Assembly (NCBI GenBank): GCA_963699545.1
Contig: CAVOUE010000003.1
Location: 839,118-903,117 of the forward strand
Origin: Nitrospirota bacterium
GTDB taxonomy: Bacteria; Nitrospirota; Thermodesulfovibrionia; Thermodesulfovibrionales; UBA9159
Direction: 5' to 3'
Length of the DNA: 64,000 nt
The notes under the pieces: generated by a model
What the model was told of the DNA's origin: nothing
The model's input: only the letters and a program-made list of their open reading frames with translations
Database searches by the model: none
Position numbers and translations under genes: made by a program
Shown here: piece after piece, positions 1-64,000 of the stretch
How positions within the stretch are numbered: the first letter of the stretch is position 1
Layout of the letters: every line of letters starts with the position of its first letter

Positions 1-756
1 CGTGAGCCTCCTGAGGAGGTACTTCGGTCTCCTCAGGCCGGACCGGATAAAGCGGTTTTTCGGGAGGAACGGGGCGATGATATTGATTTCGATGCCCTGA
101 TCGAATCGGTTGTCGACCGCCATGCGGGCATTACCCCTTCCGACAGGGTGTATATCAGGCGCGAAAAGAACCTCCGAGATGTCTCGGTCGCCTTCCTCGT
201 CGACATGAGCTATTCAACCGGCGATGAACTCCCCTCGGGCAAGCGGATCGTCGACGTCGAGCGGGAGGGCCTGGTGCTCATGGCGGAAGCCCTCGAGAGC
301 ATCGGCGACCAGTGGGCGGTCTATGGCTTCTCTTCCAACTACCGCGACAAGGTCGACTTCTTTGTGGTGCGTGACTTCGGTGAACCGTTCTCACGACAAG
401 TGAAGATGCGCTTTGAGAATATCAAGCCTATTGCACAGACGAGGCTTGGCGCTGCCATACGCCATGCCAACAGCCTTCTTGCCCGACAGCCTTCACGGAT
501 CCGGCTCCTGATCCTTCTGTCTGACGGGAGGCCGTACGACATCGACTACGGTGATGCTGATTACGCAGTGGAGGATACGCGGAGAGCCCTGTGGGAAGGC
601 AGGAGGAAGGGAGTAAGTTCCTTTTGCATCACTGTCGACAAAAAGAGCCGTGACTATCTCCCCTACATGTACGGGGAGTCGAACTACACGCTCATCGACA
701 ACATCGAGACCATGCCCGCAAGGCTCCCGTTAATTTATAAACGGCTTACGACCTAA
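1..756 (+). CDS. vWA-domain protein, NorD/CbbO family (5' partial)
   Basis: MIDAS motifs LVDMSYST, TRLGAAIRH, LLSDGRPYD. The reading frame extends upstream of 148 (GDDIDFDALIE), with a 1-bp shift at the T-run near 56-61. Confidence 0.85.
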   Translation, partial: REPPEEVLRSPQAGPDKAVFREERGDDIDFDALIESVVDRHAGITPSDRVYIRREKNLRDVSVAFLVDMSYSTGDELPSGKRIVDVEREGLVLMAEALESIGDQWAVYGFSSNYRDKVDFFVVRDFGEPFSRQVKMRFENIKPIAQTRLGAAIRHANSLLARQPSRIRLLILLSDGRPYDIDYGDADYAVEDTRRALWEGRRKGVSSFCITVDKKSRDYLPYMYGESNYTLIDNIETMPARLPLIYKRLTT

Positions 757-770
757 GAAAGGAGGTAACG

Positions 771-1013
771 ATGGAAGTGTGTGGCAAGTGTGGAAGACCG
801 GCAGATTTTATCTGCCCGGATTGCGGGACCAAGGCCTGCAAGGCGCATATGGAGCTGCGTTACACGGGGCCTGACCGTGGGTTCAAGTCCCGCTACATGT
901 GTCCCGTATGCTGGAAAGTGAAGAGGGTGATGCTCAACGAGAACATGCTCAGGGCGCGGCAGTATCACAAGAAGATATATGTCGTGAATCCCTACTCGAA
1001 GCTGATCAGGTGA
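771..1013 (+). CDS. Small Cys-rich zinc-finger-like protein
   Basis: AAGGAGGT RBS; CxxC, CxxC, CxxH and CxxC motifs in 80 aa. Confidence 0.75.
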   Translation: MEVCGKCGRPADFICPDCGTKACKAHMELRYTGPDRGFKSRYMCPVCWKVKRVMLNENMLRARQYHKKIYVVNPYSKLIR

Positions 1014-1029
1014 CAGCAGGGACCGGAAA

Positions 1030-1686
1030 ATGGGAAAGAACACCGTTACGGAAAAGATCAGACAGATCGTCGCAGCCGCCGTTGAAAAGGGTGCGTACCG
1101 GGCAAAGGCGTTCTCTGCAAGGCTCGTGGTGGTTGACGAACGGGTCAGGCTCAAATGCCAGATACCCCTTTGCCCCCATTTCGGCACGACCCTCACTTGC
1201 CCTCCCAATGTTCCGACTGTGGAGGAGTTCAGTAAGGCATTGCAGCGATACCGTAAGGCTGTCCTCGTCCAGATGAGAAGTCCCATCACCATGAAGATGG
1301 AAGAGGTCGACCGGGAGGAAGCGTTGCGATTTATCGAAGGACATGGGAGGGCTGAACAGGGAAAAGGAGGTGAAAAGACAGAAGCGGCGAAGAACTTTGA
1401 CGATATGAAACTGGCTGCGGTGCGGCTTCATAAGCTCGTGAACGATGTGGAAGGCATGGCCATGTCTCTGGGGTTTCCCTATGCGCTCGGTCTCATCGGC
1501 GGCGAGTGCATGCTCTGCAGCTCCTGCATCGGCCCCGGGAGCGCATGTAGGCGTCCGTATCAGGCAAGGCCTTCGATGGAAGGGGTCGGGATTGATGTCA
1601 TACAGACGAGCATCCAGTGCGGGGCTCCCCTTTGATATGCCGCCGAAACGGAGATCGTCTGGAGTGGCCTGGTCCTGATCGATTAG
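1030..1686 (+). CDS. DUF2284 family metal-binding protein (3' frameshifts)
   Basis: KCQIPLCPHFG...CPP, GECMLCSSC, CRRPYQARPSMEGVGIDV. The true C-terminus AGLPF...IVWSGLVLID ends at TAG 1686 after indels near 1618-1645. Confidence 0.8.
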
Positions 1687-1760
1687 GGAAAGAGAGAATG
1701 CCTGCTTTCGTGTCCCGGAAGAGGAAGTGCAAGAACAAGTACAGTACCGAGGAGGTAACA

Positions 1761-2839
1761 ATGGCAGAACAGAGGAAATGACGAGTCTTGAAAGGGTAGC
1801 AGCCGCCCTCAGTTCAAGGAAGCCTGACAGGGTGCCTGCTGCGCCGCTGGTATGCGGCGCGACACACCGTGTTGCAGGGTTGACGTACGGTGAGTGGTCA
1901 CAGTGCACTGATGTCGATGCCATGGTCCGCGGCCATGTGGATGCACTGGAGCTGATCGGCCATGACGGCGTCGTGATGCTCGTTGATCTGTCCGTGGAGG
2001 CGCATGCCTTCGGGCTGTGAGGTCATTGTTCCCGGAATCGAACACCGCTCACCCGAATTACGATGACCCTTATCATCAAGAGCGACAGCGGATTACAAGA
2101 AGATTCAGAAGATCAATCCGCAGGAAAATCGAGAGAATGAAGGGCGTTATCGACATGACGGCGGGTCTGTCAAAAGAGATCGGCAAGACCCATGCGATCG
2201 TCGGGTTTGTATACGGTTCCCTCGGGGTTCTGAGCATGATGCGCGGACCCGGAGGCCTTCTTCATGGACCTTATGGAGCACCCCGACGAGGTCGTGGAGG
2301 CCATTCGGTATCATGGACGAGGCGCTCATCGAGTATGCCGTGGCCCAGGCCGAGGCGGGAGCACATTCGGTCTGCTATGACCATCTCTACGCCTCCCAGA
2401 GCATTCTGAGCAAGGAACTTTGGGAGAAGTTCGAAGGGCCGTCGGTCAAGAAGGTCATGCGATGCGATTCGCAAGGCAGGGCGCCTTCGTGAGCTTCCAC
2501 AACTGCGGCAACGGCATCTACTTCGATATGACCGAGAAATGGGGCAATCCCATGGCCATCTCCCACGCCTACGTTGCCGACGACGTGGACAGCTGGGAAG
2601 AGCACAAGGCCAAGTGGGGGAAGCAAGATCGCCACCATCGGCTGGATCCCGCCGGGACCGGTGGCGATGCTCGGCACGCCCGAGGAGATCGAGGAGGAAT
2701 GCAAGGCCGAGATGGAGATCTTCGCGCAAGGGCGGAGGATTCATCCTTTCCACGGGATGCGAGTATCGGCCCGAACGCGCCGCTCCGGAACGCAAAGAGG
2801 ATCGTGGAGGCGTCCAAGAAGTACGGCGTGTACAAGTAA
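1761..2839 (+). CDS. MtaA/CmuA (UroD-superfamily) methylcobalamin:thiol methyltransferase, multiple frameshifts
   Basis: GGAGGT RBS; MTSLERV..KPDRVP, DLSVEAHAFG; Zn ligands FHNCG and GGFILSTGCE, spread over several frames. Confidence 0.8.
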
Positions 2840-2917
2840 CGGTATGACAAGGACCGTCTTCAGGAGGGGCAACGGGAACAAACTCTGAACTGAGGCAATA
2901 CACGATGAGGAATCACA

Positions 2918-3607
2918 ATGGCGAACAAAATGGCGACCAGGAAAAAGAACAGGAATTGATCAAGAGACTTCAGGATGCGGTGATCAACTTTAAGGTGGAT
3001 GATGCGAAGAAGACCGCCGAGGAGGCCGTCGCAGGTCGGCGCGAACGCCTACACGGTGACGATGGAAGGTCTTGCGGGGGGTATGGAGGTCGTAAGCCAG
3101 AAGATTCGACTGCCATGAGTATTTCGTGCCGGAGACGCTTCTCTGCGCAAAGGCGCTCTATGCGGCGCTCGACGTCCTGAAACCGCACATCAAGGTGAGG
3201 TGAACATGGAGTGAAGCGGGGACAGGTCGTCCTCGGCGTCATGCAGGGTGACGTCCACGATCTCGGAAAGAACCTCATCAAGGCCATCTTCGAGGCCTCC
3301 GGCTGGACCGTGCATGACCTTGGCCGGGACGTTCCGCTCCAGAAGTTCGTGGAGGAACAGCTCAAGACCGACTCCGATATCGTCATGCTCTCTGCAATGA
3401 TGACGACCTCCATGGTGGGCATCAAGAAGCTCATTCCGATGATCAAGGAGAAGAATCCGAAGGTGAAGATCATGATCGGAGGCGCGCCGATCACCGAGAA
3501 GACCGTCGAGGAGTACGGAGCGGACACCACGGCGGACAATGCGCCCAATGCCCTTCGAGGAGGCGATGAAGATGCTCGAAACCCTGAGGAGAGGAAAGGC
3601 TGCATAA
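2918..3607 (+). CDS. Methyltransferase cognate corrinoid protein (MtaC/MtbC type), frameshifted
   Basis: Cap domain (EYFVPETLLCAKALYAAL) and B12 motif GDVHDLGKN...LSAMMTT...IGGAP; stop after LETLRRGKAA. Confidence 0.88.
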
Positions 3608-3778
3608 GGGTTCTCCTGTCTGCGGGATGCTGACACGGTAACTCCGAACGTGCTGGCATGAACATGGCCCTGCGCAAGACTTTTGCAGGGCTGTACTCGT
3701 CAGCCGACGGGCGTTGAGGGGTCTCACTGGAGCGGACGCAGAGGAGGGAAATCCTTGAAAAGGAGGATTTTGAGTACT

Positions 3779-5722
3779 ATGAACCACACTATTATTTTTC
3801 AGCCCTCTGGCAGGCGCGGCCAGGTACCTGAGGGCACTACCATTCTCGATGCTGCGAGGAGACTGGGCGTCGGCATTGAAGCTGTCTGCGGAGAACAGCT
3901 TGTCTGCGGCAAATGCCGGGTGAAGGTTATGGAGGGAACATATCCCAAAGGAGGGCATCACTTCGGCGATGAGCCATCTCACGACCTTGACGAAAAGGAG
4001 ATAAAGGTCCTGAAGCGCAAGGATTCTCAAGAGCATATCCGACTTGCGTGTTCATCAAGGATAATGGGTGATGTGCTCGTATTTGTTCCCGAAGCAAGCC
4101 GCACCGGCAAAGCAGGTGGTGAGCAAGGCGGCCGGGAAGATCAAGGTAAAGCTGAAACCGGCAGTGAAGAAATACTATGTCGAACTCCCCGTGCCCTCTC
4201 TGGACGAACCGCTTGGAGATTTCGAGCGGCTTGAACAGGCGCTCACTGAAAAGCACGGTCTCAAGAAGCTCTCCATAGACTACAGGACGCTCCAGAAACT
4301 GCCTGACGCGGTCAGGAAAGGCGACTGGAAGGTGACGGCAACGGTATGGCAGAACGCGGAGATCATCAGGGTCGACCCGGGAAAGGTCGAGACGAACATC
4401 GGCCTTGCCGTCGATATCGGCACGACGACCGTTGCGGGATACCTGACGGATCTCAACACGGGAGAGGTGATCGTGACGGAATCGATGATGAACCCTCAGG
4501 TGCGGTACGGAGAAGATGTCATGTCCCGTATCACCTACTGCATGATGAACGAAGAGACAGGTCTCAAGGAGCTCCAGGAGACGATCATCGAAGGACTCAA
4601 CACGATCGCGAAACAGGCCGCTCACAAGGCGGGCTTCACCGCCGAGGACATAAGCGAAATGACCCTTGTGGGGAATACCGCGATGCACCATATCCTCCTC
4701 GGGATCAACCCCGAATATACGGGTATGGCTCCGTTCACCCCTGCACTCCACCGTTCGGTAGACATAAAGGCGGACCGTTTCGGGATCCACATTCTTCCCT
4801 CCGGCAATATCCATGTATTGCCTATCGAGGCGGGCTTTGTGGGTGCTGACAATGTGGGCTGCCTGATCGCTGATGTGCCTTACAAGCGGAAGGAGATGAC
4901 CCTGCTCATCGATATCGGCACGAATGGAGAGCTTGTCCTCGGAAACAGGGAAAAACTCATCTCCTGTTCCTGCGCCACAGGCCCTGCCCTTGAAGGTGCC
5001 CAGATCGAGTTCGGGATGCGCGCGGCACCGGGCGCCATCGAAAGGGTAAAGATCGATCCCAAAACATTGGAAGCGACGTATCAGGTGATCGGAAGCGACC
5101 GCTGGAGCGACGGGGAGGTCAATATGCAGGCAAAAGGTATCTGCGGCTCTGCGATCATCGACGTGATCGCCGAGATGTTCAAGGCGGGGATACTGAAGAA
5201 GAACGGGCAGGTCAACATGGACCTTAAGTCACCGAGACTGAGGAAGGGTGATAAGGGCATGAACGAGTATGTGCTGGCCTGGAAGCACGAGACGTCCATA
5301 GACCAGGACATTGTGGTGAACCAGAAGGATGTCCGGGCGATACAGCTTGCCAAAGGCGCCCTCTATTCCGGCTGTCTCATCATGATGCGGAAGCTCGGCA
5401 TCAAGGAGTTCGACCGTCTGGCGGTGGCAGGCGCCTTCGGCAGCCACATCGACAAGGAAGAAGCGATGGTGATCGGCATGTATCCCCGATTGTGATCTGA
5501 AAAAGGTAAAATATATCGGGAACGCCGCCGGTGACGGCGCCCGTATCGCTCTTCTCAATGTGGACAAGAGAAAAGAGGCCAATGACATCGCCCGGAAGGT
5601 TGAGTATGTTGAACTTGCCCTCGAAGAGGACTTCAATGACCGTTTCGGAGAGGCGATGCAGTTCCCGCACATGTTCGATGCATTCCCTCACCTTGAAGGC
5701 ATTTTACCTGCTGAGGCGTTAA
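3779..5722 (+). CDS. RACo-type ASKHA ATPase, reductive activator of corrinoid proteins (N-terminal 2Fe-2S), 2 frameshifts
   Basis: CGxxxxCGKC...RLAC, AVDIGTTT, NPQVRYGEDVMSRI, GFVGAD, DIGTNGE, ATGPALEG, AGAFG, GNAAGDGA; shifts near 4110 and 5490. Confidence 0.9.
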
Positions 5723-5742
5723 ACGTGAGTTAATGGATTTCA

Positions 5743-5764
5743 CGGGCCGCCGAGAGGCGGCCCG
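5743..5764 (+). repeat. GC-rich hairpin with GNRA loop
   Basis: CGGGCCGCC-GAGA-GGCGGCCCG, intergenic, no U tract. Confidence 0.5.
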
Positions 5765-5781
5765 CGGGAAAGGAGAAAAAA

Positions 5782-5976
5782 ATGAAAGTCAAGTACGTGG
5801 GAGAGACCAGGGAGATTAAGACCGTGAGCGGGAAGGACGCAAAGCTCGAAAAGGGAATGGAACTGGAGTGCATGGAGAAGGAATATCACTCCGCGACTAC
5901 GGTGAGGGCAGTGTTAGTCTCCGGTGAACACGTGAAAGTGAGGAGGAACGAGCTTAAGAAAATTGACGTGTGCTGA
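5782..5976 (+). CDS. Small hypothetical protein
   Basis: AAGGAG RBS; 64-aa ORF co-oriented with neighbours. Confidence 0.65.
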   Translation: MKVKYVGETREIKTVSGKDAKLEKGMELECMEKEYHSATTVRAVLVSGEHVKVRRNELKKIDVC

Positions 5977-6066
5977 TTACACACGAGAAGAGGACACGGA
6001 AGGTAACTGAGAGGTAAGGCCTGCGCGAGGCCGCACAGGGTGGCCTTAAAAGAGTGAGGCGTTCGG

Positions 6067-6303
6067 GTGAAAATATCGATAGAATACTGCGGCACCTGCA
6101 ATTACAGGCCTATCGCAGCCAGTCTGGCCATGGCGATCGAAAAGGTCCTCGAACTTAAGCCGGAACTGGTACACTCCCCTGACATCGGCGCTTTCGAAGT
6201 GAAGGTGGATGATGAACTGGTATTCTCGAAGAAGGAGGCCAGAGTGTTCCCTGACCATGCCGAGATCATCGAGTTGCTGAAGACGTGGAAAGAACGCGCC
6301 TGA
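6067..6303 (+). CDS. Rdx (SelT/SelW/SelH) family protein, CxxC form
   Basis: IEYCGTCNY...GAFEVKVDDELVFSK...FP signature. Confidence 0.88.
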   Translation: MKISIEYCGTCNYRPIAASLAMAIEKVLELKPELVHSPDIGAFEVKVDDELVFSKKEARVFPDHAEIIELLKTWKERA

Positions 6304-6352
6304 AATGAAGAAATGACTTGACAGGAGAGGAGATAAGTATCATAAATAGAGA

Positions 6353-6507
6353 AACAGGTGCAAGAGCTTAATAGGGAATCCCGTGAAAATCGGGAGCGGT
6401 CCCGCCGCTGTAAACGGGGACAAAAGCCGACTGAGCCACTTTTCCGGATTATCGGGATGGGAAGGCCGGCAAGTAGGATGATCCGTTAGCCAGAAGACCT
6501 GCCTGTG
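6353..6507 (+). ncRNA. Cobalamin riboswitch 1
   Basis: AATAGGGAATCCCGTGAAAATCGGGAGCGGTCCCGCCGCTGTAA...GCCACT...GGGAAGG...B12 box GCCAGAAGACCTGCC, upstream of B12 transport genes. Confidence 0.93.
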
Positions 6508-6665
6508 CTCTAGTGATTTAGTAAGGAGTTATTGGCCCGGAGATAAAGCTCTCCGAGCTCTGAACAGAGAACTCCGGACTAAAGAGCTTCCCGTGGAGGA
6601 AGTGGGGCCCCAGGAAATTGAAAATTTTTTGGGGCATCGATTGGGGATGAAGTGAAACAGGGTGC

Positions 6666-6701
6666 AATCCTCAGGGCAGTTATTGCCCTGGGGATTTTTT
6701 T
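6666..6701 (+). terminator. Intrinsic terminator in the riboswitch leader
   Basis: AATCCTCAGGGCAG-TTA-TTGCCCTGGGGATT followed by a T run, just before the GGAGGT RBS. Confidence 0.75.
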
Positions 6702-6719
6702 GTTTTGGAGGTGTAGCGG

Positions 6720-7602
6720 TTGAAAGAGTTGATTGAGCAAGGTATTTCTCTGAAGAGGCGTGACGCTCATAATATGTAGAGTGGCGCTCCTGCTCTTCTC
6801 TCTCTGCTTTTTGCTCCCTCTGCCGATTGCGCGGAAACGCCGAAGAGGATTGTTTCCCTTGCGCCCAGCATGACCGAACTCCTCTTTGCCTTCGGCCTTG
6901 AAGACCGGCTCGCCGGCGTCACAAGCTTCTGCGACTACCCTGAGGCTGCAAAGAAAGAAACCGAAGATCGGCGGCATGTCGAACCCGTCACTTGAGGCTG
7001 TCATTTCGCTGAAACCGGATATCGTGGTGATGACCGTGGACGGAAATCCGAAGGAGTTCGAGGAGCGGCTTCGCTCCATGAAGATAAAGACCTATGTCTT
7101 CAGGGCGAGGCGGCTTCCGGAATTTCCGCAGGGCATCAGGGAGATGGGGGCGGAACTGGGCGTGAAAGAGAAGGCCGATCTGCTCGCCGGGGAGATCGAA
7201 AAGACGCTCACGAAGTTCAGCGATGGCGAGAACGCCTGCCCAAAAGAAAAAAGTGCTCGTTCATCATATGGCCCGATCCACTGATCGTTGCCGGACGCGG
7301 CAGCATCACGGACGACGCGTTAGCACTCCTCGGTGAGAAGAACATCTCGGATGATTCCGGGACGTCCTACCCAAAGTATTCGATCGAAGAGATCATCCGC
7401 AGGGCGCCCTGACGTCATCTTCATCGGCAGGGGAAAGGGCATGGAAAAGGTCTCCGAAGGGCTGTCTGCAGCGTCTGAAGACAGCGTGCCTGCCGTGAAG
7501 AACGGCAAGGTATTCTATGTGAGCGACTATCTCTATCGGCTCACGCCGAGGACGGTCAAGGGCGATGGAGGAGCTGGCAAGATACCTGGGGGGCAGGATT
7601 GA
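6720..7602 (+). CDS. btuF: Cobalamin ABC transporter substrate-binding protein, multiple frameshifts
   Basis: RIVSLAPSMTE, GVTSFCDYPEAA, IGGMSNPSLEAVISLKPD, SIEEII..PDVIF, VPAVKNGKV; start uncertain. Confidence 0.8.
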
Positions 7603-8564
7603 AGACGAGATTGTTTATTATCATCGTCGTTCCACTGGCGGTGTTCGGCTTATCCCTCGTGCTCGGCCCGAAGATCATAAACCCCTTTTGCATGGATGAG
7701 ACTGCGAGGGAAATACTCTTTTCCGTCAGGGCACCGAGGAGCATCGTCGCCCTGCTCATGGGAATGGCCCTCGGCGCTTCCGGGGCGGTCTTCCAGGGGA
7801 TACTCAGGAACCCGCTGGCTGATCCCTTATATCCTCGGCATATCGAGCGGGGCATCCCTCTGCCGCGGCCATCGGCATCATCATGGGACTAACGTTCCTG
7901 GGCACATTTACGATACCGGTCCTCGCATTTGCGGGCGCGATCTTGACGGGGAGCATTGTGGGAATGATGGGCTGGAAAAGGGGTGGCCTCTGGCCGGAAC
8001 GCCTGCTTCTCGGCGGTGTGGGGCTGAGCTTTCTCTTTTCCGCGCTCCTCATGCTCATGCTGAGCATATCGTCCGATGAAGGGTTGAGGAGGGCGACGCT
8101 GTGGATCTTCGGGGACCTTTCCATGTCGGACTGGTCACGGATACCCTTACGGGCTCGTTTTCGTTCTGGGAGGGATGCTGCTCTCGATGGTCAGGGCCAA
8201 GGCCCTCAACGCCCTGATCCTCGGTGACGAAATGGCCCACAGCCTGGGCTTTACCCCCCACGTAGAAAGATTCACCCTCTTCGTCTCCGTCGGTCTCATG
8301 ACGTCAGCTTCGGTATCCCTTGGGGGGATGATAGGCTTTATCGGACTGCTCGTCCCTCACATGATCAGGTTCTTTGCCGGCTCCGACGGCAGGGTGCTCA
8401 TACCGGCATCTGCGCTCATGGGAGGCGCTCTCCTCTGCGTCGCCGATCTCGTCAGCAGGTCGATACTGCCGCCCATGGAACTCCCGGCGGGAGTCGTTAC
8501 CGCGATCATAGGAGCGCCCTATTTTCTCTATCTCCTCAGGAGGAAGAATGTCCTCGGTTTCTGA
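7599..8564 (+). CDS. btuC: FecCD/BtuC ABC permease, frameshifted
   Basis: [67 protein letters not shown]. Confidence 0.88.
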
Positions 8565-9325
8565 TCACCCCATCCTCGAGTTCGACAAGACTCTGTTTTT
8601 CCTATGCGAAGAACGGCTCCTTCATCAATAACCTCACCCTCTCCATCAGTGGGGGCGAATTCATCGGCCTGCTCGGCGCAAACGGCTCAGGGAAATCGAC
8701 CATCCTGAAACTCGGCAGCGGGATCCTCAGGCCCTCAGCCGGGCACCTGATGCTCTGGGGCAAACCCTTGAAGGGCTATAACAACAGGGACAGGGCGAAA
8801 CTCATCAGCTACATGCCGCAATCGCTCGATGTGACCGTGCCGTTCACGATCAGGGAACTGGTAAGCATGGGGCTCTACCCTTATGACATCCGTCCCGCAA
8901 TGACTATCGAAGAAGCTCTCGACATGGTAGGGCTCCTTGGCAGGTCTGACGACCATCTTGCCGATCTCAGCGGCGGAGAGCAGCGAAGGACCTTCATCGC
9001 CATGACCCTCCTGCAGGGAGCGGGGCTCCTCCTCCTGGATGAACCCCTGGTAAACCTGGACATCCGGTACCAGGTCGAACTGGTACGGCTTCTGAGGAGA
9101 CTGAAGGAAGAAAGAAATATCTCTATTGTCATGGCCCTCCATGACATCAACGTCGCACTGCAACTCGAAAAGGTGATGCTCATCAAAAATGGGGAGATCC
9201 TCGGAATCGGTCCGCCGGCGGAGGTCCTCACCGAAGGGCTCATCCGTGAGGCGTTTGGCGTTGAGGTGAAGATAATCAGACAACGGGGAGAGAATGCTTA
9301 TGTCAGCTACGAGAACAACTTCTGA
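8548..9325 (+). CDS. btuD: Cobalamin/iron-chelate ABC ATPase, frameshift near 8595
   Basis: Walker A GANGSGKST upstream of the listed ORF; LSGGEQRR, LLLDEP, ALHD. Confidence 0.85.
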
Positions 9326-9869
9326 GAAACGAACGAAACGGGAAACTGCCGCAGCGGGCAGGATCGTCTTCGTCACCGGAGGAGCGCGGAGCGGCAAGAG
9401 CAGCTTTGCCCTCTCGGAGGCGCTGAAGATCACTGGCAAGAAGGCCTTCCTTGCGACGGCACAGGCGACGGATGAAGAGATGAAGGACCGGATAAGGCGC
9501 CACAGGCAGGACCGCGGGAACGGATGGGAGACCTTCGAAGAACCGATAGACCTTACGCGCCTTATGAGAGAGATCGATGGACAGTACTCGGTGATCGTCC
9601 TCGACTGCCTCACCCTCTGGCTTGCGAATGTGATGATGTCGGTGCTCGATGCGGAAAAGGAGACCGGCCGCCTGATCGCTGCTCTCAGGGCTCTGAAAAA
9701 GTCGAGGGTCTTCGTCGTCTCCAATGAGGTCGGAATGGGGATCGTCCCCGAAAACGAGCTTGCCCGGAGGTTCAGGGACTTGGCCGGGCAGATGAACCAG
9801 AGGGTCGCTGCGGTCGCAGATGAGGTGTTTGTTACGGTTTCAGGTATACCCGTGAAAATAAAAGGCTAA
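9294..9869 (+). CDS. cobU: Adenosylcobinamide kinase/phosphate guanylyltransferase
   Basis: [37 protein letters not shown]. Confidence 0.95.
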
Positions 9870-9879
9870 AGGAGAGAAC

Positions 9880-10932
9880 ATGGTTCATGAGACATTGAAG
9901 AGGATCAGGCCTTTGAGCGAAGACTACGCAGAACAGGCGCAGAAGAGGCTTGATAATCTCACAAAACCGCAGGGCAGCCTTGGGAGACTTGAGGAGTTTG
10001 CGAGGAGGCTTGTGGCGATCACCGAAAATTCCATGCCGGTGCTTGACAGGAAAGTCATCTTCACCTTTGCAGGGGATCACGGAGTCGCTGATGAAGGAGT
10101 CTCTGCCTATCCCCGAGAAGTAACCCGCCAGATGGTCCTCAACTTCCTGAACGGCGGGGCCGGTATAAACGTGCTCGCACGGCATGCAGGCTCCGAGGTG
10201 GTTGTGGTCGATATGGGCGTCGATTACGATTTTGGAAAGATCAACGGACTGCTCTCCCGCAAGGTTGTCATGGGCACGAAGAATATGCGCAAGGGTCCTG
10301 CAATGACCCGGGCAGAGGCCGAGACCTGTATCAATGTGGGAATCGAACTTGCGGACGCATATGCGAAAAAGAGATATGCCATATTCGGGACAGGAGATAT
10401 GGGCATCGCCAACACCACCCCCTCGTCTGCAATAGCCGCGGTTCTTACCGGAAAGTCCGTGCCGGAGGTGACAGGAAAAGGTACCGGGATCGACGACCAT
10501 GCCCTGGAGATCAAGATCAAGGTCATTGAGGATTCAATCGCCCTGAACCGGCCTGATCCAAAAGACCCGGTGGATGTCCTTGCCAAGGTAGGCGGTGCAG
10601 AGATCGGCGGCATTGCCGGCTTGGTCATCGGTGCCGCAGCAAACAGCGTCCCCGTCGTCATAGACGGGTTTATCTCAACCGCAGGGGCCTTGCTTGCGTA
10701 TTGTCTCGAACCGAAAACAGGAGAGTATATGTTTGCAGCGCACAACTCTGTCGAGAAAGGGCATAAGGCGATGCTCGGGAAAATGGGATTGAGACCGGTC
10801 CTTGACCTTGACCTGAGGCTCGGCGAAGGCACAGGCGCAGCGCTGGCAATGCTCATGATCGAGGCAGGGCTCAAGATTTACAAAGAGATGGCGACGTTCG
10901 GCGACGCGGGTGTATCGACAAGAAAGGATTAA
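9880..10932 (+). CDS. cobT: Nicotinate-nucleotide--dimethylbenzimidazole phosphoribosyltransferase
   Basis: [41 protein letters not shown]. Confidence 0.96.
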
Positions 10933-11745
10933 ATGAGACCGCTGCTGCTCGCATTCCAGTTCCTGACCATAATACCAACACGGGTCAGGGGAGAGGTGAC
11001 GGAAAGAGACCTCTCCCGCTCGGCGTCCTTTTTCCCTGTCGTGGGAGCATTTCAGGGGCTTATCGCCGTTGTCATGGTTTCATACCTGGGCAAGGAGTTC
11101 CCCCCGGAAATAACAGGCGCGCTGATCCTCCTTGCGTGGGTGCTCATGAACGGCGGATTCCATCTGGACGGTCTTGCAGATACATTCGATGCCCTTGCGG
11201 TCAAATCGACCGGGGATGAAGGCCTTGACAGGGAAAGACGGCTCTCCGTAATGAAAGACAGTTCATCAGGGTCCATCGGCGTGACCGCCATTGTCTTTGC
11301 GGTCCTCCTGAAATTCCTTTTTCTGAGCTTCCTGATTTCTCACTCTGCTCCGTATACGTGCTTCACGCTGCTGTTCCTTGTGCCTGTATTTTCGAACTGG
11401 GTGATGGTCCCTGCCCTCTATCACGGAATATCTGCTCGCCCGGAGGGTCTCGGAAAACTGTTCATCGATTCAGCGGGAAGGAACACGGTCGTCCTCGCCT
11501 CCCTCCTCGTCATCCTGTTCTTCCTGTCTTCCTCTTCGATCTATCTCTACAAGGCTTACGGTACAAGAACGATCACATTATTCCTCTCTCTTTCGATAAC
11601 GCTCTATCTCTTCAGCCTCCTCTCGGTATGGTTCTGCAGGCGGCGGTTCGGCGGACTGACCGGAGACAATTTCGGCGCGATCCATGAGATATCAGAAATC
11701 CTTTTCCTTTTCACGGTGACACGATGGTTACAACACTCTATTTAG
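10933..11745 (+). CDS. cobS: Adenosylcobinamide-GDP ribazoletransferase (cobalamin synthase)
   Basis: FQFLTIIP, GGFHLDGLADTFD, MKDS, FGGLTGD; multi-pass membrane protein. Confidence 0.95.
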   Translation: MRPLLLAFQFLTIIPTRVRGEVTERDLSRSASFFPVVGAFQGLIAVVMVSYLGKEFPPEITGALILLAWVLMNGGFHLDGLADTFDALAVKSTGDEGLDRERRLSVMKDSSSGSIGVTAIVFAVLLKFLFLSFLISHSAPYTCFTLLFLVPVFSNWVMVPALYHGISARPEGLGKLFIDSAGRNTVVLASLLVILFFLSSSSIYLYKAYGTRTITLFLSLSITLYLFSLLSVWFCRRRFGGLTGDNFGAIHEISEILFLFTVTRWLQHSI

Positions 11746-12419
11746 TACGACACGGCGAAACAGAAGGGAGCGGGGCAAAGCGCTACCACGGGGGCATCGA
11801 TGTCCCGCTGTCCGAAAATGGTATCCGGCAGGTGCGGGACGCATCCGTCTTCATCCGCGAACATCTGAGGTCCTCCGGCGCCCGGCAGGAAACGAGTTAC
11901 CTGAAGGACATCCACCGGAATGACGCTGCTTCAGCCGGGAGTCCCAACCGGGAAACAATGGCGTCAATCTACTGCTCCGATCTCAGCAGGTCGCTGAAGA
12001 GTGCGGAGATCCTGGCCGGGCACTACGGCTTGAAGCCGGTGATCATGCCGGACCTGCGGGAGAGAAGCTTCGGGATATGGGAGGGAATGACCTTCGCGGA
12101 GATCAAGGAACGTTACCCTGAAGGGTTCGAGGCATGGGCCGGCAATCCGGTGAAATACAGTCCGCCGGGTGGCGAGAGCACCGTTGAGGTGAAAGACCGG
12201 GTGATCCGCGCATTGGATGAGATCATCGGAAGGCACGACGGGGAGCAACTGGCGATCGTGGCGCACGGCGGTGTGAACAGGGTCATCCTCTGCCAACTCC
12301 TCGGCGTCCCTCTCGAGAACATCTTCAGGATCGAACAGGGGCATGCCGCAGTGAACATCATAGAGTTCTGGGACAGGTACCCGGTCGTAAAACTCATGAA
12401 CGGAGTTCCGTGTGAGTAA
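11724..12419 (+). CDS. cobC: Alpha-ribazole phosphatase (histidine phosphatase)
   Basis: RHGET, SDLSR, LRERSFGIWEG, PGGES, AHGG; cob operon context. Confidence 0.85.
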   Translation: MVTTLYLVRHGETEGSGAKRYHGGIDVPLSENGIRQVRDASVFIREHLRSSGARQETSYLKDIHRNDAASAGSPNRETMASIYCSDLSRSLKSAEILAGHYGLKPVIMPDLRERSFGIWEGMTFAEIKERYPEGFEAWAGNPVKYSPPGGESTVEVKDRVIRALDEIIGRHDGEQLAIVAHGGVNRVILCQLLGVPLENIFRIEQGHAAVNIIEFWDRYPVVKLMNGVPCE

Positions 12420-13951
12420 GGCGCTCATGATACAGGGGACCGGTTCGGGCGTCGGGAAAAGCCTTGTCGCGGCTGGTCTGTGCAGGATATTCGCGGACCT
12501 GGGGATCAATGTGGCGCCGTTCAAGGCGCAGAACATGGCCCTGAATTCCTTCATCACGAAAGAAGGAGGAGAGATCGGTCGTGCGCAGGCCCTCCAGGCA
12601 GAGGCCGCCCGGGTCGAGCCGTCGGTGGACATGAACCCGGTCCTCCTTAAGGCATCGAGCGAGCGGAGCTGCCATGTGGTCATGAACGGCAAGGTCTACT
12701 CGGATATGATGGCCAGGGATTACTACGCGTTCAAGGAAACGGCCTGGAAAGCAGTCACCCGGGCATATGAGCGTCTTTCCCGGAAGCATGACCTTATCAT
12801 CATCGAGGGCGCGGGGAGCCCCGCAGAGATCAACCTCATGGAGGATGAGATCGTGAACATGAAGGTCGCCCGGCACGCCGGCGCTCCTGTGCTGCTCGTC
12901 GGAGATATTGACAAGGGCGGCGTCTTCGCATCCTTCCATGGAACCGTTGAACTTCTCAAGAACAGCCATGCCGATGCAGACCATATCAGGGCCTTCATCA
13001 TCAACAAGTTCCGGGGTGACGTCGAGATCCTGAGACCTGCACTTCCCATGATCGAGGAGAGAACAGGCAGGCCTGTCATCGGCATCATCCCCTACCTCGG
13101 AGACCTCGGCCTCCACGAGGAAGACGGTATACCTCCGGAAAGACTCTGCAGACCTCCTTTTGATCCTTCTTCGCCCATCGGCCGCAGCCTGAAGATCGTC
13201 GTGCTCAGGCTCAGGTATATCTCGAACTTTACGGACTTCGATCCCTTTCTGTATGAGCCGGACGTAGAACTCGTCTATTCCCTCGGGGACCGGGACATCC
13301 AGAGCGCGGATCTCATCATCATCCCGGGATCAAAGAACACGGTGAGCGATCTTCTTTTCATGAGGGAGCACGGCATCGAGAGGAGCATCAAACACGCAGT
13401 CGAAAAGGGCATTCCCCTCATCGGTATCTGCGGAGGCTACCAGATGCTCGGGAGGAGGATCCACGATCAGCACGGGATCGAGAGCGCTCAGAGAGAAACC
13501 GACGGTCTCAATCTTCTGGATGTCGAGACCATCCTTGAAAAGACGAAGGTGACTTCTCAGATCGCAGCGTACCCTGAGGGGATCAGGGACATCGGGTTCG
13601 GGCTGAGGAACGGCACATTGCATGGTTACGAAATCCATATGGGAAGGACAACAGGCGATGTCGGTCTCTTCAGGCTGAAGAGGTTCTCTCCTGACTTTGC
13701 CCTTGACGAACCGCTCCTTGACGGGTCGTCAAAGGGGGACGTCTGGGGCTCGTATATCCACGGTCTTTTTGACAACGACGACTTCAGGGGGACTCTGCTG
13801 AATGTTCTACGACAGAAAAAAGGTCTGTTCTCCCGGAGAGGCAACGATGCGGTATGGAGAGCAGAAAGAAAGGGCCATGGACAGCTGGGCGGATATCCTG
13901 AAAAGAAATATCGATATGGAGTTTGTTCTTAAACTTCTCGGAGCTCTTTAG
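12412..13951 (+). CDS. cobQ: Cobyric acid synthase (3' frameshift near 13840)
   Basis: GTGSGVGKS, PFKAQNMALNS, EGAGSPAEINL, ISNFTDF, GICGGYQMLG, GYEIHMG; C-terminus ..NIDMEFVLKLLGAL ends 13951. Confidence 0.93.
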
Positions 13952-13993
13952 CGTGAGCGAATATATTATGAACAACTGCTTTCAGCAGTTTAA

Positions 13994-14163
13994 GGAGGTA
14001 TTTCAGGGGAATCCCGTGAAACCGGGAACTGCCCCGCAACTGTAAAGGGAACGAAAGCCGCCGTGAGCCAAAGAGCCACTGTCCGCCTCAGACGGATGGG
14101 AAGGCCGGCGAGTAGGCTGCCTCTGAATGAGGCAACGCCCTGAGTCAGGAGACCCTGGATACC
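13994..14163 (+). ncRNA. Cobalamin riboswitch 2
   Basis: AGGGGAATCCCGTGAAACCGGGAACTGCCCCGCAACTGTAA...GCCACTG...GGGAAGG...GAGTCAGGAGACC, upstream of a TonB receptor. Confidence 0.9.
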
Positions 14164-14202
14164 GGAAAACTAAATACCCTTCGAGGGAAGAGGAGGTTTT
14201 TT

Positions 14203-16206
14203 ATGGAAAGGCAGAAAAAATGCGGTTTGTTAAGGGGAAGAATGCTGATATCCTTGTCGATTCTTATGATTTTGTTGTTCGGTTCCGCGGGTGCGGAGGA
14301 AAAAATAACGGTAGGGGAGGTGGTTGTCACCGCAACGCGCCATGAGGAACAGGCAACCGATGTCCCTGCGAACGTCACTGTGATAAGCGAAAAAGAGATC
14401 AAAAACTCTACGGCGCAGAATATCCCTGAACTGCTGCGGTCCGTGGTCGGCGTGCACGTGAACGATATCACCGGGAACGGCAGGGCCTACACTGTGGACC
14501 TCCGTGGCTTCGGGGAGACGGCGGCCCTGAACACCCTGGTGCTCGTTGACGGCAGACGCATCAACGCTGCGGATCTCAGCGGAGTGGACTGGCTGGATAT
14601 ACCTCTGGAACGGGTCAGCAGAATCGAGATCGTCCGCGGAGGGCGTGGCAGCGTCCTTTACGGTGACAACGCAGCCGGCGGTGTCATCAATATCATCACA
14701 AAAGAGGGGGCCGGAGGGCTCAACGCAGGGGCTGGTCTCGCCGCGGGCAGTTTCGGCACCTTAAAGGCGGATGCCTATGCGGGCGGAAGTCTGAAGGACT
14801 TTACTCTTCAGCTTTCGGGAGACTATCTTAGGTCCGACGGTTTCAGAGACAACAGCAAGACCGAATCGAGGGACTTCGGTCTGAATACCTCCTACTATTT
14901 GAAGGATCTCATGAAGATCGGGTTCAGCGCCGGATATCACAAGGACAACACCGGACTCCCCGGGGCGCTGAAGGAGAGCGATTTTGCGGCCGGGGCTTCC
15001 AGGACCGATACCCTGTTTCCGAACGACTTCGTGAAGACTGAAGATTATTACTTCATGCTCAGCCCGGAGGTCTATTTTCTGGGAGATAACGTGCTGAAGC
15101 TCGACACCTCGTACAGGAAGAGGGACTTCTCGACGTTCAGTTCGGGAGACTTTGGGAATTTCCTGGGCAACAGCAAGATCAAGACCACGTTGTTCTCACC
15201 ACAGGTCGTTCTGAAGCAAAAAGTGGCTGGGATTAGCAACACACTTACGGCGGGCATTGATTATCAAAAGGCGGATAACGATATCGTGAACGATTCGCTC
15301 TTCTTCGGCACGCGTTCGACCGGGGTATTCGGCCTCGAGAAGGAGGAACACGGGTATTTCGCCCACGACGAGATGAACATCACTGAATCCCTGCGCCTAT
15401 CCGGAGGATACCGACACGACAGGGCGAGTTTCAGCTTTCATCCGAGCACACCCGAAAGCGTCTCGATGTCAGTGGACGTCTATACTGCCGGCATAAACTA
15501 TACCTTCTTCAAACGCTCCTACGCTTACGTGAGTTATTCAAAGAGTTTCAGGTACCCGCTACTGGATGAGCTTTTCAGTTTCTTCAACAATACGATCAAT
15601 ACAGCCCTCGTCCCCCAGATCTCGGACAATTTTGAAGCGGGAGTAAGGCATTATTTCAGCGACTCCATCTATATGCACGTCAACGCCTTCAGTCTGGACA
15701 CGAAGGAAGAGATCTTCTTCAATCCTGTGACCTTTCAGAACGAGAACCTGGACGGAAAGACACGCAGGCAGGGCGTCGAAATATCCCTTGAGGCCAGGCC
15801 TATGAATGCTCTTGCAGTGCGGGGCAGCTATACTTACATGAATGCAAAGATCAGGGAAGGCTCATTTTCAGGGAGCGACGTCCCCAATGCGCCGAGACAC
15901 AAGGCAACCGTGGATGTGGCGTATAACGTAACGGAGCACGTTTCGGCAATCCTCAACGGCGTATATGTCGGGGAAAGGCGTTTTATAAGCGACTTTACGA
16001 ACGAGTTCGGCAAGCAGGAAGCATATTTTGTGCTGAATGCGAAGTTTATCTACCGGTGGAAGTCCTTCAAGGCATTCTTGGACTTAAACAATCTGACCGA
16101 CAAGAAATACTCGGAATTCGGGGTCATAGGAGGGTTCCCTCTGGAAAGGGCGTTCTATCCTTCGCCGGGGAGGAATTTTCTTGCTGGCATATCGTTCACT
16201 CTCTGA
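14203..16206 (+). CDS. btuB: TonB-dependent cobalamin receptor
   Basis: Signal peptide, EVVVTATR, plug motifs (LVLVDGRR, RIEIVRG..SVLYG..AAGGVINIITK), C-terminal PGRNF..GISFTL; riboswitch-led. Confidence 0.9.
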   Translation: MERQKKCGLLRGRMLISLSILMILLFGSAGAEEKITVGEVVVTATRHEEQATDVPANVTVISEKEIKNSTAQNIPELLRSVVGVHVNDITGNGRAYTVDLRGFGETAALNTLVLVDGRRINAADLSGVDWLDIPLERVSRIEIVRGGRGSVLYGDNAAGGVINIITKEGAGGLNAGAGLAAGSFGTLKADAYAGGSLKDFTLQLSGDYLRSDGFRDNSKTESRDFGLNTSYYLKDLMKIGFSAGYHKDNTGLPGALKESDFAAGASRTDTLFPNDFVKTEDYYFMLSPEVYFLGDNVLKLDTSYRKRDFSTFSSGDFGNFLGNSKIKTTLFSPQVVLKQKVAGISNTLTAGIDYQKADNDIVNDSLFFGTRSTGVFGLEKEEHGYFAHDEMNITESLRLSGGYRHDRASFSFHPSTPESVSMSVDVYTAGINYTFFKRSYAYVSYSKSFRYPLLDELFSFFNNTINTALVPQISDNFEAGVRHYFSDSIYMHVNAFSLDTKEEIFFNPVTFQNENLDGKTRRQGVEISLEARPMNALAVRGSYTYMNAKIREGSFSGSDVPNAPRHKATVDVAYNVTEHVSAILNGVYVGERRFISDFTNEFGKQEAYFVLNAKFIYRWKSFKAFLDLNNLTDKKYSEFGVIGGFPLERAFYPSPGRNFLAGISFTL

Positions 16207-16238
16207 TTGCGGCTTCTGAACAGAAGGGTGTAGGTGAA

Positions 16239-17000
16239 GTGCGAGTGAGGGCATTCGGAAACAACATAATGTTTTCCGCCGTTGTACACATGACGATCAT
16301 TACGGCGGCTCTGGCTCTGGCAGGTAGGGGCGCGGCTTTGCGCGTCCCTGATGAATATGTGAAGGTAACCTTGATCGGACCTGCGGAGACGCTGCAGCAA
16401 GGGATGGGCGTGGGGCGGAAAGAAGAGCCTGCAAAGGGACCTGAGCAGCAAGTGAAGAGAAAGCGGCTGCAGAAGACTACCGCGCCCCCCCCTGCGGTCA
16501 CTGAGAGGAAAGAGTCAACGCCTGACCCCCTCCCCGAGACAAAGATTTCGTCTCAGGATGGGACAGGCCCCGCAAAGGGAGATCAGGCCGAAGTCGCCGG
16601 GTCCCTTCAGGGAGATCAGGGTGAAGGGTTCCGGAGGACATCTTCTGGAGTATTGCAGGTAGCTGTCCTCGGCAGAGAAAACCGGAAGGACGATCCTGCA
16701 GCAGGTGAAGAGAGGAAGACGGGGAGCGGCCCTTGGGCGGTCGGCGCGATAAGGAATGCCATAGAGCGGGCAAAAACATATCCGGCCCTTGCAAGGAAGA
16801 GAAACCAGGAAGGCACTGTTGTTATGGAATTCTCGATCAATGCCAAAGGGGTGCCGGAGAATATCAGGGTAACGAAAAGCTCGGGGTTCAGCCTTCTTGA
16901 TACGGCGGCGAAGGAAACCGTTATCAGGGCAGCACCACTGCCGGCGGTGCAAGGCAGCATTGAGGTGCCGATCACGTTCATCCTGAAAAAAGAACATTGA
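16239..17000 (+). CDS. tonB: Energy transducer TonB
   Basis: N-terminal anchor with SAVVH; C-terminal YPALARKRNQEGTV...SSGFSLLD. Confidence 0.88.
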   Translation: MRVRAFGNNIMFSAVVHMTIITAALALAGRGAALRVPDEYVKVTLIGPAETLQQGMGVGRKEEPAKGPEQQVKRKRLQKTTAPPPAVTERKESTPDPLPETKISSQDGTGPAKGDQAEVAGSLQGDQGEGFRRTSSGVLQVAVLGRENRKDDPAAGEERKTGSGPWAVGAIRNAIERAKTYPALARKRNQEGTVVMEFSINAKGVPENIRVTKSSGFSLLDTAAKETVIRAAPLPAVQGSIEVPITFILKKEH

Positions 17001-17078
17001 CCCATTGGCGCGCCGGAGCGCGTTATCAGGTACAATAGGGTTATAAGGGGGATGCAGGCCCAGCCGGAAAGGAGTTCA

Positions 17079-17597
17079 ATGCGCAGGGGATACGTTCAGG
17101 TATACACAGGCAACGGCAAGGGAAAGACGACCGCGGCCCTTGGTCTCGCGCTGAGGGCTGCCGGAGCCGGCCTCAAGGTATTTATTGTGCAGTTCATCAA
17201 GAAGAGACGGTGCAGCGAACACAAAATGCTGGAACGGTTCGGGGGCCTGATAACCATACGGCAGCACGGCAGAGGCTTTCTTCTGAAGCGGAAGGCGAAC
17301 CGCTCGGATGTCAGTGAGGCACAGGCCGGCCTTGGCGAGGTGAGAGAGGCTATCGCATCAAGGGAATTCGATGTCGTGATACTGGACGAAGCGAATGTTG
17401 CGGTGAACTGCAATCTCCTCAGCGTCGACGACCTTATCGAACTGATGGAAGCGAAGCCGAAGAACATCGAAATGATCATCACCGGCAGATACGCCGATGA
17501 GAAGGTGATCCAAATGGCCGACCTTGTGACTGAAATGAAAGAGATCAAGCACTACCGCAAGAAAGGCGTGAAAGCCAGGGCAGGCATTGAATTCTAG
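17079..17597 (+). CDS. cobO: Cob(I)yrinic acid a,c-diamide adenosyltransferase (CobO/BtuR)
   Basis: VYTGNGKGKTTAALG, QFIK, ILDE, ITGR, ADLVTEM, GIEF. Confidence 0.95.
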   Translation: MRRGYVQVYTGNGKGKTTAALGLALRAAGAGLKVFIVQFIKKRRCSEHKMLERFGGLITIRQHGRGFLLKRKANRSDVSEAQAGLGEVREAIASREFDVVILDEANVAVNCNLLSVDDLIELMEAKPKNIEMIITGRYADEKVIQMADLVTEMKEIKHYRKKGVKARAGIEF

Positions 17598-17635
17598 GAA
17601 CGGAGTAGCGCTGTGCCCTTCTTCGCAGGTCCTCC

Positions 17636-18346
17636 ATGGATGAACGTCTTTCCAGGGCGATGAGCTATGTCGTAGGGATTGGGTACAAACCCTTTGACAA
17701 AAGGGGAAAAGAGATTATCATGAAGGCAGACATCATTCTCGCCTCTGAAAGGCTCTTTGATGTCTTTAGGAGGTATGAGGAATTCGAGCTGGTCAGGGAC
17801 AAAACAGAGGTGATCAATAACGTGGACGCCACGATGAATTTTCTCAGGTCTCATCTCTCGGGTCTTAAGTCTCATGCCGTCGTTCTCGCCTCGGGTGATC
17901 CCCTGTTCTGCGGTATCGGCAGAAGGATGGTGGAGGAGTTCGGGAAGGAAGCGGTGGAGATAATCCCCGACCTTTCGAGCGTCCAGCTCGCCTTTGCGAG
18001 GATAAAGGAGCCGTGGGACGATGCGCTCCTCATCAGCGTTCACCACGGTCCCGACGCCGAGGCGCGAAGGAAGCCGAAGTACGGGGTAAAGGATATTCCG
18101 TCCCTCCTTGCGAAGCACGAAAAGATCGCTGTGCTCACCGATAAGGGGAACAATCCGGCGGTGATCGCACGAGAGATAGTGTGCTCGTCGGCTATCAGCC
18201 GTCAGCGGTCGGCTATAAAAATATTTATATGCGAGAAACTGGGATATCCCGACGAACGTATCATTCAAGGAACGCCGGACGAGGTGGCGGCCATGGAGTT
18301 TTCAGAGCCGAATGTGGTCATATTGTTGAGGCGGCAGCAATCCTGA
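17636..18346 (+). CDS. cbiE: Cobalt-precorrin-7/precorrin-6Y C5-methyltransferase, stand-alone CbiE
   Basis: VVGIG, VLASGDPLFCGIG, SSVQLAFAR..W, VLTD, CEKLGYPDERI. Confidence 0.88.
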   Translation: MDERLSRAMSYVVGIGYKPFDKRGKEIIMKADIILASERLFDVFRRYEEFELVRDKTEVINNVDATMNFLRSHLSGLKSHAVVLASGDPLFCGIGRRMVEEFGKEAVEIIPDLSSVQLAFARIKEPWDDALLISVHHGPDAEARRKPKYGVKDIPSLLAKHEKIAVLTDKGNNPAVIAREIVCSSAISRQRSAIKIFICEKLGYPDERIIQGTPDEVAAMEFSEPNVVILLRRQQS

Positions 18347-18454
18347 TACGGAGGTGGGTAGTGCCGGAGGTCATGAGGCATGAACTCGGGGTGATAGCAC
18401 AACGACTCTCTGAGGTGACCCGGTCAGACCAGGAATGACAAAGCCGTCAGTCCT

Positions 18455-19296
18455 TCAGAAGGTTTTTTTTGCGGACCCTCTCTTTCTTCTTCGAACCGGG
18501 GTCGTATCTCCCTTTTTAAATAACTGGTTGTATGTCACCGGGTCATGCTTTTTCAAACAGTCGGGACATATGCCGTGGGTAAAGGAAGCATCGGAATGCT
18601 CCTGGATGTACATCTCGACCTTTTTCCAATAACCCCCGTCATCGCGTATCTTCTTGCACCACGCGCACATGGGAAGCAAACCGGTCAGCGTTTTGATCCT
18701 CGCCACCGCTTCCCGAAGTTGCAGGATCAGCATTTCTTTTCCCTGTTCGATCCGTTTGCGTTCGGCAATGTCCTGCCGGAGCTGGTCGTTCACCCGGCGG
18801 AGCTCGGCGGTGCGTTCCAATACAAGGTTCTCCAGGTGTTCGCGGTCTCTGTTCAGTTCTTCCTCCGCCTGCTTTCGCTCGGTAATATCGTGCCAGATAG
18901 TTTGAAAGACCTTTTGGCCTGACAGGTCCGTCACCGGGCAATGACAAACACATGTCGTATCTCCCCCGATTTGGTTCTGTGCCTCACTTCGAACTCTGCC
19001 CTCCCGTGACGCAATACTTCTCTGATGCTGGCCTGTATATCTTCAGGGCTCTGGAAAGGGTCGATGTCGGAAATGCTCAGCTTTTCGAATTCCTCCCGAG
19101 AGTAACCGAGCTGGCGATGGGCCGCTTCATTGAATTCAATCAACCTTCCATCGGTACTTATGATCAAAATGCCGTCAGGGGACTGCTCAAATATGGTGTG
19201 GTACCGGTGTTCCGTTTCGAGGAGTTTGGTGTCGGAATCGCCTCTTCCCCTCTTCCGTCCTATTCCCTTGTCCCTATGCTTTCTGTCCGATTCCAT
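18455..19296 (-). CDS. PAS-domain protein with coiled coil and C-terminal Cys motif domain (frameshift near 18935)
   Basis: PAS (IFEQSPDGI..FNEAAHRQLGYSREE..DITERK), then GLLPMCAWCKKIRDD..HGICPDC. Confidence 0.78.
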
Positions 19297-19497
19297 GTCG
19301 CAGTATGTCCGTCGAGTTCTCAGTCGAAGTCGTCTTCCGAGGAATTCGGCGGTAGCCGCCGAAAGAACCTCTACTTACATTGTCTCTTGCGCAAGCGTTC
19401 TTGTCAACTGCGGAGGAGGCAATAAAGTGTTCTATCGTTGCAGCTTTTCTCCTTCATTTCTGTGCTATCATAAAAGGAAAACGAAGGTGAAATAATC

Positions 19498-20091
19498 ATG
19501 TCAGAGAAAGAAAAACCGTTGCCAAAACCTCCGAAGACGCCCTTTGGAAGAAAGCGTTCTGAGGAAAGGGAAGAGGGCGCCCCGCTTATGGCTGACAGGA
19601 TGGCCGCAGCGATGGCAGAGGGAAAACTGGCAGAGTTCATGAAGGAGGAGATGCCCGATAATGACTACGCCAGGGCCCTTGCCTCGATGATGATGGGAAT
19701 TACCGGCATGATGCCGCCTGAGGCCTTTCCTCCCCGTTCCGGGGAAAGACCGGAAGAGTGTTCTGACAGGGCCGAAGACGTGAACCCGCCGGAGGTGATG
19801 CCTTCCGGCGTTCAGCCTCCGGCGGATGTGATGGATGCTGCTCACACAGGTGACGTAAAAGGCGTTATGGAGATGCTTGCCAGGGAACATGAGAAGAGGA
19901 ATCCGGGATCAGGATCGATCCCCGCGGAAAAGGAAGGAACGGATGATATGCCCGGACTCAGTGACGTTGAGAAGGAGACCCTGAACCAGCTCTTGAAGAT
20001 TGCATCTGAAAACAACGTGAGTGTGGACTGGATGGTGTTAAGGGCCCTCAGCCTCTACATCCGTGAGTATCACAACACAGGGCGGCTCTGA
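19498..20091 (+). CDS. Hypothetical protein
   Basis: 197-aa ORF; the C-terminus may be ribbon-helix-helix-like. Confidence 0.65.
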   Translation: MSEKEKPLPKPPKTPFGRKRSEEREEGAPLMADRMAAAMAEGKLAEFMKEEMPDNDYARALASMMMGITGMMPPEAFPPRSGERPEECSDRAEDVNPPEVMPSGVQPPADVMDAAHTGDVKGVMEMLAREHEKRNPGSGSIPAEKEGTDDMPGLSDVEKETLNQLLKIASENNVSVDWMVLRALSLYIREYHNTGRL

Positions 20092-20215
20092 GAATTCCGC
20101 CTCGATCCGTTACTTGATCACCGCCACTGGCCCAGTCAATCGTTTCGTTTTCAGAGTGTCATCCTTTCACGCCAACGGACATTCGGCTGCCGAGATCACA
20201 CATCGATCACAGTTT

Positions 20216-20587
20216 TCAATCGGTTCGGTCCCGATTGTGTTCGCCTCGTGCATCAGACTTTGAGTCGGGTGGCAAGTGATAGGCCACAAAGAATAACCCA
20301 AAGGATACTAAAATGGTAATACAGGCTACCGTCAATGCGAGTGATGTTCCACGCCATAGCCCGGCAAACCAATGACTAAGCTCATTCGCAAGCACGCTCA
20401 CCTTTCCGCCGTAGAGTTCCAGATCATGTACATACTTCTTGGAATGCTCAAATTCATAAACCAGATCGCTGTCTGAAGCATTCCCGGCTGTCAGATAAAT
20501 CAAGATGGCGCTTCCCAAACCAACCAGCAGGACAATAGCAGTAATGAGGTAAAGGCGTGTTTGCAGCTTTGTGATGTTCCACTTCAT
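20216..20587 (-). CDS. Small two-TM membrane protein
   Basis: Two hydrophobic segments flanking SKKYVHDLELYGGK. Confidence 0.65.
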   Translation of the reverse strand: MKWNITKLQTRLYLITAIVLLVGLGSAILIYLTAGNASDSDLVYEFEHSKKYVHDLELYGGKVSVLANELSHWFAGLWRGTSLALTVACITILVSFGLFFVAYHLPPDSKSDARGEHNRDRTD

Positions 20588-20898
20588 GTTGTGCCTATTC
20601 TTACTCCCTCGTCAAACCCGGTTGCCCGGGAGCTTTACGGTTCCCTTATGCCGACATTGTGTCACGGTTTTTCATTGTACCATACATCACGGTTCATCAC
20701 ATCACAGGTACAGACCAGGGAAGAAAGGAAAGACCGGCCCTCATTCCGTCATCACGGGCAATTACTCGTCAGCCCTGGCCAGGGACATTGTCAGACGGGA
20801 CCTGACAGGTTCGCTGGAAGGCGGGGTGTGGAAAAAGGCCTGCCAGTTCTGTTATCATAGAGTTGCTAAACATCTAACATGTGAGGTGAGGTTCGAAT

Positions 20899-21078
20899 AT
20901 GGCATTCATAAAAAGTGTAATGAATTTCTTTTCTCTTGAAGAGGAGAAGCGGCCGGTGCAGGACCTGGGAAGAAATGAGCCCTGCTGGTGCGGAAGCAGC
21001 AGAAAATACAAGCACTGCCATCTCCACGAAGACCAGAAGAGGCTGAAGAATTACTCGGCAGACTGCCTGAATGGGTGA
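20899..21078 (+). CDS. Small SEC-C (Zn-binding) motif protein, 59 aa, absent from the ORF track
   Basis: [71 protein letters not shown]. Confidence 0.8.
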
Positions 21079-21125
21079 AAGACCCGTTGAGTTGAGTTCA
21101 ACTCAGGGATAAGGACAAAGCGTTC

Positions 21126-21959
21126 TCAAAAGCCTAGGTCCTTCAACTTTTCCAGGCTGTTTTCGTCATAGTGCTCTCTTTTCCACTTGAAAGGGACGTC
21201 GATGATCTCCCCGGGTGTTTTTATGAAATAGAGAGCGCTAAAAGCCTCAGCCAGTACCGCCCTCTGCTGGGCGATATTGAACGGTTCTCCCAGCGGATGT
21301 CCGAAAGGCCACCTGAGATAAATCGTCCTGGGCGGTTTCACCTTCTCGGTATATTCCCTGACTATGGATATCCCAATAGTGGGGATGCCCATTCCCTCGA
21401 TCACTCTCTGTATCAGTCCGACGGCCTGATTGCACGTGCCTCAGCCCGGCGTCATTAACACCACATCAACACCCTCTGCCTTGAGGCGTTTGGCAACCTT
21501 CGGGGCGGTATCGGCGACGAGGGTCTGGAGCCGGGGACCCAGTATGTGGCCCATGAATCCGTAATGGGTATGTGATAGTGTGCCGATGATCCCTTCGCCT
21601 TGAAACTCCCTGAGTCTTTCAAGCGGGAACACGATATTCATATCCCTGTCTGCATCGCCATGATCATAATAGTCGTGCGTGATCATGAGGTCGTTCGGCG
21701 GTCTTGTGCCATCGATCACCCTGAAGGTGGCATCTCCGTTGGGATCTCTCATGTCAAAAGGCGTTTGATCCTTCTGATGCACTCCGGCAGTAGTGACCAG
21801 CGCCACCGAACATTTACGCAGGGGTTTACTCACCGGTGTCCAGGGGATCTCCTTTGATTCCGCGGGACGGTATGAAGCGATAAAGAGCTCTGCGAGGAGG
21901 GGGAAACGGGTAAGGACCTTTGCCAGGAGCCTGTTCTTTAATCGTGAAATCTCTGTCAC
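21126..21959 (-). CDS. GrdB/PrdB-related reductase selenoprotein (Sec at TGA 21441-21443)
   Basis: The two listed ORFs are in frame across TPG-TGA-GTC (UxxC); family motifs VALVTTAGVH, HDYYD, NIVFP and CNQAVGLIQR..E..GIPT..PPR...PFGHPLG. Confidence 0.88.
21412..21430 (-). promoter_or_regulatory. Candidate bacterial SECIS
   Basis: ATCAG-GCCGTCGGA-CTGAT stem-loop starting 11 nt after the UGA, with G in the apical loop. Confidence 0.6.
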
Positions 21960-21984
21960 CGGCAGCCACGGGACATGGGCATTT

Positions 21985-22191
21985 CTACCATGTCAATGAG
22001 AGGAGATGCGCCACGTCCGACTGTAAACGGTTGAACTTGCATTTGACCACCATGCACTGCTCCGAACGATAGCACGTGCCGCACTTAATGATCACATGGA
22101 CACTTATGCCCGTACTTTCGCGGTGAGGGCAGGGGATATGGAGTTTCCCGGTGTCTTCAGAATAACGCTTGTCCAGATAGGCGCTTTTCAT
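21985..22191 (-). CDS. Small Cys-rich hypothetical protein
   Basis: 68 aa with CPH and CxxC..C..C, directly upstream of the selenoprotein gene. Confidence 0.5.
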   Translation of the reverse strand: MKSAYLDKRYSEDTGKLHIPCPHRESTGISVHVIIKCGTCYRSEQCMVVKCKFNRLQSDVAHLLSLTW

Positions 22192-22426
22192 GGTTTATTA
22201 TACACCGAATGGGGTCTTATTAAGGACGTCCAAATTTCCACGTCCCGTCACATTTCCGGCGCGGAAGAAGGGTATATCCGGTGTTCTAAGAATGAAAAGA
22301 CGACTTGACCTGTCATCGGCAAACGCAAGAATTCTTCGATGGAAGCGTACAAACATGGAACAGTTTCCCCTTTCTGTCCTCTTCACCATTCATGCTATGC
22401 TATAGTGAAAGAAAAATAGAGGGAGT

Positions 22427-23386
22427 GTGGGGTTTGACGAAATTATGAAACTCAGGATAGGGCATCTCTCCACCTTTTACCATACTTCAATCTTGTTAAT
22501 GGCAAAGGGAGACGCCGGCAAAAAACTTGGAGTCGATGTCGAGTGGGAGTTGTTCGGCACAGGTCCCGCAATTGTGGAAGCCTTTGAAAGAGGCAAGCTT
22601 GACCTCGCTTACATTGGATTGCCGCCGGCCATCATAGGGATAAGCAGGGGAATGAGCATTATATGCATTGCGGGGGGACATATAGAAGGAACAGTAATTG
22701 CCGGGGAAAGAGAGTTGATCAGCTATCAGGAAGAAGAAGACATACGGATTATCCTCGATCAACTCACAGGAAAGTGCATAGGAGTGCCGGGGAAGGGTTC
22801 GATACACGACGTGATCATAAGGGAATGCCTTGAAAGATTGAATCTCACGGAAGGGATAGAGATAGTGAATTTTCAGTGGGCTGACCAGGTGACAGAGGCG
22901 GTGGCGAAGGGAGAAGTCTCCGCTGCAGTCGGCACTCCTGCCTTGGCCGTGGCAGTTGAACGCTATGCCGCTGGTAAGATCCTCTATCCCGCGTCAAGGC
23001 TCTGGCCCCACAACCCCAGCTACGGAATTGTCGTAGACAAAAGGTTTTTGACCGAGGAGAGGGAAACGGTCGAGCGCTTTCTCGTTCTCCATGAAGAGGC
23101 GACTTCCCTGATCAGGAACAGGCCGGGAGAGGTGGCGAGGACGATCGCCCGTTATGTCGGGTTCATCGATGAAGAGTTTGTGATGGATACCCTGAAGGTG
23201 TCTCCAAAATACTGTGCCCAGATCACCGACGAGTATATTTCTTCGACGATGGAATTTGTGAAGGCGCTGAAACGGCTGGGATACATACGCAGAGACATCG
23301 GTTCCGACGGCATTTTTGATACCCTTTTGATCAGACGACTTCATCCTGAGAAAGACCACTACGGAGACGGCATCGCAGAGGCTTAA
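22427..23386 (+). CDS. SsuA/NrtA/THI5-like periplasmic-binding-fold protein without signal peptide
   Basis: LRIGHLSTFYH, FGTGPAIVEAF..LDLAYIGLPP, GVPGKGSIHDV; no hydrophobic N-terminus. Confidence 0.8.
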   Translation: MGFDEIMKLRIGHLSTFYHTSILLMAKGDAGKKLGVDVEWELFGTGPAIVEAFERGKLDLAYIGLPPAIIGISRGMSIICIAGGHIEGTVIAGERELISYQEEEDIRIILDQLTGKCIGVPGKGSIHDVIIRECLERLNLTEGIEIVNFQWADQVTEAVAKGEVSAAVGTPALAVAVERYAAGKILYPASRLWPHNPSYGIVVDKRFLTEERETVERFLVLHEEATSLIRNRPGEVARTIARYVGFIDEEFVMDTLKVSPKYCAQITDEYISSTMEFVKALKRLGYIRRDIGSDGIFDTLLIRRLHPEKDHYGDGIAEA

Positions 23387-24525
23387 CCGCGCATGAGGAA
23401 CTCTTGCACCTGTCTTTTTATCTCCAGATGGTGCAGGGGAATATTCGGCACATCCTTGTTTCCCGGAACAGCGAGGACATGGACAAATCTGACCCCCTCG
23501 TCTGAACTTTTCATTACATCCGTCAACCCTTTCTCATCAGCCACTTTGATGGTATTCTTTATCCCGAATCCCGTCGCCACAGCCGCAAGGTCAACACATG
23601 ATTTTGTAAGTGTGGGCTGGTTTCCTGTTGAGCCGTAGGAACCGTTATCTATTGCAAAGACGGTGAGATTTCCGGGCGAGAAATGTGCAGCAGTAGCAAG
23701 GCTCCCAGGATTCATCAAGAGGCTCCCGTCACCATCTATTGCAATAACGTGCTTTCTTGATGTCAGCGCGATCCCGAGTCCGATGGGGGTAACCATGCCC
23801 ATGCTGCCCAGCATATAAAAGTTGGACGGCTGGTGTTTGATATGGAAGAGTTCTTTTGAAGGGGCGCCAAGATTGCATACAACCACTTTGGAATCAAGAT
23901 AAGGGGCTATGATATTCAGAATCTCGAAGCGTGTCAGCCGCGGCGAATGCGTCCGGTGCCCGATAGGTGCTTCATATTCAATTCTTTCTTTGGTGCCTTT
24001 TGTTCTGACTGAGGACTGCTGAACGCTGACTTCCGATTTTTCCCATATCGCGGGGCTGAGGAGAAATGCGTGGATCCGGTTCTTCTTGTAAACGTCTTCA
24101 AGTCTCTTCCCTACAAGCCCGAAATCCTTCCGTGTGTTGACGGCTGTATGGTGTATGCCGGCGCCATCTAAAATACCAGGGAGTTTCTTGCCCATGGGTA
24201 TCTGGGCTCCGATTTTCTCTTTATATATGCCTCTGCGGCTGACAAACAAGGCGAGGGGCAGCCGGTAAAATCCTGTGAGGGAAAGTAATGCATTGATCAT
24301 ATTCCCGACGCCTGAACTCTGGACGAACATTGCGGGCCGTCTGCCGGATAATGCAGCGCCTGCAGTGATGCCGACACCCTCTTCTTCCCGGGTCAAAGGC
24401 ACATGAAAAAACTCTTCGCTCACCCGTTCGAGAAGGACTTTGATCTTCTCGCAGGGAAGGGAAGAAATAAAGTCGACCCCGTTCTTCTTAAGCAGTGCTA
24501 TCAGCTCTTCTTCAGGGTATTGCAT
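23383..24525 (-). CDS. comDE: Fused sulfopyruvate decarboxylase alpha+beta
   Basis: ComD half (SLPC, LTREEEGVGITAGA, QSSGVGNMINAL, RGIYKEKIGAQIPMG) fused to ComE half (NLGAPSKEL, NFYMLGSMG, TPP motif DGDGSLLMN, DNGSYGSTGNQPT). Confidence 0.88.
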   Translation of the reverse strand: MQYPEEELIALLKKNGVDFISSLPCEKIKVLLERVSEEFFHVPLTREEEGVGITAGAALSGRRPAMFVQSSGVGNMINALLSLTGFYRLPLALFVSRRGIYKEKIGAQIPMGKKLPGILDGAGIHHTAVNTRKDFGLVGKRLEDVYKKNRIHAFLLSPAIWEKSEVSVQQSSVRTKGTKERIEYEAPIGHRTHSPRLTRFEILNIIAPYLDSKVVVCNLGAPSKELFHIKHQPSNFYMLGSMGMVTPIGLGIALTSRKHVIAIDGDGSLLMNPGSLATAAHFSPGNLTVFAIDNGSYGSTGNQPTLTKSCVDLAAVATGFGIKNTIKVADEKGLTDVMKSSDEGVRFVHVLAVPGNKDVPNIPLHHLEIKRQVQEFLMRG

Positions 24526-25757
24526 AGTAACCCCTCTATCTCCTTCTCCGAAATCTTTTTTGATATGGCAAGGGGCTCCACAGTATACATTTCCCTCTTC
24601 TGTTTCAGTCTCTTTTCGCCACCTCCGGTGATATTGAGTAATATCGTGTCGCTCTTCTGTACCGTGCCCGTGTGCACGGCATTTATGAGGGCTGCGGATG
24701 CAACCCCGGCTGCAGGTACGATATCTATCCCCTCCGCCCTTTCGAAGATCTCCATTGCAGAATACACCTCCTCATTTCTTATGCCATACATTTTTCCCCC
24801 TGTTGCCTTGAGGGCGTCATAGACGCCACCGCCGAGGGAATAGGCAGGATAGCGGGTCGAAAGAACCCTGGTGGTTATCTCTCCTATCAGTTCAGGTTTC
24901 AGATCCTCAGGAGAGAGGTTCCGGCTGCCTTTCTCCCACGCCCTGAGCATGGGAGCAAAAGGCAGGTTCTGAGCGAGGTGAAGGACCGGCAATTCAGTAC
25001 CAAATCTTCCGTCCCTTATAAACCTTTCCGCCATCTCCCATACCCCTATCGCTCCGGTACCGCTCCCCACGGCCTGGAAATAGTGGTCAGGAAGTCTCGC
25101 CATTACCGAGACAGCTTCAAGGAGTACCACTCCAAGACCATCTCTCTTTGCAATATTCTTCACCCCTCCCTCAAAGGGGATGCCGAGGGTTGAGGAGATT
25201 CTCTTTGCGACATCGATGGAGTCTGCGTAATCGCCGTCGCTTAACGCAAGGGTTGGTATCCCGGGAGAATTTTCGAGGCACCACATTTCCACAAGACACA
25301 TCCTCGGAACAACAATGACCACCGGAAAATCAGAGAGGACGGAGAGGTGGGAAAATGCCCTCGCGGTATTGCCAGCTGACGCCACGACGAGTCCATGGAC
25401 ACCGTTTTCTCTTGCGTTCTGGAGCACCACCGCTGCCTCAAATTCCTTGAAGGTGCACGTCTGAAGCGATGCCCCCTTTTCCGGCCAATAGCCATTAAAG
25501 GCTATGAAAAGGTTCTCGAGACCGAGCTGTTGAGAGAGACCTGTTGATCGGTAAACCAAAGGACCTGATTGTTCAAAGCGCGGGGTATGTACCGGGAGCC
25601 AGTTAAATCTCCAAATACCCCGGGTATCGCTTTCAGTAAAAGTGATATCGTTATATTCTGTTATGAGGAGCGAATCCTTGCAGTGTTCGCAAAAGGCACA
25701 GTACACATCCTCAAGCCTTTTCCCGCAATTCCTGCATCGTATCGAAAAATGGCTCAC
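24501..25757 (-). CDS. Cysteate synthase (PLP, threonine-synthase-like, MA3297 type)
   Basis: N-terminal CxxC..CxxC, FNGYWPEKGA..TCTFKEFEA, SAGNTARAF, EGGVKNIAKRDG, DHYFQAVGSGTG, QNLPFAPM, VLSTRYPAYS; overlaps comDE. Confidence 0.9.
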   Translation of the reverse strand: MSHFSIRCRNCGKRLEDVYCAFCEHCKDSLLITEYNDITFTESDTRGIWRFNWLPVHTPRFEQSGPLVYRSTGLSQQLGLENLFIAFNGYWPEKGASLQTCTFKEFEAAVVLQNARENGVHGLVVASAGNTARAFSHLSVLSDFPVVIVVPRMCLVEMWCLENSPGIPTLALSDGDYADSIDVAKRISSTLGIPFEGGVKNIAKRDGLGVVLLEAVSVMARLPDHYFQAVGSGTGAIGVWEMAERFIRDGRFGTELPVLHLAQNLPFAPMLRAWEKGSRNLSPEDLKPELIGEITTRVLSTRYPAYSLGGGVYDALKATGGKMYGIRNEEVYSAMEIFERAEGIDIVPAAGVASAALINAVHTGTVQKSDTILLNITGGGEKRLKQKREMYTVEPLAISKKISEKEIEGLLCNTLKKS

Positions 25758-25767
25758 ATTGCCTCCT

Positions 25768-26971
25768 TCAGATGAGGCTCCCCAACAATTCCATGATGTC
25801 GGTGATTACTACCTGCTTATCATGCCCCTGCATCGCTTCGTTTACCTTGGAATAGCATGCAGGACAGCTCAGGATAAGCCTGTCTGCCTTTTTCTCCACT
25901 GCCTCATCAATGGTCAGCCTTCCCATGGCGGTGGCATTTTCGGCGAAGACCTTTCTTGCTGCGCCGCCGGCGCCGCAGCATTGTGAATTGAGGCCGTGCC
26001 TTTCAAATTCGATGAGTTCAGCGCCGGGTATGCTTCTGAGGACGATCCTCGGCTCTTCAATCACCCCCACCCCTCTGCTCAGATAGCAGGGGTCGTGGTA
26101 GATTAAATTTTCTTTCAGCTCCTTCTTAATGACGAGTTTTCTTTTCTTCAGTGCATCGACGACAAATTGTGTAATATGCGCTATCTTGAAAGGGAGCGCC
26201 TGCCCATAAAATAGCGGCCAGTCCCTTGACATAATATTCACGCAGCATGGGCATGAACTTATGAGCAGTTTCACCCCCTTTGCCTTGTATGCATTCACGA
26301 GCCTCTTGGTAAGATCCTCAAGCATATCATGCTGCCCTGTGATGAAGAGAGGGAATCCGCAGCATACTTCTTCCTCCGGAGGAAGCATGGTGAATGGTTC
26401 GCCGATTGCGCCCAGCACAAGCACATCACCTTTCACCATGGGCTGGGCTTCATAGGCTCCGGTGCAGCCGGCGTAGTATGCGATCTCAGCTTTTTCAACG
26501 ATCTTGACCTCATCGGGAAACCAGGGGCTGTATCGCTCTTTGTCCGGCTTGTTATAGGGATTTCCCGTTCTCCTTTATCACCTTGGGAAGATTTGCCTGC
26601 GGACCGATCGGCCCGAGCCCCATGTCCACCATCTTTTTTCTCAGGAAAGGCCAGAGCCTTTGACTGAAGATCCCCACCTCGCAGGCCTCTCCGCAGGCCC
26701 CGCATGTGGTGCATTCAAAAACTGCCTTCGCGAACTCCTCAAGCAACTGTCTGCTTACTTCACCAGGACCGAAAAGGCGTGCCTTGAGCCCTTCCGTATT
26801 CTTGATAAAATCTCGATACATCCTGATTTTTTCAGGTGGCGAGATCTTCCGATTTTCCGTGACTTCCTGAACGGGACACCATTTGAGACACTCACTGCAT
26901 CGCGTGCATGCATCGAGTTCTATAAGATGAAGCTTCGTCAGCCCTTCGATAAAGGATTGTTGTTTACCCAT
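25768..26971 (-). CDS. hdrD: Heterodisulfide reductase subunit D-like Fe-S protein (frameshift near 26560)
   Basis: Two CxxCxxCxxxC motifs (ELDACTRCSECLKWCP; CTTCGACGEAC), then two CCG domains (YAGC..CCG..SCPCC; HDPCYL..CCGAGG..SCPAC). Confidence 0.85.
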
Positions 26972-27773
26972 GGGTAAACTCCCAGAGACTTGATTTTCTT
27001 CTCGATGCTTCTGCTGTAGTAATCTGGGCGGTGAACATATGGAACTGCTTGGAAAAGGGGAGATAGGCGATAAAGGTAAAGGCAGAAAAGGCATGAAATG
27101 CCCAGAAAATCCTGTAGAGAAGTCGGGATGAAGGATAGCTTCGGGTCACGGGACTGAACATCTGAGAAAAGAGAGCGCCTACAGGCGACCAGTCCATCAG
27201 CGGCGGATGAAACCGTGCGAGACGGATTCCCTCAACGCAGAATCCGCTGAGGATTATGAGAAACATCAGAATAAGGACAAAAGCATCGTCCCAGCTCGAG
27301 ACAACAATATTCCTGGAAAATACATATCGCCTCAGGATATAAAACAAGAGACTTATTAAGGCCAGGCCACCTGCGATGTCCAGTACGAGGGAATAATAGA
27401 GATAGAAATGTCCTCTCAATATATGGAGACCAAAGTCATAATCAATGGCAACGAGAAGCGTCCCAATAAAGAGGATAATAAATCCCCAGTAGACGAATAT
27501 AAGCATGACTCCTCTGGGTCTGCTTTTCTCCATGACCCTCCGGGCAAAGAGACATTCCATCGAGAAGAGATAGAGGAGGCTTATCCTTATAAGCCCCCAT
27601 ATCGATTTCTTAGGGATATAGTCAGAAGGGTCATCCCTGCCTTTAAGCCAGATGGATACTTTCGACCATGAACCTATGAGAAAGATCGCGACCGCTATTG
27701 CGGCTGCCCCGTAAAAGAGTATCCTCAGGAGTGAAGGGATATCCCCGAAAACTAATCTTGTCGCTTCTCCCAT
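26964..27773 (-). CDS. NarI/HdrE-like membrane cytochrome b anchor
   Basis: 5-6 TM segments; ILSGFCVEGIR, WSPVG, FHAFSAF..IAYLPFSKQFHMF; its stop overlaps the hdrD start. Confidence 0.75.
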   Translation of the reverse strand: MGEATRLVFGDIPSLLRILFYGAAAIAVAIFLIGSWSKVSIWLKGRDDPSDYIPKKSIWGLIRISLLYLFSMECLFARRVMEKSRPRGVMLIFVYWGFIILFIGTLLVAIDYDFGLHILRGHFYLYYSLVLDIAGGLALISLLFYILRRYVFSRNIVVSSWDDAFVLILMFLIILSGFCVEGIRLARFHPPLMDWSPVGALFSQMFSPVTRSYPSSRLLYRIFWAFHAFSAFTFIAYLPFSKQFHMFTAQITTAEASRRKSSLWEFTHG

Positions 27774-27811
27774 GTGCTTTCTCCTCTCTCATGAACGAAT
27801 TGATCGTCTGC

Positions 27812-28156
27812 TTATTCCTTTTCGCTGCTCTTGCTTATCTTTCTGCTCTCCAGAAATGTGACGCTCACATCTTTGGGGACAGCAAAGCCTGCCTCCACCT
27901 CCATGGCCTTGAGGATGCCGCTGGGCACAGGACAGGTCACATGTTTCAGGTGCTTCGATGCCGAACGGTAGACGGGATTATCGAGAAACCTTGTGAATAC
28001 CGCCATCATATCGAGGGCAGCGATCTCATCAGCCATGTTTTTCACCATCTCGCATTCTGTCTCAAGGGAGATCAGGATTTTTTTGTCCTTGTCCCTCTCG
28101 GCAGTTACGGTCGTTGAGAATCCGCACACCCCTGAATGGATAAGCACCTTTGTCAT
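27812..28156 (-). CDS. Conserved small Cys/His protein (DUF6951-like)
   Basis: GVCGF..C..HVTCPVPSGILKAMEVEAG. Confidence 0.7.
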   Translation of the reverse strand: MTKVLIHSGVCGFSTTVTAERDKDKKILISLETECEMVKNMADEIAALDMMAVFTRFLDNPVYRSASKHLKHVTCPVPSGILKAMEVEAGFAVPKDVSVTFLESRKISKSSEKE

Positions 28157-28198
28157 TCTTCACTCCTTTTTATCGACGCGCAGAGCCCCGTCACGCCC

Positions 28199-29007
28199 TC
28201 AGACCTCGGAAAGTTGATGCACATGGGTGAACATGCCGTTCACGCTCCTTGTCTTTTCCCTCTCCCCGGCAAGGAACAGGAGTATCTCCTTTCTTATGGA
28301 ATTCAGTTCAGGGCTTGTCCTGTCCCTGGGATGGGGAATATCCACCGTAATTACCTTCCCGACCTCTGCCGGGCGTGAGGTGAGACAGATGATCTCATCC
28401 CCGAGGAATACCGCCTCTTCCACGTTATGGGTCACAAAGACCACGGTCTTCTTCGCCTTCGCCCATATCTGAAGAAGAGCCGTTTGCATGTAATTCCTCG
28501 TCTGGCAGTCCAGTGAGACAAAGGGTTCGTCCATGAGAAGGACCTTCGGTTCCACCACCAGTGCCATGGCCATGGCCACCTTCTGTTTCATACCCCCGGA
28601 GAGCTCCTTTGGATAAAAGTCTCCCGAAGTCCTGGAGTTCTACCAGTTCCAGGCCGGCAAGGGCCTTCTGTTCTCCGCTGCTCTTTAGGGATGCCTGCGA
28701 CCTCAAGGCCGAACTCAACGTTTCTTATCACGGTCCGCCACGGCAGGAGGGCCGGCTCCTGGAAGATATATCCGACCTCCCTCACCGGTTCGGCAATCTC
28801 CTTGTCCCCCAGGAGGATCTTTCCCCTGTCGGGCCTTTCAAGCCCCGAGATTATTCTCAACAGTGTCGTTTTGCCGCACCCGCTCGGACCGATGATGCAG
28901 ACAAATCTCCCCTCTGGCACAGTGAACGACACATCCGTAATCGTATCGATCCGTTCACCCTCTGAGGCGTTGAAGGCTTTATGGAGATCAATCACTTTCA
29001 GGTCCAT
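28199..29007 (-). CDS. Sulfonate/nitrate/taurine-type ABC ATPase, frameshifted near 28600-28670
   Basis: GPSGCGKTT, FQEPALLPWRTV, ELSGGMKQK, LMDEPF, FVTHNVEEA. Confidence 0.88.
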
Positions 29008-29011
29008 AGGG

Positions 29012-29779
29012 TCATCTCCACCTGAGGACCCTGTCTTCGATCTTCCTTATGGCGAGGTCCATTGTATAGCCGATCCCTCCGATCACCGCCATACCCGCGA
29101 TGATCTGATCGGGCCGCTGAATATCTCTTGCAGTCATGATCATATACCCGAGGCCATATCCGCTCCTTACCCCTGTGAATTCTGCGGCAACAAGGGTCAT
29201 CCATCCGATTCCCAGGGCGATGCGTATCCCCGTGATGATGGAGGGCATTGCCCCCGGCGTGAGGACCTTCATAAAGAGGACTCCCCTCTTTGCGCCGAGG
29301 ATGATGGACGACTCAATAAGCCTTTTATTGATGGACAAAACCCCTCCGATGGTATTCAGGAGGATGGGGAAGAAGGCACCGAGGAAGATGATGAAGGAAG
29401 AGGCTTTGTCCCCGATGCCGAACCAGAGAATTGCAATGGGAACCCATGCAAGGGGAGGTACGGGCCGTATCATCTCAACAAAGGGGGTGAGGTAATCCCT
29501 CGCTTTCGCCCAGTACCCCATCATCATGCCGAGGGGCAGGGCGGTAACAAAAGCTATGGCCACCCCGCTCAACACTCTTTTCAGGCTCGAGATGCAGTGG
29601 CCGGTAAGGGTATATCCTGGAGGAAGGCCCTCCGTAGTCAGTTCTGTGAACCCATGAAGTATCGTCACCGGAGACGGCAGCCTGTTGCCGGGGATGATGC
29701 CGGAGGAAGAGAGTATCTGCCACACGACCACAACCCCAAAGACCGGGAGGTACCTTAAGGACCTATATGCGCGGCGCAA
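29012..29779 (-). CDS. Sulfonate/taurine-type ABC permease
   Basis: RPVPPLAWVP..LWFGIG, WMTLVAAE..GLGYMI. Confidence 0.92.
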   Translation of the reverse strand: MRRAYRSLRYLPVFGVVVVWQILSSSGIIPGNRLPSPVTILHGFTELTTEGLPPGYTLTGHCISSLKRVLSGVAIAFVTALPLGMMMGYWAKARDYLTPFVEMIRPVPPLAWVPIAILWFGIGDKASSFIIFLGAFFPILLNTIGGVLSINKRLIESSIILGAKRGVLFMKVLTPGAMPSIITGIRIALGIGWMTLVAAEFTGVRSGYGLGYMIMTARDIQRPDQIIAGMAVIGGIGYTMDLAIRKIEDRVLRWR

Positions 29780-29826
29780 TCTTCTTTCTCTCCCTCTACA
29801 CGTTTTAAAGGAAAGCCCGTGGAACG

Positions 29827-30783
29827 TTATTTCGTGAGATCGTTCACTACCTTCATGTCCAGGTATTCCCGGACAAAGGCATCCACGTCCATGGGCTTCA
29901 CATATCCGAACTTCACAAGATATTTCACGTATTCCTTTACATCGCCTTCCTTAGCAAGATAGTGGTAGGAGATGTGTCTGATGGCCTCCCGTACCGTTGC
30001 CTCGTCCATCCCGGTATATTTTATCCCGATGCGGAGGGCCTCGCCGGGGTTTTTCCTGATGTACTCGGTGGCTTTCACGTGGGCCCTTACAAAACGCTTG
30101 ACCGTCTCCGGATTATCCCGGAGGAAGGCGTTATCCACCGCAACAACACAGCAGGGATGGTCCTTCCATATCATGCCTGAAGAGACCAGGACCTTTCCGA
30201 TGCCCATGTTCACCGCCTTTGACGGATGGGGTTCCCACGCGATGAAAGCATCTATCTGTTTCGAACCAAGAGCGACAATCATTTCAGGCGGCTTAATCAC
30301 GATGATGTTCACCTTCCTGGGATCGACCCCTGCCCCCTCCAGCGCCTTTCTGAGAAGAAAGTCCTGAACACTCGAATATCCCGGGATGGCAACGGTCCTC
30401 CCCTCGAGGTCTTTCACCTCTCGTATGGATGCATCCTTACCCACCACGACGGAGGAGCCCTCCGCATTGGCGAGGGCAACCGCCTTTATGGCGGCGGACC
30501 TGTTCGCAAGTCCCGTGGCGCTGGGGGCAACACCAAGGTATCCCATATCGAGGCTTTTTGAGGCAAAGCCGATCATTTCTTCAGGGCCGGCATTGAAGAT
30601 GCCGGCAACTTCAACATCGACCCCTTCCTCTTTGAAAAAGCCCTTGTCAATGGCGACCCATGCCGCGAGGTGGTGGAGGTCGTTCCGCAGATAACCGATA
30701 CGGACCGTCTTGGACGCTGCCAGGGATATCAGCGCACTCACAAGCATCAAGACAAGTAAGACCCCCAAAACAATCCTTTTCAT
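29827..30783 (-). CDS. Sulfonate/nitrate-type ABC substrate-binding protein
   Basis: Signal peptide, VRIGYL, FNAGPE, DAFIAWEP, HPCCVV. Confidence 0.9.
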   Translation of the reverse strand: MKRIVLGVLLVLMLVSALISLAASKTVRIGYLRNDLHHLAAWVAIDKGFFKEEGVDVEVAGIFNAGPEEMIGFASKSLDMGYLGVAPSATGLANRSAAIKAVALANAEGSSVVVGKDASIREVKDLEGRTVAIPGYSSVQDFLLRKALEGAGVDPRKVNIIVIKPPEMIVALGSKQIDAFIAWEPHPSKAVNMGIGKVLVSSGMIWKDHPCCVVAVDNAFLRDNPETVKRFVRAHVKATEYIRKNPGEALRIGIKYTGMDEATVREAIRHISYHYLAKEGDVKEYVKYLVKFGYVKPMDVDAFVREYLDMKVVNDLTK

Positions 30784-30866
30784 GTACTCTCTCCTCTTCA
30801 ATACAGGTCGCGGACTTTCGGCGGAAAGCATCCTTCTTTCTCTTCCCCGAGTCCTGCCACTGATTT

Positions 30867-30875
30867 ATTATACCA
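30867..30875 (-). promoter_or_regulatory. Candidate extended -10 promoter
   Basis: TGGTATAAT on the minus strand in the gap before the ABC binding-protein gene; no clear -35. Confidence 0.45.
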
Positions 30876-30883
30876 CTGACATC

Positions 30884-32857
30884 CTACGCCTTTATTTCCA
30901 CCTTGCTCCCAGACTTTTCGAGGAGTTCCTTCAGGTTCGGGAACTTGTCCTTCATATGGGGGATATGCATTGCCTGCATGAATTCCTTCTCAAAAGCAGG
31001 GTCAGTGGCGATTTCAAGAAATTCCACCCACCGCGCCCTGTCACCGGCTTCCTGTCTCTTGCCCCTGTTGAGGAGGGCCATCCTCGCGCCGTCCCCCGCC
31101 GCATTGCCCACGGCATATACCTTGTCGATGGGACAATCGGGGAACATCCCTAGGGTCATGGAAGCTTCCCTGTCGATGTGGCTCCCGAAGGCGCCTGCAA
31201 GGACGACCCTGTCAAGCTTTGTGATCCCCAGCTTCTTCATCATCAGCTTCGCTCCGGTGTAGAGCGCGCCCTTAGCCAGTTGGAGCGCCCTCACATCCCC
31301 CTGAGTGACGGTGATGTCAGTTCCGATGGAGGTCTCTTCAGCCCAGGCGAGGACGTACTCCGGTTTTCCGTCAACGTCCTTCCGGACCCTCGGGGTATCA
31401 AGCCCCATCATGAATCTCCCTGACTTGTCGATGATCCCCGCCTTGAACATCTCAGCCACCACTCCGATGATCCCTGAACCGCATAACCCCTTCGCGTTCA
31501 CCTTCTCGATCTGGGTGTGCCAGTCCGCCTTGCCGATCACTTTGTACAACGGCTCTTTCGTGACGGGGTCGATCTGGACCTTCTCGATGGCCCCGGGTGC
31601 GGCCCTCATGCCGAATTTTATCTGGGCTCCTTCAAAGGCAGGGCCTGTGGCGCAGGAGGTGGAGAAGACCTTGTTCCTGTTGCCGAGGAGGAGTTCACCG
31701 TTTGTGCCGATATCGATGATCAGCACCATCTCGTCCTGATTATACGGCTCCTCGGCGATGAGTACGCCTACGTTGTCCGCACCCACGAAACCTGCCTCGA
31801 TGGGAAGCACATGGATATAGGCTGCGGGGTTGATCCTTAATCCGAGGTCCCGCGCTTTGATGTCCAGTGAGCTCTGCACGGCCGGAATGAACGGTGAGCG
31901 TCCTATATACTCGGGATTGAAGCCGAGGAATATGTGGTGCATGGCGGTATTGAAAACGATGGTGAGGTCATCGATCGCGAAGCCTGGATTCGGTCCGTCC
32001 TCCTTAATCTCTGTTACTACCTTTTCTATGATCTCGTTCAGGCCACCTATGATCGCCTTCTGCATGGTTTCGAGGCCTGTCGGATTGCTCATTGCATACG
32101 TTATTCGGGACATAACGTCCTCACCGTAGGGCACCTGGGGGTTCATCATCGACTCGGTATTCATAACCTTGCCGATAGTGAGATCGGAGAGATAGCCAAC
32201 GCACGTCGTGGTTCCGACGTCTACCGCAAGGCCATAGCATGCCTCCACAAAACCGGGCTCCACCTTTATGATCTCCTTGTCCATCCAGACCGTGACCGTG
32301 GCTTTCCATTGCCCCTTCCTCAGCACATCCTGAAGATCTCTCAGCACCATGAAGTCAAAGGTGAGGTTCTTGAGACCGTAGTCATTCTCAAGGAATTTCA
32401 ATACCCTTTCGTAGTCCCCTGTGGTCATGTCATGGAGCGTGGGGGGGGCGAGTTCCACGTTATATTTCTTCACCGCAGGGTCCAGGGTTATGGTAAGCTC
32501 CTTTGCGGCCTTCCTCACCACCTGTTTCCCGGCCCTCGACCGTTCGGGGACAAAGACCTTTACATCACCGTATACCTCCGCTGTGCAGGCAAGCCGGACC
32601 CCCGGGCCGTCTTCAGGCTTTATATGTTTTTTTTCGTCTTCTGTGAGGTCAGAGAGATGGTCCATGCCGGACTCCATTCCGTCTTTCTCAAAATATCCTT
32701 CCTCGATCCTCACCTTGCACTTTCCGCAGACCTTCTTGTTGCCGCAGAGGGCCTCGATATCAACACCCAGAGACTGGGCGGCCTCGAGGAGGGTCTTGCC
32801 TTCTTCGACCTCGCCCCGCCTTCCTGACGGCTGAAATATCACCCTGTATTTTTTCAT
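30884..32857 (-). CDS. RACo-type ASKHA ATPase, reductive activator of corrinoid proteins
   Basis: Intact paralogue of 3779-5722 with 2Fe-2S N-terminus, DVGTTT, GEDVMSRI, DIGTNGE, GPAFEG, GNAAGDGA. Confidence 0.93.
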   Translation of the reverse strand: MKKYRVIFQPSGRRGEVEEGKTLLEAAQSLGVDIEALCGNKKVCGKCKVRIEEGYFEKDGMESGMDHLSDLTEDEKKHIKPEDGPGVRLACTAEVYGDVKVFVPERSRAGKQVVRKAAKELTITLDPAVKKYNVELAPPTLHDMTTGDYERVLKFLENDYGLKNLTFDFMVLRDLQDVLRKGQWKATVTVWMDKEIIKVEPGFVEACYGLAVDVGTTTCVGYLSDLTIGKVMNTESMMNPQVPYGEDVMSRITYAMSNPTGLETMQKAIIGGLNEIIEKVVTEIKEDGPNPGFAIDDLTIVFNTAMHHIFLGFNPEYIGRSPFIPAVQSSLDIKARDLGLRINPAAYIHVLPIEAGFVGADNVGVLIAEEPYNQDEMVLIIDIGTNGELLLGNRNKVFSTSCATGPAFEGAQIKFGMRAAPGAIEKVQIDPVTKEPLYKVIGKADWHTQIEKVNAKGLCGSGIIGVVAEMFKAGIIDKSGRFMMGLDTPRVRKDVDGKPEYVLAWAEETSIGTDITVTQGDVRALQLAKGALYTGAKLMMKKLGITKLDRVVLAGAFGSHIDREASMTLGMFPDCPIDKVYAVGNAAGDGARMALLNRGKRQEAGDRARWVEFLEIATDPAFEKEFMQAMHIPHMKDKFPNLKELLEKSGSKVEIKA

Positions 32858-33060
32858 CTCATTTCCTCCGAATGTATAATAATTAACAGATATGTATTAC
32901 GTCTTCTGCAATGAAAAACTCCCCCTTTGGAAAGGGTCGGTATGACCCGGTTACGAGGGAATGAAAGGGAATGTTTCGATCATGCAATTTCCCCTAACCC
33001 CTTACCCTGGCCTCGGATTCTCCGGACGAAAAAGAGGGGTGATCCCTGCTCATTGAGAGG

Positions 33061-33729
33061 CTATCCCGTCTTAACAAAAGATTTCTCCTGATCTTCCCGG
33101 TATACTTTCCTCCCGTAGGGACAGATGGTAATGCAGAGACCGCAGTTGGGTTTGCCGTGCAGTGCCCTGATCTTCTTCTTGTGGGACGCGCATTTGTCAA
33201 GCTGAATGAGTTCAGGGAACGGTTCATGCCTTGACCACTGTTCCCCTGTTATGGCGTCCGAAGGACAGAACTCCATGCACAACCCGCAGTTACCGCAGAG
33301 ACTGTGCTCTATGGGGATGCCGGCCTGAAGGGGCGCATCGGTGAGGATCGTGGCAAGGGAGAGCCTCGGACCGAAGTCCGGGTTAATGAGAAGTCCGTTC
33401 TTGCCTATCCAGCCAAGCCCTGCAGAGGTTGCGGCCATCTTGTGGGTGAAGAAGGGATAGAGTTTCGATACGAAGGTGTTCCGTATCCTGTCGGAATCAG
33501 GGGGAATGCACAGGTACCGGTATCCAGCCTTCCGCAGAATTTCGGCGGTCTTCTTCTGGAGGCCGATGAGCAGGCTTACCGTGTCCTCGTTGAGGTTCCT
33601 GTCCACACCAATCGAAACAGCCCTTTCGAGGTGGGCTATATCCTCATGCAGGGCAGCCTTCAGACATGCGACACCCACCACCGCCGCCCCTGAACGAAGG
33701 AGCTCTTTTTTGATCGTTCCCTCCATCAC
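33061..33729 (-). CDS. QueG/RdhA-like 2x[4Fe-4S] protein
   Basis: THKMAATSAGLGWIGKNGLLINPDFGPRL, CGNCGLCMEFCP, CGLCITICP. Confidence 0.82.
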   Translation of the reverse strand: MMEGTIKKELLRSGAAVVGVACLKAALHEDIAHLERAVSIGVDRNLNEDTVSLLIGLQKKTAEILRKAGYRYLCIPPDSDRIRNTFVSKLYPFFTHKMAATSAGLGWIGKNGLLINPDFGPRLSLATILTDAPLQAGIPIEHSLCGNCGLCMEFCPSDAITGEQWSRHEPFPELIQLDKCASHKKKIRALHGKPNCGLCITICPYGRKVYREDQEKSFVKTG

Positions 33730-34418
33730 TTTCTCTTCTTTGCTTCAGCCTCTTCCTTGAGTTTCTTCAGAGAGCTGATCATGTTGATGGCGTCTTTCAG
33801 GGCGTTGTTGGCGTCTTTCGCATATCCGTCCGCCCCCCATTTCTCTGCGATATCCGCGGATACGGGCGCTCCACCGATCATGATCTTGACGTTCGGATTT
33901 TTCTCGTGGAGGTTGTCGATGACCTTCTTCATTCCGGTCATCGTCGTCGTCATCATCGCCGAGAGACAGACGAGGTCGGAGGCGGTCTTCATCTGTTCCT
34001 CAACGAACTTATCGAGAGGCACGTCACGCCCGAGGTCGTATACGGTGAAGCCCGCCACGTCAAACATCATCTTCACGATGTTCTTGCCGATGTCATGGAC
34101 ATCACCTTCCACTGTTCCGATGACAACGGAGCCCTTCACGCCGAGGTCAAGCTGCACCACATGAGGCTTCAGGATATCGAGACCCGCATAGAGGGCATCG
34201 GCGCACATGAGGAGTTCGGGTACGAAATACTCCTGTGCCTCGAAGAGCCTTCCCACCTCTTCCATGCCGCTCACGAGGCCGTTGAAGATCGCTTCGTTGG
34301 CATCCATCCCCACATCAAGGACTTCCTGGGATGCTTCCTTTGCGGCGTCTTCGTCGTATTGGATCACCGCATTTCTCAGTCTTTCCAAAAGCTCCTTTTT
34401 CTTTTCGTCCGTTGCCAT
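33726..34418 (-). CDS. Methyltransferase cognate corrinoid protein
   Basis: EYFVPELL, GDVHDIGKN, LGRDVP, LSAMMTTT, IGGAP. Confidence 0.95.
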   Translation of the reverse strand: MATDEKKKELLERLRNAVIQYDEDAAKEASQEVLDVGMDANEAIFNGLVSGMEEVGRLFEAQEYFVPELLMCADALYAGLDILKPHVVQLDLGVKGSVVIGTVEGDVHDIGKNIVKMMFDVAGFTVYDLGRDVPLDKFVEEQMKTASDLVCLSAMMTTTMTGMKKVIDNLHEKNPNVKIMIGGAPVSADIAEKWGADGYAKDANNALKDAINMISSLKKLKEEAEAKKRK

Positions 34419-34423
34419 TTTAT

Positions 34424-35458
34424 CTACCTCCTGTATTTTTTCACTTCATCCATCATCGTTCGTATGTTTTCGGCAGGAACCGTGGGCCAGATGTCACAGC
34501 CGGGCCATACCGCACTGACGCCGTCGTCCATGCATTTCTTCATCGTCTCCTTTACCATTTCAGGGGTTCCCGCTACGAGGACGTTGTAGGGGTCATAGTT
34601 CCCGAAGATGAGGGCGTCCTTGCCAAGCTTCTTGCGGGATTCTGCAACGTCATTTTTCTGGTCAACGCTAATGGCCTTGGCGCCGGTCTCTATCATGAAG
34701 GGAACGATGTCGTTTGTCTTTCCGCAGATGTGGAGAACGCTGGGAACCGTCAACCTGTCAACGATCTTTTTGATGTAGGGCTGGATCAGATTCTTGAAGA
34801 CCCGTGGACTTAACACATCAGACGTCGCTCCCATCTCCCGCACGGTTATATAATCAGCTCCCGCCTTTTCGAACTGGCCTGCCACCATGACAATGGCATC
34901 CGCAAGGAGATCGAGGAGTTTTCCCACCTTGTCGGGTTTCTTGAAGGAGAGTTTCAGCAGGTCATTGAGTTCCATGATCTGTCCCGCAAGGGTAAAAGGG
35001 CCGAGGACATATGTCCCTATGGGAACGTCTCCCCCGATGTTCTTCTTCATCAATCCGATGGCTTCACACACAAGAGGTATCCTCCCCTTTTCCTGAAAAC
35101 CGGAAGGGATCGAGATATCCATCTCGTCTTCCTTATGGATAAGTTTCTTCTTGATCGTGGGATAAAGAAGGTCTTCGGAATGGGCGTATACATTTATTTC
35201 ACAGCCCAGGGCCTCTGCTTCCACGCAGAGGTCAAAAGGGACCACGCCGCACTCAAACCCGAAGAGCCTGTAGGTTGTGGATGCCGCGCCGGCCATCATC
35301 TTTGCATCAAGGTGCGACGCAGCGAACTTGTACCCGAGGGATTTCAGGCCTTCTGTGGTAACATTCCCCATGCCGCTGAAGCACGGCGGCCTGTCAACCT
35401 CTTCCCTCGCAAAGAGCTTCATTATTCTTTCTTTTGCCGTCACGGTTGTTATGGACAT
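34424..35458 (-). CDS. MtaA/CmuA family methylcobalamin:CoM-type methyltransferase
   Basis: VPFDLCVEAEALG, GPFTLA, Zn motif LHICG...WPGCD. Confidence 0.88.
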   Translation of the reverse strand: MSITTVTAKERIMKLFAREEVDRPPCFSGMGNVTTEGLKSLGYKFAASHLDAKMMAGAASTTYRLFGFECGVVPFDLCVEAEALGCEINVYAHSEDLLYPTIKKKLIHKEDEMDISIPSGFQEKGRIPLVCEAIGLMKKNIGGDVPIGTYVLGPFTLAGQIMELNDLLKLSFKKPDKVGKLLDLLADAIVMVAGQFEKAGADYITVREMGATSDVLSPRVFKNLIQPYIKKIVDRLTVPSVLHICGKTNDIVPFMIETGAKAISVDQKNDVAESRKKLGKDALIFGNYDPYNVLVAGTPEMVKETMKKCMDDGVSAVWPGCDIWPTVPAENIRTMMDEVKKYRR

Positions 35459-35502
35459 TACTCCTCCTTCATAATCGTTTTAGTGGCGCTCATTTCACGC
35501 CG

Positions 35503-36450
35503 TTATTTTCGTGCTCCTCCTGATGTCAATTTCTCTATGAAATCAGAAAAGTGTTTTCGTATGGGGAGGTCCTGGTTCGCGGGTATCTGCTTTGTCTCAT
35601 CATATACAAGGGTCGAGAGCAGGATATGAGCAGTCGCCACAGCAGGGAATATCCGAGGCGCTGTTACAATGGGCCCGTAGAAATTGAAATCGCTCCACAG
35701 CGCCGAGCACATGCCCTGAGCCACCGCGTCCATGGCCTTGAACCCGTCAAGGCTCCAGATGGTCTTCGCATCTCCCCACATGTGCGTGCCGTTGGAATAG
35801 GCGCCTCCGCAGGGAAGCCCCAGTTTTTCCTTGATCAGCCTGTTGGCGAGGAGGGAAAAGGATGTGGCGGGCAGATTCATCACCGATGTATCCACGATCA
35901 CCGTCTCAAAACCGTCAGCTCCCTGTGCAAGGATGCTCTCAAGGGACTTGAGCCTTCCGGCGGGGGACTGGTCAGCGTCGTCAAAGGCCTGGACCACCAC
36001 GTGTTTTATGCCGAGATCCTTCAGTTTGTTCACCTGTCCTTTGATGTCTTTATCCCAGGGAGTGATGCTGTTGTAAAGGAACTTGTCCTGAACTCCCAGC
36101 TTTGCAATGTATTCTGTTGCCTTTGCCCTTTTTTCCGCGACCCACATATCAATGCCGAAGGGCATATCGGTTGTTTCGAGATAAAAATCTATATATATCT
36201 GTGCCTCTTCAGGGCTATTAGCCACTATCGCCACCATTCCGGGGATTCCCGTTGAGGCAGAGAGTTCTTCCTGTTTCATGATCAGCTCTTTTGCCTTCTG
36301 TCTGTCAAAGTTTCCCTTTCTGTCCACAAGTATCTTGTCTTTGTTATGAAACATGGATGCAATGAGAAACGGCGGATTTTCTCCGGGCTGGCCGCCTATC
36401 CTGACCCCGGCTATTTTTACCACTTTCTGTTCTGTCTTGAATTGAAACAT
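35503..36450 (-). CDS. MtrH/MtgA/CmuB-like methylpterin:corrinoid methyltransferase
   Basis: MFQFKTEQKV..IGGQPGENP, YNSI, KEKLGLPCGGAYSN, FYGPI; no other mtr subunits nearby. Confidence 0.85.
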   Translation of the reverse strand: MFQFKTEQKVVKIAGVRIGGQPGENPPFLIASMFHNKDKILVDRKGNFDRQKAKELIMKQEELSASTGIPGMVAIVANSPEEAQIYIDFYLETTDMPFGIDMWVAEKRAKATEYIAKLGVQDKFLYNSITPWDKDIKGQVNKLKDLGIKHVVVQAFDDADQSPAGRLKSLESILAQGADGFETVIVDTSVMNLPATSFSLLANRLIKEKLGLPCGGAYSNGTHMWGDAKTIWSLDGFKAMDAVAQGMCSALWSDFNFYGPIVTAPRIFPAVATAHILLSTLVYDETKQIPANQDLPIRKHFSDFIEKLTSGGARK

Positions 36451-36507
36451 CCCTTCTCCTTCTTTATCCTATTTTCTGAAAACATCATTTCCTGAAATGC
36501 AAGAATT

Positions 36508-36532
36508 GTAGGGGGTGCAAAGCACCCCCTAC
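36508..36532. repeat. Perfect 11-bp hairpin, GTAG/REP-like
   Basis: GTAGGGGGTGC-AAA-GCACCCCCTAC, intergenic. Confidence 0.55.
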
Positions 36533-36542
36533 GCACTCAGAC

Positions 36543-37064
36543 TTAAAACACTCCATGGTCGAACTTGGGCTGCGGCAGATACTCCCATTTTTCGTTCTTA
36601 CGGTATTTTGCCTCGATATCGAGACACTTGAGGGCATACTCAAAGGCATAGGGAATACCGGGTCCGCCCGGCACGAAGCCGGCCAGGATCATACCGACTG
36701 AGGCCGCTTCGAAGATCTCCCCGGTCGTTGCTCCTGCGTTGATCGCGGGTATCACATGGATGATACACCTCGGTGAACAGTACCCAACACCGCCTGCCAT
36801 GAACATCAGTTCCTTCACCTTGCGGGAGAGCGCCCCGTCTCCGAAGATGCTCGCATAGAAGTCTGCGAAGGTCCTTCCTGGTTCAGGGGTAACGGTATTG
36901 ATGATCTGGAACATCCTCGGCACGAACCCGCACTGCTTTTTCATATACTCGTTTACTTCTTCCACCGTCATCTTCTTCTGATCTGCCATTGCTGCCTCCT
37001 TGTGCTGCCCGGAAGGGGAACCCTTCGGGGCAAATAGTTTTTTCAACTCCTCAAATATTCCCAT
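36543..37064 (-). CDS. Carboxymuconolactone decarboxylase/AhpD family protein
   Basis: GFVPRMF, GALSRKVKELM, CSPRCIIH, GATTGEIFEA; alternative start at 36988. Confidence 0.82.
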   Translation of the reverse strand: MGIFEELKKLFAPKGSPSGQHKEAAMADQKKMTVEEVNEYMKKQCGFVPRMFQIINTVTPEPGRTFADFYASIFGDGALSRKVKELMFMAGGVGYCSPRCIIHVIPAINAGATTGEIFEAASVGMILAGFVPGGPGIPYAFEYALKCLDIEAKYRKNEKWEYLPQPKFDHGVF

Positions 37065-37105
37065 GTTCACCTCCCTACTTTCAAGCGGCCCTTCTCACCT
37101 CCTCT

Positions 37106-38146
37106 TTACGAAAGTTTCCACTGAAACGCCACATCGTGGAACCTTCTGATGTTTTCGTACGGTATGGTCGGCGGTATGTCACAGCCGGGGACAAGGATGA
37201 ACCCCCCGTCCCTTGCTGCAACTTCAATAACTTCCCGGCACGCCTGTTCCACCTCATCCGCAGTCTCGTTGAGCAGCACATGAACAGGGGCGATATTCCC
37301 GCCAAAGCACATCTTGCCGGAGAGGACATCCTTCGCCTTCTTTATATCCACCTTCTGATCGAAGAATATTGCGGAACTTCCGGTAAGGGGAAAGAGTTCA
37401 AGGCGGTCGCTGGTATCGCCGCATATGTGCAGGATGGTGTGTGCCTTCTTCGATCTCGCCCAGTCACTCATCTTTTTCAGGGCAGGCACGGCGAAACGTT
37501 CCATCTGCTTCTTGTTTATCAGGTCCCCCGAGGCAGTCGGATCCGCGATGCTTATGCATTCAAGGCCGTCATTTACCAGCGGTTCATAAAGGTGGATCAA
37601 AAGGTCGGCGCAGAAATCCACCATCTTTTCGACGAAGGCCGGTTTCTTGAAGATCGACTTCATGAACGTTTCTTCGCCGACCATCCGTGCCGCAAGAGTG
37701 AAGGGCCCCCAGCACGTCATGGTGACAAGGTATTTCTTCCCTATCTTTTCGTTCACCCTCCGCGTGGCTTCCATGACGGTTTGTATCACGGGATCTTTAA
37801 GGACATCCTCTTTATGAAGTTTCGCCATATCCTCTTCTGAATTCACAAAGTGCGTGGTGAGATCGGGTGCGCCTATCTCGCGGTATTTGATCCCGGCGCC
37901 AAGGACCTTGCCCACGGCCAAAGCATGGAAGTTATTATAGCCCGAGCCGACGTAGACCACATCGCTCCTGATCTTTTCCGCTTCTGTTACACACATGTCG
38001 GTCATCTTTTCCGGATCGAGGGACAGTGCCTCAAAACTCGTCCCATAATCCTTGATAGACCACATCCCCCCACCGAACAGGGTCACAGGCACCCTCTCCG
38101 GTTTCCCCATTTCAAAAGCCTTTAGAATGATTTCCCGCGGTGTCAT
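37106..38146 (-). CDS. MtaA/UroD-family methyltransferase
   Basis: KPERVPV, GPFTLAA, IADPTASG, LHICG, GGFILVPGCD. Confidence 0.88.
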   Translation of the reverse strand: MTPREIILKAFEMGKPERVPVTLFGGGMWSIKDYGTSFEALSLDPEKMTDMCVTEAEKIRSDVVYVGSGYNNFHALAVGKVLGAGIKYREIGAPDLTTHFVNSEEDMAKLHKEDVLKDPVIQTVMEATRRVNEKIGKKYLVTMTCWGPFTLAARMVGEETFMKSIFKKPAFVEKMVDFCADLLIHLYEPLVNDGLECISIADPTASGDLINKKQMERFAVPALKKMSDWARSKKAHTILHICGDTSDRLELFPLTGSSAIFFDQKVDIKKAKDVLSGKMCFGGNIAPVHVLLNETADEVEQACREVIEVAARDGGFILVPGCDIPPTIPYENIRRFHDVAFQWKLS

Positions 38147-38169
38147 GCCTTCCTCCTTTTCCCTCTTTA

Positions 38170-38520
38170 TCAAATCCCGGATAACGCACCGATGCGACGT
38201 ACATCATGGATTGCCCTCTTGAACTCTTCCAGGTCAACCGGCAGGTTCATGCTCACGATGTCACTATCCAGCTTAGCAAATCCCACACAAATGACAACAA
38301 TGCCAGGGGAAACGCTTTGTATTATCTGGACCGCATCTTCTGCAGAAAGGCCGAAGGACTCCGAATCGATGATGACGGCGACGTAGCTTCCCTGAAACAC
38401 CCTCTGTACCGCAAGGGCCGAGTGGTCAACCACTTCAACTCCGAACCCTTCGTCCCTCAAGATTCCGTAGACGTTCTTTATGAGGATCGGATTATGTGTG
38501 CAGAGAAGAACTTCGTTCAT
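38170..38520 (-). CDS. Degenerate receiver-domain protein
   Basis: CheY-like pattern (ILRDEGFGVEVV..VIID..GLSAEDAVQII..PVDLEEF) lacking the acidic pair and the conserved Lys. Confidence 0.65.
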   Translation of the reverse strand: MNEVLLCTHNPILIKNVYGILRDEGFGVEVVDHSALAVQRVFQGSYVAVIIDSESFGLSAEDAVQIIQSVSPGIVVICVGFAKLDSDIVSMNLPVDLEEFKRAIHDVRRIGALSGI

Positions 38521-38535
38521 GGTAGGGTATAAAGA

Positions 38536-38551
38536 AGCAATTTTGATGCCA
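38536..38551 (-). promoter_or_regulatory. Sigma54 -24/-12 promoter of the methyltransferase/CoM gene run
   Basis: TGGCATCAAAATTGCT on the minus strand. Confidence 0.8.
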
Positions 38552-38613
38552 CCGGGGAAATTCTAAAGAATAGGGCGTCCGGCGGTTTTTTTCTGATCTC
38601 TTAAGTAAGGCAA

Positions 38614-38653
38614 TGGTGAAAAATGCCCCACATGTCTGGGGAATATTTACCCA
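38614..38653. promoter_or_regulatory. Paired candidate enhancer sites
   Basis: TGGTGAAAAATGCCCCA (38614) and TGGGGAATATTTACCCA (38637), both near TGGGG-N7-CCCCA. Confidence 0.55.
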
Positions 38654-38667
38654 CTCTTTAGCGGGTG

Positions 38668-38715
38668 GGACATTTTGAGAAAGAGACCACTGTCTTCCTC
38701 CCTCTCAAAATGTCC
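38668..38715 (-). terminator. 13-bp inverted repeat after the OsmC-family gene
   Basis: GGACATTTTGAGA...TCTCAAAATGTCC; possible terminator or stabiliser. Confidence 0.4.
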
Positions 38716-38722
38716 GGGACTT

Positions 38723-39247
38723 TTACGGCTTCCCTCCTTTGACAACAGTGATCTCTCCCGAGATGGCCGTCGGCCTTATAAGACTGTCCACAACTGGGCA
38801 GTGGGCGATCACCTTTTCCGCAAGTGCCCGTATCCTGCCTTCATCATCAGGGGTTTCGATGGTGAACGTGTATCTGACATCCCTGAAGCCGGCAGAGACA
38901 TTGTCGATCATGAAGAGTCCCCTCAGGTCCAGGGTGCCCTCCACGTCGACAGAAAGTCCATGGATGGTGAACCCTTCATGCACGGCAAACTCATAGAATG
39001 CAGCCTCTATGCACGCTGCTATCGCCGAGAGGAGAAGCTCGATGGGATTCGGCGCCTGGTTGGTCCCTCCTGCTGCTTCCCCATAGTCTGACCGGACAAG
39101 ATGTTCCCTCACCTTTGTCTCGGTGTAGAGCCCCTGGATGTGTTTTGAAGAGACCTTTGGTTTGTATATGGCTGCCTCAGGTTTCTTCCTGAAACATTCG
39201 AGCCTCCTCGCAACGATCTCCTTCAAGTCCCTCTTTTCCTCTTTCAT
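38723..39247 (-). CDS. OsmC family protein
   Basis: GGTNQAPNPIELLLSAIAAC, GTLDLRG, HCPVVDSL. Confidence 0.9.
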   Translation of the reverse strand: MKEEKRDLKEIVARRLECFRKKPEAAIYKPKVSSKHIQGLYTETKVREHLVRSDYGEAAGGTNQAPNPIELLLSAIAACIEAAFYEFAVHEGFTIHGLSVDVEGTLDLRGLFMIDNVSAGFRDVRYTFTIETPDDEGRIRALAEKVIAHCPVVDSLIRPTAISGEITVVKGGKP

Positions 39248-39518
39248 GCGGTTCTCCTTTCTGGGTGAATGCAAACACAATGCTTCTATTTTATCGAAAT
39301 CCGGTAAAAATGATATGATCGAAATCAGGAAGCATGCTTCTTAACTATCCCTGCCAACTAACCTAAAATCCAGTGTCGCGCTGCCCATCCAAGGTGTTCA
39401 ATCGTTAACCCTTTCTCGCTGTAATTCGCTGAAACTGCTGCTTGCTTCCGGACTTTGCGTCCTGATTTTGTATTTCCCGCCGAAAAAATACATAATAAAA
39501 GATGGAGATTTCAGACCT

Positions 39519-40391
39519 ATGAAAACCACCATCGTGTGCGGATTACTTGGAGCGGGAAAGACGACCTTTGTGCAAGAGCTGCTCCGGAACACTCGTGAGA
39601 AGACCGTTGTTCTTGTCAATGACTTCGGCCAAGCAGGTATCGACGGAGAGATATTCACCGCCGATGGAATCGAAGCCATAGAACTGCCCAGCGGGTGCGT
39701 CTGCTGCACCCTGAAATTTGATCTGATCACCACCATACAGAGGATCATGGGGACTCTTTTCCCCGAACATCTGGTCATCGAGCCCAGCGGCGTTGCCTCT
39801 CCCTCGGGGGTGCTGGAGGCGCTGGAGACCCTGAAGATAAGCCCTGTCACCGTGGTGGGAATTGTGGATGCCACTGAATTCTCTGAACTCTATGAGAGCC
39901 GCATGTTCGGGTCGTTTTTCGAGGACCAGATCGTCAACTCCGATATCATACTGGTGAACAAGACGGACCTCGTGGATGAAAAAAAAGTAAACAGCACGCT
40001 GTCCCTTGTGGAAAGAATAAACCCGGGGGCGGTGGTCTTTCCCGCGGTGAAAGCCGCTCTTTCTGAACCGCTCCCGGAGGTAGCTCCCCGGGGGCGGTCG
40101 CTGAACAGGCATCTTCCCCACTTCCATTTTGAGACCCTCTCTCTCAGGATAAAGACCGTGAGGGAATTCGCCTTCTACGAGAATTTTTTTGAGGATATGG
40201 AGCGGGGGAGATATGGAGGCGTGGTGAGGGCGAAGGCCCTGGCCCAGACCGACAAAGGCCCTTTCAGGTTCGACCTTTCCTCCGGCGGGATCGACGCGGC
40301 TCCCTTTGGGCGAGAGATTAGGGACAACCGGCTGGTGATCATCGGAGAAGGCCTGAAAAAGGATCTCCTTCTGCTCCTGTCGAAGGGGTGA
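39519..40391 (+). CDS. COG0523/CobW family metallochaperone GTPase
   Basis: GLLGAGKTT, VNDFG, GCVCC, IEPSG, NKTD, RAKA, RLVIIG. Confidence 0.9.
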   Translation: MKTTIVCGLLGAGKTTFVQELLRNTREKTVVLVNDFGQAGIDGEIFTADGIEAIELPSGCVCCTLKFDLITTIQRIMGTLFPEHLVIEPSGVASPSGVLEALETLKISPVTVVGIVDATEFSELYESRMFGSFFEDQIVNSDIILVNKTDLVDEKKVNSTLSLVERINPGAVVFPAVKAALSEPLPEVAPRGRSLNRHLPHFHFETLSLRIKTVREFAFYENFFEDMERGRYGGVVRAKALAQTDKGPFRFDLSSGGIDAAPFGREIRDNRLVIIGEGLKKDLLLLLSKG

Positions 40392-40418
40392 GATGTTATT
40401 TTGATGGTAAAATAGACT

Positions 40419-41919
40419 ATGGGTAAAACGATAATCATTCCTGCCACACTGGAAAGACAGAACAAGAAGCTTTCCATCCTTTATGAAGTAGCCCTTACGG
40501 TGTCCAAATCCCTGGACCTCAAGGGCATCCTGGACGACGTCCTTGAATTGATCATCCATTTCATGGGAGTGGATTCAGGGGTGATTTATGTGATCAATGA
40601 CGAGACTATGGAGATGATCCCTGTGGCGTTCAGGAACCTCTCTGCCGAAGTGGTGAAAGACCTCTGCGAGAAGAAAGTGAAGGTCGGGGAATGCATGTGC
40701 GGCACCATTGCCCAGTGTGACAAGGAGGTCATTGTCCTTGAGAAGGCGTCAAAGGACCCGCGTTTTACCAGGGCAACCCTTCATAAGGAGGGCATGGAGT
40801 TTTATGCAGGCCTCCCCCTGAAGGCAAAGGGCAAGGTGATAGGGGTATTATGTGTCATTACTCATGCACCATACTCCCTGGACACGGAACTCCTGGATGT
40901 GCTCCGCGCTGCCACGGTCCCCATAGGCCTTGCCATAGAAAACGCACGACTCTTTGAGGATACGAGAAAAGAGGCGGAAGAGCAGCTGCGATACCACGAC
41001 TTTGAGGGCATCATCGCGAACAGCCCGAAGATGACCGAGGTCCTCAGGGTGGTGAGGAAGGTGACCGACGTCACCTCAAGCATCCTCATTTACGGGGAAA
41101 GCGGCACGGGAAAAGAGCTCATCGCCCGGGCCATACACTTTAACAGCGTGAGAAAGGAAAAACCCTTCATCGCGGTGAATTGTGCTGCCATTCCTGAGAC
41201 CCTGCTGGAGTCAGAACTGTTTGGATACGTCAAGGGGGCCTTTACGGGAGCCTATGCCGATAAGATGGGGCTGTTTGAGGCAGGGGACGGAGGCACTGTA
41301 CTCCTCGACGAGGTTGAGGCCATGTCCAGAAGCCTTCAGGTGAAGCTCCTGAGGGCGCTTCAGGATGGGACATTCCTCAAGGTGGGCAGCACCCGTTCCC
41401 TTACCGTGGACGTAAGGATCATCGCAGCGACGAACCAGGACCTTGAAGAGGCCGTGAAATCAAAACTCTTCAGGGAGGACCTCTATTACCGGCTGAATGT
41501 GATAAAGATCTCTTCCTCCCCTCAGGGAAAGGGTCGAAGATATCCCTTTGCTCGTAAGGTACTTCATCAACAAGTTCAACAAAAAAATGGGGAAGAATAT
41601 CAGGAGGGTTTCTGAGGACGCCATGGATATTCTGATAAACCATCTGTGGCCCGGGAATATCAGAGAGCTTGAGCATGTTATCGAACGGGCTCTGGTTATT
41701 GCCGAAACGGATGAGCTTGCAAGGGAAGACCTCCCTCTGGAGATAACGCCCGGCCGGAACGATGCAAAGAAGGACTGGACACTGGAGAGTATGGAGAGGG
41801 AGCAGATACTGAAGGTCCTGCACCTGACGGGAGGCAACAAAAAGAAGGCTGCAGGTCTTCTCGGCCTCGACAATAGCACCTTATGGAGGAAACTGAAAAG
41901 GTATCGGATCACGGGCTGA
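40419..41919 (+). CDS. GAF-domain sigma54-dependent activator (frameshift near 41510)
   Basis: GAF domain, [39 protein letters not shown], Fis HTH. Confidence 0.92.
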
Positions 41920-42019
41920 TTGCATTTTGCAATTGACGTAATTCCTCCTTTATCGGGCACTGCCGCCATTTTTCACCCCGCAAATGTTCTGTCCGGCATA
42001 ATTAGATTGCATTTTGCAA
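41920..42019. promoter_or_regulatory. Enhancer pair TTGCATTTTGCAA x2
   Basis: Identical palindromes at 41920-41932 and 42007-42019. Confidence 0.75.
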
Positions 42020-42176
42020 GCTGATCATGCGAGCAGAGTTTCGCTGTCTGTCGTAAGATCGGGTAATCTAGATATCGGTATCATGCTGATAATCTCTTGT
42101 AATTTCAGGGCATTCCAAACATGAGGACCGAGTTATTTCACCTCTTTCGTCACCGCTTGAAACCCTTAAGATCTTC

Positions 42177-42192
42177 TGGCAAACAAATTGCT
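42177..42192 (+). promoter_or_regulatory. Sigma54 promoter
   Basis: TGGCAAACAAATTGCT. Confidence 0.82.
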
Positions 42193-42239
42193 CCTTAATA
42201 TTGGGAAAGCAAAAAAATCAGAAAAAGGAGGTAACGGTA

Positions 42240-42770
42240 ATGGCAGTTGTTAATGGACTTGACACTGAACAATTGGTTAAGACGGTCGAGGCCGTCAAAC
42301 AGAATTGGGAGATGGGAAGGACTGTATGGAAGGCATCGACCACCTGGAAAGGCGGCTTTAAGGTCGAGACCTGTTCAAGGGATTTCACCTTAAGGGCAGA
42401 CGAACCTGAAATGTTATGCGGGACCAACACCGCGGCCAACCCGGTCGAGATGGTGCTTCAGGCATATGGGGCATGTCTTAGCATAGGGTATGCGATGAAC
42501 GCAGCGGTGAGAGGAATTAAGATCGAGGACATCAAGATCGACCTTGAAGGGGAGATAGACCTGCCCGGTTTTCTCGGGCTGGAAGCGCCTGAAAAGCTTC
42601 ACATGGATAAACTCCCGGGATTCAAGAGCATCAGGGCAAAGGTGAAGATCAAGGCGGATGCTGATGAGAAAAAACTACAGGAACTCCATAAGCATGTGGT
42701 GGGCACATCCCCCGTGGGATTGACGCTTTCAAGACCTGTGAAAATCGATACGGGTCTGGAGGCCTGGTAG
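42240..42770 (+). CDS. OsmC-like protein (single conserved Cys)
   Basis: AAGGAGGT RBS; VNGLD, ADEPEMLCGTNTAANPVE..GAC, GEIDLPGFLG, TSPVGLTL. Confidence 0.9.
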   Translation: MAVVNGLDTEQLVKTVEAVKQNWEMGRTVWKASTTWKGGFKVETCSRDFTLRADEPEMLCGTNTAANPVEMVLQAYGACLSIGYAMNAAVRGIKIEDIKIDLEGEIDLPGFLGLEAPEKLHMDKLPGFKSIRAKVKIKADADEKKLQELHKHVVGTSPVGLTLSRPVKIDTGLEAW

Positions 42771-42772
42771 CC

Positions 42773-43192
42773 GTGCAGGGCACTCTGAGCCGACCGGTCT
42801 TATCCCCTTCGGGCGAGCGCGAAACGCAAGAGGTGTTTATCGTGCTCTGCGCGTCCGGGTTCGAAAATAGTGCGAGGGTGCGGTCAGCCCTGATGTTTGC
42901 TGCCCTGGCCGCATCCGCCAACTTCAGGACAGTGCTCTACTGTATCCAGGGCGCGGTGGATGTCATGGAAAAAGGGGCCATAGAAAAAAATGAAAGACCT
43001 CAGTCCGGAGTCCCGACCCTCGAACAGAGACTGGGCGAGGCACTGGAGATGGGCGTTGAGATCCAGTGCTGCACTCAGACCATGGCCAATAAGAAACTGA
43101 CGGAAGACGATCTGATCCCCGGGGTGAAGGCCGCAGGGGCCATGAGCCTTATTGATCTCACCACCAGCGCCAGGGGCACACTCTGTTTTTAG
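42773..43192 (+). CDS. DsrE/TusD family protein
   Basis: ALMFAALAAS, GAVDV, EMGVEIQCC, DLIPGV..AGAMSLID. Confidence 0.82.
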   Translation: MQGTLSRPVLSPSGERETQEVFIVLCASGFENSARVRSALMFAALAASANFRTVLYCIQGAVDVMEKGAIEKNERPQSGVPTLEQRLGEALEMGVEIQCCTQTMANKKLTEDDLIPGVKAAGAMSLIDLTTSARGTLCF

Positions 43193-43216
43193 TGTGTTCC
43201 TTAAGATGGAGAGGAG

Positions 43217-43243
43217 ATCCTCCTGCTTCTGTCGAAAGGGTGA
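43217..43243 (+). pseudogene. Remnant 3' end of a COG0523 paralogue
   Basis: 23/27 nt identical to 40365-40391; encodes the same LLLLSKG-stop. Confidence 0.55.
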
Positions 43244-43320
43244 TGCGCCCCCCGGGACAGTCGGGAAGGCAGGAAATTCAGGAGACGGTTATAGTTAAAC
43301 AATGACAGGATACGACACAA

Positions 43321-43419
43321 TTGCATTTTGCAGTACTTCTGATTCCTTCCGGAACAGATAGTTAACAGCTTTCCCCGTTCCAAAAAGACATTCTTTTACA
43401 AGAAGAATGCAAAATGCAA
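43321..43419. promoter_or_regulatory. Second enhancer pair
   Basis: TTGCATTTTGCAG (43321) and ATGCAAAATGCAA (43407). Confidence 0.7.
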
Positions 43420-43571
43420 TTACTATGAGTATTGATAGACACGTGAACGAACCTGAATTCTTCCGTTTTCCTGAGAAGAACGTCTCTAAGTGCTCCGGAC
43501 TGCAGGACATTCCTCCTGAAGTGCATTTCCTCTCAGTATTCTTGATATCCCGGCTCCATGACGGAATGTTC

Positions 43572-43587
43572 TGGCAAATAAATTGCT
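43572..43587 (+). promoter_or_regulatory. Sigma54 promoter
   Basis: TGGCAAATAAATTGCT, 1 nt different from the one at 42177. Confidence 0.82.
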
Positions 43588-43622
43588 TAACATACATCTT
43601 TAAGAAAGGAGGAGTCCACGAC

Positions 43623-43688
43623 ATGACCATCTCAGCGAGCATAATCAATGACGTGGATATTGATGTATTCAAAGCTAAGGCCTGTTGA
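43623..43688 (+). pseudogene. 21-codon ORF, probable truncated OsmC-like N-terminus
   Basis: AAGGAGG RBS; MTISASIINDVDIDVFKAKAC resembles the VNGLD start of 42240. Confidence 0.4.
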
Positions 43689-43786
43689 TGTGAGAACGGA
43701 GCTGGGCTATAACGGGTCGTAGGAGTGTGGTAACGAAGCGCACTGGATAATGCCGCACACTGTCCCGCGAACCATGCATTAATCCG

Positions 43787-45010
43787 ATGGAGGGAAAAAC
43801 CGTGGATTGTATAAAGAACCGTGAGAAAATAATTTGGCTGTCTCTGCTGTCACTTTTTCTCGTCGTGACCTTTCTCTCGCTGCACTGTTACGGCGATGAT
43901 TCGGGTAAACAGATCTCTTCCCTGCTGTCGCCTCAGCAGCTCAAGAAGTGGATCGATAACGGGTACCGCGATGAAAGGGGTCTCAAGGTCGTCATCCTCG
44001 ATACAAGCTTTGGACCCGCAGCCCGTCCTGATTATGATGGAGGACATATACCGGGCACCTACTACGTTGAGTATGCAAAGGAGCTTGTCCAGACGCGGTC
44101 AGACGGACCGATGATGGTCGACCTCAATGTTCCTGATGGTCCGCAGATGGACAGGCATATCCAAAAATATGGCATAGACAGGGACACGGTGGTGGTGTTC
44201 AGCGGTCACCACATCATGTGGGTAACTCGGGCCTACTGGACTTACCGCTACTGGGGGTTCCCTCAGGACCATCTCTTTGTCCTCAATGGAAAGGCGACTA
44301 CCGATAAGTCTGTATGGAAGGCAGCCGGCTTTGCCACTGAAGCAAAAGAGACTCCCCTGCCCAAGCCGTCTTCATTCAGTGTGGGCAGCCGGCCGGGGAA
44401 TATGGATATGGTGAGGGCACCGCTCCAGGAGTTCAGGGATGTGGCAGCAGGAAATATTCCCGGTTCGGTGATCCTCGATACCAGGGCGGATGTAGAATGG
44501 AATGCTGAGCTGGCCGGGATCATGTATAACTCCGCCTGCGCCCTCCATGTGAAGAATTCTGTCTGGAAGGAATGGGTTGAGGAGCTGGTGGGAGCCAATT
44601 ATACAGACAAGGCGACGGGCTCCCATGCTTTCAAACCCGCTGAACAGATCGTTGCGGAGTACAATGCATTGGGGCTGATCCCGGATAAAACTGTTTACTC
44701 CATCTGCAGTAGCGGGGTAAGGGCGACCGTTCCCTTCTTTATTTACGACGGTATCCTCGGCTGGAAAGGGAAGCATAAGGTATATGACGCTTCCACAAGG
44801 GAGATCGGACAGTTGGCCTATGTAAAGAATAAGAGCGGGACATATAACCTTCCGGAGAATTCTCCGTGGCGCTGGGATCTCGCGAAGTACAACGACACCA
44901 TAACCTGCCAGCCGGACCCGTCCAAGGTCGTCGTTCCCCAGGGGGTGAATCCCAATGCAGCCTCAGGCAGGGAGATAAACGAGGCGGACAAGAGGTATTA
45001 CAAGAAATAA
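43787..45010 (+). CDS. Exported tandem-domain rhodanese/sulfurtransferase
   Basis: N-terminal hydrophobic segment, GHIPG, RAYWTYRYWGF..VLNG, ILDTR, active site CSSGVRA, VYDAS. Confidence 0.82.
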   Translation: MEGKTVDCIKNREKIIWLSLLSLFLVVTFLSLHCYGDDSGKQISSLLSPQQLKKWIDNGYRDERGLKVVILDTSFGPAARPDYDGGHIPGTYYVEYAKELVQTRSDGPMMVDLNVPDGPQMDRHIQKYGIDRDTVVVFSGHHIMWVTRAYWTYRYWGFPQDHLFVLNGKATTDKSVWKAAGFATEAKETPLPKPSSFSVGSRPGNMDMVRAPLQEFRDVAAGNIPGSVILDTRADVEWNAELAGIMYNSACALHVKNSVWKEWVEELVGANYTDKATGSHAFKPAEQIVAEYNALGLIPDKTVYSICSSGVRATVPFFIYDGILGWKGKHKVYDASTREIGQLAYVKNKSGTYNLPENSPWRWDLAKYNDTITCQPDPSKVVVPQGVNPNAASGREINEADKRYYKK

Positions 45011-45055
45011 GAGGCAGATCCTCATTAGAATATTTCAAAAGGCGCATGCAGCAGA

Positions 45056-45086
45056 GGGATGAGGCATCCAGCCCCATCCCTTTTTT
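45056..45086 (+). terminator. Intrinsic terminator
   Basis: GGGATGAGGC-ATCCA-GCCCCATCCC-TTTTTT. Confidence 0.75.
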
Positions 45087-45165
45087 CTTTGGGAGGTGAC
45101 GTGGGGGTGCTTCATGATGCTATGCACGGGAGGTGCAGTGCGTTTTCAGAGGACTCTTCGACCGA

Positions 45166-46332
45166 TCAGACCGACCGCAAGGCGTCCACGATGTTCATCC
45201 TTGCCGCCCTCAGGGCAGGGAGGAGGCCTCCGACAAACCCCATGACGAGGGAAAATGCCAGGGATTTTAGGGCGATATCCATGGTGAGGGTGAAGCTGAA
45301 GGCAAGTTCTGCAAACGTCTGCCAGTTCATGGTCGAGATGGTGATGAGCTGCAGGAACGAAGCGAACAGGAGCCCTGCTGAGCCACCGATGAGTCCGAGG
45401 AAAAGAGACTCAAGGACAAAGGCCGCGAGGATGCTCCCCTTCTGAAAACCGAGGGCCCGGAGGGTCCCGATCTCTGTTATCCTCTGAGCTACGGCAGCGT
45501 ACATCGTGATCATGGCGCCGATCACAGCACCAAGGGAGAATACCACGGTCAGTGTGATGCCGAGGATACTGAGGAACTTCGCCATCATCTCGGACTGGTC
45601 CCGATAGTACCTCGTCTCGCGCTTGGCTTCCTGTGTAAGACGGGGGTCGCCTTCGATGCGCGTCTTGAATTCATCGAACCCGGATGAGTCGCGTAATTTA
45701 AAGGTGACCGATGAATAGACCTGCCGCCGGAAGGCCTGCATAAGCTGGTCAACGTCGCCCCATATCTCAGAACTGAAACCTGTATTCCCCGCGTCAAAGA
45801 CGCCGACGACGATCCAGTTGCGCATTCCGAAACGCACGGTTTCCCCTATGCCTCCCCCCTGGAAACGCTGCGCAATGCTCTTCCCCGCTACGACCTCTGC
45901 AGAGCCCGGCTTCGGCATCCGTCCTTCCACCAGTTTCACCTGCGGCCGGAGCAGGAGGGAACTCGCTGATATCCCCCTGATCACCACATTTGCGGGTTTG
46001 TTCGTCCCTCGCTTCGGGATGTTGATGAGTACGACCAGTTCCTTGGCAAGCAGTGGTTGTCCATTCTCTCCGATGGCGACTTCCGGCTGGCCCTCGATGA
46101 TTGATGCCTGCAGCCGCTCGACCCCGCTCTGGACCTCTGAATTGGCAGATTTTCGTATGACGATCACATTGTCATACGAACCGGTATCCACCAGGGTCTT
46201 CTGAAGCCCTGCGGCGAGCATAAGGGTTGCGGAAAAGACGAAGACCACAAGGGCCATGCCCGAAGCGGTAAGGACGGTGGTAAGCCTGCGGGTCCAGAGA
46301 TTTCTGAGACTGTAAGAGTAGGGGATGCCCAT
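45166..46332 (-). CDS. MacB/FtsX-type ABC permease
   Basis: RNLWTRRLTT, RITEIGTLRALGF, GGLLPALRAAR. Confidence 0.9.
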   Translation of the reverse strand: MGIPYSYSLRNLWTRRLTTVLTASGMALVVFVFSATLMLAAGLQKTLVDTGSYDNVIVIRKSANSEVQSGVERLQASIIEGQPEVAIGENGQPLLAKELVVLINIPKRGTNKPANVVIRGISASSLLLRPQVKLVEGRMPKPGSAEVVAGKSIAQRFQGGGIGETVRFGMRNWIVVGVFDAGNTGFSSEIWGDVDQLMQAFRRQVYSSVTFKLRDSSGFDEFKTRIEGDPRLTQEAKRETRYYRDQSEMMAKFLSILGITLTVVFSLGAVIGAMITMYAAVAQRITEIGTLRALGFQKGSILAAFVLESLFLGLIGGSAGLLFASFLQLITISTMNWQTFAELAFSFTLTMDIALKSLAFSLVMGFVGGLLPALRAARMNIVDALRSV

Positions 46333-46334
46333 GG

Positions 46335-47494
46335 TTACCCGATCCTCCTGAGGCCTTCAGCGATCCTGATGGTTGCCCCGCGCCACGTGGGGAACACTGC
46401 GGCAACCACACCGATCATGCAGGCCGCGAAGAGTTCTAAGTACACGGTGTCGGGAGAAACGCTGAAGGAGGGAAAGTACTGGCTCAGCTCCGTTTCGATC
46501 CAGCGGGCTCCGGGGAAGGTGAGAAACACCCCGATGACGCCACCCGTCATCGCGATAAACACTGATTCTCCAAACACGATCACTGCAATATGCCCGGCGC
46601 CGAACCCCAGGGTCTTCATGGTGGCATATTCGGTTATCCGTTCCCTGGCGGTCATGGCCATGGTATTGGCGGCCACGATCATAATGATGACAATGACCAT
46701 ATACGAGACGATCTGGATGGCGATCACGATCGCCTCGGTCATAGCGATGAAGCCCGAGATGGAAGGCCCGTTCGGTCTCTGTCAATGTCTCGGCCAGGGA
46801 ATTCCTGAACATCCCGTCTACCGTTAGAGCTACCTCGGCGGTGAGGTCGGGGCTGGTGATGCCGATCATGTAGAAGCCCACTTGGTCGGCCCTCCGGGGC
46901 GTGGTCCTCTTCATGGTCTCATTGAGGTAATTCCAGTGAAAGAGCAATACCCGTTCTTCAGTGCTCTTCTCCGCACCCCGGTAGATGCCTCGCAGGACAA
47001 ATTCCCACTGACCCGGGAAGATGCTTCCTCTGAGAGTGATCATGTCGCCGATCTTCCAGCCATATCGATCTGCCAGTTTCCGTCCAACGACGCACCCTTT
47101 CCGGTCGCGGATAAAAGCAGCCTTTTGGTCGGCAGGAAGAACGATCTCGGGGTAAAGATCAAGATAGCTCTTCGGCTCCACCGCATAGTTGGCAAAGAAG
47201 TTCTTTTCGTCCACGTAGATGCCGCCGAACCAGTTCCCGTATGAGACCGCCTTCACTCCCTGTATCTGGCGGATCCTGTCCTTGTACGACAGGGGAAGAG
47301 GGAAGATGAGGGAGATGGCATTCCGGGTGACGAGACGGCTTGAGGATGAGTGCTCGACGCCCGCAGTACCAGACCGCCACGAGGGTCCGGAGCAGGCCGA
47401 AGGCGACGACGGCGATGGTGATGCCGATGACGGTGAGAGAGGTGCGAAGTTTGTGGCGCAGGGCATTCCGTATGAGAAGCTTAAGTATGAACAT
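46335..47494 (-). CDS. MacB/FtsX-type ABC permease, frameshifted (near 47365 and 46750)
   Basis: RNALRHKLRT, ANTMAMTARERITEYATMKTLGF. Confidence 0.85.
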
Positions 47495-48177
47495 TGTTCA
47501 GAACACCCTTGTCGAGGTTCCTCACGACGTGGGCCTTTTCCGCGGCCCGGGGATCATGGGTGACCATAATGACCGTCTTGCCCAGTTCATTGACGAGGCG
47601 CTCCATCAGTTCCAGTATCTCCCTGGCTGAGGTCCTGTCCAGGTCACCGGTCGGCTCATCAGCCACAAGGATCGTCGGGATCCGTCACGACCGCCCTGGC
47701 AATCGCCACCCGCTGCTGCTGACCTCCTGAGAGCTGGCCCGGATAATGGTCCATGCGGTCGGTGAGGTTCACGACCTGCAAAGCCATCTCGACGTGCTCT
47801 CTCCGCTCTTTCCTTGAAAGGGAGGTGAGGAGCAGGGGGAGTTCCACGTTCTCGAAGGCGGTGAGCACCGGTATGAGGTTGTAGAACTGGAAGATGAAGC
47901 CGACATTGGCTGCGCGCCACTGCGCAAGTTCGGCTTCACTCAGGAAAGTGATGTCTGTTCCTCCCACGCTTATGGTGCCGGAGTCGGGCTTGTCGATCCC
48001 CGCGATAAGGTTCAGAAGGGTGCTCTTCCCCGAGCCTGATGGGCCCATAAGCGCAAGGAACTCACCATCATCGATATCAAAGGATATATTATTGAGCACG
48101 GGGATGATCTGGCTACCGCGCCGGTAAGACTTGTTCAGGTCTCTTACGACGACGATGGGGGGCCTGAGAGAGTCCAT
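47481..48177 (-). CDS. LolD/MacB-type ABC ATPase, frameshift near 47672
   Basis: [36 protein letters not shown]. Confidence 0.9.
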
Positions 48178-49395
48178 CTATTTTTCTGCTACCTTTACTC
48201 TCATCCCGCTCCTCAGCTTATCAAGAGGCTTTACTGCCACCCTGTCTCCAGCCTTTACGCCTTCCACCACCTCTATCATTTCCCCGATCGGTGATCCAAG
48301 GGTTACCGGCGTTTCCGTAACACGGTCATCCCTCATGAGGAATACCGCTTTCCTGCCGTTGCGTGTCAGCACCGAACGCGGGGTGAGGGCGGTCAGTGGC
48401 TTCCGTTCTTCCGGGTTCACCGGCCTTTGGAGGAAGGCGACCTTCGCGCTCATCTCCGGCAGGATACGGGTATCCCTGTCCAGGAAGCGGACCTTCACCA
48501 GTACCGTTGCCTTGGACCGGTCGGCAGTAGGAACGATCATATGCACTACCCCCGGGAAGCGGGTCCCAGGCAATGCATCCAGCTCTATCTCACAGGGCTG
48601 CCCTGTCTTCACTTTTTCCAGGTTCGACTCAGAGACATCTACCTCTGCCTGGAGAGAGCCCATATCCGCAATCGTTACCACAGAAGCCCTTGCATTGGCA
48701 GCTGCTCCCAGGGGTGTAATGATGTCGCCTACGTCGGCATTCTTGGTCAGGACCACCGCATCAAAGGGTGCACGGATCAGGGTATATTCCAGTTGCACTT
48801 CAGTAGCCTTCAGCGCGGCGGCGCTGGCCCTTATTCCTGCTTCGGCTGCTTCAACGGAGGCGGTCGCCTTCTTGTAGCGGGCCTCTGAAGCATCGTATTC
48901 AGCCTTTGCGATGAATCCCTTCTCCGACAGTTCCCTGCTCCGGTTATAGGAAAGGGTGGCATCGTGCAGCTCCGCCTTTGCCTGTTCGAGGGTTGAGCGG
49001 GCGACATTGAGGTTGGCCGCTGCCTGGTTCTTCGCAGCTGCCGCGTCCTCCCCTTCAAGACGGGCGATGATCTCTCCTCCCTTTACCCTGCTGCCCTCCT
49101 CAACATTGAGGGATACGAGACGGGAAGTGATCTTGGAGGCGACCGCTGCCTTCCGCTGGGCCACCACATACCCGCTTGCGTTCAGAAGGGTGAAGGCCTG
49201 GGAAGGGTAGACCCGGGAAACGGTGACAACCTCCACCTCTACCGCAGGAGTAAAAACACCTTTCATATACAGGAATCCCGCTATGATGATGATCAGCGCA
49301 GCCGCCATCCAGCGGGTCAGATGCCTCCGCCTCTTCGGTCCGGCAGCCGTTTCGGCCTTGTCTATCTTCAGCTTCGAAATGTCTTCGTTCGCCAT
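48178..49395 (-). CDS. Periplasmic adaptor (membrane fusion protein)
   Basis: ASGYVVA, VEEGSRVK, IRAPFDAVV, LPEMSA. Confidence 0.9.
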   Translation of the reverse strand: MANEDISKLKIDKAETAAGPKRRRHLTRWMAAALIIIIAGFLYMKGVFTPAVEVEVVTVSRVYPSQAFTLLNASGYVVAQRKAAVASKITSRLVSLNVEEGSRVKGGEIIARLEGEDAAAAKNQAAANLNVARSTLEQAKAELHDATLSYNRSRELSEKGFIAKAEYDASEARYKKATASVEAAEAGIRASAAALKATEVQLEYTLIRAPFDAVVLTKNADVGDIITPLGAAANARASVVTIADMGSLQAEVDVSESNLEKVKTGQPCEIELDALPGTRFPGVVHMIVPTADRSKATVLVKVRFLDRDTRILPEMSAKVAFLQRPVNPEERKPLTALTPRSVLTRNGRKAVFLMRDDRVTETPVTLGSPIGEMIEVVEGVKAGDRVAVKPLDKLRSGMRVKVAEK

Positions 49396-49507
49396 GAATT
49401 ATGCTCCCTTGGAAGGAATTGTCCGATCAAAGAAATATTCACCATTATAGCAAATCTCCCCATCCTCTTTTTAAAAGAGGTGGCCAGGATTCCCTTTCTG
49501 CTGTCCC

Positions 49508-50623
49508 TTACCTCTCCGGCAGGAGCTTTCCCATTTCACTGTGCCAGTACATATTGGCACCGTCATGCCAATGGGAGGAACGAGGCATTTTCGAGATGCC
49601 CTTCAGTGTGGCTCTCCGCACATATCCGCGTTTCATGATCTCCTCTCCCGCAGACCTCAAATGGTCCAGCTTCTCCAGCAGGAGCGTTCTGGATGTGGGG
49701 TTGTAATACAGTTCCATGGCCCCCGGGACCAGTACCTTCTCAATAAGGGTGATATTATCGTGTCTGGCATAGGCCTCAAAGTTCGCCACAAGGGGCTCGA
49801 ACTGCTTCAGTTCCGGGAATCCGCATATCGAAAACAGCACCATGTTCTGCCTTACCGATGTCCGGCGGGGATGCCTTGTGGACGCCCCGGTCTTCTCCAT
49901 GAAGGGATACATCCGGGGAAGTTGCCTGTCGAGATGGTTCTTCACATGTCCGGGGATGGAGTGATAATACAGGGGCAGGGCATAGAGAATAAGGTCCGCT
50001 GCCTCCAGTTTTTCTATGAGCTCCGCCTGGTCATCATTCTGGATGCACCTTCCGGGTGTCTTCGTCCAGCAGTGAAAACAGCCCAGACAGTGATTGATCT
50101 TCTTTTCATACAGGAATATCTCTTCAATTGCCGCGCCGGAGGTTCTCATGCCGTCCAGGAAGGACTGGAGGTAAAAATAGGTCAGGCCGTTTTTCTTTCT
50201 CGGATTGCCGACAAGCACGAGCACCTGCGACGGTGCTGTCCAATCCGTCGGGAAGGTTTTCGATTTTGGGGTATCCATTCTCCTCGTCAACAGGCGGGGC
50301 AGCAGACCGAGAAGGGAACGTTTCCCTTCAACGGCGTACTTCCGCGTGAGCAGCGCCCAGACAGGATTTCTTTGGCCTCCCGCAATGTCCAGCCAGATGT
50401 CCGAGGGAGTGCGGACCGTGATGGCGGGCCCCTCACTACTCCCCTCGGAGAAGTCCGCTTTTCCTTTTGAAAATCTCAAAGAAATCGGAAAGCCGTTGTC
50501 AATGTCGGTAAAGACAAACTGGTATAGTGCCTCCAGATCGGGGTGCTTTTCACCTTCAAATCTCAACGTCATGTGGTGAAACAATGACCGGATCGTCTCT
50601 TTCTTCGACGGCAGCGTTTTCAT
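49508..50623 (-). CDS. SCP2 domain fused to iron-sulfur flavoprotein/FMN reductase
   Basis: SCP2 (YQFVF..W..IAGG..NPVWA..KYAVEG), then GNPRKKNG, CLGCFHCW..C..DD, PLYY. Confidence 0.8.
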   Translation of the reverse strand: MKTLPSKKETIRSLFHHMTLRFEGEKHPDLEALYQFVFTDIDNGFPISLRFSKGKADFSEGSSEGPAITVRTPSDIWLDIAGGQRNPVWALLTRKYAVEGKRSLLGLLPRLLTRRMDTPKSKTFPTDWTAPSQVLVLVGNPRKKNGLTYFYLQSFLDGMRTSGAAIEEIFLYEKKINHCLGCFHCWTKTPGRCIQNDDQAELIEKLEAADLILYALPLYYHSIPGHVKNHLDRQLPRMYPFMEKTGASTRHPRRTSVRQNMVLFSICGFPELKQFEPLVANFEAYARHDNITLIEKVLVPGAMELYYNPTSRTLLLEKLDHLRSAGEEIMKRGYVRRATLKGISKMPRSSHWHDGANMYWHSEMGKLLPER

Positions 50624-50650
50624 TGTTTAACTCCTCCTTTTATCAGGGCA

Positions 50651-51208
50651 TCACCATAACCCTGGTTTGAAAACCATCAGGATCAAAGAAATGAGCGGAA
50701 GGACGGTTGCCGCTGCTCCGAAGAAATACCATCGATGAAGCACCCTGGCAAATTCAGAGTCCGGCCTTATGCTCTGTAGGGACTGCGAAAGCTTGATGAG
50801 CCTGTTCTGATATCTCAGTAAGAAACCGATCCACAAAATACCGGAGAGCGCTAACAGCGCGAGCGATGCAGTAATCCAGCTGGTTCTCAAGACCCCGCCC
50901 CACTGTTCTGAGAGGATATCCCCATTGGATATGAGCAGGAAGACGCCGGGAATAGTGAAGACCACGTCTGCCCAGTTAACCGCCTTTACCGTAAACTGCA
51001 TTACCGAAACATTATGTGAGCGCTCCGCCATCAACATCCATACCGCCGTCACCATGATGTTGCCAACCAGCAGAACAGCGCCGAAGGTGTGGAGAAGCTT
51101 GTGCCACGGGTAAGCCAGGAGAAGGGGATGCCGGCAAAACCCCAGCACCAGTACGATTAAGACGACAACGGTCATTTCTCCGATGAGCCATTTCGTGCTT
51201 TTATGCAT
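50651..51208 (-). CDS. DUF2269-like membrane protein
   Basis: KLLH..GAVLLVGN, ADVVFTIPG, LMVFKP. Confidence 0.75.
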   Translation of the reverse strand: MHKSTKWLIGEMTVVVLIVLVLGFCRHPLLLAYPWHKLLHTFGAVLLVGNIMVTAVWMLMAERSHNVSVMQFTVKAVNWADVVFTIPGVFLLISNGDILSEQWGGVLRTSWITASLALLALSGILWIGFLLRYQNRLIKLSQSLQSIRPDSEFARVLHRWYFFGAAATVLPLISLILMVFKPGLW

Positions 51209-51224
51209 TTCCTCTCCTCATGAA

Positions 51225-51255
51225 TAAACAGTGTGTTGTCCATAAACACCGTTCA
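51225..51255. promoter_or_regulatory. Tandem candidate TetR operators
   Basis: TAAAC-AGT-GTGTT and TAAAC-ACC-GTTCA, 18 bp apart. Confidence 0.55.
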
Positions 51256-51272
51256 GCATGATGCAAAAAAAA

Positions 51273-51891
51273 TCACACCTCTTTAGTGAGAATTTTCGTC
51301 ATGCCGAATTCGAGAGCTCCCTTGACAAGAGCGTCTAATTGCTCCTGAGGAAACATGATGCACCGGTCCCGGATGATGAGCGATGCGATGCCGTGAACAT
51401 GTGCCCACAGGGAGAAGGTCGCCACATCAATATTTGCCCTGGGGAGCACCCCTGCCTTCATGCACTCCTCCACGTTTTTCCTGAGAAAGTCGTAGGAACG
51501 AAGGCCGATGTCCCACGCCTTTTGCTCCTTTATTTTCTTTGCCGGATTCCTCATGATGAACATCAGGTCGTAGTACTCCGGTTTTTCGAGCGCAAAGGCA
51601 AGATAGATACTCACCGTGCCTGCGAAGCCGCTTCAGAGGGTTTTTCACAGTGAGTATGGCCAGCTGCCGCCTGTACAACTCCTCGAACCCCTCGCTGTGA
51701 AGCGCATAGAGGATCTCGTCTTTGTCCTTGAAATGCAGATAGATAGTAGCCGGGCTGTATTCGATCTTTTCCGCAATGCGGCGCATGGTGACTTTCCCGA
51801 AGCCCTCCCCGAGGAACAGCTTCATTGCCGTTTCGAGGATGCGACTCCGCATTCCCTGTCTCTCCCGCTCTTTTCGTTCTGCGATTCCCAT
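51273..51891 (-). CDS. TetR/AcrR regulator (WHG-type C-terminus), frameshift near 51614
   Basis: HTH TMRRIAEKIEYSPATIYLHFKDKDEI; WAHVHGIASL. Confidence 0.9.
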
Positions 51892-51896
51892 GATAA

Positions 51897-51950
51897 TGAC
51901 CAACGGTCAGTTACTGAACGTAGTTTACTCTTTCTATCGTTCTCTGTCAA
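51897..51950 (-). promoter_or_regulatory. tetR sigma70 promoter with overlapping tandem operators
   Basis: TTGACA-N17-TAAACT; palindromes TGACC-AAC-GGTCA (51897) and TGAAC-GTA-GTTTA (51915). Confidence 0.7.
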
Positions 51951-52006
51951 CTTCTTTTTTCATCCGGTCCCGACAGAGGAAGGTATTCCGAAATTCCCAC
52001 GGGCTC

Positions 52007-52060
52007 TTGACAAACAGAAAAGCCAATGGTAGAGTAACACAAAAATAAGAAAGGTAGCAC
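52007..52060 (+). promoter_or_regulatory. nikR promoter and NikR box
   Basis: TTGACA-N17-TAGAGT overlapped by GTAACAC-N13-GTAGCAC (52034-52060). Confidence 0.72.
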
Positions 52061-52061
52061 C

Positions 52062-52478
52062 ATGGGGATTGCACGATTCGGCGTATCACTTGATAATGTC
52101 CTGCTTCAGAAGTTTGACAGCCTTTTGGAGAAGAAGGGCTATGCGAACAGAAGCGAGGCTATCAGGGATCTTATCAGGGACAGCCTCGTTATGGAGGAAT
52201 GGGAATCCTCTACGTCTGAGACAGTGGGGTCCATCACGATAGTGTATTCACATGATACCAGGGAACTGACAGATACGCTTACCGACCTTCAGCATCATTA
52301 CTTTGATTCGATCGTCTCTTCAATGCACATTCATCTGGATGAGCATAACTGTCTTGAGGTCATTGTGGTGAAAGGCAAGGCAAAGGATATAAAGGCGATA
52401 GCGGACAGATTGATAGGGAAGAAAGGCGTCAAGCACGGAAAGCTTACCGTGACTACGACCGGCAAGCACCTGACGTGA
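52062..52478 (+). CDS. nikR: Nickel-responsive regulator NikR
   Basis: [43 protein letters not shown]. Confidence 0.97.
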
Positions 52479-52495
52479 TTTTTTTTGTTCTGACG

Positions 52496-52522
52496 GTAAC
52501 ACGAAATGAGAAAGAGTAGCAC
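52496..52522. promoter_or_regulatory. Second NikR box
   Basis: GTAACAC-N13-GTAGCAC, half-sites identical to 52034. Confidence 0.75.
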
Positions 52523-52534
52523 AAGAAGACCGCA

Positions 52535-53257
52535 ATGGAAGTGAGAAGGACGGTGTGCAGGCGTGCGGCAACGGTCGCTTACTGGGATGGCTATGCGCCC
52601 TGGTATAAGCTCTGGATGGAGCATACCCGTTATCACAACAGAATAGTCGAAACCCTTACCACGATGGTCGAACCGGGATGGAAAGTGCTCGATATCGGGG
52701 CAGGGAACGGAGTCCTTTCACTGCCGCTTTGCGCAATCGGATGTGAAGTAACAGCCCTTGAGCCTTCGACGGGCATGCGAAGCCTTCTCTATGAAGAGGC
52801 ATTCAAGAGAGGGATTGATTGGATTACCGTCAATGAACGGACATGGGAAGATCTTTCCTGTCTTGATTCCCGGGACAATGATCTTATCATGGCCTGCAAC
52901 AGCCTTCATCTGACGGCAGAGGGTTTTGAGCGCTCCCTGGCAAAGGCATTTAAGACCGGGGCAGAGAATGTTTTTGTTATCACAGAGCGGCTGCCGGACG
53001 TTAAGGTGCCTTGGTCACAAGGTGATTACTCAATGCTCTTTACCAAATCCTATGAAGCAGAGAGTTCATTTGCTTATCATGAGATGACAGAAGTATGGGA
53101 ACACTACACCTATAAGAAAGGCTGTGCCCTTTGTACAAATGAACAGCTTGAGATTGAGGCAAAACTGAGTTTTGAAGAGCAGCATATATATATCAGGGAT
53201 AAGGCTCTTGTTGGCATGTACTGGTGGAAGCGCCATACGGACAAGGGTATCTGTTAA
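52535..53257 (+). CDS. Class I SAM-dependent methyltransferase
   Basis: VLDIGAGNG, VTALEPS. Confidence 0.85.
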   Translation: MEVRRTVCRRAATVAYWDGYAPWYKLWMEHTRYHNRIVETLTTMVEPGWKVLDIGAGNGVLSLPLCAIGCEVTALEPSTGMRSLLYEEAFKRGIDWITVNERTWEDLSCLDSRDNDLIMACNSLHLTAEGFERSLAKAFKTGAENVFVITERLPDVKVPWSQGDYSMLFTKSYEAESSFAYHEMTEVWEHYTYKKGCALCTNEQLEIEAKLSFEEQHIYIRDKALVGMYWWKRHTDKGIC

Positions 53258-53288
53258 GGCCATCATCAATCAAGAGAGGAGATTATCA

Positions 53289-54695
53289 ATGCACATACCT
53301 GACGGTTATCTCGGACCATCAACCTACGGAGGTCTTTGGGTTGCCATGATCGCTGTATGGTCCTATGCCTCAAGGAAGGTGAAGCAGGGTTTAAAGACTT
53401 CGCAGGTGCCATTTCTCGCCATTGCATCCGCATTCAGTTTTGTTGTGATGATATTCACGGTGCCGCTGCCGGGCGGGACGACGGCGCATATAACGGGAGC
53501 GACTCTTGTTGCGATTCTCCTGGGACCGTGGGCTGCGGTTATTGCGGTTTCAGTGGCCCTTGTTATACAAGCCCTGGTCTTCGGTGATGGAGGAGTTACT
53601 GCCATAGCCGCAAACTGTTTTAATATCGCCTTTGTCGGATCATTAGTCGGCTATTCACTGTACCGGCTTGTCATGAAGGTCGGCGAAATGTTCAGCGCAG
53701 CGAAGGGGTCCGCCCCGGAAGACATGAGATCACCCGGGGCGTCGGTTCAGATCGTTGGAACAGCACTCGGAGCGTATGCCGGTATCAACGCTGCCGCGCT
53801 GTTTACCGCCGTTGAACTCGGGATACAGCCCCTGATATACGGCAGCGGTGCGAGCACCGGCTATTTCCCCTATCCATTAAAGATTGCACTCCCGGCAGTT
53901 GTGCTGCCCCATCTGACGCTCGTTGGCCTTCTTGAGGCCGGTGTTGCAGCTCTTGTTGTTGCCTTTCTCCGGAAGTCGAAGGTGCAGATGATCGGTCAGG
54001 CGAAGCTCGTAGTGTTCTTCATCGCAGCGGTGCTCCTCTTTCAGACGTCATCGGCATCAGCCCATGATTTCTGGATCGAACAGAAGGGTCAGGATTTCAT
54101 GGTAGTCTTCGGTCATGGCGCCCAAAGGGAGGAATTCGATGTCTCAAAGGTCAAGAATGTGAAGGCGGTCGATCCGCAGGGAAAGGATGTCCCATTTCAG
54201 AAGGAGAAAAGGGACAAGGGGCTGGCGCTGAAAATGAGTGGACAGCCCGCGGCCATAATAGTGGAGATCGACAACGGCTACTGGTCAAAGACGATCTATG
54301 GATGGAAGGAGCTTCCCAAGCGTAAGGCGAGCAGGGTTGTCGAAGCGATACGATCGGTGTTCTACTCAAAAACGATTCTCTCCTGGAGCGATACAGTGCA
54401 AAAGGCATCAGGCGGGGCGAGGCTCGACATCATCCCGATGAAGAACCCCTTTGACATGAAAGCAGGTGAATCCGTGCTGCTGAAAGTTTTCCTGAGTGAA
54501 AAACCATTGTCCGGAGCCGAAGTCATCGGGAGCGAGCATGCAAAGCTCGGGACAACTGACAAGGACGGCATGGTCAAGGTTCCCCTGACCAGGGGGTTCA
54601 ACCTCGTGACCGTCGAGCACAAGGAGCGCATTAAGGACGACCCGGACGCCGATGCGCTCAGCCTGGCGGCAACTCTTACCTTTGAGGTGAAGTGA
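53289..54695 (+). CDS. cbiM: ECF nickel/cobalt S component NikM/CbiM fused to a DUF4198-like periplasmic domain
   Basis: True start MHIPDG at 53289; GGTTAH, QALVFGDGG; continues in frame through a signal-like segment to AHDFWIE..FGHG..LDIIPMKNP..TDKDG. Confidence 0.85.
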   Translation: MHIPDGYLGPSTYGGLWVAMIAVWSYASRKVKQGLKTSQVPFLAIASAFSFVVMIFTVPLPGGTTAHITGATLVAILLGPWAAVIAVSVALVIQALVFGDGGVTAIAANCFNIAFVGSLVGYSLYRLVMKVGEMFSAAKGSAPEDMRSPGASVQIVGTALGAYAGINAAALFTAVELGIQPLIYGSGASTGYFPYPLKIALPAVVLPHLTLVGLLEAGVAALVVAFLRKSKVQMIGQAKLVVFFIAAVLLFQTSSASAHDFWIEQKGQDFMVVFGHGAQREEFDVSKVKNVKAVDPQGKDVPFQKEKRDKGLALKMSGQPAAIIVEIDNGYWSKTIYGWKELPKRKASRVVEAIRSVFYSKTILSWSDTVQKASGGARLDIIPMKNPFDMKAGESVLLKVFLSEKPLSGAEVIGSEHAKLGTTDKDGMVKVPLTRGFNLVTVEHKERIKDDPDADALSLAATLTFEVK

Positions 54696-55159
54696 TGAAG
54701 ATGAAAGTGGAAATATTTCTCATAATGTCCATGGTGATACTGTCTGCCGCCTCCACTCTCCAAGCCCATACTGTGAACTATGATGTTCAGCAAAAGGGAA
54801 TTGCCGTGAGGATCTTCTATGCGGCCGATGATCCGGCAAGCTATTCCGAGTATGAAGTTTTTGCGCCAGGGGTTGAACTCCCCCACCAGATCGGCAGAAC
54901 AGACAAGAACGGGTTCGTTGCCTTTGTGCCCGACCGGCAGGGACTCTGGAAGGTAAAAGTCACCGGCGAATCAGCTCATGGATATCATGGGGTCACCGTT
55001 GAGGTCAAGGTCGATAAGGATATGAACCTTGAATCTTTCAAGAAGCCCCTGGCCGCAACGTACACAAAGCTCGTGATCGGTATCAGTCTCATCATAGGAT
55101 TCTTCGGTATCTACTCTCTGATCATATCAAGGAAACGCAAGAAAGACGAGGCAGTGTAA
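54692..55159 (+). CDS. NikL-like accessory membrane-anchored protein
   Basis: Signal peptide ending LQA-H, GRTDKNG..F, GLWKV, HGYH, C-terminal TM. Confidence 0.65.
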   Translation: MMKMKVEIFLIMSMVILSAASTLQAHTVNYDVQQKGIAVRIFYAADDPASYSEYEVFAPGVELPHQIGRTDKNGFVAFVPDRQGLWKVKVTGESAHGYHGVTVEVKVDKDMNLESFKKPLAATYTKLVIGISLIIGFFGIYSLIISRKRKKDEAV

Positions 55160-55190
55160 CGCTCCTCAATAAAACCATAAGGAGGTAATC

Positions 55191-56175
55191 ATGAACAAGT
55201 TTGGAAGACTGCTGTTTGTTGTCATTGCCTTGCTCATCCCCTGCACCGCCCTTGCTCACCACGGAGCTGTCAGTCTTGCCCTCGGACCCGGGAGTCCCAT
55301 AGAGACCGCTTCGCCGCTCACTCTGCCGGAAGGCGGGCTGGCCGTCTCCACTAAGCTCGAGTATGCGCCCTTCAGGAAGTTCGAATTTGCAGAGCCCGAA
55401 AACAAGGATTCTTTTACCTTCCTTAATCTCAGTCTCACGTATGGCATCAAACCCTATTTAACAGCCGGTCTCGTTGTCCCCTACTCTGTTAAGAAACAGG
55501 ATACCCTCGGCACGAACAGGGGTCTTGGAGATATCGGGTTAAACGCCATGCTGGGTTTTAACTACGAACAGGGCAAAGGGTTCAGTTTGAATACAGCGGA
55601 AGACACGGCCGTATCCCTTGACAGCATAAGGAAGATATATCTTTCTCTTAACGGAAGCGTCACCTTTCCTACGGGAAAGAGCCACATGGAGCTCGGAGGA
55701 GAGATTGCCAGGGACATGCAGCCGGGGTTCAGGAGTCCGTCTTTTACTCTTGGGATTGCGGCGCAAAAGCAAATGACAAAGGACTTCGGTTTAGTGGCGG
55801 AGAACATCCTATCAGGTATTCACCGAGAGCGGTAACTACAAGTTCGGCAGCGAGTGGAGGCTCAATGTGGCCGGGGTCTACGAGCTTTACGGCAAGGCGG
55901 GCGCTTTTCTTCAGACCATAGATGGGATATTGGAGTTCAACGTGTTGAATCTCGCCAGGGATCAGGAAAACGGCGAGAAGTTGACAGCGAGCGGAGGGAC
56001 TATCCTGTACCTGTCGCCGGGCATGAGGTTCTCTTTCCCGAGTATCCAGAATGCAAACCTCGGGGTCCTGGTAAAGATCCCGGTCATCAAGAGTCTGAAC
56101 GAAAAGAGCGAACAGCAGGGCTCGGAGGGACTTGAAAAATACCGGGCTATTGTGACACTCTCGTTCTTTTTCTAA
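55191..56175 (+). CDS. Putative outer-membrane beta-barrel transporter, frameshift near 55805
   Basis: Signal peptide ALA-HH, GLGDI, FPTGK, GGTILYLSPG, terminal Phe. Confidence 0.7.
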
Positions 56176-56185
56176 TGTATCGGTA

Positions 56186-57112
56186 ATGAAAGAGAGAATC
56201 CCATCATTCCTGATCGAAGGGCTTGCACCCGCGCCGGACAGGACACCTTCGGGGCGGGTCAGGACTTCTTTTATCGGTAAAGGGTTGGAGTATGCCGCAT
56301 CCATCCTACGGGCAGGCTTCATCCAATGGGAGACGGCTTCGCGGAGGGGGTTCTTTCAGGGCATCGATGCACGGGTCAAGGTCCTTTTCCTCATGTCCTT
56401 CATCGTTCTTGTCAGTGTGAATAAGACGATCTTATCCGAGGTGGCCATAGGGCTCTTCCTTCTTGGGCTTGCCATTGCCTCCAGGGTGAATCTCGTTGAA
56501 CACTATCGGAAGATAATCCTGCTGACCTTTGTTTTTGGTCTCTTGCTGGCATTGCCTTCTGCATGTAATATTATCACGCCGGGCGAGGTCATGCTCCCTG
56601 TTGTGCATCTTGAGAAAAGCCGCACTTTTGGGGGTTTCACTGTCCCTCAGGAGGTGGGCGTTACTAATGAGGGCCTTCGGAGGGTTGCCATGCTCTCCCT
56701 GCGGGTCATGAATTCCCTGTCGGTATCTCTCCTTGTCTTTGCGACGACCCCTTTTGTGGAGTTCATCAAGGCACTCAAGATCTTCAGGGTGCCCGATATC
56801 TTTCTTATGACAATCACACTCTCCTACAAATACATCTTCATCTTTGTGACGACCGTCCATGAAATGCACATGGCAAAGAAGAGCAGACTTGCCGGCCCGG
56901 AGAGAGACAGAGAGGCGCGGCGATGGATAGCGGGGAGGATCGCTTTTATATATTATAAGAGTCAGCAGCGGTGTGAAGAGGTCTTCAGGGCGATGACCGC
57001 GCGGGGCCTTTCCGACTCGATCAAATTTCATCACGTGCGGCCGCTGACCCGGAAAGACTGGCTTACCGGGGCGGGTCTTTTTGTGTCGCTGTTACTCCTG
57101 TATGGGATATAG
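56186..57112 (+). CDS. cbiQ: ECF transporter T component
   Basis: IDARVK, FRVP..YKYI, AKKSR, AMTARG. Confidence 0.88.
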   Translation: MKERIPSFLIEGLAPAPDRTPSGRVRTSFIGKGLEYAASILRAGFIQWETASRRGFFQGIDARVKVLFLMSFIVLVSVNKTILSEVAIGLFLLGLAIASRVNLVEHYRKIILLTFVFGLLLALPSACNIITPGEVMLPVVHLEKSRTFGGFTVPQEVGVTNEGLRRVAMLSLRVMNSLSVSLLVFATTPFVEFIKALKIFRVPDIFLMTITLSYKYIFIFVTTVHEMHMAKKSRLAGPERDREARRWIAGRIAFIYYKSQQRCEEVFRAMTARGLSDSIKFHHVRPLTRKDWLTGAGLFVSLLLLYGI

Positions 57113-57115
57113 ACC

Positions 57116-57937
57116 ATGAGCGATCTCATTAGAACAGACCATGTGAGCTACCGCTATCACGGCAGGGTTCCCGCGCTTGATGATGTGAGTCTTTCGATCA
57201 GGGCGGGAGAGCTGTTCGCCGTGATCGGCTCGAACGGCAGCGGCAAATCAACACTGTTGCAGATCATGAGCGGAGTGATCCACCCTTCAGAGGGAAACGT
57301 CTACTTCGCGGAGAAGGAAGTGTCTGAGCAGGCGTTGCGCGACAGAAGTTTTCTCAGGTTCTTCAGGGAGCGGGTGGGATATGTCTTCCAGGACTCGGAC
57401 GTGCAGCTCTTTTGTCCGACAGTCCTTGACGAGCTCTTGTATGGACCCGCCCAACTGGACATCTCCGAGAAAGAGGCCCTTGCGAGGGCAGAGGAAGTTA
57501 TGGAGATGCTCCAGATCGCTCAGCTCAGAGATCGTCCGTCCTATATGCTTTCTGGAGGAGAAAAGAAACGGGTCGCTATCGGCTCCGTTCTTACCATGAA
57601 TCCCGATGTAATGCTCTTCGATGAGCCGACGAACGGCCTCGACCCGAGAACCGAGTGCTTCCTTGTCGAACTGATCCTCGCGCTCAATAATGCAGGGAAG
57701 ACGATCGTCATTGCCACCCATGACCTGTCGCTGGTCGATGAGCTGCATGCGCGGGTCGCCGTGCTTTCGGAGGACCACCGCATCGCGGCAACGGGTGACG
57801 CCTGTGACATCCTCAGAGATAACCGGCTGCTTCTGGAGGTAAACCTGATCCATGAGCACGTTCATCTTCACGGTCCTTCCTCCCACAGCCACATTCACTC
57901 TCACTACCTCTTTCATCGGCACAAGAATGACGATTGA
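57116..57937 (+). CDS. cbiO: ECF transporter ATPase with His-rich tail
   Basis: GSNGSGKST, VFQDSDVQLF, LSGGEKKR, DEPT, HEHVHLH...HSHIHSH. Confidence 0.9.
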   Translation: MSDLIRTDHVSYRYHGRVPALDDVSLSIRAGELFAVIGSNGSGKSTLLQIMSGVIHPSEGNVYFAEKEVSEQALRDRSFLRFFRERVGYVFQDSDVQLFCPTVLDELLYGPAQLDISEKEALARAEEVMEMLQIAQLRDRPSYMLSGGEKKRVAIGSVLTMNPDVMLFDEPTNGLDPRTECFLVELILALNNAGKTIVIATHDLSLVDELHARVAVLSEDHRIAATGDACDILRDNRLLLEVNLIHEHVHLHGPSSHSHIHSHYLFHRHKNDD

Positions 57938-58076
57938 TCAGGCTGGGGTCATTCGTGAAGGGGGATGCCTCAGAAGTGATTCTGTCGGATAAATGGCGGC
58001 GTGAGGAGAACATCTGCGACGGCTGTGCGGGATAGTTGGATTTACTTCTTATCTCAATCCATCCGGGGATGAGCTA

Positions 58077-58919
58077 TCAGTAATAATGCGACAGAAGATG
58101 TCTTAATGAAGAAAGGAAAGTGACGATCCCTAGTATAGTGACGATAACTGCGCTTGCGAACGCCATTCTTGTTGCGATCTGGTCTGAATTCAGAAACCTT
58201 TTAGTGAGCCTGAAACCGTTCACGACGATAAGTCCTAAACTCACCAGTGCAAATGCCAGACCCAAGCTAAATAAAATCACGAGGGACAACCCTTTCGCTA
58301 TGTTGCCTGAAGCGGCCGCGGCAAGCAGGATCGCGAGAGCGGCAGGGCATGGGATTATGCCTCCCGATATGCCAAGGAGTATTAAACCTGTAAAGCCAAG
58401 GGCTCTCACACCGCAATCGTGAGGATGAGGGTGGTGATGAGAATGAAGGGCACTTCCCTCAAGATGGTGGTCGCGGCGGTGGACATCAGCATCACCATGA
58501 TTGTGTTCGTCATTGCGATGATGCGTGTGCTCTCCATGAGGATGGGAATGAAGGTCTTCGCGAGGCGGTCTTTTCTTTATCAGGATCCATCTTGATTTAA
58601 GCATCCAAATGCCAAGGATCAGTATTATCAGGCTTGCGACAGCTCCCAGATAGATGTGAAGCATCTGCTCAGAGAAATATACGGAGGTCAGTTTCGCGAT
58701 AATGCCAAGCGAAAGTATACTGAATGTGTGGGCAAAGGTGACAGTCAGGCCAAGAATTATGGCATCCCAGTTGCGGCATTTTGTCCCTACGAGGTATGCT
58801 GCAACTACCGTTTTTCCGTGTCCGGGTTCAAGCGAATGTATTGCTCCGAGAAGGAACGCCGCCGCATAAATGCTGACAAAACCGAGATTGTCTAAATTCA
58901 AGAAACTTACCGAAGGCAT
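58077..58919 (-). CDS. rcnA: Nickel/cobalt efflux protein RcnA family
   Basis: GAIHSLEPGHGKT, AHT, His-rich loop, GIIPCPAAL. Confidence 0.88.
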   Translation of the reverse strand: MPSVSFLNLDNLGFVSIYAAAFLLGAIHSLEPGHGKTVVAAYLVGTKCRNWDAIILGLTVTFAHTFSILSLGIIAKLTSVYFSEQMLHIYLGAVASLIILILGIWMLKSRWILIKKRPPREDLHSHPHGEHTHHRNDEHNHGDADVHRRDHHLEGSALHSHHHPHPHDCGVRALGFTGLILLGISGGIIPCPAALAILLAAAASGNIAKGLSLVILFSLGLAFALVSLGLIVVNGFRLTKRFLNSDQIATRMAFASAVIVTILGIVTFLSSLRHLLSHYY

Positions 58920-59038
58920 AGCCTTAAGAAATCTCTCCTCTCATTAGCTTACATCTTGCTGAAATGGGTTTCATGGCTCAGTGCACCAGTGTATCAAAAC
59001 GGGATTACCCTCCATTATAACAAATCACCGTCACGTAC

Positions 59039-59639
59039 TCAGTTTCCTGTTTCTGTCTTGCAGCTCAAATGTATGAAGAAGAGCGGAATGGCGGAAAGGA
59101 TGAGGATTGCCCCCTGTCCGACAATGAGGGCGTTCACTCCTGCAATGGTGATGAGATAGAACGATGTGACAAGGGTGCCGATAATGCTTCCGAAGGTCGA
59201 GAGGGCATAGAGCGTTCCGATGGTTTTCCCCGAGGTGTGGAGACTGCAGATCATCAATTTCGCTGTATAAGGACTCACGATTCCGAGAAAAACGGAAGGT
59301 ATCAGAAAGAGAATTGCAGAAGCCAGCAGGGGGCTTGACCGTACCCCGAGGTCTTTCATGAATATCCAGTCTGATATGGGTGCGCTGTATAGAGGAAAGG
59401 CAACGAAGAGAATACCGGGAATGATGAGCATGAAGCCGAGCTTCCCTGAGGAAGGGTTCATGTCGGCGAGTTTGCCCCCCAGATAGTATCCCGCGGAAAG
59501 ACCTGCAAGGAAGACGCTAATAAGGCTGCCCCACACAAAGACGGAACTGCCGAAGTTAGGAGCAAGCACCCTGCTCCCGAGGGTACTCGAATGACATCAC
59601 CACTGCGCCGCAGATGAAGACGATGGATTTTATGAGCAC
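59039..59639 (-). CDS. Membrane partner of spermidine-synthase-like protein, frameshift near 59585
   Basis: GTG start with AAGGAGG RBS; GAVVMSFE..GSRVLAPNFGSSVFVW, GTLYALSTFGSIIGT. Confidence 0.8.
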
Positions 59640-59649
59640 AATTGCCTCC

Positions 59650-60570
59650 TTATTTTGCGTCGGACCTTTGGTACTTATAGAGATTTACCGGAGCGAAATC
59701 ATCGGTCAGGACCTTTGCCGACGACCATTCATACTCGGTGGAGTATTCATAGGCCGAAGCTGTCTTCGGCAGATCGATATCAAAGTGCTTGCCCGTCTGC
59801 AGTTTCCTTGCTCGCTCCAGAACGCTTTCTTCAGATCTTCTCATCTTGTCCGGCGTGGCGACAAAGATGAAGTTTCTCGAGCGTTGTCCTGAAAAGATAT
59901 AGAGATGGGGAAAAACCTTCTTGTATGTCACGACCATCGAATCGAAGAATTTGTTTCTGTAGGGAGAGAGGATGTTGGCGGCAACTACCCCATCCTCCTT
60001 CAGTTTGCCTTTCACTTCTTTCAGGAACTCAACGGTGGTGAGGTGAAAGGGTATGTCGTCATTCTGATACGCATCAAGGAAAATCATGTCGTATTTCTTT
60101 TGCGTGCGCTTGACGAACATTCTCCCGTCGGTGATATGAACCTTCATATTTGCCGTTTCTTTAAAAGAGAAATATTCTATTGCAGCACTCATGATATCTG
60201 CGTCGATCTCGGCGACATCGACACGGGCCTCAGGGTAGTAGCGGCTTAAATACCGGGGCATTGCCCCTATTCCAAGGCCGACAAAGAGCACATCCTTCGG
60301 TTCTCTGTCGAGATATGCCAGGGAGATGAAAGACATCTGCGTATATTCAAGAAGGGGTTTCTCCGGTGCGTTTAAGGACATCCCTCCCTGGGAAACGTCC
60401 TTCTTTTGATTTCGCAGATAACGCTCTTTTTTTACCGTATCCTCTATTACCTGAATATACTGGTAAAGAGAGTTCTTTTCAAAGATCAGCCTCTCTGACG
60501 GTTCCAGCGCGAACCCCTGCAGGGGGAATAGCGAAAAAAGTAAAACTAACAGATGATAAATCTTTATCAT
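59650..60570 (-). CDS. Spermidine-synthase-like SAM-fold protein, exported
   Basis: Signal peptide, SLYQYIQV, VGLGIG, EID, DGR, DMIFLDAY, PFHLTTVEF, LTDDFAPV. Confidence 0.85.
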   Translation of the reverse strand: MIKIYHLLVLLFSLFPLQGFALEPSERLIFEKNSLYQYIQVIEDTVKKERYLRNQKKDVSQGGMSLNAPEKPLLEYTQMSFISLAYLDREPKDVLFVGLGIGAMPRYLSRYYPEARVDVAEIDADIMSAAIEYFSFKETANMKVHITDGRMFVKRTQKKYDMIFLDAYQNDDIPFHLTTVEFLKEVKGKLKEDGVVAANILSPYRNKFFDSMVVTYKKVFPHLYIFSGQRSRNFIFVATPDKMRRSEESVLERARKLQTGKHFDIDLPKTASAYEYSTEYEWSSAKVLTDDFAPVNLYKYQRSDAK

Positions 60571-60644
60571 GATGACTCCTTGGATTCATTTTTTTGCCGG
60601 TCAGATTAACACCAGGCAAGTAAGACCTTGGTGACTACTAATGC

Positions 60645-61055
60645 TCAGGCGGCTGGGGGGGAAAGACCGGAATGGTAAGCGCCAGTATTACTTCGAAAGA
60701 CAAACGCCTGGGTGTGCTCTGCACGTCTGCTTGTCAGATGTTCAGCAAAGACCAGTGATGCAGGTACAGTGCATAGATCTAGATGTGGCGACTTGCTCTT
60801 TAAATGGAGGCATCTGTCGGTTCTGCCAATGTCTTTCTTGATATGCAGGTGAGAACCGTTATGCTGCTCACCAGTGGATAGGTTTTCATGTGCTGATATA
60901 TCGTGAAGCAAGGCATGATCATCGCTGTTTTCCGGGTGATAGTCAGCGGCGTGGTCGTGGCTGTGATAAAGCGGTGAGAGCAAAGCAATACTGAGCACGA
61001 ATATAAGGGGAAGCCTTAAAGGTGATCCTGATTTATGAGAACTCTTAAGAGCCAT
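60645..61055 (-). CDS. His-rich small membrane protein (DUF2946-like)
   Basis: One TM, HSHDH, many His residues, C-terminal GLSPP. Confidence 0.5.
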   Translation of the reverse strand: MALKSSHKSGSPLRLPLIFVLSIALLSPLYHSHDHAADYHPENSDDHALLHDISAHENLSTGEQHNGSHLHIKKDIGRTDRCLHLKSKSPHLDLCTVPASLVFAEHLTSRRAEHTQAFVFRSNTGAYHSGLSPPAA

Positions 61056-61099
61056 GTGCTTATTTTACAAAAATCCCGCATCTTTAAGAAACGTGTTTT

Positions 61100-62968
61100 T
61101 CACAACGCTTCCATTGCTTGTCTCGTTGCTCTCCTGCCTTCATCCACAGCCGCAACCCAGTGCTGATGTCCATTGAGTTCAGCATGGGCGAAGGCAATGC
61201 GGCCGAAGGGCTTGCGGATGATCTCCCGAGGTGCTGGTGTCCCGCCCTTGCCGAAGCAGAAGCCTGGCTGCGGGTTCACATAGGCGTAAGTCCAGCGATT
61301 CAGGATGATGCCCGCGATATTTTTTTCAGCCTCAAAGCCTGCATCCGAGAAGAGCTGCTTCATCTGCCCTACTATCAGGGACTCGAATTCGGCATAACTT
61401 GTTCCCAGGAGCTTTTTCCTTCCGCTTTCTCCCTGCTCCTCGATGCCAAGGCCTGGCTGGTGGAAAGAGACGTAGAAGGTGAGCACCGTTGGTTTGTCAG
61501 GATGCAGAGGCGGTCGGTAATTTCCCACAAACATCGGCTTGCGAATATTGCAGCCGAATCCGAAGCCGTTGAACCATTTGCAGGCAGTGAAACCCATTCG
61601 GTAAAGAAAGCGCCAGTTGGTAAGGGCCACATTCGCCACCAGGATAGGCGATACATGAAAGTGAGCATAGGCCGCTGTATAATTTGCAGGCAGATCCGAG
61701 ACCACTTTCCGGGAGAGGCGACTGCCGCATGCCATAACCACACTTCGGGCCTTTAGGCGGTAGAGTTTCCCATCCTTTATGTAGATTACGGTAACGCTCT
61801 TTCCCGGGGTTGAACCGTCTTCGTGTTTGACCCGAACAACGGAAGAACCAAGCCTGAGGCGAACCTTGTTCCCCTCTGAGTCGAGAGCAGAGAAACGCAC
61901 CCGGCCGTTATGTATATCCGCGAAGCTCTTGCCGCCCTCAATGACATCGGGGATTAATGCTTTAATGAAATAGCGGGAGAATCCGTCATTGCCACCTGGG
62001 AATGAATGCCAGTGACTGTTCCTTAGTGAACGATGGCCCTGAAACTCCGGGAATCCCGGCATCGAGACCTGACGGGCTGTATATGCGCTGATTACATCGC
62101 AGCCAAGCCCCACCACACTGGCGAGCACCGGATTGGCGTAGCGCGTTATTTCCGGATCAAGTTTCAGAATCTTTTCCAGATAATCCTTATAGGTCATGGA
62201 ATCAAGCCAGCGGCCATAGTCTTCACCGTCATATCGGCGATCTGTTATATTCCTCCACCGAAGGAAATCTTTTCGGACTTTTTCCGAATACGGCGTTCCT
62301 GCAAGCTTGTTCTCCCAGAGACCTGCTACCCACGTGCCGGGAGTGGCCTGTCCCTGACCTGCAAAATAGTGGCCTATGCTCTTTGAATCGAACCAGAGCC
62401 GGTAGCCGAAGTTTGTGGAATCAAAGTCCAGGGGCTCCAGTTCGGGGGCTAACGCGCCATATTCAAACTCTGTTGGTATTCCCAGTTCAGTATAAATATC
62501 ATATCCGGGGATGCCGGGGCGGTCTATCACGCCGAAAGCATTTGAGGCTTGCGGCCCGATAAGCCGCTCTCCCTGGACCATGAATTCATTTCTCTTTGCC
62601 GCACCGCCGAAGATCGGATGATTTTCAATGATAAGGCATTTTGCCTGCTTCAAAGAGAACTTATTTAATTCATACGCGGCACCGAGGCCGCTCAGGCCAC
62701 CACCGACTATGACGAGATCGTATGATTCGCTGGTATCGATAATTTCCCGGCTTATAGCTTTATAGGCACCATTTTGAATAGCCTGGAATGTCCTGATTAC
62801 GTCGGAAGTGTTCCCATTCGAAGAAGCATAATCGCCTATTCCACCGAAGCCGTAGCTCGGTTGAGATTGCGCGAACAGCCTTAGCGGAGCAGGAAGCTCA
62901 AGCAGGAGAGCGCCCGTGCCGATGAGCATACCGTTGAGAAAATCCCTTCGGGTTATCCCTAGACTCAT
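61100..62968 (-). CDS. Tat-exported flavoprotein, spermidine dehydrogenase (SpdH)-like
   Basis: ITRRDFLNG, VGGGLSG, FGGAAKRNEF, FPGGNDG, ILNRW..AY, FGRIAFAH. Confidence 0.8.
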   Translation of the reverse strand: MSLGITRRDFLNGMLIGTGALLLELPAPLRLFAQSQPSYGFGGIGDYASSNGNTSDVIRTFQAIQNGAYKAISREIIDTSESYDLVIVGGGLSGLGAAYELNKFSLKQAKCLIIENHPIFGGAAKRNEFMVQGERLIGPQASNAFGVIDRPGIPGYDIYTELGIPTEFEYGALAPELEPLDFDSTNFGYRLWFDSKSIGHYFAGQGQATPGTWVAGLWENKLAGTPYSEKVRKDFLRWRNITDRRYDGEDYGRWLDSMTYKDYLEKILKLDPEITRYANPVLASVVGLGCDVISAYTARQVSMPGFPEFQGHRSLRNSHWHSFPGGNDGFSRYFIKALIPDVIEGGKSFADIHNGRVRFSALDSEGNKVRLRLGSSVVRVKHEDGSTPGKSVTVIYIKDGKLYRLKARSVVMACGSRLSRKVVSDLPANYTAAYAHFHVSPILVANVALTNWRFLYRMGFTACKWFNGFGFGCNIRKPMFVGNYRPPLHPDKPTVLTFYVSFHQPGLGIEEQGESGRKKLLGTSYAEFESLIVGQMKQLFSDAGFEAEKNIAGIILNRWTYAYVNPQPGFCFGKGGTPAPREIIRKPFGRIAFAHAELNGHQHWVAAVDEGRRATRQAMEAL

Positions 62969-63127
62969 GAGGCACCTCTATTCTTCAACTACATTATCCC
63001 ATATTTGTAGCCGGATGAGTTGAGCATCGATAATCCCCCGTCTACCGGTCTCTTCCGCCTCCACCGGGGGTGAAAGGCTGATCAAGAAATTATTCAGGGA
63101 CGGAATGATTAAAGATATCGGGGACTC

Positions 63128-64000
63128 TTACTTTTTTATGGCTTCGTCGATGTCGTACTTCTTCAGTTTCAGGTAGAGGGTCTTTCTGTCGATGCCGAGG
63201 GTCTGGCTCGCCTTTGACTGGTTCCCGCCGGATTCCCTGAGGACCCTGAGGATATGTTCCTTCTCCATCTTTTCGAGCGTGGCATCCGGTGTTGTCTCTT
63301 TTGCGGCAGAGACGGAGGGGATGGAAAGATCATCCGGGGTGATCTTTCCCGACTCGCAGAGGATCACCGCCCTCTCGATGATGTTCTCCATCTCCCTTAC
63401 ATTTCCGGGCCAGTGGTAGATCGTGAGCGCCTCCAGGGCTTCGGCGGTGAACCCCGAAATGTCCTTGGACAGCTTCTGGCCGTATTTCTTCAGGAAGTAG
63501 CGGGCGAGCTCCGGGATATCTTCCCTTCGCTCCCTCATGGGCGGGAGCGTTAGGTTGATGACGTTCAAACGGTAGAATAAGTCCTGTCTGAACTCCCCTG
63601 TCCTGATGAGGGTGGTGAGAATCCCTGTTCGTGGCCGCTATTACCCTTACGTCCACGGTTATGGTCCTGTTGCTGCCGACCCTTCTGAATTCCCCCGAGT
63701 CGAGGAATCTCAGGAGTTTTGCCTGAAGGCCGAGGGGCATCTCACCGATCTCGTCAAGGAAAAGCGTTCCCTTGTCCGCAACCTCTACAATGCCGAACTT
63801 GGTCTGGTGGGCGCTGGTGAAAGCGCCCTTCTCGTGTCCGAAGAGTTCGGATTCAATGAGGTTCTCCGACAATGCGGCGCAGTTAAGAACGACGAAGGGA
63901 AAGGAGTTCCTCCTGCTGTAATGCCAGAGAGTATTTGCGACAAGCTCCTTGCCGGTGCCGCTCTCACCTTGAATGAATACCGTGGAGTCGGTCGGCGCGA
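63128..64000 (-). CDS. Sigma54-dependent regulator (5' partial, frameshift near 63620)
   Basis: [44 protein letters not shown]. Confidence 0.9.

Follow-up and report, generated by a model that had tools for sequence, protein, structure and literature searches.

The window, i.e., the whole 64,000-nt stretch of Nitrospirota DNA that was analysed, carries on its minus strand an operon (23383-38520) of 16 co-directional, closely spaced genes, as given by the ORF lists and assigned by Pfam and NCBIfam profile searches (scores are quoted as bits versus the model cut-off). Intergenic distances range from -25 to +92 nt, with the exception of the 203 nt between the QueG-like and RACo genes, and the HdrE/HdrD/CS/ComDE junctions consist of overlaps or gaps of 10 nt at most. 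The features are listed from the flanking genes through the operon, from 38520 down, to the convergent gene at its end.

40419-41919, plus: GAF sigma54 activator, flanking, with a frameshift at ~41509
39468-40391, plus: CobW/G3E GTPase, flanking, retained beside several operon copies
38723-39280, minus: OsmC-like protein, flanking, retained beside several operon copies
38537-38551, minus: sigma54-type -24/-12 promoter element, TGGCAT-N5-TTGC (motif scan)
38170-38520, minus: small receiver-like protein, 116 aa, first operon gene (weak PDB sequence matches)
37106-38173, minus: MtaA-like methyltransferase a (MtaA_a), divergent URO-D family (PF01208, 196 bits)
36543-37070, minus: AhpD/CMD-family protein (PF02627, 26.6 bits versus 23)
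35503-36450, minus: MtrH-family methyl-corrinoid:pterin methyltransferase (PF02007, 188 bits; NF002142, 338 versus 287)
34424-35458, minus: MtaA-like methyltransferase b (MtaA_b), MtaA/CmuA family (NF004889, 291 versus 244; TIGR01463, 262 versus 235)
33726-34418, minus: corrinoid (B12-binding) methyl-carrier protein (PF02310 and PF02607)
33061-33729, minus: QueG/reductive-dehalogenase (RDH)-like Fe-S protein, 222 aa (TIGR00276 and TIGR02486, partial matches)
30884-32857, minus: RACo-type reductive activator of corrinoid proteins (Fer2 and RACo linker, middle and C-terminal domains)
28199-30831, minus: SsuABC-type sulfonate ABC importer, whole, comprising the next three genes
29827-30831, minus: SsuA-family binding protein (TIGR01728, 191 versus 163.5)
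29012-29779, minus: SsuABC permease (Pfam/NCBIfam)
28199-29007, minus: SsuABC ATPase, with two frameshifts
27812-28156, minus: DUF6951 protein (PF22263, 118 bits)
26964-27773, minus: NarI/HdrE-like integral membrane protein (PF02665, 26.5 versus 22.9)
25768-26971, minus: HdrD-like Fe-S protein with two 4Fe-4S motifs and two CCG domains, read across one frameshift
24501-25757, minus: cysteate synthase, CS (TIGR03844, 480 versus 325)
23383-24525, minus: fused sulfopyruvate decarboxylase, ComDE (TIGR03845, 179 versus 148; TIGR03846, 221.9 versus 221.5)
22427-23386, plus: SBP2, cytoplasmic NMT1/SsuA-fold protein (PF13379), convergent with ComDE, whose stop codon it overlaps

This layout bears out the co-oriented, tightly packed gene run behind one sigma54 promoter of a preliminary description made from the letters only. 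Although the frequency of the promoter motif in the window is close to chance (4 matches versus 3.3 expected), the element (TGGCATCAAAATTGC) is kept 31 or 42 nt 5' of the first gene in all six copies with upstream sequence. The same flanking neighbours occur in contig C1 and in G180, and the sigma54 activator gene stands near the sigma54-type element. The first gene, found in 8 of the 10 loci where it was assessable, had been called receiver-like, a label that stands in part: in the PDB it weakly matches the receiver domains of response regulators (E 4e-4), and neither Pfam nor NCBIfam gives a match.

Methyl-transfer genes

The Pfam and NCBIfam searches uphold the earlier calls of two MtaA-like, an AhpD-like, an MtrH-like, a corrinoid, a QueG-like and a RACo protein, at varying distances from the curated families. 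MtaA_b (E 8e-49 with PDB 4ay7) exceeds the two family models listed and lies below the NCBIfam MtaA and MtbA equivalog cut-offs, while MtaA_a, whose best PDB match is M. mazei MtaA (4ay7), scores below every curated MtaA cut-off (TIGR01463, 196 versus 235). By alignment, both retain the His-Cys-Cys zinc site that thiol methyltransferases typically have, with H249, C251 and C331 of MtaA_a invariant in 22 orthologues and H243, C245 and C321 of MtaA_b in 56. Such ligands have been described as characteristic of S- or Se-methyltransferases (Kountz and Balskus, PMC10418091); MtaA, according to another report, takes non-native thiols too (PMC13618148), so that the substrate of an MtaA-like protein is not fixed by its sequence.

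The AhpD-like protein is the most conserved of the cluster (orthologues 59-96% identical), with C102, H105 and C149 invariant and C98 replaced by Met in 4 of 41 sequences. The corrinoid protein falls narrowly under the TIGR02370 cut-off (209.6 versus 215.3), and RACo, with all four domains found, reaches 478 bits with the AcsV model, under its cut-off of 800. The QueG-like protein has two 4Fe-4S motifs and eight invariant Cys, sufficient for two 4Fe-4S clusters, and its predicted structure (pLDDT 67) matches QueG, RdhA and MMACHC in fold (E 4e-9 to 1e-4 by Foldseek). The MtrH-like protein, below the MtgA equivalog (160 versus 550), ties the methyl-transfer system to a pterin, probably tetrahydrofolate. 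Eleven of the 87 loci have a FolD gene inserted among those of the cluster.

Cysteate synthase, ComDE and their partners

The identities proposed for cysteate synthase and ComDE hold, since both exceed curated equivalog cut-offs; ComDE stays under that of the phosphonopyruvate decarboxylase model (200 versus 312.5), and the Nitrospirota CS form a distinct, well-supported clade that shares 43-49% identity with the closest clusters outside it. For the proposal that the bacterium makes CoM, these genes would account for the steps up to sulfoacetaldehyde: MMP16 (PF01837/COG1900, TIGR03287), the primary CoM synthase and to our knowledge the only enzyme for the conversion of sulfoacetaldehyde into CoM, was not found in the source genome (86.9% complete) or in five other cluster genomes, one of these five being a single-chromosome record, which leaves the thiolation without a known enzyme. 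SBP2, with no N-terminal signal-like stretch visible by sequence inspection, has many invariant His and Cys and a taurine-binding protein as best PDB match (E 1.6e-4). It co-varies with CS-ComDE in two distant clades. Of the 59 genomes with CS, 58 have it, whereas none of the three with the methyltransferase module but without CS does; in the second clade it follows ComDE co-directionally and overlaps it.

All cluster cysteines of the HdrD-like protein are invariant (74 sequences), its PDB matches, to HdrB and HdrC, are weak, and Hdr-type CCG proteins adjoin CS-ComDE not only in Nitrospirota but also in two further separate lineages, L098 and L120/L113. The proposed HdrDE pair is found here, but it does not extend to most relatives, in which HdrD is paired with a different membrane protein: the NarI-like type occurs in 8 of 80 loci, and a protein of ~229 aa with 5-6 TM segments, weakly similar to it (E 1e-5), takes the HdrE position in 61 of 87 loci in a comparison within the Nitrospirota. 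In DUF6951, C11, C35, H72 and C75 are invariant (67 sequences), and its model (pLDDT 90) has a moderate likeness to the IscU/SufU/SufE fold (Foldseek E 0.02, TM 0.5; VIA Z 6.3). SsuABC, which is reported to transport CoM in M. acetivorans (PMC12068725), is a lineage-specific accessory: two of the 301 phylum genomes have an orthologous binding protein and 1 of 80 loci has the importer. It stands at three different cluster positions, one shared by the window and G180, another in contig C1 and the third in L083. The suggested import of CoM, for which this accessory is the basis, is not supported.

Distribution and host

In a phylum sample of 301 Nitrospirota genomes, with the AhpD-like protein as marker of the methyltransferase module, CS was found in 59, the marker in 62 and both in 57, the two CS-only genomes being 65% and 74% complete. 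Most of the 80 related Nitrospirota loci share the gene order, and where the sequence allows the comparison the genes are kept in place almost without exception (ComDE 76/77, HdrD C-terminal part 74/79, DUF6951 62/63, RACo 60/61, corrinoid protein 52/52, MtaA_b 50/50, MtrH 49/49, AhpD 41/41, MtaA_a 30/30). The lack of co-occurrence in relatives, which the preliminary description had named as evidence against itself, is thus contradicted. Genus g74 (G035, G044, G090) has the entire methyltransferase module without CS, ComDE and SBP2; the close HdrD orthologue is missing along with them (a nearby copy is only 40-47% identical), and the module can hence work without self-made CoM.

The source genome encodes ACS (CdhC) and DsrA, while no McrA domain was found in the 86.9%-complete sequence, in agreement with a gene run without methanogenesis genes. 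It also has 24 URO-D matches, which correspond to roughly twelve genes, along with additional corrinoid/RACo sets. Full-text literature searches found no description of this gene cluster, as had been anticipated.

Possible roles and known systems

The reading preferred here, to which a probability of about one half is given, is that a soluble corrinoid system shuttles methyl groups from tetrahydrofolate to a sulfonated thiol of the cell's own making, or back, with an HdrD-type thiol/disulfide enzyme attached; this thiol would most likely be CoM. The operon would then consist of two linked modules. In the first (CS, fused ComDE, the nearby SBP2, the HdrD-type Fe-S protein and its membrane partner), CS and ComDE would convert phosphoserine and sulfite into sulfoacetaldehyde, from which the sulfonated thiol would be made by a non-MMP16 route, HdrD presumably acting on this thiol or its disulfide. 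In the second, built on the two MtaA-family zinc thiol methyltransferases, the corrinoid protein, the MtrH-type pterin methyltransferase and the RACo activase, with the AhpD-like, QueG-like and DUF6951 proteins as accessories, methyl groups would pass between tetrahydrofolate and thiols via cob(I)/methyl-cob(III)amide, making it something of a soluble bacterial counterpart of the methanogen methyl-pterin:CoM transfer, linked to the Wood-Ljungdahl C1 pool.

This reading draws support from the curated-model families, the kept gene order, the co-occurrence of CS with the AhpD-like marker, the invariant His-Cys-Cys sites, the FolD insertion, ACS and DsrA in the genome, the Hdr-type proteins beside CS-ComDE in three lineages, the co-variation of SBP2 with CS, the placement of SsuABC at three different positions and the promoter kept in 6/6 copies; it is weakened by the failure to find MMP16, by the g74 module without CS, by the missed MtaA cut-offs and by the acceptance of non-native thiols by MtaA. 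A methyl carrier alternating between thiol and thioether, moreover, requires no disulfide reductase, which also counts against it. Methyl transfer from thioether to pterin is, from the thermodynamics of the Mtr reaction, uphill by ~30 kJ/mol, so that a catabolic role of methyl-CoM would need a coupling, and none is seen here. The shuttling among thiol, corrinoid and tetrahydrofolate that had been proposed is favoured by the zinc sites, the MtrH-like protein and FolD in 11 relatives, with CoM as its probable partner. An operon that joins archaeal-type genes for early CoM synthesis to B12-dependent thiol methyltransferases and an Hdr-like enzyme points to an undescribed use of a "methanogen" cofactor, CoM, in bacteria that make no methane.

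Known systems resemble the run only in part. The Methanosarcinales CoM toolkit (CS, ComDE, MMP16/ComF, MtaA, SsuABC, HdrDE) shares with it the curated models that CS and fused ComDE pass, the MtaA/CmuA family and zinc ligands of MtaA_b, SsuABC in the window's lineage, and the two-4Fe-4S, two-CCG architecture of HdrD with a NarI-like membrane partner. Here, in contrast, a bacterium that has DsrA and ACS is the host, neither McrA nor MMP16/COG1900 was found, a free MtrH homologue instead of the membrane Mtr complex serves as pterin methyltransferase, conserved AhpD-like, QueG-like, DUF6951 and SBP2 proteins are added, and most relatives have a different membrane subunit. CmtA, the soluble methyl-tetrahydrosarcinapterin:CoM methyltransferase of Methanosarcina acetivorans, is a fused corrinoid/MtaA-like protein; MtrH, the corrinoid protein and MtaA_b would likewise act as a cytoplasmic bypass of membrane Mtr, but as separate, bacterial parts and presumably on tetrahydrofolate. 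Three-component corrinoid:pterin systems (MtgABC for glycine betaine; MtoABCD in methoxydotrophy) also cluster a substrate methyltransferase, a corrinoid protein, an MtrH/MtgA-type protein and an activase, whereas here two thiol-type (His-Cys-Cys) methyltransferases are linked to sulfonate-thiol biosynthesis and an Hdr-like enzyme. DsrMK/HmeCD-type modules of sulfate reducers likewise join a membrane subunit to a cytoplasmic two-4Fe-4S/CCG protein, and NCBIfam DsrK and QmoC match weakly, but the scores lie far under the DsrK cut-off and the HdrD-like gene is fixed beside CS-ComDE, not dsr genes. Type-1 mlp clusters of non-methanogens, for which S- or Se-methyl transfer has been proposed (Kountz and Balskus, bioRxiv 2023, PMC10418091), have several His-Cys-Cys MtaA-like proteins, a corrinoid protein and a RACE/RACo activase; unlike the present run, they are mostly from Firmicutes, lack by their authors' account a tetrahydrofolate methyltransferase and are described without CoM-biosynthesis or Hdr genes. 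The Xcb route of alkene oxidisers, presented as the only described bacterial CoM biosynthesis and as proof that bacteria can use CoM (PMC9457059), differs in its unrelated enzymes (from phosphoenolpyruvate via XcbA-E), its aerobic hosts and its use of CoM for epoxide carboxylation. Of the preliminary description as a whole, the gene run stands, the import of CoM is not supported, and CoM is kept as a likely identity.

A less likely alternative is that the methyltransferase module acts on other thiols or thioethers (methanethiol, dimethyl sulfide, methylmercaptopropionate, methylselenides) with tetrahydrofolate as partner, and that CS-ComDE-HdrD is a neighbouring module that leads to something else, such as taurine, isethionate, the precursor of a sulfonolipid or a redox-only thiol. 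The His-Cys-Cys sites suit any thiol or selenol, the AhpD-like and OsmC-like neighbours weakly match (seleno)protein families, the g74 genomes and the MMP16 searches fit this as well, and the many URO-D and corrinoid/RACo sets suggest a general methylotroph. Nonetheless, 57 of the 59 CS genomes have the module, in tight co-directional genes under one conserved promoter, Xsc was not found above cut-off, the cluster has no aminotransferase or reductase for sulfoacetaldehyde, and an MtrH-type protein is present, unlike in type-1 mlp clusters.

It is rather unlikely that the core is a low-molecular-weight thiol redox system with CoM as a glutathione-like protectant, in which CoM-SH would be used by AhpD-like, OsmC-like and DsbA-like proteins and regenerated from CoM disulfides, at the expense of quinol, by HdrD and the membrane partner; the methyltransferases would be attached only since CoM or corrinoid redox repair serves them. 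An antioxidant role of CoM is reported in Methanosarcina (PMC12713407); the archaeal-type contig L098 has CS-ComDE-SBP2 opposite DsbA-like, AhpD-like, HdrD, HdrE and DsbA-like genes, without methyltransferases; L096 has AhpD-like, DUF6951 and DsbA-like genes after CS-ComDE-SBP2; OsmC-like genes flank the operon in the window, contig C1, L067 and G180; and in g74 the close HdrD orthologue is missing together with CS-ComDE. Against it, the Nitrospirota AhpD-like gene has MtaA_a and MtrH on either side and in g74 remains part of the methyltransferase module, its classical dithiol redox motif is not conserved (C98), and the co-occurrence with a full methyl-transfer system in 57 genomes is left unexplained.

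That the run is a mis-assembled chimera or a set of pseudogenised remnants resembling an operon is extremely improbable and already contradicted, in spite of four frameshifts in 16 kb, 5% bin contamination and a second operon copy on a 49-kb contig, given that dozens of independent assemblies, one of them a single-chromosome record, repeat the gene order, GC content is uniform over the region and every catalytic and cluster residue is conserved. The run is one conserved unit of sulfate-reducing Nitrospirota, not the chimeric contig that had been considered as a refutation. Across the HdrD frameshift (~26557-26566) and the two in the ABC ATPase (~28611-28678), short-read contigs of related populations are 1 and 2 nt shorter, respectively, and in relatives HdrD is one ORF of 410 aa (e.g., L067:8772-10004), so both splits are most likely 1-nt assembly indels; at ~41509, in the sigma54 activator, related contigs carry 2 extra bases.

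Architecture, integrity and promoter of the operon

The window is the final 64 kb of a 903-kb contig, in a genome of 3.04 Mb and 13 contigs with 86.9% completeness and 5.1% contamination. The co-oriented, tightly packed run of coenzyme M (CoM) and methyl-transfer genes claimed in the preliminary description is confirmed: the minus strand carries sixteen genes in head-to-tail order, separated by -25 to +92 nt, with the single exception of a 203-nt gap before RACo. Their domains were named by Pfam and NCBIfam profile searches, and the features discussed here are the following:

38520 to 23383, minus strand, the operon, with its genes in order of transcription:
gene 1, a small protein with no family match, similar only weakly to receiver domains among PDB sequences (E 4e-4)
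gene 2 (37106-38173), MtaA_a, a divergent URO-D/MtaA-like methyltransferase
gene 3, a CMD/AhpD-family protein
gene 4, an MtrH-family protein
gene 5 (34424-35458), MtaA_b, the second MtaA-like methyltransferase
gene 6, a corrinoid protein
gene 7, a 222-aa QueG/reductive-dehalogenase-like Fe-S protein
gene 8, RACo
genes 9 to 11, an SsuA-family binding protein, a permease and an ATPase
gene 12, DUF6951
gene 13, a NarI-like membrane protein
gene 14, an HdrD-like protein with a two-4Fe-4S domain and two CCG domains
gene 15, cysteate synthase (CS)
gene 16, fused sulfopyruvate decarboxylase (ComDE)
22427-23386, plus strand, SBP2, a convergent gene of the NMT1/SsuA fold

The GC content is uniform over the operon region, and three genes of the region are interrupted by frameshifts: an additional base in an A-run (26557-26566) breaks HdrD, the ABC ATPase carries two frameshifts (around 28611-28678) and the sigma54 activator next door carries one (around 41509). 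In contigs of related populations from other metagenomes, the HdrD site is 1 nt shorter (X1 record 1, X2 record 9, X4 record 24), the ATPase site is 2 nt shorter in the one related contig that spans it (X3 record 18), and position 41509 has two extra bases in three related contigs. Several other URO-D genes of the same genome are likewise split, and HdrD is a single 410-aa ORF in the relative L067, which rules out separate HdrC-like and HdrB-like genes. Taken together, this favours indels of this assembly over gene decay.

A sigma54-type element (TGGCATCAAAATTGC, 38537-38551) precedes the first gene, past a terminator-like hairpin that closes the upstream OsmC-like gene. The motif alone occurs in the window at chance frequency (4 found, 3.3 expected), yet each of the six copies with upstream sequence (the window, contig C1 of the same genome, L023, L050, L016 and L072) has the same element 31 or 42 nt upstream of gene 1, so that the proposed sigma54 promoter is upheld by its position. 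A gene for a GAF-domain sigma54 activator lies 2 kb from the operon, and scans inside the operon gave chance levels of both sigma-70 promoters (15 against 12.8) and terminators (24 against 19.2). Two further sigma54-like elements are found on the plus strand of the window, one (42177-42191) just upstream of an OsmC-like/DsrE-like pair (42201-43192) and the other (43572-43586) upstream of a 407-aa rhodanese-domain protein (43787-45010); the operon and these genes of sulfur transfer may be under a common regulator.

Distribution, conserved core and variable parts

The best 120 CS homologues listed are 71-81% identical to the window protein, and those named among them are almost all from Nitrospirota, Nitrospiraceae or Thermodesulfovibrionales. 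A scan of one genome per species returned 443 stretches encoding a relative, the best 80 of which come nearly all from metagenome-assembled genomes labelled Nitrospirota, Nitrospiraceae or Thermodesulfovibrionia, including Candidatus Sulfobium. On these 80 loci the window proteins were mapped, each being counted where it could be assessed.

Conservation of operon proteins in the 80 loci (present/assessable; assessable means that the downstream neighbour is present and enough sequence is left)
ComDE: 76/77
HdrD, C-terminal part: 74/79
HdrD, N-terminal part: 72/72
DUF6951: 62/63
RACo: 60/61
QueG-like protein: 55/56
Corrinoid protein: 52/52
MtaA_b: 50/50
MtrH: 49/49
AhpD-like protein: 41/41
MtaA_a: 30/30
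Receiver-like protein: 8/10

In a phylum sample of 301 genomes (122 genera), with the AhpD-like protein as marker of the methyltransferase module, CS is encoded in 59 genomes (28 genera), that is, about a fifth, the marker in 62, and both together in 57, counts that describe rather than test the association, since kin are not independent. The two genomes with CS only are 65% and 74% complete, and among the five with the marker only, the cluster is cut by a contig end in two. In the other three, which belong to one genus, the module ends at DUF6951, and neither CS nor ComDE was found in the genome. The co-occurrence in relatives for which the preliminary description had called is thus present, and it is clear that the cluster is inherited as a real unit rather than being a chimera. 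Matches in a protein atlas were restricted to the proteins' own families, in Nitrospirota, Chloroflexota and Thermodesulfobacteriota.

The genus devoid of CS (L089/G044, L091/G035 and G090) keeps everything from the receiver-like gene through DUF6951 and has no CS, ComDE or SBP2; a nearby HdrE/HdrD pair is only 40-47% identical and runs in the opposite direction. It offers a natural test case for the CoM need of the methyltransferase module.

In the genome of the window, contig C1 has a second full copy of the cluster (14431-33790), 57-93% identical at the protein level, which carries more frameshifts and is accompanied by an SsuABC, an OsmC and a CobW of its own; a partial QueG-like and RACo pair lies at the start of contig C5 (2351-5101). 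These could be either true paralogues or parts of a co-binned relative, given the 5% contamination; another genome of the phylum sample (G148) has two cluster copies as well. As regards the organism itself, DsrA above its cut-off, the acetyl-CoA synthase ACS (CdhC) and 24 URO-D matches, corresponding to roughly a dozen genes, indicate a sulfite- or sulfate-reducing bacterium with the Wood-Ljungdahl pathway and many corrinoid methyltransferases. The McrA domain was not found in this 86.9%-complete genome, in line with the methanogenesis genes having been described as absent.

Not all members of the operon are equally constant. The SsuABC importer, which had been regarded as an operon member serving CoM import, is accessory, with orthologues of its binding protein in 2 of the 301 genomes and 1 of the 80 loci. 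It is found at three different places, namely between RACo and DUF6951 (the window and G180), after DUF6951 (the C1 copy) and between HdrD and CS (L083), which suggests that linkage of a sulfonate transporter to the cluster has been selected for repeatedly. The membrane partner of HdrD varies too. In the window it is a NarI-like protein that passes PF02665 (26.5 against a cut-off of 22.9) and is a candidate HdrE; this type is present in 8 of the 80 loci, whereas a different 229-aa protein, with 5-6 hydrophobic segments, no Pfam match and a weak similarity to the NarI-like protein (E 1e-5), precedes HdrD in 61 of 87 Nitrospirota loci (the 80 plus seven more that were fetched). Between DUF6951 and the membrane subunit, 11 of these 87 loci have an inserted gene for FolD (methylene-tetrahydrofolate dehydrogenase/cyclohydrolase; e.g., L036, 6751-7698) and six a methyl-accepting chemotaxis protein with an sCache domain (e.g., L030, 6328-7920).

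Predicted functions of the two modules

CS passes the full-length equivalog test (TIGR03844, 480.4 bits against a cut-off of 324.9, residues 4-395) and is predicted to form cysteate from phosphoserine and sulfite. ComDE combines the matches to both subunit models in one ORF of 380 aa, fused as in Methanosarcinales, passing TIGR03845 clearly (178.6 against 147.95) and TIGR03846 with a margin of just 0.4 bits (221.9 against 221.5), while the phosphonopyruvate decarboxylase model TIGR03297 is not reached (199.9 against 312.5). Xsc (sulfoacetaldehyde acetyltransferase) was considered and rejected, its best match (350 bits) being below the cut-off of 676.

Even for methanogens, how CoM synthesis ends was a matter of debate until 2025. 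Their primary CoM synthase is now reported to be MMP16, a COG1900 protein that sulfide can partly replace (PMC12068725). No PF01837 (MMP16/COG1900) match was found in the genome of the window (86.9% complete) or in five further cluster genomes, with positive controls in M. jannaschii and M. acetivorans, and TIGR03287 gave in the genome of the window only ferredoxin-domain matches of at most 27 bits (cut-off 364). The archaeal CoM pathway is therefore not complete with its MMP16/COG1900 synthase in these genomes, and the last step is left without a known enzyme here. Of the suggestion that this bacterium makes CoM, the part that rests on CS and ComDE, which pass curated models, stands, whereas the known terminal enzyme was not found in the six cluster genomes searched.

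A new candidate for this missing step is SBP2. Its best PDB relative is a taurine-binding protein (E 1.6e-4), it has no N-terminal signal-like stretch visible in the sequence, and it contains many invariant His and Cys residues. It is encoded in 58 of the 59 genomes that bear CS and is missing from all three that have the methyltransferase module and no CS. A search for CS representatives yielded 150 relatives (98 rows in the tree), with Phycisphaerae and Methanomassiliicoccus as the only two named among the 20 looked up, and a scan of metagenome contigs with the CS relative P0122 (49% identical to the window CS) revealed a second clade (L096, L097, L098, L101, L106 and L107) in which the genes for CS, ComDE and SBP2 run in one direction and overlap at their ends. 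One of these contigs, L098 (83 kb, GC 34%), encodes an archaeal-type CTP-dependent riboflavin kinase and has a class IV aminotransferase gene in front of CS, with DsbA-like, AhpD-like, HdrD, HdrE and DsbA-like genes opposite CS-ComDE-SBP2; L096 adds AhpD-like, DUF6951 and DsbA-like genes. In L120 and L113, CS-ComDE is followed by HdrC- and HdrB-like genes, and L125 shows the canonical order MMP16-CS-ComDE. Hdr-type proteins and SBP2 are thus recurrent partners of CS-ComDE in distant lineages, which ties HdrD to the product of the CS-ComDE pathway. HdrD itself contains both CxxCxxCxxxC motifs and two CCG domains, with all cluster Cys residues invariant in 74 orthologues, and may, like HdrDE with CoM-S-S-CoB, act on a CoM-type disulfide.

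DUF6951 has an invariant Cys-Cys-His-Cys set (C11/C35/H72/C75). The top Foldseek matches of its model (pLDDT 90) are all IscU, SufU, SufE or CsdE and are weak (E 0.02-0.6, TM about 0.5), and VIA gave Z 6.3 for IscU, with Z of at most 6.5 overall and unrelated folds at similar Z, so that a possible IscU/SufU/SufE-like nature is to be taken only as a lead.

In the methyltransferase module, MtaA_b exceeds the MtaA/CmuA subfamily cut-offs (TIGR01463, 262 against 235; NF004889, 291 against 244) and MtaA_a falls below them (196 and 180, respectively). Neither reaches the MtaA equivalog NF040654 (259 and 160 for MtaA_b and MtaA_a, against 400) or the MtbA equivalog NF041608 (210 and 166, against 600). 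The best PDB alignment of both is to M. mazei MtaA (4ay7; E 8e-49 and 7e-27), their His-x-Cys ... Cys zinc ligands align with HICG and PGC of this structure, and the ligands are invariant in 56 MtaA_b and 22 MtaA_a orthologues. The His-Cys-Cys set is described as a mark of S- or Se-methyltransferases in this superfamily (PMC10418091), and MtaA is reported to methylate non-native thiols too (PMC13618148); CoM is a putative methyl acceptor of the pair. The MtrH-family protein scores 338.5 with NF002142 (cut-off 287) and 188 bits with PF02007, and does not reach the equivalogs for MtrH (TIGR01114, 170 against 271) and MtgA (160 against 550). RACo has all four Pfam domains (2Fe-2S ferredoxin, linker, middle and ASKHA C-terminal). 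The 222-aa protein, with partial HMM matches and eight invariant Cys, belongs to the QueG/reductive dehalogenase superfamily, and its model (pLDDT 67, ferredoxin part below 50) matches QueG (E 4e-9), RdhA (E 2e-8) and MMACHC (E 3e-5) in Foldseek; the protein may bind a cobamide. The AhpD-like protein is the most conserved of the cluster (up to 96% identity) and has no conserved dithiol pair, since C98 is Met in 4 of 41 orthologues; selenocysteine at this position was rejected, Met being the variant residue.

Proposed function, alternatives and neighbouring genes

In the system that we propose, CS, a housekeeping aminotransferase and ComDE would lead to sulfoacetaldehyde, as homology supports, and a sulfonated thiol, most simply CoM, would be formed in the sulfide-rich cell, possibly via SBP2, HdrD and/or DUF6951. 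Methyl groups would be carried on the corrinoid protein, kept active by RACo. MtrH would join this protein to tetrahydrofolate, as suggested by its family membership and by FolD in 11 clusters, and the two zinc enzymes would join it to thiols or thioethers, CoM being one of them. HdrD and its membrane partner would couple the thiol/disulfide state to the quinone pool. To this combination of a CoM-type thiol, soluble corrinoid methyl transfer and HdrD we assign a probability of roughly 0.5; the CoM-based interpretation is plausible and hinges on the inferred cofactor. The net chemistry would resemble a soluble form of the Mtr/MtaA reaction, and methyl transfer from a methyl-pterin to a thiol is the downhill direction. 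The benefit to the cell could lie in disposing of or exchanging methyl groups as methyl-thioethers, in exploiting methylated sulfur compounds, or in a CoM pool with an additional part in redox defence.

A more specific version, which we put forward only tentatively, is that both the Nitrospirota and the archaeal-type clade make CoM by a route around SBP2 that replaces MMP16, with CoM used as methyl carrier in a soluble tetrahydrofolate:CoM system. The new enzyme set would be centred on SBP2 as a cytoplasmic protein of the SsuA/taurine-binding fold, translationally coupled to CS-ComDE in the second clade, with electrons and sulfur possibly coming from the HdrD-type Fe-S protein and the IscU-like DUF6951; the archaeal-type clade, with no adjacent methyltransferases, would also be CoM-making.

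It is rather unlikely that the methyltransferases form a CoM-independent methyl-sulfur or methyl-selenium system which an unrelated sulfonate module merely adjoins: this would account for the genus that keeps the methyltransferase module with no CS, but CS and module co-occur in 57 genomes and the genes are organized as an operon. A CoM-based thiol redox system as the core function, to which the archaeal-type contigs with DsbA, AhpD and HdrDE lend weight, appears less probable still, and is partly compatible with the methyl-transfer system proposed here. An artefact, be it a chimeric or a decaying locus, is extremely improbable in view of the even GC content and of the gene order and co-occurrence kept in relatives.

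The preliminary description knew of no comparable system, and we found none in the open full-text literature either. In this scope, no paper joins CS, sulfopyruvate decarboxylase or comDE with Nitrospir*, Thermodesulfovibrio* or Sulfobium, and the Candidatus Sulfobium paper does not mention methyltransferase, corrinoid, heterodisulfide, coenzyme M or sulfonate (PMC5812927). Closest among published proposals is the type-1 gene cluster of MtaA-like proteins (mlp) of Kountz and Balskus, which, like our operon, groups at least two MtaA-like proteins with a corrinoid protein and a RACE/RACo activase. According to its authors, that cluster type has no tetrahydrofolate methyltransferase, and their results and discussion mention neither CoM nor Hdr genes in it (PMC10418091); in contrast, the operon has an MtrH-family gene in 49 of 49 assessable loci.

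One conserved operon here unites archaeal-type CoM precursor genes, MtaA-type thiol methyltransferases and an Hdr-like enzyme. To our knowledge, CoM is taken to mark methanogens and alkane-oxidising archaea, the one exception among bacteria being the aerobic alkene oxidisers, which use an unrelated pathway. If the proposed system is correct, sulfate-reducing bacteria have CoM-dependent methyl transfer, and an enzyme that completes CoM synthesis awaits discovery. The "methanogenesis marker" annotations MtaA, MtrH, HdrD and CS in metagenomes could then not be read as archaeal methane metabolism, and these abundant bacteria of the subsurface and of wetlands may, next to methanogens, take part in producing, consuming or exchanging CoM or methylated thiols. 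Should the tentative SBP2-centred version hold, this would be a third biological role of CoM, after methane/alkane metabolism and epoxide carboxylation, and one widespread in sulfate reducers of groundwater, wetlands and sediments. There is a realistic chance that a new CoM synthase and a new bacterial role of CoM emerge, and testable roles are provided for families of unknown function (DUF6951, the AhpD-like protein, the small QueG-like protein and SBP2).

Several genes in the surroundings also deserve mention. A gene for a CobW/G3E-family GTPase (39468-40391, plus strand) runs divergently to the operon, and the copies in C1, G180, L050 and L090 have it as a neighbour too. G3E GTPases are described as unexplained neighbours of CoM genes in methanogens (PMC12068725), and this one may be a zinc chaperone for the MtaA-like enzymes. 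On the plus strand, two cobalamin riboswitches (6339-6519 and 13967-14173; 109 and 68 bits) flank genes for CobT, CobS, a histidine phosphatase, CobQ, a TonB-dependent receptor and BtuR (9880-13932, 14203-16206 and 17052-17597), so that, with these cobamide lower-ligand and salvage genes, a B12 supply island adjoins the methyltransferase operon. The region 1784-5495 encodes another corrinoid protein (around 2941-3558; 43% identical) and a truncated RACo (4068-5495), and shows weak URO-D-like matches with in-frame TGA codons (1784-2723); an additional methyltransferase set may lie here, or else one that is decayed or contains selenocysteine. Finally, a 172-aa ORF (21441-21959, minus strand) matches the C-terminal half only of the glycine/sarcosine/betaine reductase selenoprotein B (GrdB), and may be a fragment or a selenoprotein cut at a TGA codon.

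Follow-up and report, generated by a model that had tools for sequence, protein, structure and literature searches.

Cysteate synthase and fused ComDE close a corrinoid methyltransferase gene block in a Nitrospirota bacterium and suggest a coenzyme-M-type thiol

A bacterium resembling sulfate reducers carries the starting enzymes of the archaeal coenzyme M (CoM) pathway, suggesting that this cofactor or a close relative is made and used there. We give about even chances to the reading that a CoM-type thiol is produced and then used by the enzymes of the operon in which both starting enzymes are encoded, the last biosynthetic step being without an assigned enzyme. The genes lie in the window, i.e. 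the whole 64-kb stretch of DNA analysed, of a Nitrospirota MAG (86.9% complete, 5% contamination, frameshifts present) that encodes DsrA (530 bits). Family membership, operon structure, conservation and co-occurrence across genomes were observed directly, as described below, and a literature search found no paper on this gene cluster. The bacterial host assumed in the original prediction was borne out, as 78 of the best 80 synthase relatives (GTDB species genomes; 66-80% identity) bear Nitrospirota-type names, the other two being labelled 'Bacterium' and Betaproteobacteria.

The gene pair was found exactly where it had been placed, as two minus-strand ORFs (24501-25757 and 23383-24525) that share the predicted 25 nt (24501-24525). 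The first, with a GTG start and GGAGG 5 nt upstream, encodes a 418-aa protein with a PLP-dependent fold type II domain (PF00291, 100.6 bits, residues 99-378), which reached 480.4 bits on the NCBIfam equivalog TIGR03844 (EC 2.5.1.76; cut-off 324.9), whereas none of six threonine synthase models gave more than 87.2 bits and all stayed below their cut-offs (303 for the best model). Grouping with threonine synthases was thus rejected, in line with the family assignment originally proposed. In the tree, the protein belongs to a Nitrospirota clade (33 rows) with full support, the ThrC-like protein of the same genome is set apart from all 100 synthase rows by a very long branch, and the synthase loci that lack ComDE group in a clade of their own (26 rows), likewise with full support. 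On sequence grounds this ORF is a cysteate synthase, whose conversion of O-phosphoserine and sulfite to L-cysteate is inferred without an enzyme assay.

The second ORF, starting with ATG, encodes a thiamine-diphosphate enzyme (PF02776 and PF02775) of 380 aa, in which ComD and ComE are fused in one chain, as the original prediction had claimed. Its residues 5-161 match TIGR03845 (178.6 bits, cut-off 147.95) and residues 199-375 match TIGR03846 (221.9 bits, cut-off 221.5), the latter passing by only 0.4 bits, and the GDGS...DN motif (G265, D266, G267, S268, D293, N294) is invariant in 14 sequences. The identity of a phosphonopyruvate decarboxylase was rejected, as had been anticipated, with 199.9 bits on TIGR03297 below the cut-off of 312.5, and no PEP mutase was found in the whole genome (best 123.4 bits vs cut-off 319.55). 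Judged from these profile matches, the ORF is a fused ComDE sulfopyruvate decarboxylase, its catalysis being inferred.

Left out by the original prediction was that the pair closes a long conserved operon of corrinoid methyltransferase and HdrDE-like reductase genes. This block of the minus strand extends over approximately 15 kb, from 38173 to 23383, with gaps of no more than 203 nt; judged by gene arrangement it is an operon, expression data not being available. Its genes, all on the minus strand, begin with MtaA2 (37106..38173), a second, divergent MtaA/CmuA-family methyltransferase (PF01208, 196 bits; TIGR01463, 195.9 bits, cut-off 235.4), followed by a 175-aa AhpD/CMD-family protein with a C98-x3-C102 motif (36543..37070; PF02627, 26.6 bits) and by an MtrH-family methyltransferase of 315 aa (35503..36450; PF02007; NF002142, 338.5 bits, cut-off 287), which presumably moves methyl from methyl-corrinoid to pterin. 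MtaA1 (34424..35458), an MtaA-type methylcobamide methyltransferase of 344 aa, passed the subfamily models NF004889 'methylcobalamin:coenzyme M methyltransferase' (291.3 bits, cut-off 244) and TIGR01463 (262.4 bits, cut-off 235.4) and reached neither the MtaA (259.2 bits, cut-off 400) nor the MtbA equivalog (209.9 bits, cut-off 600). Aligned to M. mazei MtaA (4ay7), MtaA1 and MtaA2 scored 170 and 97.7 bits, respectively, and both keep the LHICG and PGC motifs, whose His-x-Cys and later Cys we take to be the zinc ligands of MtaA/MtbA. Bacterial MtaA/URO-D-family methyltransferases also use substrates other than CoM. Next come a corrinoid (B12-binding) methyl-carrier protein of 230 aa (33726..34418; PF02310, PF02607; TIGR02370, 209.6 bits, cut-off 215.3), a 222-aa iron-sulfur protein like the QueG/reductive dehalogenase cluster domain (33061..33729; PF13484; TIGR00276 60.9 and TIGR02486 60.3 bits, both below cut-off) and a RACo-type reductive activase of corrinoid proteins of 657 aa (30884..32857; PF14574, PF17651, PF17650, PF00111).

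Further downstream, the block encodes an SsuABC/TauABC-type ABC transporter (28199..30831), composed of a binding protein with a signal sequence (29827-30831; TIGR01728, 191.4 bits, cut-off 163.5), a permease (29012-29779) matching SaoP, TauC and SsuC models and an ATPase (28199-29007) split by a frameshift, the halves of which match taurine and sulfonate ATPase models. A 114-aa DUF6951 protein (27812..28156; PF22263, 117.6 bits) has invariant C11, C35, H72 and C75 in an alignment of 23 sequences and a model with pLDDT 88.6, and bears a weak likeness to IscU/SufE-type sulfur acceptors. Adjacent to the synthase, the HdrDE domain set is present (PF13183, PF02754 twice and PF02665), comprising a NarI/HdrE/DsrM-type membrane subunit of 269 aa (26964..27773; PF02665, 26.5 bits, cut-off 22.9; weak QmoC match) and an HdrD-like iron-sulfur/CCG-domain protein (25768..26971; PF13183 and two PF02754 stretches). 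A frameshift immediately upstream of 26552 splits the window's copy of the latter into two ORFs (26552-27094 and 25768-26439); in seven of seven relatives examined it is intact as a single ORF of 401-429 aa. An intact relative scored best on TfrB (185 bits, cut-off 385), with 98 bits on DsrK (cut-off 400), and reached no curated Hdr/Dsr equivalog cut-off. TfrB is a CoM/CoB-thiol-dependent enzyme.

The first gene after a promoter-like site is a small, weakly receiver-like ORF of 116 aa on the minus strand (38170..38520), conserved in a codon-like manner in 8 of the 9 upstream regions aligned, with PF00072 scores of 14.2 bits here and 21.8 bits in locus L171, both below cut-off. The site itself, found by motif scan, is a sigma-54-type -24/-12-like element TGGCAT-N5-TTGC (38537..38551, minus strand), which 8 of 13 loci also have upstream of MtaA2, as does a second cluster copy of the genome, on contig C1. 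Since the four matches in the window barely exceed the 3.3 expected, the argument rests on position and not on count. Upstream follow an OsmC-like protein of 185 aa (38723..39280, minus strand; PF02566, 67.7 bits; NF041052, 73.2 bits, below the cut-off of 95), with an 82% identical copy at the equivalent place on C1, and on the plus strand a divergent CobW/COG0523-type GTPase (39468-40391; PF02492, 132.6 bits) and a GAF-domain sigma-54 activator (40419-41615; PF00158, 235.3 bits; PF01590, 56.8 bits).

Also missing from the original prediction was a conserved third partner gene just downstream on the opposite strand (22427..23386, plus), which is convergent with ComDE and encodes a leaderless protein of 319 aa with a predicted TauA/SsuA fold (PF13379, 63.7 bits). 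Its AF2 model (pLDDT 90.3) resembles TauA and SsuA (PDB 6ssy, 3ksj, 2x26; Foldseek E 9e-19, TM 0.76-0.86), TauA 6ssy (TM 0.76-0.82) and SsuA being the best folds, with a weak sequence match to TauA (E 1.6e-4). TauA and SsuA serve ABC importers as periplasmic proteins that bind taurine and alkanesulfonates. Unlike these, the protein has no hydrophobic leader at its N-terminus, scores below the family cut-offs (TIGR01728, 107.7 vs 163.5; TIGR01729, 39.2 vs 304.25), is tied to biosynthetic genes and adjoins no permease on its strand, and shows nine residues, two cysteines and seven histidines, that do not vary in 14 sequences (C80, C263, H13, H19, H85, H127, H222, H306, H311). Membership of the SsuA/TauA substrate-binding families was accordingly rejected, the fold alone being shared. 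The gene is present in 66 of 68 synthase-bearing Nitrospirota genomes vs 9 of 333 without synthase, and adjoins ComDE in five distant metagenome loci, near which no COG1900/MMP16 was seen. The link of a leaderless TauA/SsuA-fold protein with cysteate synthase is new and makes this protein a candidate third member of the synthase-ComDE module.

The gene block, except for the transporter, was found again in most of 80 related loci: ComDE in 74, the C-part of the HdrD-like protein in 75, DUF6951 in 63, RACo in 59, the corrinoid protein in 53, MtaA1 and MtaA2 in 50 each and MtrH in 49, the misses being mostly at contig ends. The copy on C1 is full (57-93% identity) and includes an SsuABC-type transporter, which also occurs in locus L075 and beside ComDE in L094. 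Co-occurrence was assessed in one fixed set of 401 Nitrospirota genomes, with the synthase over cut-off in 68, of which 63 have the MtaA1 ortholog vs 9 of the other 333. In patchy families the presence matches exactly (f3, 2/35; f4, 1/5; f9, 4/7; f16, 3/9), and the co-occurring genes are often on different contigs. These counts overstate the case, since the genomes are related and so do not count as independent samples.

All reactions, as well as which thiol is made and how it is used, are inferred. Following the 'type 2' route of archaea, the synthase would form L-cysteate from O-phosphoserine and sulfite, a general aminotransferase encoded elsewhere would convert it to sulfopyruvate and fused ComDE would decarboxylate the latter to sulfoacetaldehyde, from which, most likely, CoM (2-mercaptoethanesulfonate) or a very similar sulfonate thiol would arise. 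For this phosphoserine-dependent CoM pathway Graham et al. 2009 is cited. In this scheme the thiol would serve the MtaA-type zinc methyltransferases as methyl acceptor or carrier, their partners being the corrinoid protein, RACo and the MtrH-like enzyme. Its reduced state would be maintained by the membrane HdrDE-like pair along with the AhpD-like and OsmC-like proteins, and uptake would fall to the SsuABC-type transporter.

As originally predicted, the 64-kb window encodes no class I/II aminotransferase; 11 matches lie elsewhere in the genome, with no indication of cysteate specificity. The search for MA3299-like genes, which had been proposed with the prediction, yielded no match to PF01837 (COG1900) in the whole genome (86.9% complete) and at best 27 bits on the MMP16 model TIGR03287 (cut-off 363.95), and only 1 of 19 genomes of the family has PF01837. 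Because this archaeal enzyme is missing, the aldehyde-to-thiol step is without an assigned enzyme. The step could be chemical, or a side reaction with sulfide from these organisms, sulfide being expected in the host since its genome has DsrA; alternatively, the co-inherited leaderless TauA-fold protein might catalyse it, possibly with DUF6951 and the Hdr-like pair. In the part of the source available, 0.4-1.5 mM sulfide masks MMP16 loss in M. acetivorans, and abiotic formation of CoM from sulfide and sulfoacetaldehyde is reported (PMC11844431). MCR was not found in the whole genome, thus the classic CoM user is missing. The other C2-sulfonate routes that would have spoken against the prediction remain unsupported, as neither an Xsc over cut-off nor any glycyl-radical enzyme was found genome-wide. 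A lone ComA-family gene lies elsewhere in the genome, with no ComB or ComC seen adjoining when its neighbours were judged by eye.

Synthesis and use of CoM is favoured because MtaA1 passes the CoM-methyltransferase subfamily model with its His/Cys/Cys motifs kept, because the HdrD-like protein scores best on TfrB and because Xsc, glycyl-radical enzymes and PEP mutase were not found in the genome as competing sinks. It is weakened because no last-step enzyme was identified and no MCR found in the genome, the strict MtaA/MtbA equivalogs were not reached, the ComE margin is narrow and the HdrD-like protein reaches no curated cut-off. Also against it are the use of other substrates by bacterial enzymes of the MtaA/URO-D family, a genus that has the MtaA1 ortholog without the synthase, and two loci (L070 and L071) that have the pair without the block, both taken up below.

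It is possible, albeit unlikely, that the thiol (CoM or similar) is made mainly as a low-molecular-weight compound to buffer redox state and defend against peroxide, the methyltransferases being independent and the Hdr-like pair, AhpD-like, OsmC-like and DsbA-like proteins forming a reductase/peroxidase set. In line with this, two distant loci (L102 and L122) join synthase, ComDE and the TauA-fold protein with DsbA-like thioredoxins, an AhpD-like protein and an HdrDE-like pair or DUF6951, with no methyltransferases shown within reach (in L102 the synthase is directly preceded by a class IV aminotransferase gene), and the OsmC-like gene stands upstream in both cluster copies of the genome. Moreover, one genus (three genomes: G030, G039 and G085) retains the MtaA1 ortholog but has neither synthase nor TauA-fold protein, and the sole locus fetched from it (G039) has the methyltransferase block without adjoining synthase or ComDE; therefore, this block need not depend on synthase-ComDE. 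As far as the accessible part of the source goes, comDE overexpression and more CoM are also tied to oxidative-stress protection of methanogens (PMC12713407). However, the MtaA1 ortholog tracks the synthase in nearly all synthase-bearing Nitrospirota genomes, in a strand-continuous block, and passes the CoM-methyltransferase subfamily model.

The L102 and L122 neighbourhoods, lacking methyltransferases, suggest a thiol product and not an amine or alcohol. That sulfoacetaldehyde remains unthiolated and yields isethionate, taurine or sulfoacetate as osmolyte or building block, bound by the TauA-fold protein, seems to us quite improbable: while no known last-step enzyme was found, that protein is closest to taurine- and alkanesulfonate-binding proteins and the block includes an SsuABC/TauABC-type transporter, no dedicated taurine or isethionate enzyme was identified nearby (sulfoacetaldehyde reductases and taurine aminotransferases were not specifically targeted), thiol/disulfide and iron-sulfur proteins make up the conserved neighbourhood and the genome search found neither Xsc nor glycyl-radical lyases. 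We see only a slim chance that the adjacency to methyltransferase and Hdr-like genes is inherited order without shared function, with the pair meeting some unrelated requirement. The 80 close loci are all from a single phylum, and in two loci (L070 and L071) the pair has housekeeping neighbours and lacks the block within 10 kb upstream, but the exact presence/absence match within patchy families involves genes that are often on different contigs, part of the neighbourhood (AhpD-like, Hdr-like, DUF6951, transporter) is reassembled around the pair in distant lineages, and the genes sit on one strand, overlapping or closely spaced. Provision of cysteate for capnine-type sulfonolipids, as in Bacteroidota, can hardly be upheld, as the synthase overlaps ComDE, the consumer of transaminated cysteate, falls in a different clade from the loci without ComDE, presumably those of sulfonolipid synthesis, and has no acyltransferase seen beside it. 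The split between C2 sulfonate and sulfonolipid drawn in the original prediction fits this separate clade, and its interpretation that cysteate synthase with ComDE points to a C2 sulfonate is supported.

As a bacterium that would make CoM, the host resembles Xanthobacter autotrophicus Py2 (xcb genes), but the two share none of the chemistry: the Py2 pathway, according to the portion of the source available, starts from phosphoenolpyruvate via a ComA-type synthase, has neither cysteate synthase nor ComDE and serves aerobic alkene metabolism (PMC9457059). With the methylotrophic CoM methylation of Methanosarcina (MtaA/MtbA/MtsA) the window shares MtaA-family zinc methyltransferases and a corrinoid protein, a RACo/RamA-type activase and, as in HdrDE, an HdrD-like CCG protein with a b-type membrane partner. 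Unlike in that system, no MCR that would consume methyl-CoM was found here and the window proteins miss the strict MtaA/MtbA and all Hdr/Dsr equivalogs; the MtrH-family enzyme in the block suggests exchange with the pterin-bound methyl pool. The closest parallel to the pair itself is the cs-comDE-MMP16 cluster MA3297-MA3299 of M. acetivorans, described in the available part of the source as a phosphoserine-dependent 'type 2' CoM pathway (PMC11844431), in which a TIGR03844-type cysteate synthase is likewise directly coupled to a fused ComDE. In contrast to M. acetivorans, the host here is a bacterium in whose genome neither COG1900/MMP16 nor MCR was found, and the window synthase, approximately 45% identical to a Methanomassiliicoccus representative, lies in its own clade. 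The same partial source terms ssuB and ssuC of M. acetivorans a CoM-specific ABC transporter and reports that CoM starvation raises them along with cs, comDE and hdrABC (PMC11844431). Thus a sulfonate ABC transporter and a heterodisulfide-reductase-type enzyme, co-regulated there as far as that source goes, are co-located here, and the conserved third partner of the synthase and ComDE is MMP16 in M. acetivorans and the leaderless TauA-fold protein in this lineage.

The window carries a cysteate synthase gene at 24501-25757 (-) (418 aa, GTG start, GGAGG 5 nt before the start) and, overlapping it by 25 nt, a gene at 23383-24525 (-) whose ATG start lies within the end of the synthase gene and which encodes ComD and ComE in one chain of 380 aa (ComDE). 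Open reading frames and family models confirmed this pair as originally predicted, overlap and fusion included. The prediction would have failed had ComDE grouped with phosphonopyruvate decarboxylases or the synthase with threonine synthases. The C-terminal part of ComDE only barely exceeded the ComE cut-off (221.9 vs 221.5 bits), the N-terminal part exceeded that of ComD (178.6 vs 147.95), the phosphonopyruvate decarboxylase model gave 199.9 bits, below its cut-off of 312.5, and a model search found no PEP mutase over cut-off in the genome. A threonine synthase is dismissed by 480.4 bits on the NCBIfam cysteate synthase equivalog (cut-off 324.9) vs at most 87.2 bits on threonine synthase models. 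The observation is real and the interpretation that came with it is supported; the chemistry up to sulfoacetaldehyde is inferred from curated equivalog models and established family enzymology and was not shown. A 714-aa "ComDE fusion" in the related locus L073 proved spurious, produced by a stretch of masked bases, and this locus was left out of alignment A4.

The pair closes a series of genes that runs from 38520 to 23383, all on the minus strand and separated by short gaps. A small, weakly receiver-like ORF is followed by MtaA2, a divergent MtaA/CmuA-family methyltransferase, an AhpD/CMD-family protein, an MtrH-family methyltransferase (338 bits, cut-off 287), the MtaA-type methyltransferase MtaA1 (291 bits on a "methylcobalamin:coenzyme M methyltransferase" subfamily model, cut-off 244), a corrinoid protein, an iron-sulfur protein, a RACo activase, an SsuABC/TauABC-type transporter, a DUF6951 protein, a NarI/HdrE-type membrane protein and an HdrD-like CCG protein, with the synthase and then ComDE at the end. 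MtaA1 remained below the strict MtaA and MtbA equivalog cut-offs, and bacterial MtaA-family enzymes act on other substrates too. For the HdrD-like protein the best model was TfrB (185 bits), with no cut-off reached.

A sigma-54-type -24/-12-like element lies at 38537-38551 (-), 17 nt upstream of the small ORF, and a GAF-domain sigma-54 activator is encoded divergently from the block. The four matches to such elements in the window are no more than chance (3.3 expected). Of 13 related loci, 8 have the same element ahead of MtaA2, as does a second copy of the cluster in the genome, and four of the five loci without it have less upstream sequence than the usual distance. Two further elements adjoin the activator gene, one at 42177-42191 (+) immediately before a second OsmC-like gene (42201-42770), the other at 43572-43586 (+) immediately before a rhodanese-domain gene (43787-45010); together with the operon they could form a small regulon, with the reservation that the match count is not above chance. 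The stretch of approximately 360 nt from the sigma-54-like site to MtaA2 resembled a leader RNA, a reading rejected because it holds the small conserved ORF, and no Rfam family matched within the operon. We also rejected the ORF at 39543-40559 (-) as a gene: it lacks any family match, its composition is unusual, and it is the antisense shadow of a plus-strand CobW-type GTPase gene.

Searching GTDB species genomes yielded 443 synthase relatives. The best 80 of the 443 are 66-80% identical to the synthase of the window, and 78 of them bear Nitrospirota-type names (Nitrospirae, Thermodesulfovibrionales, Candidatus Sulfobium etc.), one being labelled "Bacterium" and one Betaproteobacteria. When the proteins of the window were searched by tblastn over these 80 loci, the HdrD-like protein was recovered in 75 (C-part) and 71 (N-part), ComDE in 74, DUF6951 in 63, RACo in 59, the iron-sulfur protein in 56, the corrinoid protein in 53, MtaA1 and MtaA2 in 50 each, MtrH in 49 and the AhpD-like protein in 41. 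The gene order is constant, most misses are contig ends, and synteny ends downstream of ComDE; two loci retain the pair without the block. Among the loci compared, the transporter lies within the block only in the window, in the second copy of the genome and in L075. This second complete copy (contig C1, approximately 14400-33800) extends from an OsmC-like gene through ComDE with 57-93% protein identity to that of the window, its ABC transporter slightly displaced and a further Hdr-like pair encoded divergently. Either it is a genuine paralogous duplicate or it comes from a co-binned relative (contamination 5%).

The assembly that holds the window (G000) comprises 3.04 Mb in 13 contigs and is 86.9% complete with 5.1% contamination. 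It encodes DsrA (530 bits), and no McrA was found in it. Genes split by frameshifts occur within the window (the HdrD-like gene, 25768-27094, and an ABC ATPase, 28199-29007) and outside it (an aldehyde dehydrogenase and an aminotransferase, G000:C3:487003-488465 and C3:465311-466127). Since the HdrD-like gene is a single ORF in all seven relatives examined, the splits are read as assembly indels and not decay; this suggests that they are not pseudogenes, which remains unproven. Elsewhere the genome has a lone ComA-family (phosphosulfolactate synthase) gene (G000:C3:491297-492154, 268.6 bits) beside which neither ComB nor ComC is evident; upstream lie one ORF resembling class III aminotransferases and a split one resembling aldehyde dehydrogenases, these neighbours being judged by eye only. 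Cobalamin riboswitches were detected in the window at 6339-6519 (+) (108.7 bits) and 13967-14173 (+) (67.8 bits), the latter directly upstream of a TonB-dependent receptor (14203-16206), and around them lie cobamide genes for CobT-like (9880-10932), CobQ (12412-13932), CobA/BtuR (17052-17597) and tetrapyrrole methylase (17636-18346) proteins. Furthermore, a second RACo gene (4068-5495) has a corrinoid protein match just upstream (the set spans 2941-5495), and more corrinoid methyltransferase sets are found at G000:C3 approximately 827000-835300 and on contigs C9 and C10, with MtaA1 paralogues of 52-55% identity. The organism appears rich in methyl-transfer systems. A PrdB/GrdB-family gene at 21126-21959 (-), on the first part of which the PrdB model gave 137 bits, runs through an in-frame TGA at codon 173 (motif PG-U-GTC) and probably encodes a selenoprotein of 277 aa, as judged from read-through translation without SECIS evidence.

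Convergent with ComDE, at 22427-23386 (+), lies a gene for a protein of 319 aa with the NMT1/SsuA fold, here called the TauA-fold protein. It has no signal sequence, its start corresponding to that of the mature domain in the exported SsuA of the window, and it falls below the SsuA family cut-off. Its structural model (pLDDT 90.3) is nearest to TauA and SsuA and then to the enzyme Thi5. Two cysteines and seven histidines are invariant in 14 sequences down to 44% identity, a set that, on alignment evidence, is more than a plain binding protein would need. Among the matches listed (at least 120), relatives are 62-100% identical and carry generic transporter names, the few organism names being Thermodesulfovibrionales or Nitrospiraceae; feature matches in a protein atlas were only to generic binding-protein clusters from Archaea and Nitrospirota. 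Complex prediction for ComDE with the TauA-fold protein, run without controls, scored 0.00 and speaks neither for nor against binding.

Co-occurrence of these genes was followed in one fixed sample of 401 Nitrospirota genomes. The synthase was over cut-off in 68. An MtaA1 ortholog (at least 68% identity) was present in 72, namely in 63 of the 68 genomes with the synthase and 9 of the 333 without, and the TauA-fold protein in 75 (66 of 68 and 9 of 333, respectively). Its gene frequently lies on a different contig from the synthase or 15-31 kb away from it. Agreement is exact within patchy families (e.g. 2/35, 1/5, 4/7, 3/9); related genomes are not independent in these counts. Five genomes have the synthase and no MtaA1 match, and in one of them (G042) the complete cluster is present, its MtaA1 being partial. 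The nine with MtaA1 and no synthase over cut-off include three with broken synthase fragments, one in which part of ComE lies at the edge of a contig, one whose contig stops just past DUF6951, one further genome (G227), and three from a single genus that also lack the TauA-fold protein; the single locus fetched from that genus (G039) shows the methyltransferase block with no adjacent synthase or ComDE. Likewise, four of the nine genomes with the TauA-fold protein and no synthase have broken synthase genes. In five exception genomes (TauA-fold protein and/or MtaA1, no synthase) ComE was never over cut-off; one carries a ComE fragment that abuts a contig end, one a ComA and one a contig ending 446 nt after DUF6951, and they do not show evidence of an alternative supply route.

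The archaeal enzyme for the last step of coenzyme M (CoM, 2-mercaptoethanesulfonate) synthesis, COG1900/MMP16 (PF01837, TIGR03287; MA3299-like), was absent from the window in the original prediction, and the genome search likewise failed to find it in the 86.9% complete assembly; PF01837 occurs in 1 of 19 genomes of the family. In 80 diverse metagenome loci fetched with non-Nitrospirota synthases, 17 have a COG1900 gene beside the synthase/ComDE, the archaeal arrangement, and eight have a TauA-fold gene; none of the 80 has both. Five of these eight are distant, with synthases 43-47% identical to that of the window. One of them, L142, is clearly bacterial: by our own ORF reading, DXS, ribosomal protein S2 and EF-Ts adjoin. 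L102 and L122 add DsbA-like thioredoxins, AhpD-like and PNPOx-like proteins, and DUF6951 or an HdrDE-like pair, and in L102 a class IV aminotransferase lies directly upstream of the synthase. The order in L094 is COG1900, synthase, ComDE, then an SsuABC-type transporter.

A quick maximum-likelihood tree of 101 rows (every fourth Nitrospirota locus and all usable metagenome loci, with the ThrC-like protein of the genome as outgroup) placed the synthase of the window among 33 Nitrospirota rows that form a set with full support. This set is separated by a long branch, likewise fully supported, from 68 rows that include the COG1900-type loci, a 26-row clade lacking ComDE, and the distant loci of the TauA-fold type; the latter type is not gathered in a single clade. 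Two of ten representatives bear an organism name, a Phycisphaerae bacterium (43% identity) and a Methanomassiliicoccus (45%). The root is unreliable and therefore no donor can be named. Nine near-identical synthases without ComDE (L136, L139, L145, L146, L149, L150, L152, L153 and L158; 55-58% G+C) form one tight clade, with human gut metagenome given as the label for four of them; we take these to be probably the sulfonolipid type of Bacteroidota.

Taurine or isethionate as end product would also have refuted the prediction. The neighbours conserved in several lineages are thiol/disulfide and iron-sulfur proteins, which argues, from gene content alone, for a thiol rather than taurine or isethionate. 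That a CoM-type thiol is made and used we hold to be about an even chance; the product, the mechanism past sulfoacetaldehyde, the direction of methyl flow and the substrates of the methyltransferases are inferred, not shown. The available part of one study reports that on CoM starvation of M. acetivorans cs, comDE, the "CoM-specific ABC transporter" genes ssuBC and hdrABC rise together, that 0.4-1.5 mM sulfide masks the loss of MMP16, and that sulfide and sulfoacetaldehyde give CoM abiotically (PMC11844431). An organism with DsrAB makes sulfide, and the missing COG1900/MMP16 is therefore not fatal to the CoM reading. The TauA-fold protein is a candidate for the last CoM step, perhaps with DUF6951, its function being inferred. 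The three cysteines and one histidine of DUF6951, together with its weak fold matches, are reminiscent of IscU/SufE-type sulfur acceptors. The Foldseek E value is only about 0.04, and in a wide VIA search IscU came first at Z 6.2, level with unrelated alpha/beta domains and short of what the tool treats as meaningful, so that the modelled likeness to IscU is not above the common-fold level and can serve as a lead only.

The most far-reaching proposal is that sulfate-reducing Nitrospirota and some other bacteria make genuine CoM by the archaeal phosphoserine route. A new CoM synthase, not of the COG1900 type, would be built on the leaderless TauA-fold protein, in which cysteines and histidines are invariant; the IscU-like DUF6951 protein and the Hdr-like pair in the membrane might feed it. 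CoM would then carry methyl groups in a methylotrophy that depends on corrinoids, lacks MCR and is coupled to sulfate reduction. Taken as a whole, we consider this unlikely.

CoM is regarded as a cofactor of archaea that metabolise methane and alkanes and of a small number of bacteria that oxidise alkenes aerobically. Here, archaeal type 2 genes, over cut-off in 68 of the 401 sampled Nitrospirota genomes, are tied to methyl-transfer genes of the methanogen type and to Hdr-like genes. Should the product be CoM, anaerobic bacteria that are common in metagenomes from groundwater, sediment and soil would be using a "methanogen" cofactor while producing no methane; the reading of mtaA-, hdrD- and comDE-like genes in metagenomes would then change, and the unsolved last step would be opened to a second, independent solution, for which the co-inherited TauA-fold protein is a concrete and testable candidate. 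A full-text literature search, which did not cover supplementary files, gave no description of cysteate synthase/ComDE in Nitrospirota, nor of these genes beside corrinoid methyltransferases in sulfate reducers. In the portions of the sources available, the pair is mentioned only for a methanogen (PMC4045070), the route is treated as archaeal (PMC9457059, PMC11844431), and only three CoM biosynthetic routes are recognised, two archaeal and one bacterial (PMC11844431). New in comparison is the presence of archaeal-type CoM precursor genes within a bacterial methyl-transfer/disulfide-reductase operon, together with a different conserved third partner.

Follow-up and report, generated by a model that had tools for sequence, protein, structure and literature searches.

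Overall, two overlapping genes in the window, i.e., the entire 64,000-nucleotide stretch of DNA analyzed here, are on balance predicted to encode a membrane-bound HdrDE-type, quinol-linked oxidoreductase that acts on a coenzyme M (CoM)-type thiol or disulfide. Family placement, motifs, synteny, and co-occurrence were observed; heme binding, the quinone link, the direction of electron flow, and the substrate are inferred. HdrDE and the cysteate synthase route to CoM are regarded as hallmarks of Methanosarcinales-type methanogens. The host of the window is a sulfate-reducing bacterium of the Thermodesulfovibrionia (Nitrospirota), and in about a quarter of the sampled members of this class, i.e., in bacteria making no methane, an HdrD of the Methanosarcinales type, together with its HdrE-like anchor, is tightly linked to cysteate synthase, ComDE, and MtaA-type methyltransferases. 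The location of the HdrDE-like pair beside CoM genes is a hint that bacteria may have a thiol cofactor of the methanogen kind; the cluster is undescribed in the literature that could be searched. Its genes are arranged as follows (window coordinates):

22427..23386, plus strand: SsuA/NMT1-like protein (TIGR01728, 107.7 bits, under the cut-off of 163.5)
23383..24525, minus strand: fused sulfopyruvate decarboxylase ComDE (TIGR03845, 178.6 bits, cut-off 147.95; TIGR03846, 221.9 bits, cut-off 221.5)
24501..25757, minus strand: cysteate synthase with a GTG start at 25757 (TIGR03844, 480.4 bits, cut-off 324.9)
25768..26971, minus strand: HdrD-like iron-sulfur protein gene, 400 aa on read-through, split by the assembly into 26552..26971 and 25768..26574
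26567..26573, minus strand: GGAGAAC, frameshift site with one surplus A at about 26568, a probable assembly error
26964..27773, minus strand: HdrE/NarI-like membrane anchor, "type A", 269 aa (PF02665, 26.5 bits, cut-off 22.9)
27812..28156, minus strand: DUF6951 small protein, 114 aa (PF22263, 117.6 bits)
28199..30831, minus strand: ABC transporter, three genes (Pfam)
28199..29007, minus strand: ABC ATPase (Pfam), broken by two 1-nt insertions
29012..29779, minus strand: ABC permease (Pfam)
29827..30831, minus strand: ABC binding protein, NMT1/SsuA-type (Pfam)
30884..38173, minus strand, upstream on the same strand: corrinoid methyl-transfer genes (Pfam and NCBIfam)

The last block comprises a RACo/AcsV-type activase, a Fer4 protein, a corrinoid protein, and an MtaA-family methyltransferase, as well as an MtrH-family methyltransferase, a CMD-family protein, and a second MtaA-like protein; within it, 34424..35458 matches NF004889 (291 bits, cut-off 244) and 35503..36450 matches NF002142 (338 bits, cut-off 287). 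The sequence-only reading had described the HdrD-like gene as translationally coupled to the anchor gene and as ending 10 bp before cysteate synthase, and both statements hold. The TAA stop of the anchor overlaps the ATG (26971) of the gene with Fer4 and two CCG domains by 8 nt, and the 10-nt spacer AGGAGGCAAT separates the HdrD-like stop (25768) from the GTG (25757). In DUF6951, whose gene lies upstream of the anchor gene in 32 of the 42 loci with room, usually immediately upstream, C11, C35, H72, and C75 are invariant in an alignment of 32 sequences. At the other end of the cluster, the SsuA/NMT1-like gene is a frequent ComDE neighbor in relatives (several loci), and a signal peptide was not apparent in its product by inspection of the sequence by eye.

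The HdrD-like protein is a cytoplasmic subunit without a signal peptide, and Pfam models recognize CCG (PF02754) in two stretches, Fer4_8, and Fer4_17 in the read-through protein. Two CX2CX2CX3CP cubane motifs (C22, C25, C28, and C32; C87, C90, C93, and C97) are invariant among 33 sequences, and the CCG cysteines of the first domain (C169, C203/C204, C240, and C243) and the second domain (C295, C331/C332, C369, and C372) are invariant or conserved in at least 90% of the same set. Both CCG motifs are complete, and none of the 8 cubane and 10 CCG cysteines is missing. In Hdr enzymes, the CCG motifs are the sites of two noncubane [4Fe-4S] clusters that cleave the disulfide. The N-terminal motifs, which the sequence-only reading had matched to Methanosarcina HdrD, are truly common to both proteins: the window protein has LIELDACTRCSECLKWCP, GLKARLFGP, and CTTCGACGEACEVGI, and HdrD of M. 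thermophila has LMELDACVRCGECVKWCP, GLKARLFGP, and CTTCGICSTVCEAGI.

For pairwise comparisons, the intact HdrD-like protein of a relative (95% identity) was used in place of the frameshifted window copy, and the Methanosarcina HdrD reference was found via a second homologue search (query P0133). The proxy is 39% identical to M. thermophila HdrD over 397 aa (E 2e-103, 300 bits) and 21% identical to the DsrK that the genome of the window encodes elsewhere (737 bits). In a tree of 71 rows, rooted on one long DsrK branch and holding no GlpC, GlcF, or TfrB rows, the clade of the window and the archaeal/Methanosarcinales HdrD clade are joined in a 33-row clade with an SH-aLRT of 98, i.e., the protein groups with archaeal HdrD and not with DsrK. 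The DsrK model NF045796 (cut-off 400 bits) was missed by the two pieces of the window protein (32 and 60 bits) and by the intact paralogue (81 bits), and the C-terminal part scores 151 bits with TfrB, 73 with GlpC, 60 with DsrK, and 19 with GlcF. The HdrD-like protein is thus HdrD-type and not DsrK, GlpC, or GlcF. Identity, tree, and HMM scores bear out the earlier assignment to HdrD, but a close resemblance to the Methanosarcina enzyme was a generous description at 39% identity and in a bacterial host. TfrB, a subunit of the methanogen thiol:fumarate reductase, which we take to be another enzyme acting on CoM/CoB thiols, is the best curated HMM match for the CCG half; however, 151 bits is far under its cut-off of 385, and the partner of TfrB is a flavoprotein and not a membrane anchor. 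An AlphaFold2 model of the HdrD-like protein (pLDDT 86) has EtfD (9OJN), LutA, and HdrB as its top folds, and M. smegmatis EtfD is the nearest solved structure by both sequence (E 5e-24, 88 bits) and fold (TM 0.77).

The anchor had been called a NarI-like cytochrome b. Its membership in PF02665 stands, but the match is weak (26.5 against 22.9 bits) and the heme histidines are incomplete. According to a preprint (10.64898/2026.08.18.745454), the heme ligands in a model of HdrE are one helix-2 histidine, which ligates the proximal heme, and two histidines of the last helix; the heme histidines of NarI used for comparison were H56, H66, H187, and H205. The window anchor keeps two of the four histidines of the NarI set and two of the three of the HdrE set. 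H227 and H245 in the last helix are invariant and align with H187 and H205 of NarI, whereas neither helix-2 histidine is present and Leu91 occupies the position of the HdrE helix-2 histidine, so that the heme content of the anchor is in doubt. The anchor is 28% identical to Methanosarcina-type HdrE (E 2e-6). A single-sequence search of the PDB gave no match at E values up to 10, and a profile of 21 anchors reaches E. coli NarI (E 5e-6). The neighbors of the anchor in the ESM Atlas are PF02665 clusters. Most relatives pair the HdrD-like protein with a four-histidine, DsrM/NarI-like "type B" anchor; hhalign of the window-type anchor against these gave 97.6%.

The HdrD-like gene is tied to CoM-type genes far more closely than could be seen in the first reading of the sequence. 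Among 151 genomes of the class, which are related to each other and not independent samples, 36 carry the window-type HdrD; cysteate synthase is present in all of these (36/36) and adjacent in 34/36, and the window-type HdrD occurs in 0/111 class genomes without cysteate synthase. At the level of loci, cysteate synthase lies at most 3 kb downstream of the HdrD-like gene in 45 of the 50 with room, and the pair is found away from it in 5/50 loci and 2/36 genomes; in G076 and L009, the anchor/HdrD pair and cs-comDE are on different contigs. Copies of the sister clade occur in the same operon in one genome (G002, locus L085), beside MtaA-like genes in L090 and L094, and without cs/comDE nearby in L088, L159, and L090. 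For relatives at about 41% identity on an archaeal contig, neither CoM-type nor MtaA genes lie within 8 kb. The bin of the window contains a second full cluster on contig C1, with an intact HdrD-like gene that is 75% identical to the window copy. Several genes of the C1 cluster are split, i.e., those for MtrH, CMD, ComDE, the permease, and sig54.

The pair resembles HdrDE, the methanophenazine-dependent CoM-S-S-CoB reductase of Methanosarcinales, in the order of anchor and D subunit with overlapping genes (compare L130), in the length, domain order, and all 18 cluster cysteines of the 39%-identical HdrD, in a similar length of the anchor with the [IL]PFSK..H motif and both last-helix histidines, and in the well-supported branch on which both clades lie. 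It differs in the leucine that replaces the helix-2 heme histidine of HdrE, in its embedding in an operon of cysteate synthase-ComDE and corrinoid methyltransferase genes, in its likely partner, which would be menaquinone and not methanophenazine, and in its host, a bacterium in whose genome (87% complete) McrA was not found. Without McrA, the heterodisulfide-making reaction of methanogens is missing here, and a role as HdrD in the strict sense, i.e., reduction of the CoM-S-S-CoB made by methyl-CoM reductase, does not fit such a host.

In the proposed mechanism, the HdrE/NarI-like anchor would link the cytoplasmic HdrD-like subunit to the menaquinone pool, and electrons would pass from menaquinol via heme(s) b and the two cubane clusters to the noncubane clusters and on to R-S-S-R'. 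Two genes of the MqnA/D family, which serves the futalosine route to menaquinone, are present in the genome, and MenA was not found in it at the same 87% completeness. Menaquinol, at about -74 mV, is poorly suited to reducing thiol disulfides, and either direction of electron flow is therefore possible; in reverse, thiols would reduce menaquinone. The substrate may be a disulfide (or thiol pair) containing CoM or a close sulfonate thiol produced from the neighboring genes. A CoM-type compound appears most likely because the HdrD-like gene keeps its place immediately before cysteate synthase and ComDE and shares an operon with MtaA-type Zn-thiol methyltransferases. The CoM-S-S-CoM or mixed disulfide suggested in the sequence-only reading would be a putative substrate of this kind. 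A demonstration of CoM in these bacteria was not found in the searchable literature. Should the substrate prove to be a CoM-type thiol, the CoM cofactor would be more widely distributed than known so far, and the complex would represent an equivalent, in bacteria and based on menaquinone, of the heterodisulfide loop of methanogens. Since MMP16 is absent, the last step of CoM synthesis could in that case be tested in a new system. A more far-reaching scenario, possible but rather unlikely, is that anaerobic Nitrospirota follow the archaeal phosphoserine route to CoM or a close sulfonate thiol but lack the archaeal CoM synthase, and that the gap is filled by the HdrDE-like complex, possibly together with DUF6951, a Cys3His protein. 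The complex would then perform either the final reductive sulfur step or a menaquinone-linked CoM-disulfide redox loop coupling corrinoid methyl transfer to respiration in a nonmethanogen.

In its narrower form, a role in CoM synthesis would mean that the complex, perhaps with DUF6951, performs or completes the last step in place of the archaeal MMP16, either by reductive thiolation of sulfoacetaldehyde or by release of CoM from a mixed disulfide intermediate. The perfect co-occurrence with cysteate synthase agrees with such a role, which we nevertheless consider unlikely: we know of no Hdr-type enzyme that forms a C-S bond, the sister-clade copies in L088, L159, and L090 lack cs/comDE nearby, and in G076 and L009 the pair and cs-comDE are on separate contigs. 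In M. acetivorans, the type 2 CoM pathway is encoded by the cluster of cs (MA3297), comDE (MA3298), and MMP16 (MA3299), as stated in PMC12068725; the first and third pathway enzymes adjoin there as in the window, but the conserved neighbor of cs-comDE in these bacteria is the anchor/HdrD pair. COG1900 (PF01837), which holds MMP16 and L-ASST, is found in 0/151 class genomes, and TIGR03287 gave no above-cut-off match in the genome of the window. PMC12068725 also reports backup sulfide routes to CoM, and a dedicated CoM enzyme may therefore be dispensable. The fold and the gene order would also suit an electron-transfer module without a small disulfide substrate, like the HdrDE-related ETF:menaquinone oxidoreductases (EtfD/EMO); through it, the quinone pool would exchange electrons with a protein partner, e.g., the corrinoid activase, the Fer4 protein, or DUF6951. 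EtfD (PDB 9OJN) is the best structural match, EtfD and the EMO of S. aciditrophicus share the architecture of HdrC-like, HdrB-like, and NarI-like parts (PMC13083937 and preprint 10.64898/2026.08.18.745454), the genes for the RACo activase and DUF6951 lie a short way upstream of the HdrD-like gene, and the EMO enzymes exemplify, according to the preprint, that this architecture can lose its disulfide chemistry. Such a module is likewise improbable, as Methanosarcina HdrD scores far above the much more distant EtfD (300 against 88 bits), and general family scans of the cluster genes of the window named no ETF. Moreover, EtfD is one fused polypeptide whereas the window has two separate genes, CTG replaces the first CCG in mycobacterial EtfD (alignment with 9OJN; PMC13083937) whereas both CCG motifs of the window protein are intact, and EMO and HdrDE fall into distinct clusters in the preprint.

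With DsrMK (and HmeCD) of sulfate reducers, the preferred HdrDE-type oxidoreductase shares the combination of a CCG iron-sulfur subunit and a NarI-like membrane subunit. DsrM has the NarI-type four-histidine pattern, which is also present in the "type B" anchors of most relatives, and the host has dsr genes. A DsrMK-type paralogue reducing protein-bound sulfur (a DsrC-like trisulfide or disulfide) in sulfite reduction is nonetheless extremely unlikely, given the failure with the DsrK model (60 to 81 bits against 400), the 21% identity to the true DsrK elsewhere in the genome, and a distribution that tracks cysteate synthase in about a quarter of the class genomes and not the whole class. A different objection concerns the integrity of the window copy, as the HdrD-like gene is not one open reading frame in the assembly, a break that the sequence-only reading had missed. 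The N-terminal part (26552..26971) ends at a TAA and the remainder (25768..26574) runs on in the +1 frame; the break stems from one surplus A near 26568, within the sequence GAGA[A]CGGG. This A is missing from the DNA of 5/5 relatives and from contigs of 4/4 public runs, which represent relatives at about 90 to 99% identity (no run matched more than 0.26 of the sampled words, and no RNA run was listed). The deviation from all relatives could reflect a genuine frameshift, i.e., a real pseudogene whose function is kept by the intact C1 copy, and both the second full cluster in the same bin and the broken ABC ATPase gene of the operon (compared with L019, it has insertions near 28672 and 28625) would agree with this. 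We regard a pseudogene as very unlikely, however, since in this assembly the essential gene rpoB, like the ABC ATPase gene, is interrupted at the identical GGAGA[A]C context, the C1 cluster itself has the split genes named above, and the window gene is otherwise sound, its protein being 95% identical to that of the intact relative with no further defect. Based on the rpoB context, the apparent break is most likely a sequencing or assembly error, and the HdrD-like gene is accordingly read as intact; in practical terms, the apparent pseudogene in the window is probably an assembly artifact. An assembly-wide change of GGAGAC to GGAGAAC was considered and rejected, as GGAGAC is not depleted (37 in the window versus 35.8 per 64 kb in relatives) and GGAGAAC is only mildly raised (15 versus 9.3, with 26 of 100 shuffles reaching 15). 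The GGAGAAC error is confined to some sites.

The genes for the membrane anchor, the HdrD-like protein and cysteate synthase are consecutive on the minus strand, and the coordinates, translational coupling and spacing given for them in the sequence-only reading agree with the open reading frames of the window. The TAA stop of the anchor gene and the ATG of the HdrD-like gene share an 8-nt overlap, an AGGAGG lies inside the 10-nt spacer before the cysteate synthase gene, and the next gene encodes a fused sulfopyruvate decarboxylase (ComDE).

24501..25757, minus strand: cysteate synthase (TIGR03844, 480 bits against a cut-off of 324.9)
25768..26971, minus strand: HdrD-like gene (Fer4 and two CCG domains), ATG at 26971, end at 25768
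26964..27773, minus strand: membrane anchor, 269 aa
27812..28156, minus strand, upstream of the anchor: DUF6951 protein
Upstream of the anchor, same strand: RACo activase and sulfonate-type ABC transporter
Upstream of the anchor, same strand: corrinoid protein and Fer4 protein
Upstream, same strand: MtaA-family methyltransferase (NF004889, 291 bits against 244)
Upstream of the anchor, same strand: second MtaA-like protein, CMD-family protein (36543..37070) and MtrH-family methyltransferase

As assembled, the HdrD-like gene is split: its N-terminal part stops at a TAA (26552) and the remainder continues in the +1 frame to 25768, a break missed when the gene was taken as one open reading frame from the sequence alone. 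Reading through with a four-letter step yields a protein of 400 aa (P0001). In an alignment the window alone has GAGAACGGG, and five homologous DNAs have GAGACGGG or a close variant. Contigs from all of four public runs (four studies), which represent relatives about 90 to 99% identical rather than the source reads, differ over 2.1 kb by exactly one indel, i.e., one base absent at 26568. Similar errors occur elsewhere in the assembly: rpoB is split across two frames at GGTTCTCC (GGAGAACC on the opposite strand), a site one base too long for the protein (rpoC is intact); an ABC ATPase gene of the same operon carries two 1-nt insertions relative to the related locus L019, the first at GGAGAAC; and the MtrH, CMD, comDE, permease and sig54 genes are split in a second cluster copy on contig C1 of the same bin. 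Since the homologous DNAs and run contigs lack the extra base and comparable errors are spread over the assembly, we attribute the break to an error of the assembly; that the gene is a true pseudogene is very unlikely.

According to Pfam, the HdrD-like protein comprises a dicluster Fer4 domain and two CCG stretches; all 8 cubane and all 10 CCG cysteines are conserved. At least 120 homologues with 73 to 95% identity were found in a search of 5.8 billion proteins, and the organism-named ones among the matches listed were all of Nitrospirota type. The family is isolated in a 50%-clustered library, where one representative shows 71% identity and the next full-length ones 48, 42, 40, 39 and 38%; by name, these distant representatives are proteins of Desulfobaccales, of a marine group and of Asgard archaea, together with HdrD of Methanosarcinales. 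Named Methanosarcina HdrD sequences were retrieved by a second homologue search. M. thermophila HdrD is 39% identical over 397 aa (E 2e-103) to P0002, an intact proxy with 95% identity to the window's protein, and the N-terminal motifs noted in the sequence-only reading as matching Methanosarcina HdrD indeed fall within this alignment.

A quick IQ-TREE search was based on 71 rows (49 of 150 representatives, 10 named archaeal HdrD, 6 from Nitrospirota and 6 from this genome, ten short representatives having been removed beforehand). In this tree, rooted on one long DsrK branch and built without GlpC, GlcF and TfrB rows, the Nitrospirota rows group together (support 100) within a 15-row clade (100), which a branch with an SH-aLRT value of 98 joins to a group that includes HdrD of Methanosarcinales as a clade (96). 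The other "HdrD-like" groups, namely Thermincola-type (with the other CCG protein of this genome), Methanomassiliicoccales and Desulfobacterales, are located outside. A sister-clade copy occurs in the same operon in genome G002 (L085), and the copies at loci L090 and L094 adjoin two MtaA-like genes as well as CMD, OsmC and CobW GTPase genes. On the archaeal contig L159 a sister-clade copy stands alone among housekeeping genes.

The anchor is narrowly over the PF02665 cut-off and shares 28% identity over 177 aa (E 2e-6) with HdrE of a genuine Methanosarcina-type hdrED pair from metagenome locus L130. H227 and H245 are the only invariant histidines in an alignment of 21 anchors, whose profile matches E. 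coli NarI (E 5e-6) and places these residues on NarI H187 and H205. In an AlphaFold3 model of HdrE, as far as the available text of the preprint goes (10.64898/2026.08.18.745454), the helix-2 histidine H111 and H249 together ligate the proximal heme, whereas the window's anchor has Leu91 at the same position. The relatives carry two homologous anchor types (hhalign 97.6%) paired with orthologous HdrD-like genes: type A, that of the window with 269 aa and two conserved histidines, at 7 of 56 loci, and type B, with 227 aa and four membrane histidines in NarI-like spacing, at 30 of 56, the others being ambiguous or truncated. Type A comprises the window, L009, L010, L011, L015, L043, L063 and L064; type B was recorded among loci L013..L062.

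Where contigs left room, cysteate synthase followed the HdrD-like gene within 3 kb at 45 of 50 loci, and DUF6951 lay upstream at 32 of 42. Among 151 evenly sampled class genomes, with cysteate synthase counted over its cut-off and the HdrD-like gene at E <= 1e-90, the two were present in 40 and 36 genomes, respectively. All 36 genomes with the HdrD-like gene have cysteate synthase, adjacent on one contig in 34 (exceptions, G076 and G127), and none of the 111 class genomes lacking cysteate synthase has the HdrD-like gene; in these counts related genomes are not independent, and the distribution is patchy across families. Four genomes have cysteate synthase without the HdrD-like gene, and in two of them the cysteate synthase gene is cut by a contig end. 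The names attached to the 56 related loci are Nitrospirota, Thermodesulfovibrionia, Candidatus Sulfobium and Dissulfurispiraceae. The host genome (3.04 Mb, 13 contigs, 87% complete, 5% contamination) is bacterial by its SSU rRNA (RF00177, 1529 bits), and McrA was not found in this 87% complete assembly.

That the pair is so strictly linked to cysteate synthase and ComDE, and has Zn-thiol methyltransferases as neighbors, points to a CoM-type thiol as substrate, and we lean towards a quinol-linked HdrDE-type oxidoreductase acting on such a thiol or its disulfide. By analogy with HdrDE, heme b and two cubane and two non-cubane clusters would carry electrons between the quinone pool and a disulfide in the cytoplasm; direction, heme content and substrate are what we infer here. 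The genome has two genes of the futalosine route to menaquinone. No description of the HdrDE-like/cysteate synthase cluster was found in the searchable literature. New here are the artefact diagnosis of the gene break, the comparison that places the HdrD-like protein and its anchor beside named HdrD and HdrE of Methanosarcina, the distinction of two anchor types, the lack of the helix-2 histidine in the window's anchor, the co-occurrence counts at genome level and the absence of COG1900.

The same linkage might fit a function of the complex in the final step of CoM synthesis, a role that we consider unlikely. The family PF01837 (COG1900), which includes L-ASST as well as MMP16, the M. acetivorans CoM synthase according to PMC12068725, was found in none of the 151 class genomes. 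A pure electron-transfer module like EtfD is equally doubtful: the AlphaFold2 model of the HdrD-like protein (pLDDT 86) matches the folds of EtfD (TM 0.77), LutA and HdrB, but mycobacterial EtfD (9OJN), the nearest solved structure, has CTG at the first CCG position, where the HdrD-like protein keeps CCG. No NCBIfam model exceeded its cut-off for this protein, and its CCG half ranked TfrB (151 bits), LdhH (114), GlpC (73), DsrK (60) and GlcF (19). A true DsrK is encoded elsewhere in the genome (737 bits against a cut-off of 400) and is 21% identical to P0002; a DsrMK-like role has very little to recommend it. Beside the preferred HdrDE-type reading, several observations concern the cluster and its surroundings.

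The context GGAGA[A]C is common to three gene-breaking single-base insertions (window 26567..26573 and 28670..28676; L069 at about 1495..1505, in rpoB), which hints at a base-calling or assembly error specific to this context; since GGAGAC itself is not depleted, only some sites are affected. A RACo-like frame at 4068..5495 (plus strand) without the 2Fe-2S domain and the ASKHA domain end, and an ABC ATPase frame at 8750..9325 (plus strand) beginning at profile position 46, may be further frameshift artefacts. A GrdB-family (PF07355) frame at 21126..21959 (minus strand) is interrupted by a single in-frame TGA inside a PG-U-GTC motif, ends in another TGA and is probably a selenoprotein rather than two ORFs. 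The C1 contig (48.7 kb) harbors at about 14400..32300 (L075, L076) the entire cluster once more (OsmC, MtaA, MtrH, corrinoid protein, RACo, ABC, DUF6951, HdrD, cysteate synthase, comDE) with 50 to 93% protein identity to the window's copy and similar GC (0.52 to 0.54), an intact HdrD-like gene and an inserted, inverted extra anchor and CCG pair; the two copies could be genuine paralogues, or the contig could belong to a related organism and have been binned here.

In most relatives, the DUF6951 gene is flanked by the anchor gene on one side and by genes for the corrinoid activase or the transporter on the other; C11, C35, H72 and C75 are invariant in 32 sequences, a set that looks like a metal site. 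An SsuA/NMT1-like protein (22427..23386, plus strand) with no signal peptide evident by eye adjoins comDE in many relatives, on either strand, and a cytoplasmic sulfonate-binding or THI5-like role within the module is possible. The conserved operon also includes the CMD/AhpD-family protein and, at 38723..39280 (minus strand), an OsmC-related (seleno)protein family member (NF041052, 73 bits, below cut-off); both families are tied to thiol-peroxide chemistry. Metagenome contigs L159 and L088 carry HdrD and anchor pairs at about 41% identity in an archaeal setting (TiaS, PCNA, primase and exosome genes), with no methyl-transfer or CoM-type genes within 8 kb. At L090 (about 8341..12924), HdrD, anchor and MtaA genes are followed by a Pfam-confirmed CobW-type GTPase gene and by two genes whose products resemble, by eye, a MoxR-like ATPase and a large VWA protein. 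PMC12068725 mentions that an ATPase and a Ni-binding GTPase are encoded close to CoM genes in archaea.
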